From Amoebophrya sp. A120 (lineage: Eukaryota > Protista > Dinoflagellata), in NCBI GenBank assembly GCA_905178155.1, contig CAJINV010000001.1:1035326-1099325 (forward strand): a DNA stretch of 64,000 nucleotides, read 5' to 3'. The first letter of the stretch is position 1. The number at the start of each line of letters is the position of its first letter. Made by a program: the position numbers and the translations under genes. This document shows, in pieces, positions 1 to 64,000 of this stretch. The notes beneath the pieces were generated by a model. The model was not told the DNA's origin and did no database searches. It worked only from the letters and a program-made list of their open reading frames with translations.

Positions 1-3000
1 ACAAGATACTCTTCCTGTTTTCGTCGAGCGCCAGCTTGTTGATCTCCCGCGTGAGCTCCTCGATGGTTGCAGGTCTGTCAAGATCACTTCCACCTTCGGT
101 CTTCTCGCCGAGGACGCGGAATTCCGTCACTGGTGGGAGGGAATCAGGACTGTTGTCTATCTGCATAGAATTCATGTCGTCCGGCTGCTGCAAATAACCC
201 TGCTCCGGTGCGCCGCGGGTCTGCTCTGTCCACCGCCGCATATCGCTATCCACGTCGCTGCGGAACTTTTGACAGATGGTTTGCATCTCAGCCGAGAAGG
301 CCGCGCGCGCGCGCCGGCCGCAGCACGCCCGCGAACACACTTTCCGCGCCTGCGCGGCCAAGCCCTTCACCGCGGCGCTGCACAGGCTGGAGAGACTTTG
401 CTCCCAAATCAAATCGCAACCTTCAACCCGGACATTCCACTGGTCCGGCCGGCCGGTCTTCGCAAACACGCTGCCGCCCGTGAAAATGAATCCCAGGGGA
501 AAAAGCGTATGCGGGTTCACCAGGGCCGCGCTCTCCGCTCTTGCAGGACTTATTGATGTTGCCACGGTCGGATTTATATTTTCCTTGTTGGCAGGTGGTG
601 ACGATGTTGCGGACTGATAACTTCCTTCCCTCGTCGTGAGGTCGTTGTTTCCTTGCAAAAACCCGCGCTCAACTGCGGGCGAGGAAGCGGTTGCAGCAAA
701 ATTTGCCTGATCATCAACATGAACTACATCATCATCATCATCCCGAACAGCATCCACTGCCACTTTTGATGAAGAGGCGCCAAAATCATCATCCGCAGGA
801 GTATCAGCGCCGGCACTCGGCTCGGACACCTCCGTTGTCTCGGGCGACGGGTTTTGACTCAATTCCGGAGCATTATCGCCACGAGGACCGGGAGTTGTAT
901 TTTTACACGAAGATGGCACGTCCCTACAAGAGATCTCCTGTGGTTGTTCACAACTCGGAGTTGTAGATGACTCTCCGCTTGTCTTCAGGGCGGTGAACAT
1001 TTCCGGGGGTACTAGCCTGAGGTGCTTGGTGGTGGGGGTGGTGGAATAAAGGCTCAGATCCAGGTCCCGGCGGAGGTGCAGGTACTCCCGAAACCATTCG
1101 CCCGTACGCAGGTGGGCCCGATACTCTAAGCTCGCGGCGATGCGTTGCTTGGCGAACTCGTCATCGTCCGCTTCTATCTTAGCCCTTTGCGCCGCCGACG
1201 GGCGGTCCTTCGGCTCGCTCTTTGGCGAGGGCCAGTGTTCAGGGTCGCGCATCTCGCGCTCCACCGCCTCCGCCGCGGCTCGGAAAACCTTTTCCAGGTC
1301 ACGAATGCTGAGAAGTGCTGCGCGACCCGGGCCAGTATTCGCAGAGGTTTTACTATTTTTCCCCCCTACTGTTGATGTTGTCGCTCCGCCTGCTTCTGCT
1401 GGTTTTGTTGCCGAAGGGTTAGCATTTGATGCCTGTCCTCCTGACGATTGGTCGACCTGACGGTCCGGAACAAGCCGCAAATGCTCTACCAGCCGGGCCA
1501 AACTATTCCCCGGGCACCCGAGATGCTGGGACTTGGTGCTCGGAATGCTGTTCGTGTTCCCCCCGCCACGCACGATTTGCTCCGCGATCCACTGGCCGTC
1601 CTGTGTAATATCACAGAGAAAAAAGCTATAGTAGCAGGGCATATAATTTGTATTGCAAAAATGAATACACAGAAAAATTTGTCATGGGCGGCCCCATAGA
1701 ATGCTGGTTAAGATGAAAGATTTTTCTGTGTCTTCCTCTTCATTTACTTTTTTGCATTACAAATATAACCTGCCTGGTGCTTTTTTCTGCGTGATACGCG
1801 AGGGCCACTAGCCAAAAGAAGTACCGCCTTTCCCGCACATTCATCGCGATCGCGCGTTTCGTCCTGCGCCCCGCGAATTTCTGTTCCTCCTTCTTGCGCT
1901 TGCCCGCGGTCACCGGAGCAGCGGGGCTGAAGACCTCGTAGACACTCCGCAAACCGGGAACTTCGGAGAGAAATCGCTCTATCAGCGCGCGCTCGGCAAC
2001 CAAGTGATGCACCTGTAGAAGGATCGTCTGAAACAGAATCAGCATACTGCCGAGCAGATAACAGGCACTCCCCGTCATCGACCGCTCATCCACTAGGCTC
2101 GACAGTGCCGCTCCTGGCTGGTCGTTAATATTATTCGTTTCATCTCTACTACGTCCTCCGCCGCCGGGGGTCGTGACCGCTGGGACCGGACCCACACCCG
2201 CGTTCTTCGGTACCACCGCCCAATTGCGCTTTCCGTACTCGATGCCCGGCCCCAAGGAGATCACGTTCGTCGCACTGCGCTTGCGCAACAAGCGCAGCAC
2301 CGGAGCGAGCAACACCACGACAATGCTTTCCGCGGCCTGTAGCCCCCCGTGCGCGGCGAGGTCGAAGAACGTGGCGGCCGCCGGAGTTTGAGTTGATGCC
2401 CCCTCGCCTCCTCCTGCCCCCGCGAGTTCCCGCGACTCCGCGAAGTCGTATCCTGAGTAAAAACGTCCCCACCCCATAGTCAAGTTGGTAAATCTGCAAC
2501 ACAAATCTGCCAGGTTTGGGAGTTATGCATGACAAGTTTCCATCTGCAGTGTAGTGCTGGTTAGCAAGGGAAGCTGCATGAGAAAGCCACTTTCTCATCC
2601 TGTTTACAGCATTACAGATTCCAAAACACGATTGGGAATGCCTCTCGTAGAGCTGCGCATTACAAACATTCCTGTAATCGCAAATCTGCATGACAACTCT
2701 GGGGTGGGGATGTTTTTACGCAGGATAAGTCGGCGGCGATGCTTTGCGCGATCGGGCCCAGGTGGTGCGCGAAGCTGCTGCAGCCGCTATCCTATGTAAC
2801 AACGCCCCCACCCCAGAGTCAAGATGGGGAATCGGCTAGGCAAATCCACAGGTTTTGGCTGCTTTGCATGACACATTTGCACTCGTAGTGTACTACTGTT
2901 GTTTGAGGTAGTTCAGCAGCATCACAACTCTGGTATATCATGCTGATTGGAGCATGACAAATTTCAAAACAGGGCTAGCTACCGCTTCTCATGGGGCTGC

Positions 3001-6000
3001 TCATGAGAAACATTTTCAGCATGCAGATTTGAATTACAAGTGGGGACGTTTTCCAATACGATACCCGCCGAGCTGACTGTTCGTGGCCGTGGCGAGCCAG
3101 TTCCAAGCCACGACCCGGTGATCGGATCCCTGGAGCTATCAAATGCAAATATGTCTGGGGCTGGGAGATTGCAGGACTTGTCATGCAGGTTTTCCATGAC
3201 CAAGGACATCTGGAATGCGGGGCCTAGCATGACAGATTCTTTGGTGTCTCTATCATGCCTATCCTGCATGAAAAACTCCCTCTTTCTTAACTTGGCCGAA
3301 AGTGGACAGCTTTTGGCACTCATGCAACACAGATTTTTGCATGCTTCAGATTTAGCATGACAAGCTGCATCTTTCCTGACCCAGACGTATTTTCATTTAA
3401 TAGGAGCAGGCTGGTGATCGCCCCCTCCGCCCCGCGGTGCTCCCTCAGCGCGGCCTCCGCGCTCTCCCTTAGCTGCGGTGGTACAACGTCTGCTGCGAGG
3501 ACTGCTGCTGCGTCACGACTCTCCTCTTTTGCACTTCCACCCGCTCCTCCGGTTGTTCGCAAGGCAACAAACGGGTTGCGTTCTTCGTCGTCCGCGGGCC
3601 ACGCTTCGCGGAACAGGGGCACCTTCGCGGGCCCGGGCAGCGACAGTGAGGCCAGCGCGTGCATCATTCCAGAGTGACACCTATGGATTGCAAATATGTC
3701 TGGTCTGAAAGGATGGAACTTGTGATGCTGCATTTGGATTCTACAATGAATCCGTATTGCATGAACAGCAAAAGAGGTCCGATTTTTGCTATGCGGAGAG
3801 GGCATTTCTTCATGCGGTATGAGCATCAGAAAGCCCTCGCAGAATCTCTGGTGCTAGGGCAGGCATCACAGACCCTATGGGTCAAGGTCATGCACAATCT
3901 GCATGACAAACTCCTGCATTCTTCCAGACCCAGACATTTTTGCAACACATAACACCGTCCGCGGCCGTACCGCGAAAACAAAATCCGTCTCTCCCGCACC
4001 CCCAGACTCTCGGCAAATTCCGGCCACACGCCCTGCTGCACCTTGGCGAGCCACTGCAGCTCGTCTATGTGGCCTTTCAGATCGTCATGCTTCAGGTCGT
4101 GATGTTGTTCAGAATTCTCCTGATCATGTGGTGGAAAAGTCTGATGCTTATGATTTTCCGCCCCGACACTGGTGCTCAAATCCGTCCAATTTTGGAACTG
4201 TCGTCCCTCATCTTCCGGCCCGGCGAACGAAAACGCTTGCGCCAAAGTGACGCGAAAGGCGGCCAACGCCTCCACGACGTTGTCCCGGTGCCACGGGAGC
4301 AGGAGGTTCTTGTTACCGCTACTGTTTATTTCATCGTCTGTGAGTAGTTCTTGCACCGGAAAAAATTTTTCCGCTCTAGAAGAAACATCAGGGCCCTGGA
4401 GATGATGAGACGTGGATTTATTTTCCTCGTCAGGAACTGCAACGTCGCTCTCAAGACGCCTTTTCTTGTTAGCCCTGCTGACCAGGAGCCCCGTGTGGTG
4501 CAGGAACGCGTTGCTGCGGCGCAACAGCGCGCGTCGGTCCGCGGGCGTTGCGTCGCGGAGAAACGCCTTGGTAAAAGCATCGACGGTGTCCTCTTCGTCG
4601 CCTTGTAGCTCCAAGAGACGGCGAAGCACCACCCAAATCAGCAGCCGCGCGTTCCCCAGCATGTTGCTCTCATTCGCCACCTGCTTCGCACGCTCGTTGC
4701 CCTGCTGGCCGGTCGCGGCCTCCGTCGCCTGGATACCAAAATGAAAAATCCCCCCTCCCCATATTGAAACGGAAACTTCTGTTGCTGGATTTGTGTAAGT
4801 ACGCAAATCAGCCCTGTCTTGCAGCGAGGCACTGCAGGCAAAGCCTCAGCCTGCGTAGGGGTGTTTTGTTGTAGGCGCTTGGCATAGGAGAGGCCTGCCA
4901 TGTAGGTGAAACAGCATTACAAATCGCCTCCATAAGGCGGTGGATTCTTTGGGTTTGCCTTTTTGCAAGACAGATGTGATTTGTGACCTCAAATCCGCAA
5001 CACAACTTTTTGGAAACATACCTTTTCGATATGGGGAGGGGGGATTTTTCCTTGCAATACTGGAGGATCTGTCGCTTCTGGTCCTCCACCGTGGCCATGG
5101 TTTCCAGGAGCCCCATATCGAATGCAAATGTGTCTGGGTCTGGGAGATTGCAACCTGTCATGCTAAATTTGAATCATGCAAAAATCTGTGTTGCTTGAGT
5201 GCCAAAAGCAGTCCACTTTCGACGAAGTTGGGACGGCGCTTCTCATGCAGGAGAGGCATGACACAGACATCACAGAGTCTGTCATGCTTGGTCCCGCATT
5301 CCAGACCTCATGGATCATGGAAGACCTGCATGACAAGTTTACGCTCTTCCAGACCCAGACATATTTGCAATGCATACCCCACCCCGGCGTACAAAAAGTG
5401 CGTCGCGTGCGCCACGTACCGATCTGCGAGTTGCTATCCTGAGCAAAAACGTCCCCGATCCCAGAGTTGTTTATACAGATCTGCAGGCTTAAAATGTCTC
5501 TCATGCGAAGCCTCATAAGACACATTTTCTAGTGGTCTTTATTTGAGATAGTAATTTGCAATGCTCGAAAGATAAGCATGGTAAGCTAGATCTGCGATGC
5601 TGCTGCACTTGCTAAGCCCAAATTTGTCATGCGCAACTAGCTTGGTGATTTGTCTAGCAGATTTCCCATCTTGACTCTGGCGAGGTGGGGACGTTTTTAC
5701 CTATGATAGCTGCACCAACCCCTGGCTTAGGCCGCCGAACGGGCCCACGTCGCCCCAGTTTTTTGCAGTCACGTCCATCATGGCACCGCACAACAGCTGC
5801 TCGTTGTGGCTGCGCTGCAAGCTGGACAGCACGCAGACCCGCAGAAAAAACCGCAGCGTCGGCAAAACCCGCTCGGCCAAGTGCCGTCGACAAGAGACGG
5901 AAACAGCCCAAGGGTCCGCTGCTGTGCTGCTTCGCGCACCAGCTGCAGGACCACTCTGAGTCTGGCCTGTCGGCGGTGCAGGAGGACCCGCTCCTGTGCC

Positions 6001-7891
6001 GCCGGTGGAACAGCAATCCATCGCCGTAGTTATAATTTCACCCGCACCACTCGTGGTGTGCTCGACTACCGTACCCGCCGATACCTCGCTGGTTTGCAGC
6101 TGTCGCTTCTGTTCACGCTTTTTCGCATACTTCTCCCGTCTCGACAGCTGTGCTGCGCCTACGGAAGGAGGCTGTAGTTCTTGGTCGCGCGGCTCTTCCG
6201 CCTGCTCAATCCTGTCTGGATCTGTTGTTCTTATCGTGCTATCACCCCGCCCCCGCATTCCGCTCAGGCCGACGTTCGTGCGTTTCGGCGGTTCAACCAG
6301 GAGTGAGAAGCTCATTTCCAGTGAACTCAACAAAGTCAGCGTCCGGGAGGTCTCGCCCACTCTCTGCGCGCGGGAGAGTAGACTCCCCGGCTCCTGACGT
6401 AGGTGATGTCCTCCTCCACCAGAATCAATATAAACGGATGGTGCAGCAGGAAGTGCTTCTGTGCCACGATCTGTTCCACCACCGCTCCATCCCGACTTCT
6501 TTCGCAGTCGTCTGTAGCCCCTGGTGGGGCCTAGGTGCTCCTCGGAGAAAAATCCGGCGTGCGCGAGCTGGAACGCGGTGATCAGGTACCGCAAGGCCTG
6601 CGCCTGCTGGTCCGCGTCCGCGGCTTCCGGGCCCTCGCTTTCGCTCGCGATGGCCTCCACCCCGGGGAAGTTGGCCTCGCGCTCCGAAAACACGCGCGCC
6701 TGCTCCACCAACTGCTGCACCGTGTCGAAGTAGCGGGGGAGGGGCAGGCCCAGTAATTCCGCCCGGGTTTCCTCTCCCAGCCCCAGGCACTCCTCCTCCT
6801 GGTTTTCCCACTCCGGGATGGGCTGCGCCAGCAGGTCACTCACAAACGCCGGCGGCACGTCTTCTAATGGAAATTGCAACAAAAGGAACCCGTGCTTGGG
6901 TGGGGCGGCGGGTCCGAGGTGCCACTGGTCGGGCGCCCCGGGCCCGTCGCAGATGCTCCGTTGAAACGCAGCCTCCACGTTGCGCGTCACGCCGGGCGCG
7001 AACCAGCCGCGCTTCGCGGGCTGGGTCAGAATGCCGAGTCCGAAAAAACGCGACGGGGGTGCGGCTTCCTCCTGGCAGGACCTCCCCGGGGCGGCGGCAA
7101 CCGCGCGATCGATCAGACCCTGCAGGCTACCCGCTTCCAACGCGCGGCGCTCCACGAGTTCCAGCCCGAACAGATTGGTCACCTGTGATAAAAACATCAA
7201 ATGTATAGGAGGTCCTCCACTGAGAACGATAGCAGTAGTACACAGTGGTGCAGGTAAAACTAAAAGCATCTTCAAGCGCAGAAGGAACCACGATCGCCGC
7301 CGTAACAAGAACTACATGAGCAGCCCGGCCCTGGATTCGGATCCATCTATCAGCCCTCAATATCTATTTCTATTCATTCATGAGCGCCCTCTTCGTGTAT
7401 TTTTGACTTAGGTAGAACCTTGCACCGGCGTGAGAATCTAATCTTCGCTTGTCACATGTCAATATTTTTTGAGTCAACCACACCAGCAAACGTGAACAAT
7501 TACAATTTACCTTCACCGCTGTCCCCCGCAAAAGACCGACAACGTCTAATGCAGCGGCTTTTTCCTCCTCCGCTTCCCCTGCACTTTTCCAGAACGCATC
7601 GCTCCTCAGATCCGCTTCGACCCAAGATGTCGCAGGAGCTGCCGCGTGCTCTTTATTCCCTACTACAACTTCTTTGGACGACAATTTGCCGCTCGCAGTT
7701 GCCGCAGCCCGGCCTACTGACCCTTCCCGCGAGGAGGGCCCTGCTGCGACAACGCATTGGCTCTTGCCCTGCTCCTGGTCTACTGCTCCGGTGAACAGGC
7801 AGAGCAACCACAGGCGGACCTTTGCCGCGAAGGAGGAACGACCATTTTTCCGCGCGCTCGTGCCATGGCCGTGGGATTGCGTCCGAGTCAT
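1..7891 (-). CDS. Large multi-exon hypothetical protein (3' end runs off the window)
   Basis: ATG at 7891; GT-AG intron 7183-7510 (AVK|VTNL). Seven TIR elements (5435, 5116, 4734, 3682, 3137, 2788, 2449) each restore the frame when removed with one DR (e.g. LVQ-LADRY, AGVG-LLET, QILQ-ATEA, GRC-HSGM). Probable GT-AG intron 1457-1769; frame then open to position 1. No recognisable domain. Confidence 0.75.
2449..2727. mobile_element. TIR introner family B
   Basis: TATCCTGAGTAAAAACGTCCCCACCCCA...TGGGGTGGGGATGTTTTTACGCAGGATA; DR AGTCG/AGTCG; frame restored (AAD-FAES). Confidence 0.9.
2788..3063. mobile_element. TIR introner family B
   Basis: B-type TIRs; DR GCCGC/CCCGC; frame restored (LGG-CSSF). 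Confidence 0.85.
3137..3402. mobile_element. TIR introner family A
   Basis: TATCAAATGCAAATATGTCTGGG...CCCAGACGTATTTTCATTTAATA; DR GGAGC; reverse orientation relative to the 5116 copy. Confidence 0.9.
3682..3951. mobile_element. TIR introner family A
   Basis: A-type TIRs; DR ACACC/ACACC. Confidence 0.9.
4734..5059. mobile_element. TIR introner family C
   Basis: TACCAAAATGAAAAATCCCCCCTCCCCATAT...ATATGGGGAGGGGGGATTTTTCCTTGCAATA; DR CTGGA. Confidence 0.9.
5116..5376. mobile_element. TIR introner family A
   Basis: A-type TIRs; DR CCCCA/CCCCA. Confidence 0.9.
5435..5708. mobile_element. TIR introner family B
   Basis: B-type TIRs; DR GTTGC/GCTGC; reverse orientation relative to the 2788 copy. 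Confidence 0.88.
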
Positions 7892-8076
7892 TCTCTGACG
7901 CTAGGAAAACCTGTGCTGCACTGCGAGATACCGCTCCGTCAGCATGTGCGCGATGGCGACGGGCGGAGCCGGAAGCTGCAACGGCTTCGAGATACAAAAA
8001 TAAGTAGCCCAGTGAATATACAACAAGATCCTACACACTACCTCCTCTGGAGTCCGACTCTGAACTGCCGAATACA

Positions 8077-8180
8077 ATGTAGCAAAAACCAAAACGTAAG
8101 TGGTTGTAGCAAAAACCAAAACGTAAAGTTAGTTGCGAGGGGAGATGCAAGGGCGAAAACCAAAACGTAAAGTTAGTTGC
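8077..8180. repeat. Three imperfect copies of AAAACCAAAACGTAA(A)GT
   Basis: Copies near 8084, 8111 and 8156, about 200-290 bp upstream of the 7891 ATG. Confidence 0.7.
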
Positions 8181-8936
8181 AGTGTGAAGATAAAACAAAC
8201 ACAAACTGCTACCAAACGCTAACAAAAGTAACCTGGAACTGTTTCACTTACGTGGCAATATATAAAGTCACCGGAATATTAAAAATAGCTACACATACCT
8301 TTTTAGGTTGGTTCACCTTGTTTCTCAATACGAAGATCTCGCGAAAACCGAAATTAATAGTATTGCACGATCGTGATACACCACGAGGGGACTGCGAAAA
8401 AGACTACTTACATCAAGATCAAGATGGAGCTGCGATCTCCTGCATTATCACTGTTCTGATACAAACTTGCCACGAAGAGTAGATCTTTTTTCGACGTCCT
8501 TGCTCTACTAGTTACACGATCTGGTGACTAATCGATACGGGCGGCCGGCACGACTGATGAAGCAGCTTCTAGTACAACACACTGATCTTTTTGCATTCTT
8601 GGATGAAAAAATAGATCTTCGGCTGGCAGTGGCAAGCCGCAATAATAATTCGTGAAAACGACAGAGACAGACGAGAGGCCGTTACCTATCTTCATTCTTG
8701 CTGAGCTGCAGTATCACGCACAGAAGGAATATTCTGAAATCACTTTTATTATAGCAGTACATCTTTGGTACCTCGCACTGGCTCTATTGTCATCAAATTC
8801 ATTGTTGGTCGCAACATAGTTCCAGATGGTATCATCCACGAGCGAGAGACAATCAACCGTCGCGACGCCGGCAGGCGCAAGAAAAATAGTTCCCGACAAA
8901 AATTCCTTTACAGATGAAAAGAAAAGCACGTCCCTA

Positions 8937-10442
8937 TTAACGCCCGGGAACGCGCTTGGCGCCCTGTGAAGCTCCCGCTACGACGGTTTTCTTCCCGCAG
9001 CTTCCCATGCTACCCGCACCCCGTCTCGTCCCGCGAGCGTCGGCAGAACCGCCACCAATTGTGTGTATGTTCGCCTGTCCCGGCGTGCACGTCGCAGGTG
9101 GCAAGTCGCACTCTTTGTCCTTCCCCACGACCCGCCGGGCCTTCTCTACGCGCTCCCGTTGTTCGTCCGTCATAGTGCTCTTGCCGACGTCCTCCAGGCG
9201 ACGTGCGGTTGTGCCTATGAATTGCAAAAATGTTTGGGTCTGGAAGATTGAAGCTTGTCATGCTAAAACCAAATCATGCAAAAATCTGTGTTGCATGACT
9301 GCCAAAAGCTGTCCTCTTTCGACCAAGTTGGGTGGGAGTTTCTCATGCAGGATAGGCATGGCAGAGACCTCGCAGACTCTGTCATGCTAGGTCCTGCATT
9401 CCAAACCTCATGGGACATGGAAAATATGCATAAGAAGTTTGCACTCTTCCAGACCCAGACATATTTCCATTTGATAGTGCCCTGGCTCTGTCGGTACGCC
9501 GCCGTGGTGTTCCGCAGCGTGCTGCTGGACGAGGCTGCGGATGCGCGTCCGGCAGCTGCTGGTTGTGGCACAATATCAGCCAGTGTCTTCACGTTATTTC
9601 TATTTTTCATCCCGTCACCCGCAACCTTAGGCTTTTCCGATCCGCGGGCCGCGTTCAACGCGGCGTTGTCACCTGACGAATCACGAGAAAATGCGCGAAA
9701 CACACATTCAGGATCAAGCGAAACTCCGTTTCAAGGTAGGGAACCCTTAATATCAGGCAGCGCTAGTGGCGATTTTCGTAGCAGTACTAGAGGGAGCCAC
9801 CCTACAACCTATTGCAGAAGCAGCACAAGATAAATATCGAACGATACGAGGTCGTTGGGACGCGGGTGGGACTCTCTCCCTCGCATTCGCCCGTCGAACT
9901 TCCCCTTCCGCGCTGTGGTGCGCCCCGTACAGCGACGAGAGCTCTCCGCGCACAGTGGCGGCGACCGTGCTACTACCGTCATCAGCGCCCGCTGCGCTTC
10001 CCCTTGTGGCGGTTCTCCCGCTGTTTGCCACGGCCCGGCGGCTCTCCTCCACCGATACCGCTGCGCGGCCCGCAGAGGGCGTGAAGCCGACGGCACCTGC
10101 TTTCTGCAGCCGGTTCGAATGCACTGTCTGGCCCGTCCCGAGCACGCGCGCGCCTTCCCGGATGCGCGTCGGTGCTGTTGGAGGTGTTGCTCCCTGAGCG
10201 CTGGACACCGCACCAGCATTCCCTTTCGATTCAACAATCGCCCCCGGTGCGCGTTTTTGCCCAGACGCTGTCAGTATTTCCGGAACTACTTTGCTCCGCG
10301 AACCATGAGTTGCCTGCTGTACTGACGGGCCTTCGCTTGCGCCTCCAGTTGTAGGTAGTTCTGTTGCCTCCTTGTTCCCATAGCAGGCAGAATTCAGCAG
10401 CTTTGCCAGGCGCGCCTCTCGATCTAGCATTCCTGTCGGCAT
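8937..10442 (-). CDS. Low-complexity Ala/Ser/Gly/Arg-rich hypothetical protein
   Basis: ORFs 9753-10490, 9263-9703 and 8937-9227; the last two join in frame (SQGT-TARR) after removing the 9216 element; junction near 9750 unresolved. Confidence 0.5.
9216..9476. mobile_element. TIR introner family A
   Basis: A-type TIRs; DR GTGCC/GTGCC. Confidence 0.9.
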
Positions 10443-11453
10443 GGTGGTTTGGACGAATCTAAATTTGACAAACGTAGTTTCGGCGTTCAAGAATCTCTAC
10501 ACTGTACGAATGAAACCGTGACTACGACGTAAGAGCAGACACAGAAAAACACTTCCAACGAGCTCTCACGTTTGAAAATTTGTAAACCGAAATTCTCTGG
10601 GCAGTTTTGGAAGCACCTAGCGCTTTGCAATTCCGAGACCCACTCGACGATTCCTCTCTCAGAGCGCTCTGCGAAAGAACCTGAAACAAACGATAATCCT
10701 GAGAACATCAGACAACCACGAATACGAAGGAAAAACCAAGCGAACCGCGGCCTTTGCGATAAAGCGAGAATCAATGCTTGACTTGCATCCATCAGAACAA
10801 TGGAAAAGCGAACTCTAAATGAACAAGATGAAGATTTCTATTTTTTACCCAAAAAAAATTGCACCATAAGAAACTCCTGTGCCGCGACATTTGAATTTTT
10901 CTTCCGTCATACTATCTTCTGTGAAACTGAACCGCCCGCCGTTTTCGAAGGTCCAAGAATGTAAACCCCAAGTATTGTGCATAGCTTTTTCTGCGAAAAA
11001 GGTCTAGCCCTCAAAATGCTTTCTTCCTTGCCATCATCGTCATCTCGGGATTTTGCCAATTGTCATCTCTAAAGTTTTAAAAGTGAAAGTGTCATCTCTG
11101 AAAAAATAGGGTTTCTGCCATCGATAAATTAACTACAAACCAAAAATGCCTTGCCATCATCTGAGAAAATAGGTTTTTGTACAGAAAGTCACCTTCAAAA
11201 GCTAGCCTTCTCGTTCTGAAAGCTATACCAAAAATCGTACATTATTGAGGCGCTATTCTTAGCCCGATCTGCTGCGATATGTTGAAAATTAGACCTTGCC
11301 AAAGTAGCGTACTGATCCCACGACGCAGCAGCTTATTTCTCATGTGTGGTATTATTCTATTCATTTGAAACGGCACCGCAGCAAAAAATGACGCGTCTGA
11401 GCGTATTAGCGAACTTCGGTTCACGCGGAATCCCTCCTCATCAGCAAGGAGTT

Positions 11454-14400
11454 TTACGCCCCCGGGGTCATCTTCAGGCCCAAACTGGTCATGTACTCTG
11501 ACAGCGCATCCTTGGCCTTCTTGAGGTTGTCGATCTCCTCTGCGAATGAAGCACAAAAACCTTTGGGTGGTCTTCTGAAGAGGACAAAGGACAAACCACT
11601 ACCAAGGTCATCTTCTTGATCTTTTCATCTGTTGCTATTTCGACGCATGTTCTCCTTGCATAAGTAGCTCCTCTCTTTTTTTCGGCTTCTCCTTACTTCA
11701 TGCCCACTTCCAATACAGCTTCATCACAATATATTAGTTACAACGCAGTAGTACCTCTAGCTCGATAAAAACTTCGGACGTGGAAGATTTTTTGTCCTCC
11801 AAAGAACTACCCAAAGAAGTTTTTTTCCCTATTTTCCGGGCCTCCATGCGGCTGGCGTACATGGACTTGTAGTCCTTGCACTTGGCGTCATCACCCGTAA
11901 CCACCTTGACCATGGTGGCCTTCGTGGTGTCCAGATCGGATTGCACGACGCGGAGGTCATCCGACTTGGACAGCGATTTTGCCGTGTTGTCCTTGAACCC
12001 GAGTTTGTTGCGCTTCTCGATGAGCTGCAACCGCTTCAAGTTCGTCTGGTGGTCTTCCTCTTCGTTCTCGATCGCGGCGCCCAGCTCCTTCTCCACGCGC
12101 TCGCTCTCCGTCATGGCGTATCAGAATGAAAACCCCCCCTACCCATATCAAAACGAAGGCTCTGACGCTGGCTTTGCGTACACAAATCAGATCTGTCTTG
12201 CTGGCGAGGACTGCAGAGCCATGCTGAGCCTGAGTAGACAGGTTTTGACCCAGGCACTGAGCATGGCAGACGTCTGCGCTTCAGGCGCAACAGCATGACA
12301 AACCGCCTGTAGAATGCGGCGGAGCCTGTGGAGTTGCCTTCATGCAACATAGAGACGATTTGTGGTCACAAATCAGCAACACAAATTTTCGAAAACGTGC
12401 CTTGTATATATGGGGAGGGCGGGTTTTCCTTTTGATATGGCGGCCTGGTACTTTTCAATCACCTTGTCCACCTCGTTCAGCACGATCTCACCGCCGGACT
12501 CCGTGCGGCCCTTGAACACGTTGGTGAGGGCGATCTTGGCCTGCTCCAAATTGCCGAAATCCTCTTTCAGCTGCTCCTGCTCCACCTTATTGGCGTCCAA
12601 ATCCTGCGTCAGTTGGTCGTGCGCCTTCACGTTGTCCTCCACCGCCTTGTTAATGTCCGTTGTCGCCTGTTCTGCCTTGTCCTTGTGCGAGGACGCGGTG
12701 TTGTCCAGAGCCTCAATGGCCTGCTCCAGCTCCTCCTTCGTGGTCTCAAGATCCTGAATGCGCAGGGTGAGCTCGTTGTCCTTCTGCTGGCACCAGGTCT
12801 TGGAGAAAAATGGAAACGAAAAATCCGAAAGCGATTGTGAACAGCCTGTCTTTTTCTTGATCGTGTCCATGTGCGAGTTTCAGCTCGTGACACCAAAAAT
12901 ATTATTGCATGACAGTTTATTGTCCGGGTCTTTCGACAACCTGAAAGCGCAAAAACGGGGGTAAGTTGTACTTTGGCAGTAGAAGGGGACTTCTTGTTGT
13001 TTACCGCAATAGAAAAAAGCCGCTTTTTGTTCGCTTGGATTGTGCAAGGATAACTTCTGGTCCTCTTCCTGTTGCTTGTACATAGTGTCGGACAATTTGT
13101 CGATCTCGGAGGCGATCTTTGCAAAAGCATCGGCAGCACCTGCAAAGGAAAGAATGTTAATGTTGCAATAAACATGTTCTTGTTGCCGGTTTTTGATTTC
13201 TACACTGGTGCCCGCGCATCTAAACCGACAGATAAAAGCGACCAGATTATCCAAAAATACCGTACAACTCTTTCAAAGCTTCGAATGGCGACATCAATTC
13301 CTAAACTTACTCCTACTACCTGGCTTCTGGTCCAGGGCCAGCTTGAGCATCTCGGCCGCGCGGCTCTTTCCGGACATCGTGGCGAGGAGGTCCAGCACCA
13401 CCTTATTCGGGGCGCTCCGCATCTGCAGGAACCCCGGCACTACGGTCTTTTGCTGCAGCAGAATCGTTTTCTCAGCCTGCAACAACGCGGCCGCGGCGGA
13501 GGGCTTGCCCAGAATGTCCAACGCGGCGGACAGAGCCTTCACGCGGTTGTCCGCGTCCTCGATCTCGCCCTCCAACGCCATGCGCTTCTCCGCGCAGGAA
13601 GCCGTCTTCGCCTTTTTCGACGCCTTTTCCGCATTCAGATTGGAGATCGCGTCCGCCTTGGCCTTCTTGGCCGCGTCCAGCTTTTCGCCCTCGTTGCTCA
13701 AAAAGATGGTCAGCTCCTGAATCGCCCCGTCGTGCGCTTCAATCTGCAGCTGCATCGTCGTCTGTGCCTCCGCGTGAAATTTCTCGCCCATGGTGATGTC
13801 CTGAGAGAGAGATGAAGCATATGGATATTTATAAATTTACTGCGCTCAAAATAAAGCGCAACTCCAACTTCTTTATTTCAAGATTGCAAGGGCATCTTCA
13901 AAGGTCGTGGCATCGGAGTTCAGAAGAACATACAATATGTACTTCAAAACACATTTTTCTATACATCATCGAGTTTCTTCTGATCTTCGAGCATCTTGTC
14001 GCGCAGCAGCGACATGGTGGACGCCAATTTGGACTTGGTCGAGTCGGCGAGCGTTGTGTCCGCCTTGATCTTCGTCATGGCGTCGTCCAGTCCTTTCGTG
14101 GCCCCCTGGAGCTGCCCCATGTCGTAGCCCATGCGGGCCTTCGTCTTTTCGTAGGTGGCCTGCGCCCCGGCTTTGCTGGTCTCGGCAGCATCCTTCAGCT
14201 GCTCTTCCTTCGCCTTCTTGGCCTCCGCGCCCTCAATGGCTTTCTGCGCATCCGCCTCCGCAGCCTCGGCTTCAGTCTAAAGAACAAGATGAAATTTAAA
14301 AATTTTTGGAAACATTTATTCCGCTGCTCCTGATCAACAGAAATGCGCCATACGATTAGAAGTAAAAAATGACTTCGGCTACATCTACAAACAACATCTG

Positions 14401-14720
14401 CATTTTTTTCCCGGTGAAAAAACGTCGTAGTTGATATGCATATCAGTTTAAAATCAAGCGACATGGGAAACAAGTAAAGAGAGCAAGTGCTGCACCTTGT
14501 CTTTGGTTTGCTTTTCTATTTCCTTTTGTATTGTCTCCAGCGCATCCTTGCAGTCGACGTTGTGGTCCGCCAATTCGGGTGTCTTGGTGTCAAATTCACC
14601 CTTCGCTTCACCCTTCAGTTTCTCGAACAGCGTTGTCAAAGTGGTGTACGCCGCGCCCGGAGCAGCCTGGACGAGCCCCGCCCCAGCAGAAGCGAGCAGC
14701 GCCCTGCGCGAAACCCGCAT
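11454..14720 (-). CDS. Secreted coiled-coil protein, dinoflagellate extrusome/trichocyst-matrix-like family
   Basis: Signal-like N-terminus MRVSRRALLASAGAGLVQAA; heptad-rich exons; GFLQ motif; C-terminal RMEAR...EEIDNLKKAKDALS; several GT-AG introns (e.g. 14277-14495) plus C element 12119 (YQAA-MTES in frame). Confidence 0.75.
12119..12437. mobile_element. TIR introner family C
   Basis: C-type TIRs; DR TGGCG/TGGCG. Confidence 0.88.
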
Positions 14721-15282
14721 TGTATCCTGTCCTCTCAACTACCCGATAACTCTACCCCGAGCAACTGCCAATGCGGGGGTCTTCGAAATAAACGAGTAGT
14801 TGTAACAGTTGATTGTTGCGGGACGACCACACAAACTTGCAATGTGTTTTGAAAAAGGCAAGGAAAACGAAACAGTTGGATCTTCTGTCAGATCCCGGTT
14901 GATCGATCAGTGCGTCAACATAAGCACAGAAAAAATAAAGCACACTAAAAACGGCTCACAGAAGAGAACAACCTTGCCGCTTCATCTTTATTGCCACCGT
15001 GCTTGCACTAGTTCCAAATTCCATAACCGAAAATGAGGTTAAAATGCAGAGCAGCTCACTGTACCCCTACGTGCTGCGCGGAAAAATCCTTTCAGTCAGA
15101 TCTTTAGATGTCGCGTCAAATGAGCCGCATTTCGAAACAACTCGTGAGGTCTTTAGATGTAAAGTTGTGCGCCAGTCGAGGTCTCGCTTTATTTTCCTAA
15201 ATGATGAATGAGAACTTGCGATCAACAATGCCAAAGCGCGTCTTTTTCCACAAATATCAAAATCTGCTTTGTTATCCTATTT

Positions 15283-18262
15283 TCACCACGTTCGCTTCCT
15301 TCGCCGCGCCGACTTCCGGTGTTTCGGAAGGGTAGCCGTCCGCCGGAGGGTTTCCCCCGACAGGCTGCTGGCCCGCCGCATCTCGTTTGGTAGGACCGTG
15401 CCGACAAAGGTCTCCAGCTCGTCGTACTGAACATGCAGACGCTGCAGTGCCTGCGACAGCTGCAGCGCTTCGAAGGGGGAGAAGTGGGACGCGACGTCCA
15501 AGTCGCGTCGCAGTTGTTGGACAAGCAGGTGGAGCAGGGGAGGGTGGGAAAACTGCACCTTGCCCATGGCATTTATGTACTTCAAAATATCGGCGGTGGA
15601 CAGGAGCTGATCATCGTCTCGTCGTCCACCCGAAGCGGGTGGTAAAAATGCCGTTTCCGCCGCCCCGTACTGGCTGGTGCTGGCCGATGCTGAACCAGTA
15701 CTACTACTAGAGAGCTGCTGTCCTCGTGGTCTCTCCTCGTAGCTATCTGCAGTTCCTGTGTTACCTCCGAGTGAAGGCGAACACACAGCACGGCCTCGTC
15801 CGGGAGGCAGCCGCTGGAGTTGTAGTACACATCGGGAATGTAGCAAGTCTGCGATGCCCCGCAACAACTCCTCCTCGCAAACGTGGACCTTTCCGTATGC
15901 CTGGGCGACATTGACCCAGTCGGCCGTAGACACGAAGGTAAACTGGTTCCCGGATTATCGAATGCAAATAATGTGGCTGGGAAGTCCTCGTGTGGAAACT
16001 TCTGATGCTGAAATGCGGATGAGATCCCAGCTCTTGCAGCCAAGCATGACACGTTTTTGGACCGCTTTCTGATGCCCGGTACGCATCACAGATTGCGCTT
16101 TCGCACGAGAAAGCAAGTGACTCTTTTGCTGCTCGTGCGTCTTTCATGAATGGAACACATGCATTTACAAGTTCCAACCCTGCACACCCTGAAATATTTG
16201 CAGCTGATACGGAAAACTCTTCCACCAAGTCCTCCAGCTCCTCTTCTTTCCGTTCCGCGGCCGTCCGTGTCTGCGCGGCCCGCCGGCGCAGCTTCCGCAA
16301 CCCCTTCTGACTCTGGCACGGATCATCTTCCTGAGCAAAATTTATTCGAGTAGACAGGGTCGCGGAAAAGACGTCAGAGTCGGCGTGTCGTGATGGGGAT
16401 GAGGATGCCCCGTCGGACAGTACGGTTTGCCCCTCCTGCGGCAGGAAGGAGCGGAACACGGGCCCGAAGTACTCCTTGAATAACTTCTCGTCCTTCACCT
16501 GGAACTTTGCCAGCCCCATCGCCAGATTCAGCACATGCTGGAAGGAGCAGTGGGAATTTCGAATCCCCTCCAGCATCCCGCGAGCCGCGTCCTGTTGCTT
16601 CACGCGCGCGCAAAGGCGCGCAATCAACACTTCGTTGACGACGCCGGCGCGGGCGAACGAGGTGATGGTCTGGCTCATAGCCGGAATGTCGAACGCGTGA
16701 AGGTGCCGCCGAATCAGAATGCCCAAGCGGTCGAACACGTCCGTCGCGTGTTGCGACACACGAAACTTTGCAAAACCGTACGCGAGCTTAGATAACACGG
16801 TCGGAACGGCGGCCACGTCCCACACAGAACAACTCGTTGCACGAGGCTCGGTTTTGTTGTTCGTCGCACTGCTGGCAAAAGTACTTCTTGGTTTTCTGTT
16901 TCCCAGTAATGCCCCGTGATCGCTCCAAAGAAACCGATGCGCTTTCCCCCCGTACTGCGGGATGCAGAACGTCTCGCAGCTTTCCAGAAAGGCGGTGGGG
17001 TCCGCGAAATCTCGCAGACGGCACGCCACCCTATCTAACGCACCGCCGTCTTCTACCCGAAGTTTAGCCAACGCGTGCACCAGCTTCGCGCACTCGGGGA
17101 CGGACAACCCTGTACAGTCTCGGAACCCGCCACGGAGAACACCATCGCGGAAAAGCCGCAGCACAGTGTTGAGCTGCAACACGGCCTCGTTATCTTTATG
17201 CGTTTCTCCGACAATCCGCTGCAGCTCGGCCAATCCCACGCAGGCATCCGCAATCTGCACCCGGTCCGCCTCGGTCCAGGTGGTTGTTGCGATTACGTTT
17301 TTCAGCCAGGGTATGTCGAAGAGCTCGGAGAAAATTTCCAGATTCGCACGTTCCGGATGTAGATTTCTTGTTTTATTCCGGTGTAAGGAATCCAAGCATC
17401 CTGCTTTCCTTTTCCAGTTCGAATACAGGGCGAAAACCTCGCTCCAAAACAAGGACGCTACTGCCGATGCGGAGGAAGAAGCGCCAGCGTCGGTCGCATT
17501 GGTGCAATTTACAGCATGTTGTAAGAACTGTTTGCGCATGAACCCCTCGCCCAGGGTCGTATCATACAAAGAAAGCCGGACGCAGTGAGCCCAAAAGTCA
17601 ATTCCGAACTGCTGGCTCATCTCGGCCGCGTCTGGATCATTGACAAGCGAATCTTGCACCTTCAGCACCTGACAGTATGTGAGTGTAGTAGAAATTGCGG
17701 TGTAACTGATCGCGCCTCATCGTGAATACGTTAGAAGAACCTGATGAAAACGCACGCGTATACGTACCTGGTTGAAGAAGTGCAAGTAGGACTCCGCGCT
17801 CACTCCACTTTTGTCCCACTGTAGTGTCACAAGTAGAAAGTGCAGTCCCGCCCTGGCGTCGTATGCCGATGTGAAAAAAAGTTCGCGGAACCGACCCTGC
17901 AGCTTCTTCCAAAACGATTGATCTATCACTCCGGCCTTGTTTCCCGCGTGTGCCTCCCGCGCAAGCTGGGCGACGTTTTTGATTTCGCTAGGCAGCGTAG
18001 CTATGAACTGGTCCACACGGGAGGCGGGGTTTGCTGGCGTAGCCGTCGCTTGCCTGGACGAAGCCAAGCTCCGGTGCCCCGCTCCGGCCTTTGCGCCCGT
18101 CTCCTCGCAGCGGTGCTGCTTTGCAGCTTCCCTCGCCTGCAAGTAGCGAAGGTACTCCACTGCATCGCGACGGGCTTCGGGGGTGACATGTGCCGCTGTA
18201 CTAAAGTTACGGCGCCTCCACGGCATGCGGCCACGCGCTGCGGCGCGATGTCTCTGCAACAT
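15283..18262 (-). CDS. Mitochondrion-targeted helical-repeat (heptatricopeptide/FASTK-like) RNA-binding protein
   Basis: Arg-rich presequence MLQRHRAAARGRMPWRRRNFST; repeats such as ECAKLVHALAKL, VLSKLAYGFAKF, HVLNLAMGLAKF, DWVNVAQAYGKV, DILKYINAMGKV; GT-AG intron about 17669-17767; element 15956 removed gives EFS-GNQF. Confidence 0.75.
15956..16209. mobile_element. Diverged TIR introner family A
   Basis: TATCGAATGCAAATA...TATTTGCAGCTGATA; DR CGGAT/CGGAA; frame restored. Confidence 0.8.
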
Positions 18263-19322
18263 GTCGAATAAGGCCACAACGCGGTGGCTTTCCGATCATT
18301 TTTTTCACTGCGTGGAGAAACCTCGCTTAACTAAGTGGGCTCACTTCCACAGACTCACCTACAGAAACGCTCCCTTCCATTGGTTGTAACGCATGAGAGG
18401 GGGGAGGGTCTGAAGAGGACGCAATACAACACAGCGCAATTATAATTGTTCACAAACAAAGCGATCGCGTTTCGTATCTCGAGCCTCACGGAAACACGAG
18501 TAGTGTGTGTTTGGGACAGATCGCTGCAAGTTCTACAAAGGAAGAACTCTTCGACAAATTATTTGTGTCTCCAGGCTGACAGACGCGAATACAAAGGACC
18601 TCGGATCAAGAACTGCATCGCGGATTTATTTCAGAAAAAATAAAATGGATAAAGTCACAGGTGCAACCGAATAGCTCTATCCGGTTGATACACGAGAAGA
18701 AGAAAAACCGAAGGCACAGGGAGCAGCATACTTAATACCGATAAAGCACGGAGCGAAGGAGCCGGGTTCGTGGGCGTTCACAAAACGGACCGCATGAACT
18801 AAAACAGGAACGTTCCACCTGTCAAACTGGACAAATCCAGCGCACTAAGCGTGTAAACTCGCACGTCCCCAAGGATTCTAAGCACATCTGACCCAGCACA
18901 CTTGCAAGGTCTAAAACCCGACACGAGCTCTTCATCTTTTTATCACGGGAAACCATAGACTCAAATTACACAGCTGCAACCTTATCAAAACTATCGAAAC
19001 AACACGCGCTATCTTCTGTACTGTAGTAAAACCATTGCTATCAGAGGAAAAAAGAACTTATACCATTGCTATCTGAACTACGGAAAAACCTTGAACTTCT
19101 GCTATCTGAACTACGAACATGAAATCTGAACTACAACTAAGTACGTAAAAATGAAAAAAATAAAATGAAAAAATAAAACGGTCTTCAACTCGGTGTCAAG
19201 TAAGGCCACGAAAGTTTGCTTGGAAAGTGCGCACCCAGTGGTCAAGTGCTGCTTCCTCTCGGGTGTGCTGTGACACGGGCGGAAAGTGGGTGTACTACCA
19301 AAAATCTTCAAACCTTCAGCAC

Positions 19323-22300
19323 TCAAAAGCCCTTCTTCGCGGAATCCAAAATGCAATCGCAGTCGTCGCCGGTCTTCTTGCTGACCATTTTGTTGGACTT
19401 GCTATCCAGGATGCAGTCGCAGTCGTCCTTCTTTTTCTGCGCCTTCTCTTTCTGCACCACCATGGCCACGGTCTTCGAGGGTTGCTTGGAATCCAAAATG
19501 CAATCGCAGTCGTCTCCGGTCTTCTTGCTGACCATCTTGTTCGACTTGCTATCCAAAATGCAGTCACAGTATCCTGATTGAAAACGTCCCCACACCAGAG
19601 CTCAAGATGGGAATTCTGCTAGACAAATCACACAGCTTTGGTTGTTTGGCATGACAGGTTTATTTCCCTCGTAGTGTGATCCTGTTTAGCTAGCTCAGAA
19701 GCATCACAGATCTAGCATAGCATGCTGATATCAGCATGACAAATCCCAAAACACGATTAGCAAATGCTTCTCACAGGGCTCCGCATGAGAAACCATTTTG
19801 GCATGCAGAATTGCATGACAACTCTGGGGTGAGGATGTTTTTTCACGGGATACGCAGTCGTCCTTCTTCTGCTTCCTCGCCAGCAGTGGCTTTTTCTCCG
19901 CTGGCTTGCTCGGCGTGGCGCGATATGCATTGCAAATGTCGATCTGGGTCATGTCGCAGATCATATCTTTGCGAGATCATTAGTCATGCCGGTCTGGCGT
20001 GAAGAGGACTCCGAGTTTTGTATTCCGTGGCTTCCTCGAAGAAATCTGTTGTTGCCTGTCCTGCAAATAAAGAACGTTCAACTACATTTCCGCAGCGTTT
20101 TTTGCTGACCAATCCCTGATTTATGCAACATCACAGAGCTTTTCCGAGCAGGACCCAGATGAACTATTTACACTTGATACGCGGACCTGCAGGAAGGACT
20201 CCTCGTCCGAGCTGAGGATCTCCAGCGCGTCCTTCAACCCCGCGATCTCGGCCTCGCGCCGCTTCTGGCGCTCCTCGTAGCTCATCGCCTTGTTGGCGCA
20301 GGCCTCCATGACCCCCTTCAAAAAGTCCGTGGCCGCCTGCAGCGCCTTGTTGGCCTCGGTTAAATCCTCGGACATCATGCCGATGCTCTCCTTCACGCCC
20401 GCCTTCTCCTGCGTCTTGCCCTTCACCTCGGCCTCCTTGGTGGCTTTCGCGACCTGGGACTCCTGCATAAACTTCTCATACTTCTCCACCGCGTCCGACT
20501 CTGCAGCCTCCGTCTCCTGCTTCAGCTTCTCAAAGTCCTCCTGGGCGGTCTCCAGAATGCTGATGATGGTGTTCGCGGCGTCGGTCTGCGGCTGCTGCAG
20601 AAAGCTGGTGCTCTTGCCGTAGAACTCGGACAAGGCGGTGATGGCACCGTTGATGGCCTCGACGGACTCAGCACTGTCCTTGATCACCGCGTCATTCTCC
20701 TTCTTTTCCTATCAAATGCAAAACTACTGTCTGGTTCCGGAAAGTTGCAGTGCTCGAAGGCGTACTAGATGCTCAGCAAACTGCAATATTACCCGACCAA
20801 GCATGACAAGTTTATGAGCTTCTGCGCTGTGGTGCGCATAATTCCGCATGGCAAGATGCGCAAGACCGGCAAGACGGTGCTTTATTCGTGCATTTATTGC
20901 ACCAAAGAACTCAAAGTCGTGTGAAATGAGCATGAGAAATTATTCGCTATCTTCCAGACCACCAAGACATGCTTTATTGCAATGCATATTTCCTTCCCAC
21001 GGATGGCCGTGCGCTCCTTGACGTCCGCGGCTAGCTCGGCCAACTGCGCCTCCAAATCGCTGATCTCCGTGCCCAGCTGCGCGAACTTGGCCTCGGCGGC
21101 GTCGACCCGGCTCTGCAGCTTCTTGGACTCGCCCTTGCGGAGCTTCAGGTCCTTGGTGCCCTTCTCCTTGTCGGCCTTGCACTTGGCCTCCTTGGAAGCC
21201 TCCTTCGCCGCCTCGTCTTCCAACTTTGTGATCATCTCCTTAATCATGCCACGTACCTTCACAAACGGGTCGGCCTGGGCGCTGTTGGCGGCCTGGATCA
21301 GCGCAAATTGGTTGTAGGTGCGCCCCAGTCGGCGGAGCATCAGGCTCACCTTCGCGCGCTTCTGCGTCTCCTCGGAACCAACCTCGTCGGAAATCTGAAA
21401 TTATAACCAAAGGGATTTTTATATGGTGGAAGCGAATTGCGATTAGAACTTCCCACAGGTAAAAAAAAAATTTTAAATTCAAATGCAATGAGCATGCCGT
21501 GGGTCTAATCTTCATGCCCTATCATCATATGCAGCGTCTGAAAAAAATGAGGAAGATGTAAATCGCAACACTTTATGACCGCAGTGATCGCTCAACGTGG
21601 TCTGTCAGATAAATTTCCAATACCTGCAAGAAGGATTCGCCGCCGAACTTGCCACTGAGGATCTCGATCGCCTGCCCGAGGGCGCCGGACTCCTGGGTGG
21701 CTTCCTCCTTCCGTGCGGCCCAGCTCTTGGCCTTGGAGTCGCACTCGGCCTTGGTGTTGGCCAGCTCCTCCGTGTCGGACTTCAGCACTTCCTCGGCGGA
21801 CGCGAGGTCGCCGCCCGCGGTCTTACCCGCGGCCTCGGCCTTGGCCGCGTTCTCCTTGGCTGCTTCCATTTGTTCGGTTTTGCTGGTCTCCTGATTCTTC
21901 AAATCCTGCATCAGCAGCTCAAACTCGTGGCGGGCCTTGAGATCTTTTTCCCGAATACCAGCCAGAACCTCGGCGTTCTTCTCCTGCATGCCCTGAATCG
22001 CGTCCAAAGTTTATGGAGATGAACAAAACTGCCTCTTCGATAAGAAAGGAAGAGATTCTTTAGATTTGCCAATATTTTGTTTCCGAACTTCTTCATTATT
22101 CAATGCGAGAACAAAAGTTCATCGTTGGTCTCTCGTGTTGAACAAGGAAAACTACTCATGTTAATTTTAAAATACAACCCGCAAGACAAAAGATTTCGCA
22201 ACTATTATAACAGTTCCGTGGGTGATGTAGTTCTCGTTAAACTTAAAAGCAGTTGTTTTCAGTCGCATAGAATTCCGCCGGACTTGCTCTGGTAGCTGGA

Positions 22301-24199
22301 CGACACTGCTTGCGGCTGGCCCAGTATGGCATTCTCAACCGTTACACTCTGAACTGTCACATGAATTTGTCACGCAAGACTACCTTAAGCCGCCAGATGA
22401 TCAAGCGGCTTCGCATGACAAATCCCCGAGAAGCGAAGCAGCATCCAAGTCTGTGCCAAATCTGTGATGCGAAAGCAGCAAGCTTGCCCTACTTTTGGCT
22501 GTTGCTGTTCTTGCATCACAAATTCATGGAACAGTTGAGAATGCAACAGTTGAGAACGCCATACCCAGACGGAGCTCGTTCGACTCCTCCAGGAACGCCT
22601 TGATCTTTTGTTGGCTCTCCGCGTCCATCGCAACTGACTCGATGATGGTGGACAGTGCCGTGACGGCGTTCTGGGCTTCCCGAACCGCCTTGCTGGACGC
22701 GATTCCGTCCGTCTGCGTGAAGGACAGGGATCGCTTCAGGACGGAGTATGCCTTCTGCAGCATGGTGTCGGCCTCCACTAGCTCCGCCTCTTCCTTTTGA
22801 AACGTCGCGTGGGCCTCCTTGCGTTTTCTATGCAGGGAAAATCCAACGACAATAAAAGTCATGCCGAACTGTAGCATGTGCCTTAATCAACTCGAAGTAG
22901 AGTATACTACGCCTCATTATCATTTGATCCAGATTGTTCTGCTTACAGCTAGTGCTCCGCCCACGCACAAAGACCATGCGGTGCAGAATACACTTGTATC
23001 TCTATGCCGTTGGATTTCATTTTTCCCTTTGCGTACTCATCAGCAGCCTTTGTTTGCTCGCCCTGCAGTGTGGCAATCTCCGGAGTCAAAGTAGCAACCT
23101 GGAGGGAGAGTTGATGATGAGACTTTTAGATTTACAGCTGTTGGCACTCACTGTACTGCAAGTAGATCGTCGTAATTTCTTGCCCGATAATCATCCATCT
23201 CTTTCTGCTACATGTTTTTTATTCTGACAATCACAGTAGTTCTAGTTTCAATAGTACTACTTATATGCTGTTTCACTTTTTATTTCCCTATGAATAAAAC
23301 TAGCGCAAAATAAATCTCAAGACCTCGTTCGCGAAGCCGGAGGCCTTTGCTGCTTCGTTCTCCACAGTTGCTTTTAACTCCTCAACCTTCTCCCCGCCGT
23401 ACTTCACGTCCGCTTCTCCTTCCGTGGTCGTTTTGATGCACCAATTCTCGAATTCCTCGGCCTCTTTGTCGCCGTCGGTAATTTCCTGTTCCACCTTCGT
23501 CTTCATGTCCGTGAGTAGAGAAATCACTTTTTTGATGCCGCTGTTGCCCGTATGGATTGCAAAAATGTCTGGGTCTGGAAGATTGCAACTTGTCATGCTA
23601 AATCCGACTCATGCAAAAATCTGTGTTGCATGAGTGCAAAAAGCTGCCCACTTTCGGCCAACTTGGGAGGGAGTTTCTCATGCAGGATAGGCATGAAAGA
23701 GACCTCGCAAGCTCTGTCATGCTAGGTCCCGCATTCCAGACCTCAAGGGCCATGGAAAACCTGCATGACAAGTTCACACTCTTCCAGACCCAGACATTTT
23801 TACATTTGATAGCCCGCTTCCGCCCGACTTTTCAGCGCGACCACGGCGCCCGTCGCGCCGGACGCGACGAGAATATCAAAATGAAAAATCCCCCCTCCCC
23901 ATATCAAAACGGAAATCTGTGATGCAGATTTGTTGTCACAAATCAGCTTTGTAATGCTACACGGGAAAAGATGCGGACTGTAGTGCTGGGTGGCGTGGGG
24001 AAGCCTTGCATGTTCAGCATGATAGGAGGCAGCTGGGAGTGGGAAACAGCATGACAAATTGCCTGCAAATGAGGCCACGACTGCGGCTCTTGGCCTTCTA
24101 GCATGACAAGTCGATTTGTGACCTCAAATACAGCATCACAAATTTCGTTTTCGATATGGGGAGGGGGGATTTTTCCTTTCGATAGAGAACACGACGCAT
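19323..24199 (-). CDS. Secreted coiled-coil extrusome/trichocyst-matrix-like precursor with C-terminal DDCDCILDS repeats
   Basis: Reconstructed start MRRVLVASGATGAVVALKSRAEAGNSGIKKVISLL; family motifs EEFENWC, YQSKSGGILDAI, DPFVKVRGMI, SYEERQKRREAEIAGLKDALEIL; SFTQ/SFLQ/ALIQ motifs; 7 TIR introners plus GT-AG introns, the TIR junctions all in frame. Confidence 0.85.
19341..19569 (-). repeat. Coding repeat, four DDCDCILDS units with Lys-rich spacers
   Basis: GGAATCCAAAATGCAATCGCAGTCGTC-like units repeated; one unit is interrupted by the 19570 element. Confidence 0.85.
19570..19852. mobile_element. TIR introner family B
   Basis: B-type TIRs; DR CACAG/CGCAG; KDDC-DCIL restored. Confidence 0.88.
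19924..20179. mobile_element. Decayed TIR introner family A
   Basis: TATGCATTGCAAATG...GACCCAGATGAACTATTTACACTTGATA; DR CGCGA/CGCGG; FLQVR-ATPS restored. Confidence 0.75.
20710..20988. mobile_element. Diverged TIR introner family A
   Basis: A-like TIRs; DR TTTCC/TTTCC; GKE-KKEN restored. Confidence 0.82.
22012..22269. mobile_element. Decayed TIR introner (family K)
   Basis: TATGGAGATGAACAAAACTGC...GCAGTTGTTTTCAGTCGCATA; DR AAGTT/GAATT; GGIL-DAIQ restored. Confidence 0.65.
22325..22563. mobile_element. TIR introner family J
   Basis: TATGGCATTCTCAACCGTT...AACAGTTGAGAACGCCATA; DR CCCAG; LRLG-QPQA restored. Confidence 0.85.
23551..23811. mobile_element. TIR introner family A
   Basis: A-type TIRs; DR GCCCG/GCCCG. 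Confidence 0.9.
23874..24184. mobile_element. TIR introner family C
   Basis: C-type TIRs; DR GAGAA; near-identical to the 37034 copy. Confidence 0.92.
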
Positions 24200-26558
24200 C
24201 CTTTCTGTCCAACTGGCTCTCGCGATGCGTTCCTCCTATCAAGTGGGGGCAGTAATTATCGTTATTGATTCTTATTTCATAATCTTCACGAGAAAATAAA
24301 CAGATACCCGCCGCTAGAGCAGGCGACGATACGTACACCATAAAAATTTTGATTTCGTACAGACCAAAACTTTAGACCACATGCGCCCGAAACAAAGCCG
24401 CCCGCTTTCCACCGACAAACGATCCAACACAGTGGGGACGACGAGGACGCTAACAGGCAAAGAGGCAAAACACCAAAGAAACTGGGAGACGCAAAATAAA
24501 ATGTGGTGGACACAACGACACAAAGAATGTGCGAAATATGGAAAACCGGATCAGACCATAAACTTTGTGAACCTGCTGTTACCTTCGCGAACACAAACTT
24601 TTATTGGAGTCCTTGCCAATCAATCTGTATGATCTGCGGCAAGCTCTCTAAACAGTCCCCGGGACGACTGGTGCATGAGGACTCACTGTCACTTACAACT
24701 GTAATACAACACACAATTCTATGAAACTTCAAAGCGTGCGTCAGGTGGAAATGGAATGCGAAGCAGTGGGATGCGAAGCATAATTACCACAGCAATTAAT
24801 AGCCCGATTCAACAAACTCTACCGTGTCTTCAGCAACGACACGGCCCCATCAGAGCAGCCCGAAGCAGGAGACTCGCGTCATTTTGCCTATGCATTTCCG
24901 TTGTATTCTGTCCAAAATACGCATCTACATTGGACGGAGCCTAAAAGTTGTCCACTGCCGCAGTGCATCAAACATATCTTCGCACTGGCGCCGAGTGTCT
25001 TGTTACTCATACCATCGATGTAGTACCCAGCTGTTTCAAACTAGTCGCTGCTTGCCAAGCTTATTATACAGTTTTAAAAAGTGATATTTAGCAAATACAG
25101 TTTTTACCGTCCACATTACACACACATGAAAACTTCGCTACTAGCTTCAACTTGCGCAGCACGCAGCTCTAATTCTCGCCGCAATGGCGTGCATGCCGAA
25201 ATCGAGTGCTAAAGATTAAGCAGACAGCGGCCGCTGCTCATCTCGCGCCACATCGTTTTGCAGCGAAAAGAAAGTAGTAAATACAAGCCAAAAATAAAAT
25301 TCTACCCCGCGTGAAGAGCTAAAAGAAGAACCTGCACGAAAGAAATACAACAGCAACTGATATTGATTTTATATTTCCATGTCGAGACACAAAGATGCGG
25401 CCCTTCTTTAAAAAATATCACCTCGATCGAGAGGTACAGACGTCACAGTATTCGCTGTTGGGCCTTGTTATGACAAAACAGATTGTATTAGCTACTGCAC
25501 TGCTTTCCGCGCCGCTGCAACCTGTGTACTCATTGGCAGGGACGGCCTTCTTTGCTACGTGCGTTTAGGACATTGGGAGAGAGAAACTTTCGTGAATGAG
25601 AAATAAATAAACGAGATAGAAAGTATGTCAAAAAGTAGAAAATCAGGATGTACAGGATACAGCAAACCATTTTATCATAGGCATGAGCCATCCGATATAA
25701 CAACTATTGCGACGTCTATTCGTATAATTCGAGCAGAAAAGTTACAAGTTTGGACCTTGCGAGAATGCTACAATAAAGTTTGGATCATTGTCAGGCTTGA
25801 GAAGGACTACAAAACGGCATAAATAAAGGGGCCCGAGGTACATTTGAGTGTGCATTTGTATGATTTCGTTTCCGAAGCGCAAAACGCATCAGTCTCACGG
25901 GATGCTCGTCCGTTGCCTGACGAGACAAAAGAGCATCGGCGCGAAGTTCCGGCTGACATATCGGCTACTCGGAACTGCTATTTCGAAAACACATAACAAA
26001 CTTTAGTTCTTAAACTAAAATGACCCGCCCTTCGTGTCCTCCGTTCCCCGTGGTCAATGAGCATCCCGAGTACTAGAGACTTGTGTGCGATTAAGTTTAG
26101 TTTCCATTTGAAGAATTTGATTTTTCGCTTTTAAGTTTGATATACGAGTTCACGATAGAGTTTGGTAAAAGTTTGAATCGATTGAGCTCTTCTTGCACGA
26201 CAGTCCGCGCGCTTCATTTTTGAATATTCCTGGTTTCTAATTAGCAAATGCAGCTTGAGGTGCAGTCAGTGTACTTAGCAGTATGGGAAACGAATAGTAC
26301 GAAAAGAAACAAAAATACAAATTGGCGTTGTTGATGCCAGGACAGAAGGACCCTGGCGACAGCCTGCGCGCAGGAGAGCGCATAGGTACTAACTTCAATG
26401 GGTACTGACATTTTACACGATATACGGCGACAAGCTCCGGTGCGCGGCCATTGTTGTGGACATTTCGATGTTGCTCTGGAAAAGAACCGCAACTACTCCA
26501 GTGATACATATTAACGTTTTATTTCCGAGCATGTCACCCAACCACCGCATCCTTATTT

Positions 26559-29500
26559 TCACGGAGACTTGCTGTCTTCCCGACCGAACCAGCGTTTCAC
26601 TGTGGTCGCAACGGTGTTCAGCACCGTAGCCGCCCCGGCCGGTTCCGTCGTGTCGCCCTTTGCGATATGCATTGCAAATATGTCTGGACGTCTGGAGAGA
26701 TGCAGTTTGTCATGCGAACTTTCGATCAAATAAAAAAAAAATCTGTGTTGCGTAGAAGCCAAAAGTTTTTTGCACACTTGTTGCTAATTATAGCAACAGG
26801 CGTGTTTCTCATCAAATGGCGTAGGCATTAGGAAGGTCATCTCGCGAATTTATCTGCGAAGATGCTTCTGCGTGCAATAGAGACAAGCCGGTTGTAGTTG
26901 TTCGCTTGGATGCATGACGAATAGTCCTGAGATCTTTCAGACCCAGACATATTTGCAGTTGATACGCAAGCTCTGGACCCCAGGTTGCATGGTTTTGGAT
27001 CAGCTCCACGATCTCAAAATGCCCTTCGCACCTGCAGATTTAGAAAAATATGTTGCAATCATGTGAGATGGCGCTCGAAGAGCTACATACTGGACAAAAA
27101 TTAGATGCAAACGACCAAAATTTTTATATGAGTTCATGCACGTCCGCTGCAACACGGTGGCGGTGCCACCCAACATTCTTCACAACCACAAGACAAGTGC
27201 CTCTTTCCTGACCACACGGAAACAGAACATACTTCGCCAGGTCCAGGCAGGTTTGCGCGCCGCGGTCCTTGCAAAGCACGAGTCTTTTGGTGCAGTGCTT
27301 GTGGTTCATCAGAAACTGTACGATGTCCATGAATCCCTTTTCGCAGGCGGCGTGCAGGCAGCTTGTGCCGTACTTAGTTTGCGCGTTTATCAGGTGAGGT
27401 GGAAAATGCTTGTGGTCCAGTAGGTACTCCACGATGTTGGTGTGTCCCGCCTCGCAAGCCGAAAACAAGCATGTTGCGTGGTACACATTGAGCGAATGCG
27501 TGATCAGTTCCTGAAATTGGAAATAAGGTTCTCTTGTCTTTTCGAAGGTCTCCTAGAAAAAGTTCTTGCTCCGAGGGAGTGATGTAAAAAAACGGTGGAA
27601 GTCATGAGACTCATCATTTTTTGATTGTTTGGGTATTAAGCACTACTGAACAAAGCCAAATAAACCTGTCACAAAATAAACGTCAGAGATGAATCTTCTA
27701 CAACGCACCTTTCTCTTCCCGGTGTTGTCGTTTGTGGTGCAGAAATTCATCAACGATTCGACGACGTTCAAGTGGCCCTCGCTGCAGGCGAGCTGCAGAC
27801 AGGTCATGTCCTGTTTGTTCTTGGAGAAGAGTAGGTTGTACTTTTCGGCCGCGGGTGACTTCACCAGGTATTCCACAATTAGCAAATGCCCCTCGGCCGC
27901 CGCCACGTGCAGGCAAGTGTCCCCGAGATTGTTGCGGTACATCACCAGCTATCAAATGCAAATATGTCTGGGTCTGGATCTAGAAACTTGTACTTAATGC
28001 TGAGTTGTGAATAGAGAACTCTCGTCTGCAATGCACAGCCAAGCATGAGAAATGTTTGCGCGGCTTAGCGTTGCGCCTGCCGCATGAGAAACTGCGTTTT
28101 GCATGACAAGCAAGACGAGGGTCTCTTCTTGGACACGCATCACATCGGAGGTCTACGGGCTGTTCGTCCCTTGAACACGCATCACAATTTCTTCAGTCAT
28201 GCCAGACAAGCATTACACACGCGGCATTGTTCCAGACCTACGCATATATATTTGCAATCCATACCAGGGTGTCCGGCTTGAAGCTTGGCTGCTGTTCCGA
28301 CACCACCCCCTGCTCGCTATGAGAGTGTACAACTCCCCCTCATTCTCATTTCTCATGCAAAATCCCGAATCCAAGCGCTTCCCGCCTTGTATCACTATGT
28401 ATTGCGCATGGCAGATCCCGGAAGCGGCCCAAACAGTACTACACTGGAACTGCATGAATTTGTCATGCACAGGGTCCACGTGTGCTGGTGTCTGTATTGC
28501 TGTTCATCCAATACAAATGACAAGGAGGGGGAGTTTGTGCACCCTCATACTCGCTGGCCTGGATCGACTGCTCCACCAGGAGCTTCACGATGTTCAGATA
28601 GCCGTACTCGCAGACCTTGTGCAGAATCGTGTTGCTGCGCGCCTGCGCCGCCAGCAGCTCGATGGGAAACTTGTCGCTCTTGCACAGAAACTCGATCACC
28701 TCGTGCCGCCCCTCGTCGCAGGCGGAGTGCAGGCAAGTGTAGTGGTTGCGGTTGCGTGCCTGGACCAACTCCTTCGGGCAGTCCTCGTGGTCGACGAGGT
28801 ATTTCACCACCTGAAGAGACGAAAAAAAAAAGTGGAATAATAAATCGATGCTAGCTGCAGGTAGATACTTACACTGAGACGCTCGCGTTCCCACGACCTT
28901 CTCGTCCGACAAAATAAGTGTGTCAGAAATCAGCCACATGCGAATAAAAAGTGCGACGTAAATCTTTTACGTCCACATTCCCGTGATAGCATGCGAAGTG
29001 CAGGCAACTGGCTCCTTTTTTATTCTGCAGTCCCATGAAGTCGCGCTTTTTATCTCGTGACAAACCCGTGCCGTCTACTAGGAATTTCGCGATCTCCAGG
29101 TGTCCTGGTGTGTTGTTAGTTTTTGTTTTTGTTTCCCTTTCACTTTCTCGCCCTTGAGAAGCACTAAATTCGAAGATGATATTACTCACAGACACAATGA
29201 CGGACCCCTCATCCGGCGCCAAAGTCGTCGTCGTTATCATTACTTCTACCTCCAATGCCAGAAATGAAAAATGGAGATTTCTAACCGATACTGGCATTGT
29301 CGTACGTACCTTTTATGCTCGCGAGGTGGAGTCCACTCGCGTTGTGCTTGTTCTTGGACAGGACTAGTTGCTCGATCGCGTAGAACTGTTCGGGCCCGAC
29401 TTTTATTCTGTGCAAAAGCACCGCACTCGTTCTCGTAGTATTAGATTGCAGCTCCGCTGTTGTTAAAGGTAAAAAAAACCGCATTACAAATCTATGTATT

Positions 29501-32500
29501 GCAATGCCGAGCCAATTTGTATTGCACTTTATGCGTAGTACGATACTTTTGCAATGCATAACTTCCGAAGAGTCATTGTCGCTGACATCGTTGTAAGGAT
29601 ATGGCGACGAACTGCTGTTTTCTGCTGGGGGTATTACCACGAAAAATGCGCCCATTCCAGAATTTGGCAGCATTTGTATTGCATAGCTTTCCAATGGAAA
29701 CACTCCCCATCCTGCATGTAGTTTCAGCATCACAAATTTTCGATGGTAAATAGCTAAAATTTGTGTTGCACAAGACCCCAGCAGTAGCCGGGCCTGTTAT
29801 GTAAAAGATGCCTTCCTCGACAAGATTCTGCATCAGAAAGACTCATAGTCCTTTCATGCATAGATAAAACGACTTTCGCTTAAAAACCTTATGCATCAGA
29901 ATTTTTTCCAACTTCCGGAGCGGTGGCACTTTTCATTGTAATAGGCGGATACTCCTGCTCATCGTCATCGCCGCCGCTGCTACGCTGCGACAGGTGCTCG
30001 CCACCTGTTCCAAAAGTTTCCACGATGAAAAATTTTCATATCGCGCGCACCAACGCCGATATTGGACGCACTTCGTAGGCGATGCTACCCTCCCCTTGGT
30101 ACAAATCATATCACGACCAACACACGGGCCCGAATCTACTACCACTACGTACTGGTACTGCACTGAGTCAAAAAAAAGCAGCATCTATTAACAACAACAT
30201 TTTCCCATACCTGTCACATCTCCGACTTGCCCCAGTCCGCCGCTGGGTGGGAGGCCCTTGGGTTTGCAAAGAAACTCGACTATGGACAGGTGTCCGCGAC
30301 TGCAGGCGACGTGCAGACAATTGCCGATGCCGCCCCATTATGCATCGCAAATATGTCGGGGTCGGGAAAAGTGCCAAGTTTGTCATGCATATTTTCCATG
30401 GCCCAACATGTCTGTGATGCATGCCCTAGCATCACGGATCATTCTGCGAGAGTTTTCTGATGCTCACACCGCATGCGAAATGCCGTCTGCGCCTGGAAAA
30501 ACTGGCGTTCGTTTGCTCTCCATGCAATACAGGTTTTCTGTAGAGTCCAAAGGTAGCATCACGAGCTGCATCCTTCCAGACCCAGACATACTTGCAGGTG
30601 ATACCGATACGCTGAAGATAAGGTCCGTCAGCGAGGGGAAGCCGTCGTCCGGATATCCACGAAAAAAACTGCGTGAGTGGAGGTGTCTTGGCGTGAAAGC
30701 ATGACAAATCCCTGTTCTGCGTGACCCAGAAAGCCTGTCGTCTGCACAGCCATTATCATAGTGAAAACACATATCAAAAATGCGATTTCATGGCTGGCTA
30801 GCAGGACAAGTGTATATTGCGTTGCGAGCTTGGCATTACAAACTTACCCAAATACACAGTTTTTTTCTTGCATACCGGACTTTGCGACACTAATGATATC
30901 TCGTCATCCCAGTCAGCATTATTTCGCCGTATCAAATGCAAACACGTCTGGCTGTGGATCAGTCATCATCATCATTATGTAGTGGACACCCGCACCCAGC
31001 GCCACAGGTCGAGGAGCTTGTCATGCACGACGTTTTGCATGCCTCAAAAGGTCTGGAATGCAGAGCCTAGGATCACAGGCCTATATGGGAGAGCTTTATT
31101 GCAATGGCTCCTCAGCATCACAGATCCTCGTCTCTCAGCGTCGCCAAAAAAGGAAGCTTTTGCTCCTCAAGTATGGCAGATTTGTGTGTTTGTAGCAGCA
31201 AAAGAGCATCACAAGTTGGTTGCACCTTTCCAGACCCAGACATAGTTGCCATACGTACGCCGCTCCGGCTGGTGATTCCCCGGAGATTCCTGTAGATTTT
31301 TTGCCCACATCAGTGACCAACATTTGTTCGCTTTCTCTTTTGATATCAAGTATACTACCACCATAATTTCAGTTCTTCTTATTTCCACACAGCTCATAGC
31401 GAACTTACCGGCCCGCCTGCAGCCTGGTTCAGGACGTCCTTCGTTGGGTCGTCGTTGGTTCTTATCCTGTGAAAAAACGAGCGACGTCCCCGCCCCAGAG
31501 TTAAAAGATGGAGATTTTATTTTTTTGCCCTGCCACGATTTTTGTTCATCATCCAGCTATTCCAGTAGGGACGGTGGGCGTTTCCAAAGTAAGATATAAA
31601 CAGCCCCTGCCTTCCACTGGAAAAATTGAGCCCAGCCGCATGAGGCGGCGTTCGTGCGGCACCCTCCAAACAAGCAGGGATATGCCAAAAATGTGGACCT
31701 AAGTTTCTCAATAAGAATAAAAGCAAAGCTATGCACTGAAACACATTCAATGCGTATAAAAGTGCTAAAAAAGACAGTTACTATGGGATTTATGTAATCC
31801 CATAGTAATTGCGCTTTTGAGAATTTAAAAAAAAATCATGCCCGACAGCCAAACCTCAAAGGTTTGGCTGTCGGGCATGACAACTCTGGGACTCTAGTGT
31901 ACCGGTATTCGGCTAGTGAAGCCACATCACAGATCTAGCTTCTGATCCTGATAAAGGAAAAGATATGACAAAGTCCCACACAGCATGAGAAAATGCTCCT
32001 CATGGGGCTGCGCATCATCATCATCATCATCATCATGTACTAGTGCGCCACGGATCCCCTCCCCGGGGGGCCGGCGGGCGAGGAAGCCCGGAGTCTGTTC
32101 TTGTGACGCCCTCCAATGCAGGGATAGGCAAAAAATGTGGCGCTAAGTTTCTTGATAGGTATAGGAATAAAAGCAAATAACCTATGCACTGACACAGACA
32201 CGCATCGGATGTGTATAAAAGTGCTAAAAAAGACAGTTACTATGGGATTTGTGTAATCCCTTAGTAATATCGCTTTTAAGAATTTTAAAAAAAAATCATG
32301 CCCGACAGCCACACCTCAAAGGTTTGGCTGTCGGGCATGCGCATGACAAGTCTGGGACTCTAGTATACCGGTATTCGGATAGTGAAGCCACATCACAGAT
32401 CTAGCTTCATCTGATCCTGATAAAAGAAAAGATATGACAAAGTCCCACACAGCATGAGAAAATGCTCCTCATGGGGCTGCGCATCATCATCATCATCATC

Positions 32501-35500
32501 ATGTACTACTGGGCACCCGCATCCAGCGCCACGGATCCCCCCCCCGGGCGGCCGACGGGCGAGGAAGCCCGCAGTCTGTTCTTGTGACGCCCTCCAATGC
32601 AGGGATAGGCAAAAAAAGTGGCGCTAAGTTTCTTGATAGGTATAGGAATAAAAGCAAATAACCTATGCACTGACACTGACACGCATCGGATGTGTATGAA
32701 AAATGAAAAAAGACAGTTACTATGTTGGGATTTATGTAATCTCATAGTAATTGCGCTTTTCAGAATTTAAAAAAAAAATCATGCCCGACAGCCAAACCTC
32801 AAAGGTTTATTGGCTGTCGGACATGACAAGTCTGGGACTGCAGTGTACTGCTGTTCGGCTAGTGAAGCCACATCGCAGATCTAGCTTCTCATCCTGATAA
32901 ACAAATGACAAAGTCCCATACAGCATTAGAAAATGCTCCTCATGGGCGGGCTGCGCATCATCATCATCATGTAGCGGACACCCGCACCAAGCGCCACAGG
33001 CTACGGATCCCCTCCCCGGTGGCGGTGGGCGCATGACGCTTCACAGTCTGGGCATCTGCAAATTTGTATGACAACTCTGGGGTGGGGACGTGTTTTCCCG
33101 AGGATAGCTTGATCTCGTTCGTCATTGCCCCCACTTGACCGCGCCGAGCTGTCGGTTATTTTCTTGCGCCCGCCCGCTGTTTTGTCGAAGATTTTTCAAT
33201 GCGAGCAGCACATTCGTTGTTCACCGCTAGATGTACTTCTGTCTCGAGACTAGTAGTCGATAGCTTTTTGATGCTGTCGCACGGCTCAACACTTAGAGTG
33301 AACGTCGACCAATTATGCGCTTGTCAAGATAGAAGTGAAGACGCTCATTCAAAAAAACTCATTTCCTATTGAATTCTAGTATACTTTTCTGCTCCTGGGC
33401 ATTTTGTCCCCCACTGCAGGAGGATCCGGGCTGCGACCGGGCGCTGTTCCCGTAGGACCCACTGTGCTCCGCGTGGTGGTTATCGAAGAAAAAAACTGTG
33501 TAAGTGTAACTTTTTTGCAGGAACAGCATCACAGATTTGTTTTCCATGACAGAAAACTTGTCATGCGTAGCTAGTATGCTAAAACACGTACTAAAATGGC
33601 CTCTGATGCATATCCGGCATGACAGGTGTAACTGTATTGCAACATCTGCAAGACAAAGTTACACCTACACAGTTTTTTTCTTGCATAGTGCTGCGTGGTC
33701 CCCCGCTCGGGCCAGTGGTTGAAAAAGAACTCGATAAGCGGTAAATGCCCGTGGTATATCAAATGCAAAAATGTCTGGGTCTGGAGGAATTGGAACTTGT
33801 CATGCGATTTCTGGAACAAGCAAAAATTTGTGCTGCATAAGCACCAAAAGCTTCCCATTTCTTGCTACGCAAATAGGGAATTTCTCATGCGGGAAAGACA
33901 TCAGGAGGCCTGCGCGAAACTTGTGATGCCTTTGCGTGCATTAGAGATCAGTTGCGTGATCCAGAAGATGCATGACAAACTCCTGCAATCTTCCAGACCC
34001 AGACACTTTTGCATTTGATATAGTAGCAGGCGTCGTTGAGACAGTTGTAGCCGTCCTTGTCCTGGGCGCCGACCATCGAGGCTTTGGGCACGTCCGGCTG
34101 GAACCACAGGAGTTCCATAATTTGCACAAACCCTTCCTGGCACGTAATGTGGAAGCACGTGTTGCCTGTTGTACAGTTTTTTTCGGAAGAGGTGGTGGTG
34201 CAACAAAACGTGCAAAAAGACATCATATGACTCTGCTGCCTGTTGCCGGCGTGAAGGTACAAGTTATCACTAAGATGCAAAAAACCTGCAACGGCGCGAC
34301 GCGGCCGCACCAAGTGGAAGTGCAACTGAGTGAGTGAATGATTTACCCAACTGACGGGGTTACTAGAGGGAACTACTGTTTTTATTTATACTAGAGGGAA
34401 CTACTGATTTACCCAACTGGTTGTTACAGTCAGAGTAGGCAATTTCTAAATTTCTAGACGTCCTGAAGATGATCCACGCACATCCAAGAAGTGAAGTAGC
34501 AATACAAATACCGTTTTTCGTTTGCAGTGGTATCAAGCGGTCCACGGTCATACTGTCGCTGTTGTTTAGCAGGGATTTTACCACTTCCAGGTGCCCCTTC
34601 TGGATTGCCAAGTGCAGGTAGGTATCAAATGCAAACATGTCTGGGTCTGGGAGGAAGTCATGCGCATTTTGTATGAGTCCTGATCATGTCTGTGATGCAT
34701 GCCCTAGCATCAGAGATTTTGTGAGAGGAGCTTTCTGATGCCTATACCGCATGAGAATAATTGCCCTCTCGCAATGTTGGCAAAAACTGGATCACTTTTG
34801 CTGCTCATGCAAAAATACAGATTTTTGTAGAATGCAGATGCAGGATCACAAGTTCGCATCCTTCCAGACATAAAGATGACATATTCGCATGTGATAGCAG
34901 GTGAACCCGTTCTTGTTTTGCTGTAGAATCAGCTTCTCGTCGCGACACCGCTGATTTTTCACCAGAAATTCTACCACGTTCAAGTGCGCGTCCTCGCAGG
35001 CCAAGTGGAGACAGGTGGCGCTGTGCTTGTTGCCCCAGTTTAGCAGGTCCTTGGGACACTTCGGGTGGTCCACCAGAAACTTCGCGACCTCCAACTGCGG
35101 CCGACAGCACGCCAAGTGCATGCACGTGGCGTTGTGCGTGTTGCCGCGAACCCAAAGGTCAATGCCGGTTGGGAACCTGACGAAGGTCGATCGGTGTATC
35201 GGTCAAGTGAGCCGAAGTAGAAATTTTGATTTTCATGTTCACGATATTAAAAGCATCTTCCCGAATAAGGAGCTCGTTACTTTGTAGTCTTATTCGGCCA
35301 CGAGCTTCACGACCGCTTGAAGAAAATCATTATCATACCTGGAGTGCTCGAGAATGAACTTGACTATTGGCATGTGTCCGTTGTAGCATGCCTGGTGCAG
35401 GTAGGTCGCACGGTGCTCATTCGGGCACGTGATGAGGTCCTCCGGCGTGTGTGTATTTTCGAAAATCGCTTCCACCGCGCGCTTCTGCCCCAGCCGACAC

Positions 35501-38075
35501 GCGTCGGACAAGCAGCTCTGGTGGCGCTCCGGGTGCGGATCCAGTATTCTGGTGAATCTTGGCAGAGAACCTATTATCGCCAGCACAACAGCCTCCTTTT
35601 CGCGCAAGTACCTGTCAAGAATTCATTCTCCGCTTGGTAAAGGAAGTAGGCAGCTGGTCGCAAACTTCTTCGCAAATTCACAACAAGTCGATCTTCATGT
35701 GGTGGAACAACATCAAGATGAATGGACATAAGCACTGAAACAAGATTCACAGTTAGAAACTCAAAAAAAAGTTTTTTACTGCAGAAGGCTCATCGCGCCG
35801 TGCCGCTCTTGCTGGTAGTCCTTATTTAGTTCCTCGTCAGTCATCTGTCCAATGACGTAGCTAGCGGTCTCCACTGTTTGTGATACCCTTGAAAACAGTT
35901 TTTTCCGAGCACGACTACCCCTCCGCATGCAAGAAAAACAATTATCAAGTGAACGCTTTCGCTTCTTGGGACAATTCGAAAGAATACAACGCAAAGAATC
36001 AAAGCCGCGCCGAAGTTGTCCATACATTATACGGTGAGGTCACAGTGTGCGAAAAAATAATTTTGATTCCACTTCCATACATCGCACTTGTTGTCTAGCA
36101 CGTCCACATAAGATTCGCCCTCCTCCTGGAACGGCTTCACGAAGATCAGCGCCATATACCCGCAGCCCTGCAAAAGCTCCAGCGACTTATTGGAGTTTCG
36201 ATCGAGTACGGTACCTGAAAAAGTACATCATGTGACAAAAGCTCCTTACATCAAAGTCAAACACGCGGGCTGGTATGAAAATAAGTATGGATTCGCAGAA
36301 ATGCATTATGCATTCATAGCATGCATTTTTTGAAAAGTGCATAAAATCCAACATTGAATCAAAATACATGAGAATGCTCAGGGTTCAGTCACAGTGAAAA
36401 ACTTATTATCCCACAAACTTACCATAACTCGGAAGGTCGTGATTGTGCCCACACAGCTCCAGCCAGCATATTGGTGTGTCCCTTACATCGGTATGGCAGC
36501 AAAAAAAAATGACCCCCACGACAACGAGCCCTCTGGCCAGACTGCAAGCAGAGGCTGAAAATTTTTTGGAACCACAAAAACACAAAGATCTGGATCTTCT
36601 TCCAGGCAAGAGGTGCTTGTTGCTGGCCGTTCGCGATGAAGAACGACCTCGTTCAGGTGTTGCAAATCATATCAACCAAGGCTTATTTCAGAATCTTGTT
36701 CGAGGTCGAACCAAAACAGAGGTGCTAAGTGCTTACATAATCGTTGTCGTCGAAGCAAGATGGTTTGAAAAATATAATTGTTCCCATGCGTACTCTTGGT
36801 CTGTATTCGGGCATTCTCGTATCATTGTAAGCACCTCTTCGAGACTGTTGAGCGCGGCTAGCTCGGTCTCCTCCATGGGAACCAGAAAACTGCTCCCGTT
36901 CGGACGAAACACCTCCAGCTCCACATGCTTCTTTTCCACCGGCTCGCCGGAAGTTGTTGTATCCTGCTTCCCGTCGGCTCCACCACTCGCCGGTGCTGGT
37001 GCAGCAGCACTAGCCGCTCCTACGGCGGGATCTTATCAAAAGGAAAAATCCCCCCTCCCCATATCAAAACGGAAATCTGTGATGCAGATTTGTTGTCACA
37101 AATCAGTTTTGTCATGCTACACGGGAAAAGATGCGGACGGTAGTGCTGGGTGGCGTGGGGAAGCCTTGCATCTTCAGCATGATAGGAGGCATCTGAGAGT
37201 GGGAAACAGCATGACAAATTGCCTGCAAACGAGGCCACGACTGCGGCTCTTGGCCTTCTAGCATGACAAGTCGATTTGTGACCTGAAATACAGCATCACA
37301 AATTTCGTTTTCGATATGGGGAGGGGGGATTTTTCTTTTCGATAGATCTTTTCTCTTGTTCGTGCCGCCTCCGCTCGTTCCGAGAATGTCATCGTCATTC
37401 GTGTTATCAAATGCAAAAATGTCTGGGTCTGGAAGATTCTGAGACTTGTCATGCATGTTTTGCCTGGGCCATGATGTCTGTGATGCATGCCCTAGCATCA
37501 CAGATTTTTTGAGGGCTTCGCGATGCCTATTCCGCATGACAAATGCCCTCTCCGCGTAGCAAAAATTACACTCCCTTTGCTGCTCACGCAATAGATACAG
37601 ATTTTTTTGGAATCCAAATTCAGCATCACAAGTTGCATTCTTCCAGACCCAGACATTTTTACATTTGATATGTGTTCATTAAATCATCCTCCTGGATTAT
37701 CAAAGAAAAAAGCTGTGTTAGTGTAACTATCTTTGGCTGACAGCATCACGAATTGTGTAATGCGTGGCTTGTAAGGGAAAACACACATGATGAAGAGAGA
37801 ACTTCATGGCTGTCTGGCATGACAGGTGTAACTCTGTTGCGCGTTCTGCATTACAGATCTACACTTACACAGTTTTTCTCTTGCATATGGATGTTGAACT
37901 CCGCTCGGCTGCTGGACACCCCGCCGGATCCGACCAGCGGCCCGCCGGTGCTGGAGGTCTTGGTATTGTGGGTCCCACCTCCATTGGGTGGGGAGCGTGG
38001 TCGGTCCGGCAGCGCGGCAGCGGGACCTCCGGACGAGCTGGAAGAACCGGTAGCACCACCCTGGTTGGTCGACAT
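26559..38075 (-). CDS. Large multi-exon ankyrin-repeat protein
   Basis: Many ankyrin consensus units (TCLHVAAAEGHLLIVEYLV, TCLHSACDEGRHEVIEFL, TCLHLACEDAHLNVVEFLV, YLHQACYNGHMPIVKFIL); start MSTNQGG at 38075; about 15 TIR introners plus GT-AG introns; most junctions translated in frame. Confidence 0.8.
26666..26964. mobile_element. Diverged TIR introner family A
   Basis: A-like TIRs; DR TGCGA/CGCAA; PELA-KGDT restored. Confidence 0.8.
27950..28263. mobile_element. TIR introner family A (A2 subtype, internal duplication)
   Basis: A-type TIRs; DR CCAGC/CCAGG. Confidence 0.85.
28318..28549. mobile_element. TIR introner family D
   Basis: TATGAGAGTGTACAACTCCCCC...GGGGGAGTTTGTGCACCCTCATA; DR CTCGC; homologous to the 61401 copy. 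Confidence 0.88.
29404..29560. mobile_element. TIR introner family M (short)
   Basis: TATTCTGTGCAAAAGCACCGCACT...AGTACGATACTTTTGCAATGCATA; DR ACTTT/ACTTC. Confidence 0.78.
29632..29943. mobile_element. TIR introner family H
   Basis: TATTACCACGAAAAATGC...GCACTTTTCATTGTAATA; DR GGGGG/GGCGG. Confidence 0.8.
30339..30603. mobile_element. TIR introner family A
   Basis: A-type TIRs; DR CCCAT/CCGAT. Confidence 0.83.
30654..30874. mobile_element. TIR introner family E
   Basis: TATCCACGAAAAAAACTGCGT...ACACAGTTTTTTTCTTGCATA; DR CCGGA. Confidence 0.82.
30930..31257. mobile_element. TIR introner family A with (CAT)n-containing insert
   Basis: A-type TIRs; DR CGCCG/CGCCG. Confidence 0.82.
31463..33106. 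mobile_element. Family B introner expanded by internal tandem triplication
   Basis: B-type TIRs 1.64 kb apart; flanks diverged (GTTCT/GCTTG) but removal of element plus 5 nt keeps the frame. Confidence 0.75.
31640..33050. repeat. Tandem repeat, about 3 x 450-480 bp, each unit with a hairpin and (CAT)n
   Basis: Unit landmarks near 31660, 32108 and 32589; perfect 21-bp stem TCATGCCCGACAGCCAAACCT-CAA-AGGTTTGGCTGTCGGGCATGA at 31836-31880. Confidence 0.9.
33481..33687. mobile_element. TIR introner family E
   Basis: E-type TIRs; DR GTGGT/GTGCT. Confidence 0.85.
33757..34020. mobile_element. TIR introner family A
   Basis: A-type TIRs; DR TGGTA/TAGTA. Confidence 0.87.
34623..34896. mobile_element. 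TIR introner family A
   Basis: A-type TIRs; DR GTAGG/GCAGG; NGFT(C/Y)-LHLA restored. Confidence 0.83.
37034..37344. mobile_element. TIR introner family C
   Basis: C-type TIRs; DR GATCT; near-identical to the 23874 copy. Confidence 0.92.
37405..37670. mobile_element. TIR introner family A
   Basis: A-type TIRs; DR CGTGT/TGTGT. Confidence 0.88.
37698..37887. mobile_element. TIR introner family E
   Basis: E-type TIRs; DR TGGAT/TGGAT. Confidence 0.86.
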
Positions 38076-38080
38076 TGAGA

Positions 38081-38312
38081 CATCGCAAGAAAAAACTGTT
38101 TATTTTTCACTGTGAACTTTTATGTATGGAGAAAGTGTATCGCAAAAGTCTATGTTGTCTTGCTACACATGCAAGACAATGGATTTTTAGGCGTGTTTTC
38201 TCATTTGGGAAAAAATGCGCGCATGGCAAACTTCCTTTGTGATGCAAGAACAAACTTGCGTTGCGAAATTTGCAAAATCATCACAGTGAAACAGTCTATC
38301 TTTCCTAGGATA
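38081..38312. mobile_element. TIR introner family F (probable 5' UTR)
   Basis: CATCGCAAGAAAAAACTGTTT...CACAGTGAAACAGTCTATCTTTCCTAGGATA; DR TGAGA; 5 nt upstream of ATG 38075. Confidence 0.8.
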
Positions 38313-40362
38313 TGAGACGCAGCAGATGTGATGCTACGAGGGCAAGCTACAGCTAGCTCTCCTTTATAAAAATTTTCTCTTCCACGACCTAGTAGCGCTG
38401 CCGTCTCTCCTCGTCCTGGTTCTCCGCCGACCCCTCTGTGGAGGAACCACGAAGTCTTAAGACGCGGGCATGACTTCGATTCGATACTTTTCCTTCCGAA
38501 AAAAAACGCTGCAGTGTTGGTGAACGGACCACGAGAAATGGACAAAATTGGCCATGGCTGTTTCGTTTTCAATAAGTTACGACCCACGATGAATATTATA
38601 CGCGTACTACTCAAGTAAGAGAGCCACGAACTAGACGTACTAAAGCTGAACCAGCATCTCGGTTCGAATTTAATAGTCATTAACACCGAGGAGAGATGAC
38701 AGGAACGAACGAAGCGTGCCATCTGATCGACAAGACGAGGACGAGGACCCAACGTTCCATCCTAAGAACTCCGACGAGGAGCGCGAGCGGGCGGCAGACA
38801 AAATCATATACGTGCTGTCCATTAAGTACGGTGCGAAAAAGCTGCGGATTAGAAGTATCAGCCTTTCACTCTAGCAGGTGTAAGTATGGTGACTAGTGCA
38901 CGTGCACCTGGTGTGGGCAGTCTCCGTCTGTCCTTTTTTGCATATTAGTTGAGCATTGAAGAAATCGCTGAGTAATTCTCTGAGGTATCGCACAGAACAA
39001 GAATGCGGGGCCGTGTAATGCATCGTTAGCGTGACGAAATACTGTTGTAGGGATGGAGTATTGAAGATTGTGTCCTGCCGTGAAATTTCAGTATTGAAAC
39101 CGACGTTGTTTTCTTCACAAAGTACGATTTTTACAACAAACCGATACAGATGGGATACATGCCTCGCGTCGAACCAGCACGAAGTGATTTTCTAATACGT
39201 GCAACGTCGAGCTTGTCGATAGAAATCTAAGCAGCATTCTCCACCTCCTCCTCATGTTCATGTATGATGCAAAACAAAAATATTCGTCGCATCTACAACA
39301 TTTTCGGCCGTGCACATAGGTCGTGCCACTCAGCGTCCGCTTCTCGTGTTCACAGAGGCAACAACTCTGTCACGACTCGAGCTCTGACTCACGATGATAC
39401 TTGAAAGAATTCTGTCACGAATCAAGCTCAGACTCACGATAGTGAATCATGTTGATTATGCCACAATATTACTTGAACACGCGCGGCACTATCTTCACAG
39501 CCGGCATTTCATGAAGCCGGGCAAGTGTTCGCTTGCGTGTCGTTCAGTCGTCCCATCAACAAGTGCTCATGTCTCAAATGTAGTCATTGCCATAGCTCTT
39601 AACACCTCCAAAAAAGAAATGGAAACGAGCTTAAGCAGTCTGCATTGGCGGTGCGGTGCGCGTGCGGTGTGGCGCAGATGAGACAAAATAAAGCCGAACC
39701 ATCGACAAATACTTTTCAGGATTCACATAGTATTTTGAACAGTTCCGAGTCATAGATTAATTTTTCATACGTTCTTAATATGTGTGTACGTGTAAGGTCA
39801 TCTTCGAGGACAGTTTTCCTCGGATCACAAAAATATTGAGACTTTTGTCCGCCTAAGCACGAGACTTGGCATGTTCAAAAATCCCGAGCAAATCGAGCGG
39901 CTCGTTATTTTTCTGCAGTATGTGGAAACGGCGATCGAGTAGCTTTTCCTTTTCGTGAAGATTTTCATAAAGTAAAAAGGAAATGGTAAAAAGGCATCCG
40001 ACAAAAAGAAGAAGAACAGATTTCTTCCGATCAAGAAAATTCCAAAAAAGAAAAACAGAATAAACGGGCGCGATGAATTCAGGACCGATCGCGCCCTTGT
40101 GTCAAGAACAGACGCAAAATTTTGCAAAAAACAAGCAGTGATGGACTTGTGCTAATGCAGCTGCACGATAAAGAAGTACATTTTTTGAAAAACTGCGCCC
40201 GGGGAACGAATCAATAGAAGTGACCGGGAACAAATCAAGAATAGAAGTGAAGAGCAACTGAACCGTCTGTATGACATCAGAGCGCGCTGCCAAAACAACC
40301 TCATATGGCGTCGCTGGGGCGATGTAAAGGAAAGGTCCTTAAACCGCCGTGCTTTTTCCCCT

Positions 40363-43300
40363 CTAACGCAGGCTTCTGCCGGAGCACACTGGGGACTGCT
40401 GGTCGCTCCTCGGGATTTGCGGATACGCTTGGTTCCAGCACGCCACAAAAGCGCTTGCAAAGGCGGGCCTCGGAAACATCCAAAAAGAATCCCAATCCGA
40501 GTCTATTTTAACAACGTTCACCTTCCTGTCCACGTTTAGGTAGTACTGCAGGACCTCTTCGACCGCCTTCCATCCACCGCATCTGCGCCTCGCCCATTTA
40601 TCGGAAACCAGCAATTCAGGCAAGGGAAATAATTCAGATGATTTCAGGTCCTGCAGCCTCGGACACACTTCAGTCAGTACTTCTTGAGGAAGCGCCACCA
40701 GAGGACGAAGGCCAGCCGGAAAACCCGAGTCCGTCGGCTGGAGGTCGAGAAAGCCGGCCTTTTGGTGATAAGGCGTAATCATGGGAGAGTCCTTGCGCTT
40801 CAAGTCCATTCGTCGAAGGAGGTGCGCATCGTCGACAAAAATTATCCACCCGGGGGGCAGGAGCTTCTCGTCTACGTGCCCCGATTCTTCGACTCGCTTG
40901 TAGTCTAGCCACGGGATTCGCTCCAAGTGGTTGAGAAATTTCTGGACCTCCACCAGGTTCTCCTCGAGTTGCTGGCGATACTTTTCCTCGTGGAAAATCG
41001 CAGCATCAGAAAAGAGATCAAGTGTAAAAATGTCTGGGTCTGGAAGAGTGCAAGTTTGTCATGCTTGTCTGGCATGACGCTTAAACCTGCCATGCACGTT
41101 ACCCAAGAGCCCCACTTTGCTGTCATGCAGAAACGCAGTTTGTCATGCAGAATAGGCAACACCTAGAAGCTCAAAAGCTTGTCATGCTGAGCCAGCACTT
41201 GTGGCCTCTTCATGATACGATGCCCAGCATCACAAGTTTCCAGACCCAGACATTTTTACAATCCATAAAAGAGATCCGGCGTTTGCCCTTCAAACAAGAG
41301 GTACCACACTGCCGTCTTGCCCTTTCCCCCGGAGAGGAAGGCGGCTCCTGGGCCTTTGTCTTCAAAGTTCAAGTACTTATAACCCGCTCAGATGTTACAA
41401 TCTCAAACGTTGCAATAGAGTCTGAGATTTGTCTTGCATGTTGAGCATGACAACCTCGCAGAGCGCGCCACTTTCTGCAATACAAATTTCGCCGGATTGT
41501 AGTGGGGTTTGGGGCTCCGGAACTTGTCATGCGCAATCCCATGAGAGTTGGCTTGCTAGATCATGCACTCTTGCATCACAGATTTCCATATTCTATTGTA
41601 ACGTTTGAGATTGTAACACCTGAGCGGGTTATAGTACTCGCGACACTTTTCTTGCTGAGCGTGTCCCGTCCCGCAGCCAAGCCCGGACCTCGTCACTGCC
41701 TCGGCCCACGCCTTGCCCTTGCCGGCCTTGGCCAATTGCAGGGCGTCCAGTGCACTGGCTCGTTCCACTCGCGTCAGGCTGGTGGCCGGAATCTTCGGAG
41801 GCGGGAGTGCAGGTGTGCCGTCCCCTGGTGCGCCTCTTGTCGGCCCTTGTCGACCCGGCACAGCAGCACGTCGTGCCCCCTGGCGCGGCTCGGACAGTGT
41901 TTCCCTTTTTTGTTGCTTTTGAACAAGCGACCGGAGCTGGTCCGCGACCGCAGTCTCGTCTACAGTCGCACTCGTTCCATCCGGCGCCGCAACGAAATGG
42001 TGCCAGCCAGGAGCAAGCTCATCCAACGAGAAGGGCTCTTCGATAACCATGGCCAGAGTATGAAGGTCGCGCCCGGAGGGCGATATTGGTAACCAAATGC
42101 GTGCGCGAAATTCTAACCAGCGCGAAAGCCTAACCAGCCGCGCGGCGAAAGCGCGGCCCTGCGGGCCGCGCTTTGGCGCTATTTATTTTTGATTACAGTC
42201 CCACTCCTTCTTCTTCAAGCCCCCTGCATGAGAAACTGGCCCCCTGGCCAGGAAGGTATCTGGGTCATCGGGGGCTTCCGGATTCGCATTCAAAGCTTAT
42301 CGCAGGAGCCTGCGGGCCGCCGCGGGCTCCACCACTTCCCCGCGGCCCTAAAGGGCCGCGGACAACTACTGTCGCCCGCGGCGGCCCGCAGGCTCCTGCG
42401 ATAAGCATTGAAGGCGAAATCCGGTCTGCTATTTCGCAGCGGGGCATCCTTTCTAGCCCCCTGCATGACAAACTGGCCTCCTGGCCAAGAAGGTATGCGG
42501 AAAGCCGAATCTCCGCGGACCCTTCCGGGCCACCAAAATCGGGCATTTCAGACGCGGCGGAGGTGCAGGATTTGTGCCCACAAACCAGGGCAAATAGGGA
42601 TTTTGTGACATCCCTCCGCCCGCTTCTAATGCGTTTTTTTTTTCACAATCCCGATGGTATGGCGCGACCACGCGCCCGCCGGACCGCCCTTGGCGGCCAG
42701 TTTGTAAGCCTGCCGAGGGTTCTCGGTTTTTTTCAATTTTCGCTCTTTTTTGTGGTTCTTAGGTGGCCGAAGGGCTCCGGACATTTTCACCGACCGCAGC
42801 TGCCTGGCAGTTTCGGAGCCTGCGGAGGGATTGCGCTTTTGCGCATTTTTTTCTCTTTTTCTGGTTTCCAAGTGGCCCGGGCGACCTGGACATTTTTACC
42901 GCCCGCATCTCCCTGGCAGTTTTGAAGCCTGCGGAGGGATTGCGCTTTTGCGCCATTTTTCATCTTTTTTCATTTTCCAAGTGGCCCCAGCGACCTGCAC
43001 ATTTTTACCGCCCGCATCTGAGTGGCAGTTTTGAAGCCTGCGGAAGGATTGCGCTTTTGCGCGATTTCTCATCTTTTTTCATTTTCCAAGTGGCCCGGGC
43101 GACCTGCACATTTTCACCGCCCCCACCTGACTGGCAGTTTTGAAGCCTGCGGGGGGATTGCGCTTTTGCAAGATTTTTCTTCTTTTCCCATTTTCCAAGT
43201 GGCCCGGGGGATCTGCACAAAATCCGACGATTGCTTCCGCCCACGGTATGAAGCAAATTTTTGCCATTTTTTTCCAACTTTTTCCAGTTACGAAGCGGCC

Positions 43301-46300
43301 CAAGGCTTCCGGACAGGTCGCGGGCCTGCTTCTCCAACGCAGCTGCCCAGCGGGCGGAGCAAAAAACAGTCCGTCTATTTTTCAGATATCAAGTGGGCCA
43401 AACCGCAAAAATGCTCTTTTTTCACCTTCTCCCGCTTGGTTTCTGCCGTTTTTGCGACATTTTTGCCCTCCTGGCCATTTTCCCATCTGGTCCGCTTTTT
43501 TTCCCTTCTCCCACTTCATTTCTGGCCATTTCCCTGACCTTCACGCCTCCCGGCGGTTGCCCTATATGGTAACGGCAACTGCCTTCGCGCTGCGTTTGCT
43601 ACGCAATATCGCAAGCGCGCAGAGCGCGCGCGCCGGCTTCGTGGGCCGGCGCGCGCTCTGCGCGCGCGCGCGCACGCATTTGGTTACCAGATCATACTGA
43701 AAAGCGCCCCCAACCCCAGAACTTCGCAGCGCTTGCATTGCGAAGCCTTTCAATGGAAACACTCACCCCACCCTGCGTGGGTGTATCAGCATCGAAAGAA
43801 GTTTTTAAGTCCTAATAGCAAAAATCTGCGCTGCAAAAGAGCCCGGCAACAGCGGGGCATGATATGTACAAGATGCCTTGCGCGCCCAGCTTCTGCACCA
43901 GAAAGTAGACTCACAGGCGTTTCATACAAGACAAAACGGGGTTACTTGATGGAAACTTTGCAACATCTTTAGCAACTTCCGGGTCGTTGGGGGCACTTTT
44001 CATTGCAATACAGGTAGAATTTTGACCAGGGGATTTTCTTCAAGTGACTTTCCAACTGGTGCTTGTACGCGCCGTGTACAAAATTGAAGTACTTCGGACC
44101 TTCCGGAGCGTGGCTCCCTTTGTGGTACAAAATCACCTGCCAAAGCGCTGTCTGGCGGGCCCCGCCCAGGTCGAAATTGAGGAACAAGGGACATTTCCAT
44201 CTGGCACGATTTGCTTCCCCGCAGACGTCCTTCACACGGGCGTCCCACGTTTTCAGATTGTTCGCTTTCGCATAGTTCAGCAAATCATTCGCGACGCGCA
44301 TTTCCGCCTCAGACAGCCGCGCGGCTTCCCCCTCTACAAAATCCTGCCACCGACCGTCGGTCCCCTGCGCAGCATCCCTCCCCGGCCAGTCATCGACCAG
44401 GAACGCAAATTAGAATTGAAACATCCGTGGATAGGAGGTGTCAGTGGTCTACTTTCTTAAGCAACTACATCATGATTAGCGACGAACACACAGCGCCTGG
44501 CGTCAGCGCTTTCTCCTTCACAACTTTTGCGATGACATTATACCGCTCGTCTGCAAAAAGAAAAACAGGCCAAGTCCCGCACGCACAACAAAATCAAAAT
44601 TTGATCTTGTTTTCGTCGGATCTTCGAGAGCAGACCGTCAATAGAGATTTGTCATGCCAAGCACGACAGTTGCAAAAATATCAATATGTCTCCAAAATAA
44701 TAAGGCTCATCAGAACAAGACCCCCCACAATAAAACCACATGTGTTCTTACCGCCATAATTGTAGTCTGCCTGCGAAACTTTTGGTAGCTGAACATGAGC
44801 GACGTCCTTTTCTTCGCGTAGCTTCGTGACCGTGGTTGCGATTAGCTGTAACGGTTCGAGCCGCCTCTCGAGTGGGATCTTGCCATCCATGCCGATGAAA
44901 TACAAAAGTGCCTGCCAAACAGCCGATCGGCGTTTGCGGCTGGGGCCAAAATTCAAAAACTGTCCGCATTTCCCAGGATGCTGCCTGCACAATTCGGTTA
45001 GCTCGTTGGCCCAAGCGCCGAAGTCGTGCTTTGCCTGTTGCTCCAACGTGTCCCCACGGCCAAAGTCTTTGGCCTTACCTAGTAAGGCATGCGCGTTCTG
45101 CTCGTCTTCCTCTGTCAACGGGAGCTCTTGCACGTAGTCCTGCCAACCGGACAACAAGTTCGGCGCATCCGTGTTGTGCTGTTTGTATTTCTCCCACGGA
45201 ATCTTCTGCAACACAATAAAAAACTTTCGTTGCTATCGCTTGCGAATTTGCCCTAGTTAGCATGTTTGTTTTTTAGTACGAAAAAGCATCGTGTGCTGTG
45301 CGGAACCAATTTGAAATTTTTTGCCTGGCTGTTCAGTCCGAACTTGCGCAAGCCGTGCTGTCAGTCCTTGCGATCAGTTTTTTGGCAAGGAAAGTTGAAT
45401 CCTTGGCGCCGGAGGTATTTGGCAGACCAGTGCGGACGAAGTCGTTCACATGCACAAGGACAATCGATGCAAACAACACTCGAAGGCATTCAATTTCAGT
45501 AGGCGTTTCTATGTATAAAACTTTTCTGCACGACCAACTATGGCGAAGAAACAAGAGTGTAAGCGATTGCGGTGCGTAGCTGAAGGTACTTGAGTAACTC
45601 GAAAAGCCAGCCAGACTTGTGACGCAGAACGATCTGAAAGAGCGCTGTTTCCAGACCCCGAGATGAATCGTCAAAATCCAATAGGGCCTTGCACTTTTGC
45701 GGCTTTTTCTCGCAGAACTTCTTCACCTGCCTTGCCCACGCCTCAAACTCCCGGTTCTTCAGACGCTGAAGCATTTTTCTGGCTTGTTGTTGTTCCCGCT
45801 TATGCAGGGAGGAGAACCCGGTGGAATCAAGCTGCTTTCGCTCTCCCAGGATGACCGCAGTCGGACTTTTTACCCCCGCGCTAGCGTCGGCCGCATCAAG
45901 CTCGTTCTCCTCTGCCAGTTGCTTTAGCGCCTCCACCTCAAAAGTATTGACGGGATAAGCTAGCATGACGATTTTTAACGCGGCTCGCTCTGCCGGGGAA
46001 AGCAGTTTCACCGCAGCGACAACCGCCGGCTTGATCACAGTCTCCATGTCGTTTCGAAACACACCGCCACCCAATGGCATCAGAAAAATGCGTTTCTTAT
46101 CCTTGTCTTCCTGGATTTTGGTCGTCGTGCCGGCGCTCTTCATCTCTTGCATGTGCAGGCACGCCGTTTGCCGCAGCGCCCCGTAGTACTGACCAACCAG
46201 CGCCATGATCTCGATTTTTCGGTGCATCTTCACAGTGGGGTTGTTATTGTCATACATTTCCCGCGTCGACATCAACTTTTCGTACCTACCGTACGAACCA

Positions 46301-49300
46301 CATGATCCTTCGCGCGGTAGCATTTGGTTGTCTACCAAATCGTGGCAATCCGCGTAGGTGTGCGGGATGGCCGACGCGTAAACCAGCGACACGCGCTGGT
46401 CCGAGACATAGAAGCTTGCTTCGTTGCCTCCGCCATTGATGCCGTTGGCCTGAACGTTGTCGGTGCGCGGAGTGCGCATCAGGTACAAATTGTCAGCGAA
46501 ACTTTGGGCGACACAGGCAGCGGCTTCCTCTGCGTTTTCGACGGTTTTCGGGATTACAGGCATGCGCAGGTAGCCATTGTGCAGGTCAAATTGAATACGA
46601 GTGTAAGTTGTGGCTTCCACCCCGTGGAAGCAGTTGTCTCTTAGGCGCTGATTCACACTCTGCAGCATTTCCTTCACAGCACTGATGCCCTTGCCGTCAG
46701 ATTTCGTATTTGCGGCGTTGTCCAACACGAACTGCCCCGCCGACGGATGAACCGCTAGCTGGCCGCGCGGCCCCCCGGTAGGGTCACCAAAATACGCGTT
46801 GATCTTATAAACCGGAGGATCCGGACTCGGATATTCGGCGCCGTTCAGCTGAGAGGGGAGCACAAACACTGCGCCTGCGTTTTCCGGGGCGTGGACTGCG
46901 TCGTCGATTGATGCTTTTGCAGAGTAGAAAATGAGCCCCGTTGATTTGGGCGCTGCCGGCAGTGTGGCCTGCATTGCAGCAGCACTCAATTTGGTCTTCG
47001 TCACAGGACCGAACTGACCGCCTGCGGTCGTCGGCACCACGCGCCACAGACGAAAGATCGCCCCTTTGTCGTCGGCACGTGGCACCATCCCTCCTACGTC
47101 TTGCACTTGCTCCTCGTAATACACATTCCACTCGAGGTGGGCGGGGTCGTAACCTTCCTCGCCGGGCTTCCCTACCTGCCGGACGCTGGCCGTGTAAGTG
47201 CCTTTTCGCGGCGCCACCGCGGACTTGGTTTTCGCACAATATCCACCATGCGCTTTCCCCGCGTCCCCGCCCAACTCGTAAGGGCCGCGAAGGGTCGTCA
47301 CGTACGCAGTGTGCTGAGTCTCCAGCTGAGTCTGGGAAATTGAGGTCGCGAAGCCGATCAACGCACGTTTGGCCTGCCGCTTCAGGTCATCCGGCATGGT
47401 GGTAAACTTGCTGCTCTCTTGGTCGAAGGTCCAGACTCCATCGGCATACCGCAGCGTCAGGGACAGCTTATTCTTCGAGTTCTTCTTGTCGAAATCGACT
47501 CGGCGCTGGACCAGTAGCGCTCTTCCTCCTGGCGAAGCTGCCGTGGCTTGCACGGTTTTGACCCAGGCTATGTACGTAGCCTGGTGGTCCTGGTGGTCAA
47601 CATCGATAGCAGGAAGCTGCACCGAGCTGTCGGAAAGCACCAGGCGAGTTCGGAGCAAGTAATCAACAGCGTTCTTGAAGTCGGCGGGAGTTGGTGAATC
47701 TTTGGCACCGGTCAGGCCAGCAACAGCATCGGCGGGGGGAACAAAATTGAAACCTCCGACACCCCCGTTATTTTCCAGCTCTGTCAACAAATCCACAGCG
47801 GCGTAATGCATCAAAGATTTTTTCGCCTTCCTCTTCATCTGGACGTCTGACATTGTAGTATACTTGACGTTCTCCTGTGCGAAGGTCCAAACCCCTCTTT
47901 CGTTCCGGAGGAGGTCCAGGGACAGCTTGTTTGTCGGCACCCGTTTCGTGTATTCGGCCTGGGGCTGCAAAAGCAGGGCTTTTCCACCTCCTGGAGTGTC
48001 CGCGAGCCAAGCTACGTACTTATCCCTGTTGTCCCAAAGGACAGGGAGGCGCACTGACCCGGGGGGCTCCTTCAGCAGGCGAGAGTCCTCTGGACCTGGA
48101 ATGTTGCGGAGGTGGTGAAAAGGAGTCACTCGCAAGCATCAAATAAGCAGAATTACAACTCGATCTTCTATACGTCGACCATATGCCCAGATCTTATTGA
48201 CAGAATCAAAAAAGTGAGAGCTTCAGCTTGTCTATTGCGCCACGATCTCAACATTAGGAGCCTCGCGTTAGAAACCGCAAACACCCCTGTGCGACGGCAA
48301 AACCATCTCGCTCCGACGCAATGATAACACCCGGTCAAAACAAGCACGGCGGGCGCAGGCGCCGCGTTCTTTTCGTAGAATATTTGTATTTGGCATCGCG
48401 TTTGCGAATCGCAAGAACGTAGAGTCCACGAAAAAGTAAAATGAGTTTTATTGTCGTGTACGAAGCAGGTAATTGACGGCGTTCGTGAAGCGAGCGGGGG
48501 TTGGATCTTCGCCGCCAGCCCCTTTCCAGGCGATCTCGCTTGCCCTACAGCCCGGACATGTTGTTGCATTGGGACGACGTTGCAGCCTCTTGTCCAGTCC
48601 GTTCACCCGGCTTAGCATTGTAATGGCCTTCACGTCGCCGAAGTACGCCGCTTGCATCAAGGCAGTGTCTCTCATAGCCGCTTGTCCGCCCCGCGCATTC
48701 ACTAGCTCGGGATCCCACCTTAGCATCTCCTCCACCTGCTCAAATTACTCTCGAGCGGAAAAAAACTGTCGTAGCAACGGTAGTGCAAACAACGCCACAG
48801 CGGAAGGTATCCGCGCAGCATCGGAACTACAAATTGCTATACAATTAAAGTATCGGACGAACTAGAACTAAGTACAAATGAAAGAGACTATGCGTCACAC
48901 GCTTCGTCAAAAGCCTACGCCATCAGGTATGCAACCTCCACAAAAGCACTATCTAAAATAACTCCTAAAAATGCGACAATACTTTGCCGTCTTTTGGTCA
49001 TCAAGGGGCATCTGACAAATAAACTCAATTCGTAGCGCTTGCGCAAAAACTGACCACCCAGCGAGTGCCGCGTGGAAAAACCTCTCTCAATGTATTGCTG
49101 ATTTTGATTTTCTCTATTTTCCGCAAATATCAAAACCTCTACGACATTTTTTTCATGCTCCATAATTTGCCCTTTCTGGCGGCATCCAGGAATTGGTTTT
49201 GCTGCGCCAACCACTCCGACGGCGTCTGCGCTTTCCACACCCGCCCAGCTTCGAAGTGCAGAAACGATTCTGGGTCTGGCTCACGTCCTTGGAACAATTG

Positions 49301-49932
49301 CAGAAGCGATCCCACGGCCTGGCCGGGACGAAAGTCCGAAACATCACCACCCCCCTCCCCAACAGGTTTATGGTCCTCCGAGTCCGACGCCCACGACGAG
49401 TCTTGGTATGGCTCCACTGGTTCTTGGGGCGATTTTTGAGCGGTCGGGGGACGAACGGCGCGAACAAAAAGCGCACCTTGGACACTCCCCACCCCGACGA
49501 ACTGTTGAATATTGGACGCCTTCAATCAAGAAGAAAAATCTCCCCTCCCCATATCATGCGATGCAGATTTGTGGCAACAAATCAGCTTTGTAAAAATCAA
49601 TGCCGAAAGGGAAAAGATGCGGACTGTAGTGCTGGGTTGCGTGCTGGCAAAGCCTCGCATCTTCAGCATGACAAGAGGCAGCTGTAAGTGGGAAGCAGCA
49701 TGACAAGTTGCCTGCAATAAACGAGGCCACAGCTGCGCCTTTTTGCCTTTTAGCAATACATGTCGATTATTTGTGTATAGCATCACGAGTTTATTCGTTT
49801 TCGATATCTATGGGAAGGAGGGATTTTTCCTTTTGATACCATCAGGAGGAGAAACAGTGGTCCCAACAGGTTCGCCCCTTGCTGCAGACGCCCGGCAGTG
49901 GTCGGACGAGCGAGCGCCGACACAACCTTCAT
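40363..49932 (-). CDS. Large multidomain protein: hydrophobic N-terminus, ankyrin pair, duplicated ~140-aa domain, macrodomain/PARG-like domain, four C-terminal repeats
   Basis: Start MKVVSAL...LFLLLM; ankyrin FLDAARKG / DTALMQAAYFGD; repeat PTPA.F.NAV.YLLRTR...GVWTF.QE x2; FVLPSQLNGAEYPS, DPTGGPRGQLA and LMPLGGGVFRN; repeat W...KC..FL.F...TA.WQ x4, usually followed by IPW; some junctions (44420-48450) unresolved. Confidence 0.7.
41016..41267. mobile_element. TIR introner family A (A2)
   Basis: Left end GA instead of TA; DR AAAGA; PDLF-SDAA restored. Confidence 0.86.
41378..41633. mobile_element. TIR introner family I
   Basis: TATAACCCGCTCAGATGTTACAATCTCAAACGTT...AACGTTTGAGATTGTAACACCTGAGCGGGTTATA; DR GTACT; CREY-LNFE restored. 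Confidence 0.9.
42087..43689. mobile_element. 1.6-kb non-autonomous TIR element nested in an introner terminus
   Basis: Perfect 21-bp TIR TGGTAACCAAATGCGTGCGCG / CGCGCACGCATTTGGTTACCA; flanks TAT/GAT; no coding capacity evident. Confidence 0.82.
42760..43220. repeat. 109-bp tandem repeat, about 4 copies
   Basis: CAAGTGGCCC landmarks at about 42869, 42978, 43087 and 43196. Confidence 0.9.
43690..44010. mobile_element. TIR introner family H (left TIR interrupted; true start probably 42084)
   Basis: GATCATACTGAAAAGCGCCCCC...GGGGGCACTTTTCATTGCAATA. Confidence 0.75.
48749..49164. mobile_element. Decayed TIR introner
   Basis: GAGCGGAAAAAAACTGTCGTAG / CTACGACATTTTTTTCATGCTCCATA; DR ATTAC/ATTTG; RKGK-FEQV restored. 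Confidence 0.55.
49524..49838. mobile_element. TIR introner family C (diverged)
   Basis: Homologous to 23874/37034; left end AA; DR CCTTC/CCATC. Confidence 0.85.
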
Positions 49933-50058
49933 GGTTGTTAATCAAAAAGGTAACTTATAAAAATTCCGAACAGGAATAGACGCAATCGATTCTCTATGTA
50001 CTATTCCGATGCGCAGTAGAAGTCGGTGTGTTCTTTAAGTGTAACGCTTTCAGTACTT

Positions 50059-50250
50059 AGTTTCAAAACAGTAGCTTCAGTAGTTTCAAAACAGTAGTTT
50101 CAAAATAGTAGTTTCAAAACAGTAGTTTCAAAACAGCACTACTTTCAAAACAGCACTAGTTTCAAAACAGTAGCTTCAAAACAGTACGTAGCTTCAGTAG
50201 TTTCAAAACAGGAGTTTCAAAACAGTAGCTTCAGTAGTTTCAAAACAGTA
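50059..50250. repeat. Minisatellite of TTTCAAAACAGTAG-like units
   Basis: About 11 copies of (T/C)TTCAAAA(C/T)AG interspersed with CTTCAGTAG. Confidence 0.9.
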
Positions 50251-51052
50251 GATTTTTCTTGTTGACAATTGATTGCTTCGAAAAAGGCTCGGTACCGCGA
50301 CACGGCTCTGAAGCACGTTTCCGCGAGCAATTTTCCAGTGCAAAGAAAAAGGGGGGGTTCGTTGTGTGTTCTTCCAACAACCGACGTTGAACAAGTCCAA
50401 CGACAGCAACGTGCTGACAACAAGAAGAACATGCATCTTTGTATTTAAAGAGTAGATATGACTTGTACAGAAGCAGTGTCTTCAGTGTTTAACTTTATTC
50501 CAGCAAGATAGAGAAAATTAGCACCGACAGGACCACGGAAGAAATCAAAAACGCACCGAGAAAGGCCAATTTGGGTCGTGCAACAGACCGACGTCGAGAG
50601 CTTGACCGTACAGGTACCGATGTGCAACTGGCGTTGTGCTCAACAAACCGAGGAGGATTGCAGATGAATATATAGCAGTCAATAAACAGACACAGCGTTT
50701 CTTTTTCGACGGCTTTTGCATAAGCATGAAGCTAAGTCACTGTCACTACCCGCACTACAATGGTGCAACAGATGATCTATTATATTTACGTATCGTGGCA
50801 AAAATGGTACGACACCGAAAATAAACTGGAACCGAAATCGCGGCTGCACTTTGTGCGGAAGCACGTTGCTTCCGAACTGATAGTGGCCAGGTTCTGTCGC
50901 AACATCTCGAATATAGTACAGCCTATCGCACCAGTGGAAAAGAAAAGTGAAATCCGTCTTTTGGTAGGAGGATGACATCATACAGTGCTCTCCTGTTTGC
51001 GATTTTCTTTGCGACATGGACTTGTACCCTGAAAAACAGCACGCAGACAGCT

Positions 51053-51682
51053 TCACCGCACGAGCCAGCCCGAGTGGACGGCGTTCGCGTCGTCACGCGC
51101 GTAGATCCCGGCGGTGTCCAGAAGGTGTTGCGCATTCCGCAAAGTCACCGCTTTCGTCACCGCGACTTCCGGGCTCGGGTCCTGCGGCGGTGTCGGCTTC
51201 CAGTACATGCACAAGCGCACGCCCTGCAGCGGGACGTCCGCGGTCTGTGCGGTAAAGAACTCCTTGAAAGGTTCTTTTGTGTCCTTGAATCCCGGACAAT
51301 CGTCTTCGCTGCCCATCTGGCATTCGCATCCCTCCGCGTACCCAGTCACCTGCGTCGCCAGGGAACACTGCAGTGCATTGATCTCGGTAGCAAATTTGGC
51401 GCATGTCGCGGTATCTAGCAACAAGGGCCCCGTTTGTTTCGCCGGAGTAGTTTCAGCGTTCTTTTCTTCGGTTTGCTTCCTGTGCATCAGCTGCAGCAGC
51501 GGAGGCTCGGCATCTGCGGAGTCTGGCCGTGCGACTCCTGCCTTGTTCTGTTCGTGCTCAATCACTTTGAGCTCAGCCCGCACCCGGTACGGGTCCAAGT
51601 AGTATTTCGGGTCAATAACGACCGAGAACCCGCCCTCTGCCAAGAAGCAGGCGGCGCAGCCGAGCAGGGTTACAAGCCACAT
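51053..51682 (-). CDS. Intronless secreted Cys-containing hypothetical protein (~209 aa)
   Basis: ATG 51682; signal peptide MWLVTLLGCAACFLAEG; six Cys in the central domain. Confidence 0.7.
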   Translation of the reverse strand: MWLVTLLGCAACFLAEGGFSVVIDPKYYLDPYRVRAELKVIEHEQNKAGVARPDSADAEPPLLQLMHRKQTEEKNAETTPAKQTGPLLLDTATCAKFATEINALQCSLATQVTGYAEGCECQMGSEDDCPGFKDTKEPFKEFFTAQTADVPLQGVRLCMYWKPTPPQDPSPEVAVTKAVTLRNAQHLLDTAGIYARDDANAVHSGWLVR

Positions 51683-52304
51683 CGTGATGATTGTCGTAGT
51701 CACGAAAAAAGAAGGTCGACAAGAAAAAGGCGCATCTTGTCTCGTCCTCGCGTGGAGTTTATTGTCACAAACTCCGCGCGGGCCTTCGGTTCGTTTATTT
51801 TCTACGTAAAAAGTTGTGTAAAAAGGAATTCCATGACTCAACATGCGGAACTCACGACTCCCCGCTGCTTCCTTTCTCTTGAAGAACTCTCCACGACTCA
51901 ACACGAAAGGAGCGCAGCTCGCGGGAACCCTAAGAGGAAAGCCGCAGATGGAACGAAAGAACTGACAGAAGCATCCTGCTCGCGGCCCTTGACAACGAAC
52001 TGGTAAGTAGCCCGCCTGGGGGGGCACAAGGACTATGATCTCGTCATGTACTACTCCATTACATGGATGATGATGTTGTTGTCATGATCAACTAGGTTCG
52101 TGTGTAGAGATGCATTGCTGGTGAATCCGAGTCGTTAGATGTGGTGTACAAGAGCATGATGAAACGCTGTCTTTCATGTTGCTCGTCGAGGACGACAGCG
52201 AGAGCGACTACACAAATGAGTTTCATTAATGTATTACGCGTCCCCTGTAATGTTGTGCAAATTGTGTGGTAATTAAAGAGCAAGAACTAACTGCTACAAC
52301 ACTC

Positions 52305-55300
52305 TCAGCTGGACGCCGTGGACATGGCCACGCAAACGCCGTTCCTGGCTTTGTTGCGGCAGTCGTGGCCGTGCGGTAGGTCGTCTACGCAGTTGTGGTG
52401 TCCCGGGTTGGCGTATGCAATGCAAAAATGTCTGAGTCTGGAAGAATGCAGACTTGTCATGCATATTTTGTATGATGATTGATGTCTCTGATGCATGATC
52501 TAGCAACACAGATTTTTAGGGGGCTTCCTAATGCCTATTCCGCATGATAAATGCCCTCTCCGCGTAACACAAACTGGAGTCCTGTTGCTGGTCATGCAAA
52601 ACAAATAGATTTTTTTGGAATCCAAAGACAGCATTACAAGTTGCAACCTTCCAGACACAGACATTTTTGCAATCCATATGGCGCAAAACATCAAGTTTCC
52701 CGCGTCTTCCTCCCAGGGCGGGATGTAGCGTATGGAAGTGTCAGAATCGAAATTGACAAAATCGAAAAATTTCTGATGCACAAAATCGATGTCAGTTGGA
52801 GCCTCAGTTTTCAATTGGCGCATGACAAATTTCGGGAGTGCCCAAATCCAGTCTGTCATGCTGATTGGGCAAAGAAGACTCCGCCTGTAATGCTACTCTG
52901 GCAGCACATTGTATACCCCTAAACAGGCTCACAATCGGTCTCATTTGCCTGCTCCCCAATACAGGCCTTCAGTGCCCTGCATTTTATGCATCACAAATTT
53001 TTCGATTTTGTCGATTTCGATCCTGACACATCCATATAGCGCGCCCGGTGCGTATCCCGTGCAAAAACATCCCTGCCTCAAAGTCAAGTTGGTATTAAAT
53101 CTGCAACACAAATCTCCAAGTTAAGGGAATTGCGCATGACAAGTTCTTTCCATCTCCAGTGTAGTGCTGGTTAGCAAGGGCAGCCGTATGTTGAGAGAGC
53201 CATTTTCTCATCATATTAATTTGCAGCATTACAACTACCAAAACACGATTGGAAATGCCCCTCACGCAGAGGCGCATTACACATGTTCCTGTCATTGCGT
53301 ATTTGCATGACAACTCTGGGGCGGGGGCGTTTTTGCTGAGGATAGTGTGTGTAGATGCCCTCCCCGTACCACTCGCTGACGTTTCTCCCCGGGTGGTCCA
53401 TATCAAATGCAAATATGTTTGGGTCTGGAAACTTGTAATGCTGCGTTGGGAATAGTGAATGCTCTGTAATGCCCAGCCAAGCATGAGAAATATCTGCGCT
53501 TCGTTGTGTTGCGTTTTTCGCCTGACAAACTGCGTTTTTGCATGACTGACGAAAGGGTTTCTTCTTGGACACGCATCACAAACTTTTTGGCCATCCCAGA
53601 CAAGCATGACAAATCTCGCAATCTTCCAGACCCAGACATTTTTGCATTTGATAGTCCATCACTGGGAGCCACCGGCCCTCGATCTCCATTTCCCAGATGT
53701 CGGTGGGAAATTTCTCTGCGCGCTTGTTCAGCTCCAGAAGCTATCAACTGCAAAAATGTCTGGGTCTGGAAGAGCCGGCACTTGTCGTGCACATTTTGCA
53801 TGACCCGTGAGGTCTGTGATGCTGGTGCTAGCATCACAGATTTTTTGACAGCTTCTTGATGCCAATTACGCATCAGAAATGCCCTCTCCGCGTGCCAAGA
53901 ACTGACTCCTCTTGCTGCTCATGCAACACAGATATTTTTAGAATTCGCAGACAGCATTACAAGTTCCACTCTTCCAGACCCAGACATATTTGCAATCCAT
54001 AGCAGCAGGTAGTTGAACTTGTTCGCCTGCAGCAGGTATCCTGTGCAAAAGCAGCGCACTCGTATTGCGGTCATGCATTACAACTCTTTTTCTTCAGCAG
54101 GTAAGTCCGCATTACAAATTTTACTTATCACGCTGAGGAAATTTGTAATGCATTTATATTATAGACAATAGACACCCATAATAGCTCGTAGAACCCTGTC
54201 AGCTTCCACCAAGTGAAACATCAATGCATTTATATTACGAGTACGATACTTTTGCAGTTCATAGCAGGTAGCTCCGACCGCCCTCGTGCAGTCGCAGGTG
54301 GTAGCCGGCCTTCTCGATCCACGGGCGGAGCGACTATCAACTGTAAATCTGTCTGGGTCTGGGAGATTGCGATATTTGCCATGCAAGTCTGGTAATATGA
54401 CTCTGCAATCTGTATTGCGTGGCCGCGAAGACGCGCTCCTCTTGCCTATCATGCAAAAATGCACTTGCTCATGCGGAGTACGCAACTCACCACCACGGAA
54501 AAACTTGTCATGCTGGACAGCGCATCACAGAGTGCTCACTCTTCCCTTCCTTGCATCACAAGTTTCCAGACCCCCAGGGATATTTGCAATGGGTAGGGAC
54601 TCCAAACGGTCGAAACTGTCGTCGCGAATGTGAAAATCCACGTCCCCGTCCCAGTCGAGCATATTACAGTGAAAAATGCCCCCACCCTCAAAGTGTGATG
54701 CGAAGTTTCCAAATGACGCCTCTTTGTCATACATGAAAGGAGTATGAATCTTTCTGATGCAGAGTCTAGGCATTTATCGCATCGCTTGCATGACAAGCGC
54801 CGCTCTTGCTGGGGTCTTTTGCAATACAAATTTTTGCCATTCACGATTGGAAACCTGTGATGCTGATAGATGCAAGAGGGCGAATGTTTCATTTGGAAAG
54901 GTTTGCAATACAAATGCTCCCAAGTTCGAGGGTGGGGGCATTTTTCATTGTAATAGAGCAGGGCACCAAGTTTGAGGCCGCCGAGCAGGGCGCCGTCCGT
55001 GACGATATACTCGATCTGGTGCTCCTTGAACAAATTGTCGGCGAACACAACCAAGTCCCACAGCGTCCGCTTGCAGCAGGGGGGAATCGCCCACCCCTTG
55101 TAGAGCCAGTCCATGGGACAGTTCGGGGTGCGCAGCGTGCAGCCGTACTGGCGGAGTTCCCCGTATCCACAGAAAAAAAAAACCATTTGGCATGCAAAAC
55201 CTGCAGCAAGTCCAGTGTTTGTCATGCAAAACATGGATGCGGATGGTTTTTTTTCTGGGGATACCCCGTCGATCGTTTCGATCTCCTTCAGGTCATTCTT

Positions 55301-58300
55301 CTCCAAAAACTCTTTCACTTGGCGGTCCAACCCCGTTTGGCTGCCTTGCGGGAGCAGGTTTGGCGCCCAGTGCGCGAAACCCCGGCTCAAGCCGCTCCGG
55401 AACCAGAAGTCGACGTCGGCTTTCACCCCACTGTACAAGTGGCGCCACTCAAATCTCGGAACGAGTTGCAGCAGACCCTGCTTTATCAAATGCAAATATG
55501 TCTGGGTCTGGAAGGATGCAAGATCTGTCATGCTTGTCTGGCATGACTGAAGAGTTTGTGATGCGTGTCCAAGAAGAGACCCTGTTGCCTGTCATGCAAA
55601 GCCGCAGACTGTCATGCGGAAAGCGCAACACCAAGCAGCGCAAATATTTCTCACGCTTGGCTGTGCATTACAGAGAGTTCACTACTCACAACTCAGCATT
55701 ACAAGTTTCCAGACCCAGACATATTTGCAATCCATATGTTTCGAGTTCTCTGTTCTCCTCTTCCCGGGTGCATTTTTATTTTCATCGTTCTCCCTACTCT
55801 CCGTTGTACCTACTATTACGCCGGGGGCAGCTGCACGACCACCGCTCTCTTCTTTCACCACGCCGGCATGGGGATCAGAAATTGCGGAGTATTGAAAGGC
55901 CGGCATGGGGGTCAAATACCCGCCAACACACTGGGCAAACCCGTGCTCCTTTCGATCGTGCCACGAGTGGCGGAGGAACCAGTCCAACAGCGTCCACTCC
56001 CCATCCAGCGACACGCGGAAAGGCATGCCCTCGGTCAGCAGCCTCGTCCGAACCAGAAACGTCGGCGCCAGCGTGTCGCAGGTCTTGCAGCTCTGCAGCT
56101 CGTGCGCGAGAAAGGGTTCGTGGTAGCTGCGCACCGAATATCAAAAGCAAATTTACTTATGTCTGGGTCTGGAACAAGAGTGCAAGATTTGTCATGCATC
56201 TCACGCGGACCACGTACATGGTCTGGAATGCAAACAGAAGCATCACAGATTTTGCGAGACCTTCCGGATGCCGCTCCTGCATGAGAAATGCGCCTTTTGC
56301 CTACCAGCGAGTGGGTAGCTTGTGGCGTTCATGCAACGCAGACTTTTTTGTAGTCGAAATTTTGCATGACAAGTTGCAACTTTCCAGACCCAGACATATT
56401 TGCAATGCGTACCGAACTGCCGTGGCGGACGGCGCCATCCTCGTGCATGCTCACCCGGGTTTCCGGCGGCAGGAGCTCTGGGTGCATTTTGTCCCGTGGG
56501 ATGGTGTAGGACTCGTAGTTATCCTGAGCAAAAACGTCCCAACACGAAAGGCAAGATGGGAAATCTGCTAGACAAATCAACGTTTCGCATGACAAGTTTG
56601 CCCTCATAGTGTGATCCTGTTTCGCTAGTTCAGCAGCATCACAGGTCTAGCATATCATGCTGTTTCTAGCATCACAAACTCCAAAACACGACTAGAAACT
56701 ACTTCTCATGGGGCTCCGCATAAGAAACTTTTTTGGCATGCAGATTCGCATGACAACTCTGGGGTGGGGACGTTTTTGCTCAGCATAGTAGTTGCGGGAA
56801 AATTTCAAAACCCAGTGCTTCGCCTCCAATTTGTGGCAAAAATCGAGCACGCGCTTTCGGGACGTTGCGGAAACGGGGGAGGAGTAGGCTGATGTTGTAC
56901 CACTTTTAGAAGAACTCACACTACTTCTTGCACGAGGACCTCCAATGCTTTCTCTTTCATCTACGTGTTGTAGTTCCACCGGTGCCGAGAGGCCGGAGAA
57001 ACTCACGCCGCTGAGATATCCGTCGTCCTGCTCGAGCACGTGCAGTAGCCGCTGCAGGTCGTCGCGGCTGGGGACCAGCTCGGACGCCACGACGAGCGTG
57101 AACTCGGTTTCTACCCGCGCAGACAGGTAATTGAGCTTGGCGCCGAGGGAAAGTTGCCGTTCCTCTAGCGATTCGGGAAAGAGGAAATCGGGAGTGTTAT
57201 TGCGAGGAAAAATCCCCCCTCCCCATACCAAAAAGGGGCAGTACTGAAAATTTGCGATGCTGATTTGTGACCACAAATCGTCCCTGTATTGCAAGAGGGC
57301 AAAGCCAGACAATCCGCCGCGTTGCCCCGGCACTTTGTAATGCTGTATCGCATACAGATGATATGCCTGCCCTGCTAGGTGCCTACAGCAAAACGCCCCT
57401 ACTCAGGCGTTGCATCTGCCTGCAGTCCTCTACTGCTAGACAGATTGGATTTGCGTACACAAATCCAGCATCACAGATTTCCATTTTGATATGGGGTGGG
57501 GGGATTTTTCATTTTGATAGGTGTTTTTCTTGTTCTTTCCCCCTACTTCCAGCAAGTGCGAGAACGACACCGCGGAACTGGCGTCCGCGAAGGGCGCAAG
57601 GATGGTCACGGTATCAAATGTAAAAATGTCTGGGTCTGGAAACTTGTAATGCTGCGTTTGGAATAGTGAATGCTCTGTAATGCACAGCCAAGCATGAGAA
57701 ATATCTGCGCTTCTTTCTCTTTGTGTTGCGTTTTTCGCATGACAAACTGCGTTTTTGCATGACACGCAAAAGGGTCTCTTCTTGGACACGCATCACAAAC
57801 TTTTTAGTCATGCCAGACAAGCATGACAAGTCCCGCAATCTTCCACACCCAGACACTTTTGCAATCCATACACGGCGCCTTTTCGCAAACCACCTGCTGC
57901 GCCTTGTTGCCCAATCGACGTCCCCGCTCGCAGTTCTACTTCGTCCGGAGTGCGCCCCATCTTCTTGTCCGGAGGCGCAACACCGGAATCTCCGAAAATC
58001 GCCAGTTGATTGGCGATTCTTGGGGGCGGAAGCGCGGATACGGCGTGCAGGTTCTCCTTCTGGTAGGTGTCGTGGAGCAGTTCCAGGGCGTCCACGGTCT
58101 TCACGTGCCACTTGCTGTTGTCGAGCACGTAGCTCTTCTGCAAGGCCTCCCGAACCAGCCAGCGGTGCCGCAAATGGGCCGTCGTGTTGTGCGCCAGGGC
58201 GATGCTCGCCGCCTGCACGACGCCGTTGGGGCAGAGCATGTTCAGCTCGTGGTACCGGGTCTCGAACGCCATGTTATCAAGATGAAAAATCCCCCCTCCC

Positions 58301-59456
58301 CATATCAAAATGGAAACTTCTGATGCTAATTTGCGTACACCAATCCGACTTGTCTTGCAGTAAGGCACTGCGGCCGGATCCGCAGCCTAGGTGGGAGCGC
58401 GCAGGTCTAGTTGCTCAGCATTGCAAACGGCTACCCGCTGGGGCCAACAGCATGCCAAATCGCTTCCACAATTGGGCGGATGCCTCTGCACTTGTCTTCT
58501 TGCACGACAAACCTGATTTGTGGTCACAAATCAGAAACACAAATTTTCGGAAACATACTTTTTCAATATGGGGAGGGGGGATTTTTCCTCGCAATACATG
58601 GTCTCCGTAATCCAGGAGGACCACGCCACCGCCTCCGGGCCGCACAGCACGCGGAACTGCATCTCCTCGTAGCGGCACTTATCAACTGTAAAAATGTCTG
58701 GGTCTGGAAGAATTCATGTTTCTCATGCTTGTCTGGCATGACTCTTAAATCTGTCACGCACGTTGCCCAAGGGCTCCGTTTTTCTGTGATGCCGAAGCGC
58801 AGTTTGTCATGCAGAATAGGCAACACCTAGGAGCTCAGAAACTTGTCATGCTGAGCCGGCATCTATAGCCTCACCATGAGACGCCACCCAGCATCACAAG
58901 TTTCCAGACCCAGACATTTTTACATTTGATAGCACTGCTGCTGGAGCAGTGCGAAGTAGGCCGTCCAGTCGACCAGATCCAGTTCGGGGTGCCCGTATCA
59001 AATGCAAACATGTCTACTGGGTCTGGAAGATTCATCCGAGAGTTGTCATGCAGTTTTTGCTAGCTCCCTCAAATCTGGGGTGCGGGTCCTAGCATCACAG
59101 GTTCTGCTTCTGCAGCCCCTTCGTGAAGATGCCTGTTCTGAATGAGGAATATCCTCTCAGCATGGCCAAAAGTGAGCACCTGTTGCCAGTCATGCAACAC
59201 AAATCTACTTCGTACGATCCGCAAGTCGCATCACAAGTTCGGATCCTTCCAGACATCCAGGGATATTTGCACTGGATAGCCCGTCAAACGTGCACATAAT
59301 GGTGGACTCCATGCTCGTGTCCTTCTTCTTCTCCGTCGTTGTACCACCATGATTCTCCTGCGCGTGCGCTGGACGAAAATAAACGGTGTCAAAGTTGTAA
59401 AACACCAGGAGCAGACGAAAGAAACCGAAAACGAAGCAGAAACTACTGAAGACCAT
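52305..59456 (-). CDS. Fukutin-related (FKRP)/LicD-family phosphotransferase, 18 exons
   Basis: After removing 17 introners: IETIDGELRQYGCTLRTPNC...PPCCKRTLWDL...[26 protein letters not shown], matching the LicD/FKRP motif (PPCC...GG.LLGA.R....PWD.DVD); N-terminal signal/anchor; C-terminal CANPGHHNC. Confidence 0.85.
52414..52678. mobile_element. TIR introner family A
   Basis: DR TGGCG/TGGCG. Confidence 0.9.
52731..53036. mobile_element. TIR introner family G
   Basis: ~50-bp TIR TATGGAAGTGTCAGAATCGAAATTGACAAAATCGAAAAATTT; DR TAGCG. Confidence 0.9.
53053..53344. mobile_element. TIR introner family B
   Basis: DR GTGCG/GTGTG; similar to the 2449 copy. Confidence 0.88.
53401..53653. mobile_element. 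TIR introner family A (A2)
   Basis: DR GTCCA/GTCCA. Confidence 0.9.
53742..54001. mobile_element. TIR introner family A
   Basis: DR GAAGC/GCAGC. Confidence 0.88.
54037..54263. mobile_element. TIR introner family M
   Basis: TATCCTGTGCAAAAGCAGCGCACTCG...CGAGTACGATACTTTTGCAGTTCATA; DR GCAGG. Confidence 0.85.
54335..54595. mobile_element. TIR introner family A (A2)
   Basis: DR GCGAC/GGGAC; LES-LRPW restored. Confidence 0.85.
54662..54955. mobile_element. TIR introner family H
   Basis: TATTACAGTGAAAAATGCCCCCACCCTC...GAGGGTGGGGGCATTTTTCATTGTAATA; DR GAGCA; splits [11 protein letters not shown]. Confidence 0.92.
55164..55263. mobile_element. 100-bp mini TIR introner (family L)
   Basis: TATCCACAGAAAAAAAAAACCAT...ATGGTTTTTTTTCTGGGGATA; DR CCCCG. 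Confidence 0.85.
55484..55736. mobile_element. TIR introner family A (A2)
   Basis: DR TGCTT/TGTTT. Confidence 0.88.
56139..56411. mobile_element. TIR introner family A
   Basis: DR CCGAA/CCGAA. Confidence 0.88.
56520..56787. mobile_element. TIR introner family B
   Basis: DR GTAGT/GTAGT. Confidence 0.9.
57198..57519. mobile_element. TIR introner family C
   Basis: DR AGTGT/GGTGT; reverse orientation relative to the 4734 copy. Confidence 0.88.
57612..57870. mobile_element. TIR introner family A (A2)
   Basis: DR CACGG/CACGG. Confidence 0.9.
58275..58596. mobile_element. TIR introner family C
   Basis: DR CATGT/CATGG. Confidence 0.88.
58680..58931. mobile_element. TIR introner family A (A2)
   Basis: DR GCACT/GCACT; similar to the 41016 copy. 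Confidence 0.9.
58996..59278. mobile_element. TIR introner family A (diverged)
   Basis: DR GCCCG/GCCCG. Confidence 0.85.
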
Positions 59457-60945
59457 CTTGTCCGGAGAACGAGATATGTTGTCTTGGACGAGGCCAGTGG
59501 CAACAGATGTTGATCCGTCGAGCGTCTTCAATACTAGCAGGGGATTTCTCTTAATATTCGGCGACTATGTATGCTTTACTATCCAGGTCGGGTTGAAAAA
59601 AATCACAAAAAAGAGCAAATCCATGAAGATAATTTTTGCAGTGCTCATTCGACAAAAAGATCGCAACTGGTATGATTGGACCGACAGCTTCACGGAAATA
59701 ATGACGATGATGATGTTACCCAGTAAAGGGGTCATTAAAAAAGGAATCCTAGGACTCCAACTCCGTGCTGTCGAAGTACAAAGAAAAAAATCGAAAACGT
59801 AAAAAAGCCTGCTACTTATGAACCAAGTGTGAGCAGCGAGAACGAGATGATCGTTTTCCAATTCATAAAATTGTCGGGCAGGCAGGCTTTCAAAAGTTGC
59901 TAGCAATGGAACAGCACCGCCTCTTCCAACTTCTCTTCCGGGTTTTGCGTTGCTCGTTCTTCGGGTTTTCCGTGGCTCCCGCACAAGGTGCGTCCGGGCC
60001 GCGGGCAACGAGAGTATCGTCTCTACTAGTAATGTTTGCGGAGGAGTAAATAATGGGAAAGCTTTTAATACCCGCGGTCAACTTTCACATCTCCAAAGAA
60101 AATTCTTGCAGGCTCTGGTACAACAATCTAAGTATTTGAGTGAACTCATGGAGTTCGGCGCGTCTTGTTCATTTTTATTTTTTTTTTGGCCAAGCATCAA
60201 ATGCTTTTTTACCCGGGGGTGCAGATGTCGCCAGACAGGGCAACTATACCTCCCTTGGTAAAGTTTTATTCTGGTATAGTTGTATCATTGCAAAATATTG
60301 TCGGTTGTGGGTTCGTTAGATTTTTTGATTTGTGGTTTCGAAGAATGCGTTGGCGTCGGAGGTTAAATCTAAAACTAAAAAGTTTGCGTTGAAGTTCATA
60401 TTCGGTGCGAGTGCTTGCGCACGCTATGGTTATAACGGACGAGGTCCATAAGCTGTCTGGTCTGTATTTTCACTGTATATTTTTGTCCAGGATCTTACTC
60501 CTGTTCGGATGCTCGCGAAAAGCGCACATCATGCTGATGCGCAGCGCTTACTCGGAGCGTCATCAAAAATCTTTTTTTCATAATTCTTTAGCGAGGTTTA
60601 GATTGATATTTGTAAACTGCATTATTTGTAAAATCCTTAGCGCGAGGTGGACTGCTTTGTAGCAGCACTGATGTTGTCTAGCGTTCTAAAACTTCTTGGA
60701 AATAAGCATGCTACTGGGCGCAGCACATTTCTCGCGCTACTTTTTCATTTCTCATACCAAAAATTTATTTCACCTGCTTCTTCACACATCTTCGCAGTTT
60801 GCGTTTGCTAGTTGGTGTACGTACTGCTTACGAGAAAAGGGACGCTATCGAAACGTTTGTCTGCCAGAATCTATCTGTAGCGTAGCGCTGCTCTCTAGGC
60901 AGACACGACACGAGCACGACCTTATCCCGCTGCGCGCAGCCGAAT

Positions 60946-63900
60946 TCAAACTTTACTGTCGACGTAAGAGCGTTTTTGCAAAAACTCGTCCTCCTCGTCA
61001 TCGTCACTCGCTGAGTCCCGCTCCGACGGATCAAAATTGAACTCGTTTTCTTCCGGATCCCCCAGCTCCGCGAGCTCCGTTTGATGCTCCACCATCGGCG
61101 GGGGCGTCGGCGCATTCATGAAATTCAAAATCGAAATCCCCAAAATCAAGGAGATCAACCCGATGGTCACCATCTCCAGGACGTTGCTCTGTTATTTTTG
61201 TTTAGATCAGGTTTTTATTCGTCAATGTTGAAAGCGGAGCGGACATCACCTTTTGATGGATAGTTCGTTGTGTAGCTCTTAGAACGCTGCCAACTATAAA
61301 AAAAAATATCAAGAAAAAAAAACAGTAGCCCGCCGATTGTACCCCGCCCCCTGCCGGCTCCGGATTGCGCAGCAGCAAGTAGTCGCCGATGTAAACATTG
61401 TATGAGAATGCACAACTCACCCTCGTTCTCATTTCTCATGCAAAAGCCCAAATCCAGTTGTAGTTGCCTTGTATCACTATAAATGCATGACAAATTCCGG
61501 AAGCGATCCAACCAGTACTACATCAGGCACATAAATTTGCCATGCATAGGCTCCACGAAGTGTGCTGGTGTTTGTACTGCTGTTCATGCGATACATATGA
61601 GGAGGAGGGGGAGTTGTGCACTCTCCTACATTGCACACGGCACCGACAGCCTGTCCCAGCGTTCGGTACACTGAGCTCAACTGCTTGGTGATAATTCCGG
61701 CCATCCACATTTGAAAGCACTGCGCAAAAATCGGCACCAACAGTTTCCAGCACCAGCCTTTAAAGAAACCCCCCTCGTAGGGCGCAAGCACACCATTCAC
61801 AGCCACCGGAGTCTTGTAATACCTGCGGATTTATGTTCAAGTGTAATCTTTGCTTTGGACCTTTGAATCTGTGAAATCTCGTAAGTATTTCATTCGGAAC
61901 CACATCTTGCGGATAGCAGCATTAGTGCACTCGCATCGCCGTGTTAGCAGTTGTACTGCCGCAAGAACTACTGCGGCTGCATCCAGACGATACGAACAAA
62001 ATCTTCCGTTTTGACCGGAATTTCTAAAAAAACTAAAAGATTATTTGCCCGCCAAATTATTTAGCTTTACGCCTGCCCCATGTAGTTGTCCCTCCAACGG
62101 TCCGTCCACTCGCGTTTGCAGATCACGGGATCGCAGATGATCGGGCAGCTCTCTACCGGCCCCTCGTTCCCGGGCGAGTAAAGGCCGCGCATCAGATATC
62201 CTGAGCAAAAACGTCCCCGCCCCATAGTCAAGATGGGGAATCTGCTAGACAAATCAGCCAGCTTTGGTTGTTGCGCATGACAATTTTGGCCTCGTAGTGT
62301 AATCTTTTTTAGCTTGTTCAGCAGCATCACAGACCTAGCCTAATATGCTGATTGGAGCATTACAAATTCCACAACACGAAGAGAAAATGCCTTTCATGGG
62401 GCTCCGCATGAGAAACATTTTGAGCATGCAGATTTGCATGACAACTATGGGGTGGGGACGTTTTATTTACTCAGGATATCAGAAAAATCGTGCTCTGCTC
62501 CTCCATATCAAATGTAAAAATGTCTGGGTCTGGAAGATTGCAACTTGTCATGCTAAATCTGCAGCATGCAAAAATCTGTGTTGCGTGAGTACCAAAAGCT
62601 GCCCACTTTTGACCAAGTTGAGAGGGAGTTTCTCATGCAGGATAGGCATTAGAGAAGTGTCGCAGAATCTGTCATGCTAGGTCCTGCATTCCAGACCTCA
62701 TGGGTCATGGAAAAGCAGCATGACAAATCGCGCATTCTTCCAGACCCAGACATTTTTACATTTGATACTCCAGGGGAATGCGCGGCTGGGCATCGTCCTC
62801 GTCGTCGAGGCTTGCTATCGCAAGAAAAAACTGTTTCACTGTGAACTTGTGATGCAGAAAACGAAGCACAGAACTATTTGTCTTGCTACACATGCAAGAC
62901 AGTTGATTTTCAGCTGTGTTTTCCCTTAGGAAGCTTGCATGGCAACTTTTCTCTGTCATGTAGAACAAACTTGTGATGCAGAGCCTGCAAAACCCTTACA
63001 GTGAACCACTTTTTTCATATGATACTTGCTGGTGGCTGACTAGTACCAGGCCCGGTCCTGCTCGCCGGTAGAGGTTCAGGGTCGACTTGGTTGCCCGAAC
63101 TACCGTTGGGGGATGATGTTGTAGTACCTGGTTGCGAAGCTGAAGCGGACGAATAACTTGGCACGGCAAAGCGGTTCTTCAGATTTTCTAGACCCGAGTC
63201 GGTTTCGGGGATTACCAGTTGGTCCGGCTGGTCCACGTCTTGCCGCAGCTCTAGCAGGGCGTACAGCCCCTGGTCGCGTAGAATTTCCGCTACCTCCTGT
63301 CGCAAGGGGGCTTCGGCCTGCTCGCGCTGTGCCTCCGACGTCCACGCGGAATTTTCGTCTAGCCCGGCGCTTTTTACGCCGAGGACCGAATAGTTGGGAC
63401 TTATCTCGCGCTCGGCGATGCGGTCCTTCAGTAGCTCCCTCCCATAGTTCATCAGTCGCCACTTTCTGTCCAGATGCACCCAGCAGGTGTGTGTCGCGTC
63501 CTCCTCCACCCACTGGATGCCGCTCCCGTACACCGGCGTGCTGTCATGCCGGCCGACGATGGGTCCCGCGGCGACCGCGCGGGGGCTGCTCTCTTCGGGC
63601 GGGAGCACCGGGTAATTGTTTATGTTGTTGGAATCGTTTCCGTTTTCGTCACTGCTGCTGGGGGGAGACCTGTTTGCTCGTGGCGACAGCGGCAAGTGGC
63701 CGAAGGCCGTGTTGCTGCCGGACTTGGGCGTCGGGACGCGGCTGGGGTCTACGAAGACCGTGGGACGCAGGACTTTCTTCGCGCGAAACGTGTTGAAGCG
63801 ACAATATATCAAAAAGAAAAATCCCCCCTCCCCATATCGAAAACGAAATTTGTGATGCAGTATTTGAGGCGTGAGGCGTAACATGATCGCACTCGGAAGA

Positions 63901-64000
63901 GGTGGAACAGTCAGCAGCCCGAACTCATCGGTTTTGCCAGGTCCACAACCCCCTGGGGGTGAAATACGGGGGTGGCTCCGCGTGGCAGCGATCTAGGATC
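60946..64000 (-). CDS. Nucleotide-sugar transporter (SLC35A-like), 3' part
   Basis: GGFFKGWCWKLLVPIFAQCFQMWMAGIITKQLSSVYRTLGQAV matches the SLC35A GFF.GW...K..SS motif; further TM segment VTIGLISLILGISILNF; GT-AG introns plus F, A, B, D and C introners; 5' end off the window. Confidence 0.65.
61401..61628. mobile_element. TIR introner family D
   Basis: DR CATTG/CATTG. Confidence 0.88.
62197..62478. mobile_element. TIR introner family B
   Basis: DR TCAGA/TCAGA. Confidence 0.9.
62506..62767. mobile_element. TIR introner family A
   Basis: DR CTCCA/CTCCA. Confidence 0.9.
62816..63024. mobile_element. TIR introner family F
   Basis: TATCGCAAGAAAAAACTGTTTCACTGTG...CAGTGAACCACTTTTTTCATATGATA; DR CTTGC. 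Confidence 0.86.
63807..64000. mobile_element. TIR introner family C-like (truncated by the window end)
   Basis: Left TIR TATCAAAAAGAAAAATCCCCCCTCCCCATATC. Confidence 0.75.

What the first reader, a model, noticed from the sequence alone, without database searches (positions are those of the whole stretch)
2449..64000. Multi-family system of TA-bounded, TIR-flanked, 5-bp-direct-repeat elements acting as non-GT-AG introns
Seen: about 60 elements in about 14 families with unrelated TIRs share the architecture [5-bp DR]-TA-TIR...TIR-TA-[5-bp DR]. At nearly every coding junction I translated, deleting the element plus one DR copy gives a continuous, motif-correct protein (LicD, ankyrin, coiled-coil, HPR). 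Their ends are not GT-AG, and in the cases I checked sliding within the DR did not give GT-AG either, while ordinary GT-AG introns occur in the same genes. Established: Amoebophrya genomes are known to carry non-canonical introner elements with inverted and direct repeats, so the broad phenomenon is not new. Inference: one removal machinery, distinct from canonical U1/U2 splice-site rules, serves all families. To my knowledge that mechanism and the mobilising enzyme are unresolved.
Basis: partly seen in the sequence, partly recalled or inferred. Interest (0 to 1): 0.92.

Follow-up and report, generated by a model that had tools for sequence, protein, structure and literature searches.

The report
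Hairpin introns cut at fixed register
Dozens of small hairpin-ended transposon insertions in genes of the marine parasite Amoebophrya are cut cleanly out of its RNA without normal intron ends; this is already published, but every junction that could be placed here fits one fixed cut position, likely read by a relaxed spliceosome, which makes the unknown mechanism testable.

Summary
Real, and a published system. The window matches Amoebophrya sp. A120 (762/762 aa to an A120 protein). It holds 60 MITE-like elements, TAT...ATA with a strict 5-bp duplication (47 hits vs 0-4 in shuffles). Spliced-RNA contigs skip element+5 exactly (24 elements); RNA-guided A120 proteins or a contig boundary cover 17 more; a DNA run retains them. 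These are the A120 introner elements of Farhat 2021; Gozashti 2025 lists a Ginger-like A120 family with 5-bp TSD and TA/TA ends.

What I add, not found in my literature searches: where the duplication has mutated, 12 of 12 RNA junctions fit one register, exon|N-TAT...ATA-NNNN|exon (p=0.004), whereas Farhat call the border unknown. U at +2 is invariant in the transcribed orientation (282/282 vs 275/282 at the mirror end, p=0.016), and all 18 top non-canonical classes in Farhat's Table S4 have T at +2. No AG or branch signal was found. The families are not unrelated: they share a 10.4-bp-phased internal motif.

Best mechanism: hairpin-guided, relaxed U2/U6 spliceosome (about 50%); Euglena-like non-spliceosomal cut-and-ligate is the main rival (about 35%). 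No transposase found. The scan noted similar single introns in two other dinoflagellate genomes.

The parts
1609..1796 (-). singleton element, decayed repeat (2/5)
   Evidence: frame restoration only
2449..2727 (-). family B element, repeat 5/5
   Evidence: frame restoration only
2788..3063 (-). family B element, 4/5
3137..3402 (-). family A element, 5/5
3682..3951 (-). family A element, 5/5; can slide to GT-AG
4734..5059 (-). family C element, 5/5
5116..5376 (-). family A element, 5/5
5435..5708 (-). family B element, 4/5
9216..9476 (-). family A element, 5/5
12119..12437 (-). family C element, 5/5
15956..16209 (-). divergent family A element, 4/5
19570..19852 (-). family B element; RNA joint, register 0-1
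19924..20179 (-). singleton; RNA joint, register 0-4
20710..20988 (-). divergent family A element; RNA joint
22012..22269 (-). singleton, repeat 3/5; RNA joint, register 1-2
22325..22563 (-). singleton in window (13 relatives in loci); RNA joint
22829..23035 (-). singleton, repeat 1/5; RNA joint, register 1-2
23551..23811 (-). family A element; absent from annotated protein P0001
23874..24184 (-). family C element; absent from P0001
26666..26964 (-). family A element, 3/5; register 1-3 from contig arithmetic
27950..28263 (-). family A element, 4/5; absent from P0121
28318..28549 (-). family F element; absent from P0121
29404..29560 (-). singleton, 4/5; register <=4
29632..29943 (-). family E element, 4/5; absent from P0121
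30339..30603 (-). family A element; register <=2
30654..30874 (-). family D element; absent from P0121
30930..31257 (-). family A element; absent from P0121
31463..33106 (-). 1644-bp family B element swollen by a 481-bp tandem unit; register <=1
33481..33687 (-). family D element; register <=3
33757..34020 (-). family A element; register <=1
34623..34896 (-). family A element; register 0-1
37034..37344 (-). family C element; absent from P0121
37405..37670 (-). family A element; absent from P0121
37698..37887 (-). family D element; absent from P0121
38081..38312 (-). family D element upstream of the annotated start; RNA piece stops at its edge
   Evidence: boundary only
41016..41267 (-). family A element, 3' end ATC
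41378..41633 (-). singleton in window (6 relatives in loci)
43693..44010 (-). family E element, left boundary uncertain
49524..49838 (.). family C element; host strand not settled (model called +, margin 3.1)
52414..52678 (-). family A element; RNA joint
52731..53036 (-). singleton in window (19 relatives in loci); RNA joint around an 11-nt micro-exon
53053..53344 (-). family B element; RNA joint, register <=3
53401..53653 (-). family A element; RNA joint
53742..54001 (-). family A element; RNA joint, register <=1
54037..54263 (-). singleton; RNA joint
54335..54595 (-). family A element; RNA joint, register <=1
54662..54955 (-). family E element; RNA joint
55164..55263 (-). 100-bp singleton; RNA joint
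55484..55736 (-). family A element; RNA joint, register 0-2
56139..56411 (-). family A element; RNA joint
56520..56787 (-). family B element; RNA joint
57198..57519 (-). family C element; register >=1 from contig arithmetic
57612..57870 (-). family A element; RNA joint
58275..58596 (-). family C element; register 0-4 from contig arithmetic
58680..58931 (-). family A element; RNA joint
58996..59278 (-). family A element; RNA joint
61401..61628 (-). family F element, 5' end TAG
62197..62478 (-). family B element
62506..62767 (-). family A element
62816..63024 (-). family D element
19330..24230 (-). host gene: 762-aa coiled-coil protein (A120 P0001), 8 elements + 2 GT-AG introns
26420..38080 (-). 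host gene: 1155-aa ankyrin-repeat protein (A120 P0121), 15 elements in the coding part + GT-AG introns
52306..59330 (-). host gene with 17 elements and no GT-AG intron needed; continuous ORF after removal

Best explanation
These are the Amoebophrya A120 introner elements: short non-coding DNA transposons with TAT...ATA inverted ends and a 5-bp target duplication that are cut out of the RNA, at a register that fits exon|N-TAT...ATA-NNNN|exon wherever it could be placed, likely by a relaxed major spliceosome guided by the predicted end-to-end hairpin. Step by step. (1) Insertion (inferred): a Ginger/retroviral-type DDE integrase acting in trans inserts the element in either orientation and duplicates 5 bp; a shared internal motif phased at the DNA helical repeat is probably its, or a chromatin protein's, binding site. 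(2) Transcript (shown by folding prediction): the inverted ends pair into a long stem, the same in both orientations. (3) Cutting (shown by RNA contigs): the 5' cut lies 1 nt before TAT and the 3' cut 4 nt after ATA; 1+4 equals the 5-bp duplication, so the original coding sequence is restored whatever the site. (4) Recognition (inferred): the stem replaces U1/U2AF-type boundary finding and pairs each 5' end with its own 3' end; the donor N-UAU keeps the +2/+3/+4 letters of the gene's own GUAU donors for the U6/U5 catalytic core, while G+1, the terminal AG and a branch consensus are no longer required. That steps 2-3 happen at RNA level at one register: about 0.9. That the catalyst is the spliceosome: about 0.5. 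That the mobiliser is Ginger-like: about 0.55.
For: Identity: 100% match to A120 proteins; A120 end motif as described in PMC7789003. Removal: 21 elements in listed RNA-contig joints and 3 by contig arithmetic, each skip = element+5; same contigs skip GT-AG introns; DNA run X1 runs unbroken through 19813-22388 and 22536-23575. Register: 12 of 12 informative RNA junctions fit register 1, only 8 fit 0 or 2; chance of a common register under independent uniform registers 0.004; 5 further junctions in the RNA-guided A120 protein agree, and at 29404, 30339, 33757 and 34623 the retained letter gives the residue of the A25 orthologue. Donor likeness: U+2 in 282/282 transcribed 5' ends vs 275/282 at the mirror end (p=0.016); 6 of 9 canonical donors of the window begin GTAT/GTAC after correcting two typed boundaries, 5 of them GTAT; all 9 top A120 and all 9 top A25 non-canonical classes in Farhat Table S4 have T at +2, and A25 ends start TTA-RR. 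U2, U4, U5, U6 present, U1 not found in A120. Tunicate precedent for a spliceosome handling non-GT-AG introns. Stem: median z -6.3, terminal stem in 54 of 58. Both orientations used, 128 vs 107. Mobiliser: A120 fam38 classed Ginger, '5-bp TSD, TA/TA termini'.
Against: No 3' signal: AG at -2/-1 in 14 of 218 perfect-repeat elements (flank rate 7%), YTRAY equally frequent in used and unused ends (134 vs 134 of 282), no position in the first 40 nt with a clear 3'-role constraint. G+1 only mildly raised (103/282 vs 29.7%, p=0.013; 77/218, p=0.075, with a similar C excess at the mirror position). Donor and any branch point are buried in a strong stem. The U+2 asymmetry rests on 7 events (4 in the unbiased loci alone, p=0.125); one of the 7 (43693) has an uncertain boundary, and 49524 was left out and would be a counter-example if its gene is on the + strand. 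Euglena's stem-bounded introns have a similar offset geometry and leave as circles, which their authors read as non-spliceosomal. Only 4 junctions exclude register 0. Contigs show the major form only; no lariat or circle data (raw-read runs X9-X11 did not cover the genes). No transposase in the window, in 115 ORFs from related loci or in four longer copies; Farhat found none in A120, and the Gozashti main text says fam38 lacks Ginger homology and termini.
Confidence: 0.5

Rival explanations
1. Same elements and same register, but removal is by a spliceosome-independent, structure-guided endonuclease/ligase that measures 1 and 4 nt from the stem base and releases a circle, convergent with euglenid nonconventional introns.
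For: No AG, branch or polypyrimidine signal; strong terminal stem; no hybrid element/GT-AG junction among the 23 intron-type joints listed; Euglena geometry 3 nt 5' and 5 nt 3' of the stem, circular products reported; U1 not found in A120.
Against: Orientation-dependent U+2 and the NT/TT bias in two strains with different TIR families match spliceosomal donors; no such enzyme is known; the geometry is not the bulge-helix-bulge of tRNA endonucleases (recalled).
Confidence: 0.35
2. The RNA element is itself catalytic or is excised by an element-encoded factor (degenerate group II/III-like intron).
For: Group III introns keep only 5'-NUNNG and a 3' stem; here +2 is U and an A lies at -7 (279/282).
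Against: +5 is G in only 105/282; sizes 100-1644 nt with unrelated interiors; works in both orientations; no Rfam match; A-7 shows no role-dependent constraint.
Confidence: 0.05
3. The skips are not splicing: reverse-transcriptase template switching across hairpins at direct repeats, or DNA-level excision like TA-bounded ciliate IESs.
For: Hairpin plus short direct repeat is the classic setting for template switching (recalled); X3/X5/X6 are only guessed to be RNA; not all DNA-run joints were listed.
Against: Removal is exact where the repeat has decayed to 1/5-3/5 (22829, 22012, 31463) and at one register; the spliced form carries the depth (1091 in X3); retention would break the frame in 57 of 60; orthologues align without gaps across junctions; the DNA run keeps the elements.
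Confidence: 0.03
4. Mobilisation is by a tyrosine recombinase using 5-bp overlap (coupling) sequences, so the repeats are not target duplications.
For: Many repeats are imperfect; no DDE transposase found.
Against: Repeats are perfect in 243/319; mismatches spread evenly over the five positions (14, 16, 13, 17, 13) as expected from decay; the retained copy holds the orthologue's residue.
Confidence: 0.05

Closest known systems
Amoebophrya A120 introner elements / non-canonical introns (Farhat et al. 2021, PMC7789003)
   Same: Same organism (100% protein identity); inverted repeats starting TAT, ~7 variable nt, then >=3 A; 3-5-nt direct repeats (Fig. S19 legend: 5 bp); ~240-260 nt; coexisting GT-AG introns; many families.
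   Different: The paper reports 'no clear splicing signature', splice sites 'variable' relative to the hairpin and border 'unknown', and rules out general transposase mobilisation. Here: one register, invariant U+2, strict 5-bp duplication, shared phased internal motif.
A120 family 38 Ginger-like introner (Gozashti et al. 2025, PMC12130899, supplement file 8)
   Same: 5-bp TSD, TA/TA termini, TIR DNA element acting as intron.
   Different: ~810 bp with Copia/Gypsy-like ORF homology; the window's elements carry no such ORF, and I could not compare sequences with fam38.
Euglenid nonconventional introns (Nomura-type code in PMC12501133; review PMC11282704)
   Same: TIR stem closes the intron, slidable direct repeats, no GT-AG, MITE origin proposed, 3' overhang longer than 5' overhang; register found from non-slidable cases.
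   Different: Euglena: CAG at +4..6 pairs with CTG at -8..-6 (3 and 5 nt overhang); here TAT at +2..4 pairs with ATA at -7..-5 (1 and 4 nt). Unrelated lineage.
Fritillaria borealis non-canonical introns (PMC13326754)
   Same: MITE-derived, escape GT-AG, coexist with canonical introns.
   Different: Keep preferred end dinucleotides and U1, and use duplicated U2AF; here ends are free except U+2 and U1 was not found.
Introners of Micromonas, Aureococcus, Polarella/Symbiodinium
   Same: Non-autonomous TIR transposons whose duplication is removed by splicing.
   Different: They supply or co-opt G(T/C/A) and AG; these do not (5 of 282 read GT-AG at the register).

Membership tests
Amoebophrya A120 introner elements | Host is Amoebophrya A120 | tested here: met
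   762/762 aa to A120 P0001; P0121 peptides found across 15 junctions
Amoebophrya A120 introner elements | Terminal inverted repeat starting TAT, then variable nt, then an A run | tested here: met
Amoebophrya A120 introner elements | 3-5-nt direct repeat at the exon/intron boundary | tested here: met
   strictly 5 nt
Amoebophrya A120 introner elements | Removed from RNA with non-GT-AG ends; repeated families | tested here: met
MITE / non-autonomous TIR DNA transposon | Short, TIR-bounded, constant-length target duplication, no coding capacity, dispersed copies | tested here: met
MITE / non-autonomous TIR DNA transposon | Empty-site allele or cognate autonomous element | tested here: inconclusive
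   no whole genome held; none in 543 kb of loci; orthologue residues consistent with duplication
Ginger / integrase-type DNA transposons | 4-6-bp TSD (recalled) | tested here: met
   5 bp
Ginger / integrase-type DNA transposons | TGT...ACA termini (recalled) | tested here: not met
   TAT at 608 of 638 ends, TGT at 5
Ginger / integrase-type DNA transposons | Gypsy-like DDE integrase in a cognate element | not testable with these tools
   no genome; fam38 sequence not available
U2-type spliceosomal intron | GT/GC at 5' and AG at 3' | tested here: not met
   5 of 282 at register, 13 of 282 with sliding
U2-type spliceosomal intron | U at +2, donor-like +3/+4 | tested here: met
   282/282, 280/282, 275/282; role-dependent only for +2
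U2-type spliceosomal intron | Branch-point consensus near the 3' end | tested here: not met
   no role-dependent signal
U2-type spliceosomal intron | Lariat product, snRNP dependence | not testable with these tools
   only assembled contigs covered the genes; raw runs gave no exon coverage
Euglenid nonconventional intron | End-to-end stem with offset cuts | tested here: met
Euglenid nonconventional intron | CAG at +4..6 / CTG at -8..-6 | tested here: not met
Euglenid nonconventional intron | Excised as full-length circle | not testable with these tools
   no raw reads of this strain
Group III intron | 5'-NUNNG and pseudo-domain VI | tested here: not met
   G at +5 in 105/282

The most novel reading that the evidence does not exclude
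Probability: 0.6. Interest if true: 0.8.

Novelty: already known. Interest (0 to 1): 0.5.

Why it matters
The elements are published, so the finding as written is not new. The refinement matters because the splicing mechanism of some 30,000 A120 introns is open and the paper left the cut sites undefined. A fixed register gives exact predicted sequences for lariat or circle junctions, a one-line re-annotation rule, and a reason why such elements are tolerated (cut offsets sum to the duplication length). The U+2 link and the absence of any 3' signal separate the two candidate machineries in a testable way, and would show how far boundary recognition can be handed from snRNAs and U2AF to RNA structure.

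Tried and rejected
No whole genome was held, so no genome-wide search for an autonomous element. No RNA holder was listed as RNA on record; X3, X5, X6 are guessed RNA. Raw RNA runs X10 and X11 laid 0 reads and X9 had no exon coverage: no test of lariats, circles or minor junctions. Family A end pattern: 0 hits in viral contigs. Four longer TIR-bounded copies in the loci (457-834 bp) and 115 of 184 locus ORFs of 220 aa or more (duplicates and part of the shortest left out) gave no transposase, integrase or recombinase Pfam hit. Drift of old elements towards GT: suggested by 5 of 7 window cases, not supported in the loci (1 of 6). Branch A at -7: no role-dependent conservation. A 10-bp ladder of element lengths: not significant (p 0.14-0.64). 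Mutation direction as an independent register test: uninformative. A free combinatorial fit of the ankyrin transcript length gave 18 solutions and was dropped; the constrained fit gave one. Search for the annotated protein of the gene at 1-7300 found nothing within 453-2000 aa, so its three informative repeats are untested. Rfam: no match. LicD and HPR labels: no Pfam support on single exons. Two canonical intron boundaries typed (21398-21626, 35177-35339) were off by a few bases; donors were read from the printed context.
Full report
Observation. The architecture is real. A scan for TA-bounded segments with inverted ends and a 5-bp flanking repeat found 47 in the window against 0-4 in 20 block-wise shuffles. 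BLAST extension and a relaxed scan plus one long element give 60 elements covering 17.2 kb; the ends are TAT and ATA in 55 of 60 each, and the 5-mers match fully in 34 and at 4 of 5 positions in 21. Among 59 of them BLAST gives 16-17 clusters: A (24-25), B (7), C (7), D (5), E (3), F (2) and singletons. The families are not unrelated: all start TAT, run 6-8 variable bases into an A run, and share an internal motif GCAT(G/C/T)A(C/G)A (193 hits in 15.6 kb of elements, 25 in the other 48.4 kb).

An independent set. A pattern scan of metagenome contigs returned 154 loci (543 kb) of one unnamed assembly carrying the same families at up to 97.7% identity; whether it is the same strain is unknown. 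There 319 elements were located from TIR positions 4-30 only. The repeat is perfect at length 5 in 243 and at background for lengths 2-4 and 6-9; TAT stands at 608 of 638 ends. So the repeat is a strict 5-bp duplication, and mismatches are spread evenly over its five positions, as decay of a target duplication predicts.

Organism. A window exon matches an Amoebophrya sp. A120 protein at 100%, and the transcript built from RNA joints plus two register-based removals reproduces it 762/762; the A25 orthologue aligns without gaps across three element junctions. A second A120 protein, an ankyrin-repeat protein, contains the junction peptides of 15 elements.

Removal from RNA. No listed holder is on record as RNA, but contigs of X3, X5 and X6 skip GT-AG introns and so are spliced RNA. 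They skip six elements in 19.5-23.1 kb and all 17 in the gene at 52.3-59.3 kb (15 in listed joints, two by contig arithmetic), plus 26666 by arithmetic; each skip equals element length + 5. An 11-nt micro-exon between two elements is kept. DNA run X1 runs unbroken through several elements, though not all its joints were listed. With the annotated proteins and one contig boundary, 41 of 60 elements have RNA or RNA-guided support; the other 19 rest on frame restoration. Retention would break the frame in 57 of 60.

The register. Where the two 5-mers differ, the RNA shows which letter is kept. Counting how many bases of the left copy stay (plus strand; genes are on the minus strand), 12 of 12 informative junctions allow 1, only 8 allow 0 or 2, and independent random registers would share a value with probability 0.004. 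Four junctions exclude 0 and four exclude 2 or more; family A has both bounds. The annotated ankyrin protein adds five compatible junctions, two of them excluding 2 or more, and at four sites the kept letter gives the orthologue's residue. In transcript sense the intron is N-TAT...ATA-NNNN. The offsets add up to the duplication, which is why the coding sequence is restored exactly. Perfect-repeat elements cannot be placed, and contigs show only the major form.

What the ends require. With a strand caller that was right for 49 of 49 window elements at the margin used, 224 locus and 58 window elements were oriented (49524 left out as ambiguous; loci needed at least 3 of 5 repeat matches). Both orientations are used (128 vs 107). 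The first T of the element, intron +2, is invariant at the transcribed 5' end (282/282) but altered in 7 of 282 at the mirror end (p=0.016; 0 vs 4 in loci alone, p=0.125). No other position shows a clear role-dependent constraint; AG at the 3' end is at background (14/218), YTRAY is equally common at used and unused ends, and G at +1 is only mildly raised. Canonical donors in the same genes are mostly GTAT (5 of 9). Farhat's Table S4 supports the +2 rule without noting it: all nine top A120 classes are NT-NN and all nine top A25 classes TT-NN, and A25 repeats start TTA plus two purines. The ends are predicted to pair in 54 of 58 (median z -6.3 on 12 shuffles each).

Mechanism. I favour a relaxed major spliceosome (0.5): the stem finds and pairs the boundaries, the N-UAU donor still fits the U6/U5 core (structural detail recalled), U2/U4/U5/U6 are present and U1 was not found, and tunicates give a precedent. 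The main rival (0.35) is a structure-guided non-spliceosomal enzyme as proposed for Euglena, where a similar stem with 3 and 5 nt overhangs defines the cuts and a circle is released; the lack of any 3' signal favours it. Template switching and DNA excision are rejected by exact removal at decayed repeats, depth, frame and the DNA run. For movement, the strict 5-bp duplication, common ends and a shared motif phased at 10.4 bp (p=0.003, jitter null over 6-16 bp, families not fully independent; an end-anchored version gave p=0.05) point to one DNA transposase in trans. Gozashti's table classes A120 fam38 as Ginger with '5-bp TSD, TA/TA Termini', while their text says it lacks Ginger homology and termini. 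I found no transposase.

What is known. The system is described in PMC7789003 (seen: abstract, passages, sections 10-12 and 16, supplement legends and Table S4 rows; figures, including the logos of Fig. 3 and S19-S25, not visible and could already show part of the register). PMC12130899: passages and 38 of 58 A120 rows of supplement file 8; files 13-14 not searched. PMC12005148, PMC11282704, PMC12621601, PMC3534033, bioRxiv 2020.10.14.339549: passages. PMC12501133: passages and sections 5, 12. PMC13326754: abstract and first part of the Discussion. Roy 2023 and Henriet 2019 were not seen. Searches found no paper stating a fixed register or a +2 rule for Amoebophrya; the library lacks most subscription papers. 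Two earlier notes of this scan describe single similar introns in other dinoflagellate genomes; I did not test them.

Verdict. Already known as a system; the fixed register, the U+2 constraint and the phased shared motif are refinements that make the open mechanism directly testable. Interest 0.5.

Noticed in passing
window 31463-33106: A family B element grown to 1644 bp by 2.6 copies of a 481-bp unit with (CAT)n runs is still removed at the same register; a 457-bp relative with the same insert lies at L029:5314-5770.
   Followed up: yes
all families; e.g. family A positions 47, 132, 171, 213: Shared motif GCAT(G/C/T)A(C/G)A spaced mostly 31-33, 39-42, 49-52 bp apart, best period 10.4 bp; suggests a DNA-binding protein on one helix face.
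   Followed up: partly
window 42084-43692: A 1.6-kb stretch bounded by its own inverted repeat, with a 109-bp tandem array and a 136-bp palindrome, abuts element 43693-44010; removal of that element exposes a GT donor 1-2 bases away. Nested insertion or inverted-repeat-bounded canonical intron; unresolved.
   Followed up: partly
window 63807-63869: 63 bp of family C end followed by unique sequence to the window edge; its partner end may lie beyond the window, so it could be a longer copy.
   Followed up: no
window 53042-53052: An 11-nt micro-exon between two elements is kept in the RNA contigs.
   Followed up: yes
run X9 on window 23561-23635 and 37671: A raw RNA run with no reads on the exons holds about 90 reads from one family A-like copy (90-95% alike) at another locus: a related family in another strain or organism, retained in RNA.
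   Followed up: no
junction phases in loci: By the coding model, one frame position holds 110 of 224 junctions against 58 and 56, hinting at an insertion-phase bias.
   Followed up: no
whole window: All genes called lie on the minus strand (58 of 59 element contexts), in line with the unidirectional gene clusters reported for Amoebophrya; RNA contigs run about 1.7 kb past the ankyrin gene's stop (24675-26420), a long 3' UTR.
   Followed up: no
window 50062-50251: A 14-bp tandem array (12 copies) in an intergenic stretch.
   Followed up: no

Follow-up and report, generated by a model that had tools for sequence, protein, structure and literature searches.

The dinoflagellate parasite Amoebophrya sp. 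A120 carries about 30,000 repeated introns, or introners. They have been described as non-canonical introns of about 240 nt with ends of the form TAT, seven variable nucleotides and at least three A and with direct repeats of 3–5 nt (Farhat et al., 2021; PMC7789003), and the A120 families have been classed as terminal inverted repeat (TIR) DNA elements of unknown superfamily (Gozashti et al., 2025; PMC12130899). The text and supplement text of Farhat et al. (PMC7789003) deal with terminal repeats only and mention neither a shared motif in the interior nor a rule for spacing, no internal motif is described in the text and SI text of Gozashti et al. (PMC12130899), and searches of the literature for the motif reported below found no paper. 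Short internal sites are known from hAT transposases, which bind short subterminal repeats (STRs) in both orientations; in Hermes the STRs are bound by BED domains, and quasi-palindromic pairs are bound cooperatively by the oligomeric transposase (PMC10368747). Another group of short elements, the IESs of Paramecium, have a periodic length and are excised from DNA (PMC3408717).

The window, meaning the whole 64-kb stretch of DNA analyzed here, encodes an 85-aa piece that is 99% identical to an Amoebophrya sp. A120 protein, and its elements share with the introners of that organism their ends, short direct repeats and non-canonical removal (PMC7789003). Published families of 106, 149, 208, 252/260, 278, 305 and ∼320 bp, among 22 of 58 rows, fit the sizes found here (PMC12130899). 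A search by TIR and target-site duplication (TSD) gave 59 candidates, five of which were dropped as weak or for uncertain ends, and the decayed element at 48749 was set aside from this list. The TAT-N7-AAA signature is present at one end at least in 50 of 57 window elements and at both ends in 38, and it recurs in the end logo of 409 elements, for which the finder itself demanded TAT. The TSD is 5 bp, perfect in 33 of the 57 elements and with one mismatch in 21; it does not extend to 6 bp, and no target-site preference was seen at the insertion sites. Being short, multicopy, bounded by TIR and TSD and devoid of coding capacity, the elements have the features of MITEs or non-autonomous TIR transposons. 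A wider set comprised 365 further elements from loci of another assembly (the finder gave 8 false matches per 533 kb of reversed sequence); families with fewer than five members were excluded from consensus tests and alignments were capped at 90 members per family, while three TIR-pattern matches in viral contigs (5, 5, and 0 motifs) were taken as chance and excluded.

Family labels are those of this analysis, not the letters of the initial annotation, and site offsets are given with < and > for the two orientations. Family A1 (∼262 bp), from the element search, is represented by 62506–62767, with sites at 41<, 72<, 126<, 141>, 165<, and 213>, and by copies at 3137–3402, 3682–3951, 5116–5376, 9216–9476, 15956–16209, 23551–23811, 26666–26964, 30339–30603, 30930–31257, 33757–34020, 34623–34896, 37405–37670, 52414–52678, 53742–54001, 56139–56411, and 58996–59278. 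Family A2 (∼252 bp; 58680–58931, copies at 27950–28263, 41016–41267, 53401–53653, 54335–54595, 55484–55736, and 57612–57870) has the A1 TIR and an interior partly related to A1. Family B (∼279 bp; 2449–2727, copies at 2788–3063, 5435–5708, 19570–19852, 53053–53344, 56520–56787, and 62197–62478) has sites in a single orientation at 48, 79, 128, 161, 209, and 240, forming three 31–33 bp pairs that are mutually out of phase, and a 1.64-kb, intron-like derivative with three internal repeats lies at 31463–33106. Family C (311–322 bp; 23874–24184, sites 45<, 77<, 176>, 228>, and 260>) recurs at 4734–5059, 12119–12437, 37034–37344, 49524–49838, 57198–57519, and 58275–58596 and from ∼63807, where it is cut by the window end. 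Smaller families are D (54662–54955, copies at 29632–29943 and, decayed, 43692–44010), E (28318–28549, copy at 61401–61628) and F (62816–63024, copy at ∼38080–38311). Single-copy elements lie at 33481–33687, 37698–37887, 30654–30874 (two strict sites), 22325–22563 (three strict sites; putative RNA contigs skip it), 41378–41633 (five) and 52731–53036 (four). Other elements measure 157 bp (29404–29560) and 227 bp (54037–54263), each with three strict sites, and the smallest, of 100 bp (55164–55263), matches the initially proposed pattern twice. A TAT...ATA element at 1609–1796 has two sites and an unmatched TSD.

One short motif recurs throughout these elements, as the initial annotation had claimed. 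On both strands of the window, GCAWNACA was matched 216 times against 22.7 ± 4.7 expected, a count reached in none of 100 shuffles. The 54 elements detected by TIR and TSD alone hold 189 matches (9.0 ± 3.1 expected), and 203 fall within the 17.8 kb of masked elements (57 elements plus five partial or decayed). The claimed rarity elsewhere also held, with 13 matches in the 46.2 kb of host DNA outside masked elements (12.9 ± 4.1 expected, hence no enrichment) and none in four GT-AG introns. At least one copy is found in 55 of the 57 elements, with a median of four. The proposed form needs refinement to GCAWBACA followed by RRT: position 5 shuns A (3 observed, 2.8 expected) and position 7 accepts G. 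Copies were said to lie often 30–60 bp inside the ends, and the relaxed motif indeed begins there at 79 of 114 element ends in the window and 591 of 730 in the fetched loci. The outermost sites are 33–56 bp from the ends, and sites extend beyond the subterminal zones over the entire interior; most TIRs lack a copy, and only 1 of 22 ends scores well within the TIR. The two copies first cited as examples are exact: TGTCATGC at 5156, in a reverse-strand tandem pair at 5156–5194 with 31-bp spacing (sites 5156 and 5187), and GCATGACA on the forward strand at 5328–5335, 42 bp inward of the right element end. The motif was thought to have faded in the most decayed elements, and the two named, 22012–22269 and 48749–49164, have one copy each.

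The arrangement of the sites follows a spacing rule that is absent from the initial annotation and was found in this analysis. The refined motif is present in all 11 family consensuses derived from the 365 further elements, and with one vote per consensus there are 16 same-strand pairs at 31–33 bp, in 10 of 11 families (null 2.05), and 10 inverted pairs at 15–17 bp (null 2.6), spaced 15 bp head to head and 16–17 bp tail to tail, with one half often degenerate. Phase coherence in the consensuses is 0.56 against 0.08 ± 0.06, a value attained by none of 5000 random layouts, with a best period of 10.44 bp (bootstrap 10.30–10.54) and a best inversion offset of 5.25 bp; parallel sites are thus whole helical turns apart and opposite-strand sites a half-turn off. 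At a period of 11 bp the coherence is −0.02. A pure 16-bp lattice fits the same-strand and tail-to-tail spacings, class by class, as well as 10.5 does, but was rejected in a joint test with half-turn inversion in which, over 8–17 bp, only 10.25–10.75 stood out. The window taken alone gives a coherence of 0.41–0.42 and has 45 pairs at 31–33 bp. A full alternating array is seen in the single-copy element at 33481–33687, with 33602<, 33617>, 33633<, and 33648> (steps of 15, 16, and 15), and the one at 37698–37887 has 37817>, 37833<, and 37848> (steps of 16 and 15). Of 14 tandem units in which no site was called in the middle, 6 have a hidden inverted half-site 15 bp ahead of the second site. The exception is family B/f4, the coherence of which is 0.06 because its pairs stand 48–49 bp apart. 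Element lengths, compared over 31 subfamilies, do not follow a helical period (Rayleigh p ≥ 0.47), and sites are weakly in phase with the element ends (p = 0.009 and 0.10).

The families had been called otherwise unrelated, and this is true in part. After the motif cores were randomized the 11 consensuses fell into about seven groups that do not align with one another. Most ends, however, share TAT-N7-AAA, and some families share segments (A1–A2, f4–f5–f7, and f2–f9): two have a common TIR plus ∼150 bp of 69% identity, and patches of 36–67 bp are common to a few. Deep common ancestry and mosaicism are therefore real. The phasing nevertheless persists across the unalignable groups: each of the 12 possible picks of one family per group from the seven groups gave a coherence of 0.51–0.65, a level reached by none of its 600 nulls.

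The motif is selectively conserved. Its fixed positions underwent 43 changes on internal branches where 327 were expected, 0.13 times the interior rate, and 240 against 614 (0.39) on terminal branches, while its degenerate positions drift at 0.75. Conservation is 0.87–0.94 in motif columns, where it drops at the degenerate one, and 0.68–0.90 in other interior columns. On the tips, fixed positions change at 0.32–0.47 in every divergence bin, never neutrally, and still at 0.42 in the most diverged damaged copies, and non-signature TIR positions are approximately neutral (0.91). Constraint is looser with TSD damage (0.34 to 0.49) and in copies missed by the end-finder (0.19 to 0.28).

Elements both with and lacking the motif are removed from putative transcripts. 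Of 25 joints in putative RNA contigs of one sample, 15 were listed, and the 11 of TAT type among these all omit the element together with 5 nt. Two decayed elements without a motif are skipped precisely, 19924–20179 with one TSD copy (261 nt) and the TAT-type 22829–23035 (212 nt), as are two decayed elements with one strict site, 20710–20988 (284 nt) and that at 22012 (263 nt). Orientation relative to the transcript is balanced, 380 versus 394 in 208 strand-called elements of 13 groups, with no family biased. The motif thus lacks the strand specificity and the necessity for removal of an RNA splicing signal, and the suggestion that it may define the intron class finds no support as regards splicing; it may define a mobile class instead. 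Taken together, the absence of strand bias and the removal of motif-free elements argue for a double-stranded DNA binding array and not a splice signal.

Of the binders first suggested, a transposase, a splicing or excision factor or a chromatin protein, the data favor one acting on DNA (transposase, cofactor or chromatin protein) and disfavor a splicing factor, while the broader idea of a common protein site gains from a motif that is kept by selection, follows the helix and recurs in unalignable groups. The motif is reasonably likely to be a double-stranded DNA binding site for a dimeric protein, probably a putative transposase or its cofactor, which would assemble the element for transposition. 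Protomers would sit along one face of the helix and the 100–320 bp element would be bent or wrapped until its ends meet; cutting would take place at TAT-N7-AAA, insertion with a 5-bp stagger would generate the TSD, and splicing would depend on the ends and not the motif. A single machinery serving every family would leave each free to drift outside its ends and motifs. Several results count against this reading. No transposase or autonomous copy came to light among long TAT...ATA elements in ∼0.8 Mb of loci (overlaps included): the six candidates listed had a longest ORF of ≤151 aa, and the five that were aligned proved to be short-family ends flanking insertions. Of 67 long window ORFs, the 18 scanned with Pfam returned ankyrin repeats above cut-off but no domain of a mobile element. 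Further points against it are decay of the motif at less than the neutral rate even on tips and in the most diverged damaged copies, the low coherence of family B/f4, the aperiodic element length, the weak phase relative to the ends, the spread of sites over the whole interior and the scarcity of the motif in TIRs. A bolder extension, which we regard as doubtful, is that all TAT-type introner families of A120 are one system whose machinery, possibly a domesticated host protein instead of an enzyme carried by the elements, coats the entire element as a helically phased dimer array, the footprint being kept by selection after insertion because it helps the host to mark introns in a cell without U1.

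It is rather unlikely that the elements have co-opted a host DNA protein (of chromatin, of transcription or a co-transcriptional intron marker) that binds at the motif and is still useful after insertion. The DNA geometry would be identical, AT dinucleotides seem weakly phased between sites (0.39 versus 0.17–0.34), and conservation on terminal branches is partial, leaving room for a host role, with a rate that is flat over divergence bins and well below that of the TIR tips. Farhat et al. (2021; PMC7789003) found no transposase in A120, which likewise speaks against the main reading, and argued against general transposase-driven movement. Against a host protein, however, are the finding that the motif is not enriched in the 46 kb outside the elements or in the four GT-AG introns, a constraint three times stronger on lineages that leave copies, and the removal of motif-free elements from putative transcripts; moreover, the tips contain unsampled transposing history, because the 365 elements are a small sample of many thousands of copies.

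It is improbable that the motif acts in RNA, as a signal or hairpin recruiting a splicing or excision factor in place of the missing U1. In favor of this, A120 has non-canonical splice sites and no detected U1 (PMC7789003), stems of 8 bp could arise from inverted pairs, and the residual tip conservation would fit. The period, however, is 10.44 and not 11, the two transcript orientations are equal, elements with 0, 0, 1, and 1 motifs are removed (presence or absence in contigs, not splicing efficiency), and hairpin covariation was not seen, degenerate positions in inverted pairs matching at chance level (6, 3, and 9 of 10 versus 0.71, 0.40, and 0.87 expected). About as improbable, and largely refuted by fixed positions evolving so much more slowly than degenerate ones, is that motif and spacing are functionless leftovers of a 15/31-bp cassette in an ancestor, later duplicated and shuffled from family to family. 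The segments shared by some families agree with this, but spacers between tandem sites differ and, apart from the motif, the seven groups cannot be aligned; common descent may account for where the motif came from, not for its retention.

A conserved, phased site in families with different TIRs bears on what moves the A120 introns, as it implies that most of them share one DNA-binding machinery. It can also serve as bait to isolate the binding protein and as a signature, independent of family, by which autonomous copies may be found and mobile elements distinguished from dead ones, and it would set a mobility signal in the interior apart from a splice signal at the ends. The A120 introners are already published; the internal motif was not met in the literature consulted, and its presence in every family consensus, its conservation and its phasing are new here. 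The TSD of hAT elements is 8 bp; Mu, Tn7 and Ginger/integrase-type elements have TG...CA ends and a TSD of 5 bp or 4–6 bp, and Mu and Tn7 have several internal transposase sites. With a TSD of 5 bp the elements described here depart from hAT and agree with Mu, Tn7 and Ginger, from which they differ in having TAT...ATA ends. They resemble hAT elements and Hermes in their short repeated sites, inward of the ends and in both orientations, yet Hermes has 4-bp sites in one element, whereas here a site of 8–11 bp extends over whole interiors of families with different TIRs at a 10.44-bp phase (PMC10368747). As in the IESs of Paramecium, short transposon relics inside genes bear the helical-phase signature of a DNA-level transpososome (PMC3408717). 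Unlike the IESs, however, these elements are aperiodic in length and periodic in their internal sites, and they stay in the DNA.

The initial annotation had a short motif recurring within the elements, at coordinates that are exact, and rare elsewhere. Both observations hold, since GCAWNACA has 216 matches in the whole window (22.7 ± 4.7 expected) and 189 within 54 elements (9.0 ± 3.1 expected), while outside all elements it stays at background level, with 13 matches vs. 12.9 ± 4.1 expected. The consensus was improved to GCAWBA(C>G)A, then RRT. Elements were located by terminal inverted repeats (TIRs) and flanking direct repeats only, 54 of 59 window candidates being retained and three added by eye, which gave 57 elements of 100–328 bp. 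Their 5-bp target-site duplication (TSD) is perfect in 33 and has one mismatch in 21, and 50 carry at one end or both TAT-N7-AAA, the end signature given for A120 introners in the text of PMC7789003. They are members of this known class of transposon-derived introns.

Once elements and one TSD copy are taken out, long minus-strand frames open, among them one of 871 codons at 1800–6400 and one of 495 codons at 55800–59300. The minus strand carries every gene block checked (1740–63992), a co-oriented arrangement as described for Amoebophrya. About ten introners interrupt an ankyrin-repeat gene (27231–35600) that has close relatives in A120 and A25, and an 85-residue ankyrin stretch encoded in the window shares 99% identity with a protein assigned by name to Amoebophrya sp. 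A120. The 97% identity of two family C copies 13 kb apart (23874–24184 and 37034–37344) suggests a recent local copy. Intergenic DNA at 50050–50260 holds a tandem array of a 14-bp unit.

An independent set was obtained with a 20-base TIR pattern as bait, which recovered 145 loci from the part scanned of another assembly (contigs JACKZZ01...). None of the 25 longest window-loci matches exceeds 691 bases, hence the loci lie elsewhere and carry the same families. A motif-blind finder (8 false hits per 533 kb in a control) yielded 365 elements in 22 clusters, skewed to family A because this family was the bait. The 11 family consensuses built have 2–7 sites each, none lacking one. With motif cores randomised, A1 and A2 still align, as do f4, f5 and f7 and, weakly, f2 and f9; the remaining consensuses do not, so the description of the families as otherwise unrelated applies to about seven groups rather than to each family.

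The main new result is that site spacing follows the turn of the DNA helix. Counting each family once, there are 16 same-strand pairs at 31–33 bp, in 10 of 11 families, vs. 2.05 in the null, where the best 3-bp window of a layout averages 5.7, and 10 inverted pairs at 15–17 bp vs. 2.6. Under a model with whole turns between parallel sites and half turns between inverted ones, coherence (fit of site spacings to helical phase) is 0.56 vs. 0.08 ± 0.06, a value that 0 of 5000 random layouts reach, and a scan of 8–17 bp has one peak only; when period and inversion offset are left free, they are fitted at 10.44 bp (bootstrap 10.30–10.54) and 5.25 bp, respectively. Coherence is still 0.44 (75 pairs) without the 31–33 and 15–17 bp pairs, the remaining pairs not being independent of those removed, and phasing persists with one family per unalignable group and with adjacent pairs only. 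It is replicated in the window (0.41–0.42), where 45 pairs lie at 31–33 bp and none at 9–18 or 21–22 bp. A degenerate inverted half-site precedes the second tandem site by 15 bp in 6 of the 14 units (z 7.5 when all uncalled positions are taken), and the basic unit is thus site, 16–18 bp, inverted site, 15 bp, site, intact at 33602–33655. In family B (f4) the pairs are not in phase with one another (0.06), site phase relative to element ends is weak, and no helical periodicity was found in element lengths.

The motif is also under selection. In all 11 families its columns show higher conservation than the rest of the interior, the median site standing at the 98th percentile among 8-base windows, with a dip at the degenerate fifth base. 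In trees of nine families, with context-based expectations, fixed motif positions changed 43 times vs. 327 expected on internal branches (0.13) and 240 vs. 614 on tips (0.39); degenerate positions gave 0.75 on both. The motif change ratio is higher with damaged TSDs (0.49 vs. 0.34) and among the 165 copies that escaped the end-finder (0.28 vs. 0.19), the most diverged of which have values up to 0.42, and it stays below 1 throughout. Unsampled transposing ancestry within tips could explain the ratio below 1 there, and the motif may have a role after insertion.

The array consists of conserved, orientation-independent, B-DNA-phased sites, and the TIR elements that hold it have random targets of 5 bp. 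A two-fold symmetric protein might occupy the sites along one duplex face and, by bending or wrapping the 100–320 bp element, would let the TAT-N7-AAA ends meet. That the motif acts at the DNA level in some such way is highly probable. Because constraint is strongest in copy-leaving lineages and host DNA is not enriched, the binder most likely serves transposition, and we consider it somewhat probable that it does so by bringing element ends together; no transposition enzyme was found in the long elements of the loci or by a Pfam scan of 18 of the 67 long window ORFs. Binding by a co-opted host DNA protein would also be a DNA-level role, and is unlikely.

An RNA signal is much less credible still. 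Four putative RNA runs of one sample (X1–X4) skip four GT-AG introns, and among 15 joints (contig junctions skipping an intron) listed of 25, 11 are TAT-type, each skipping an element plus 5 nt. At 44001–47335 the depth of X1 and X3 is nil or almost nil, and the DNA-like run X5 has an even depth of 45–51 there; X5 contigs continue from exon into element sequence, which places the elements in the DNA. Skipped elements include ones with 0, 0, 1, and 1 motifs, all in one well-covered gene. In 208 loci elements, 380 motif copies are on the transcript strand and 394 on the opposite one, with bias in no family (strand calls are codon-based, their caller checked on the window alone, which overlaps its training set), and no hairpin covariation was found in inverted pairs. 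The contigs do not measure splicing efficiency, and on present evidence the motif is not a splice signal. Of the binders first envisaged (transposase, splicing or excision factor, chromatin protein), phasing and conservation thus favor one acting on DNA, and strand balance and the skipping of motif-free elements count against a splicing role. A passive relic is the least probable reading.

Joints where TSD copies differ (19564–19853, 22007–22271, 22824–23037, and 26661–26966) fix the splice register. A single register, starting one base before TAT and ending four bases after ATA, fits all 11 TAT-type joints listed, and the element TA therefore falls at +2 and +3 in a donor-like site, which is GT in three of the four elements with differing TSDs and CT in one. 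The splice position is described as variable in the text of Farhat et al. (PMC7789003).

Longer elements also occur. A distinct 1.6-kb element (42087–43689), adjoining the left end of a family D element, is bounded by a perfect, roughly 22-bp TIR beginning with TGG and contains tandem repeats of 109 bp as well as two motif copies of the phased type; neither a second copy among the loci nor a Pfam match was found. At 31463–33106, family B ends enclose three repeats, each about 470 bp long, and just beside this element a putative RNA contig breaks off with a loose end, at 31290, and resumes at about 31408, an ordinary intron. Intact ends and TSDs surround inserted DNA at L068 11014–11985 and 15916–16411, L045 3862–4492, L044 571–1051, and L023 10304–10760; these inserts are unique among the loci, and the five elements have no long ORF. 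TIR positions 4–10, the seven bases after TAT, are highly variable in all families, and positions 11–13 remain A. A few variants of positions 4–10 recur across families and between both ends of one element, which may reflect exchange between ends.

Neither motif nor phasing is mentioned in the portions compared of the text and supplement text of PMC7789003, of PMC12130899 and its supplement (22 of 58 A120 rows covered), or of PMC11282704, PMC10368747, and PMC3408717. The motif is real and its setting ordinary; its grammar is apparently new, and through the array the question of what moves A120 introns becomes directly testable. Membership is judged by TSD length for hAT and by termini for Ginger, Mu, and Tn7, and the A120 elements fall outside the former on TSD length and outside the latter on termini. 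In how they work, they nevertheless resemble non-autonomous TIR transposons that carry subterminal repeats for binding, repeats of the kind portrayed for Hermes in the parts compared of PMC10368747.
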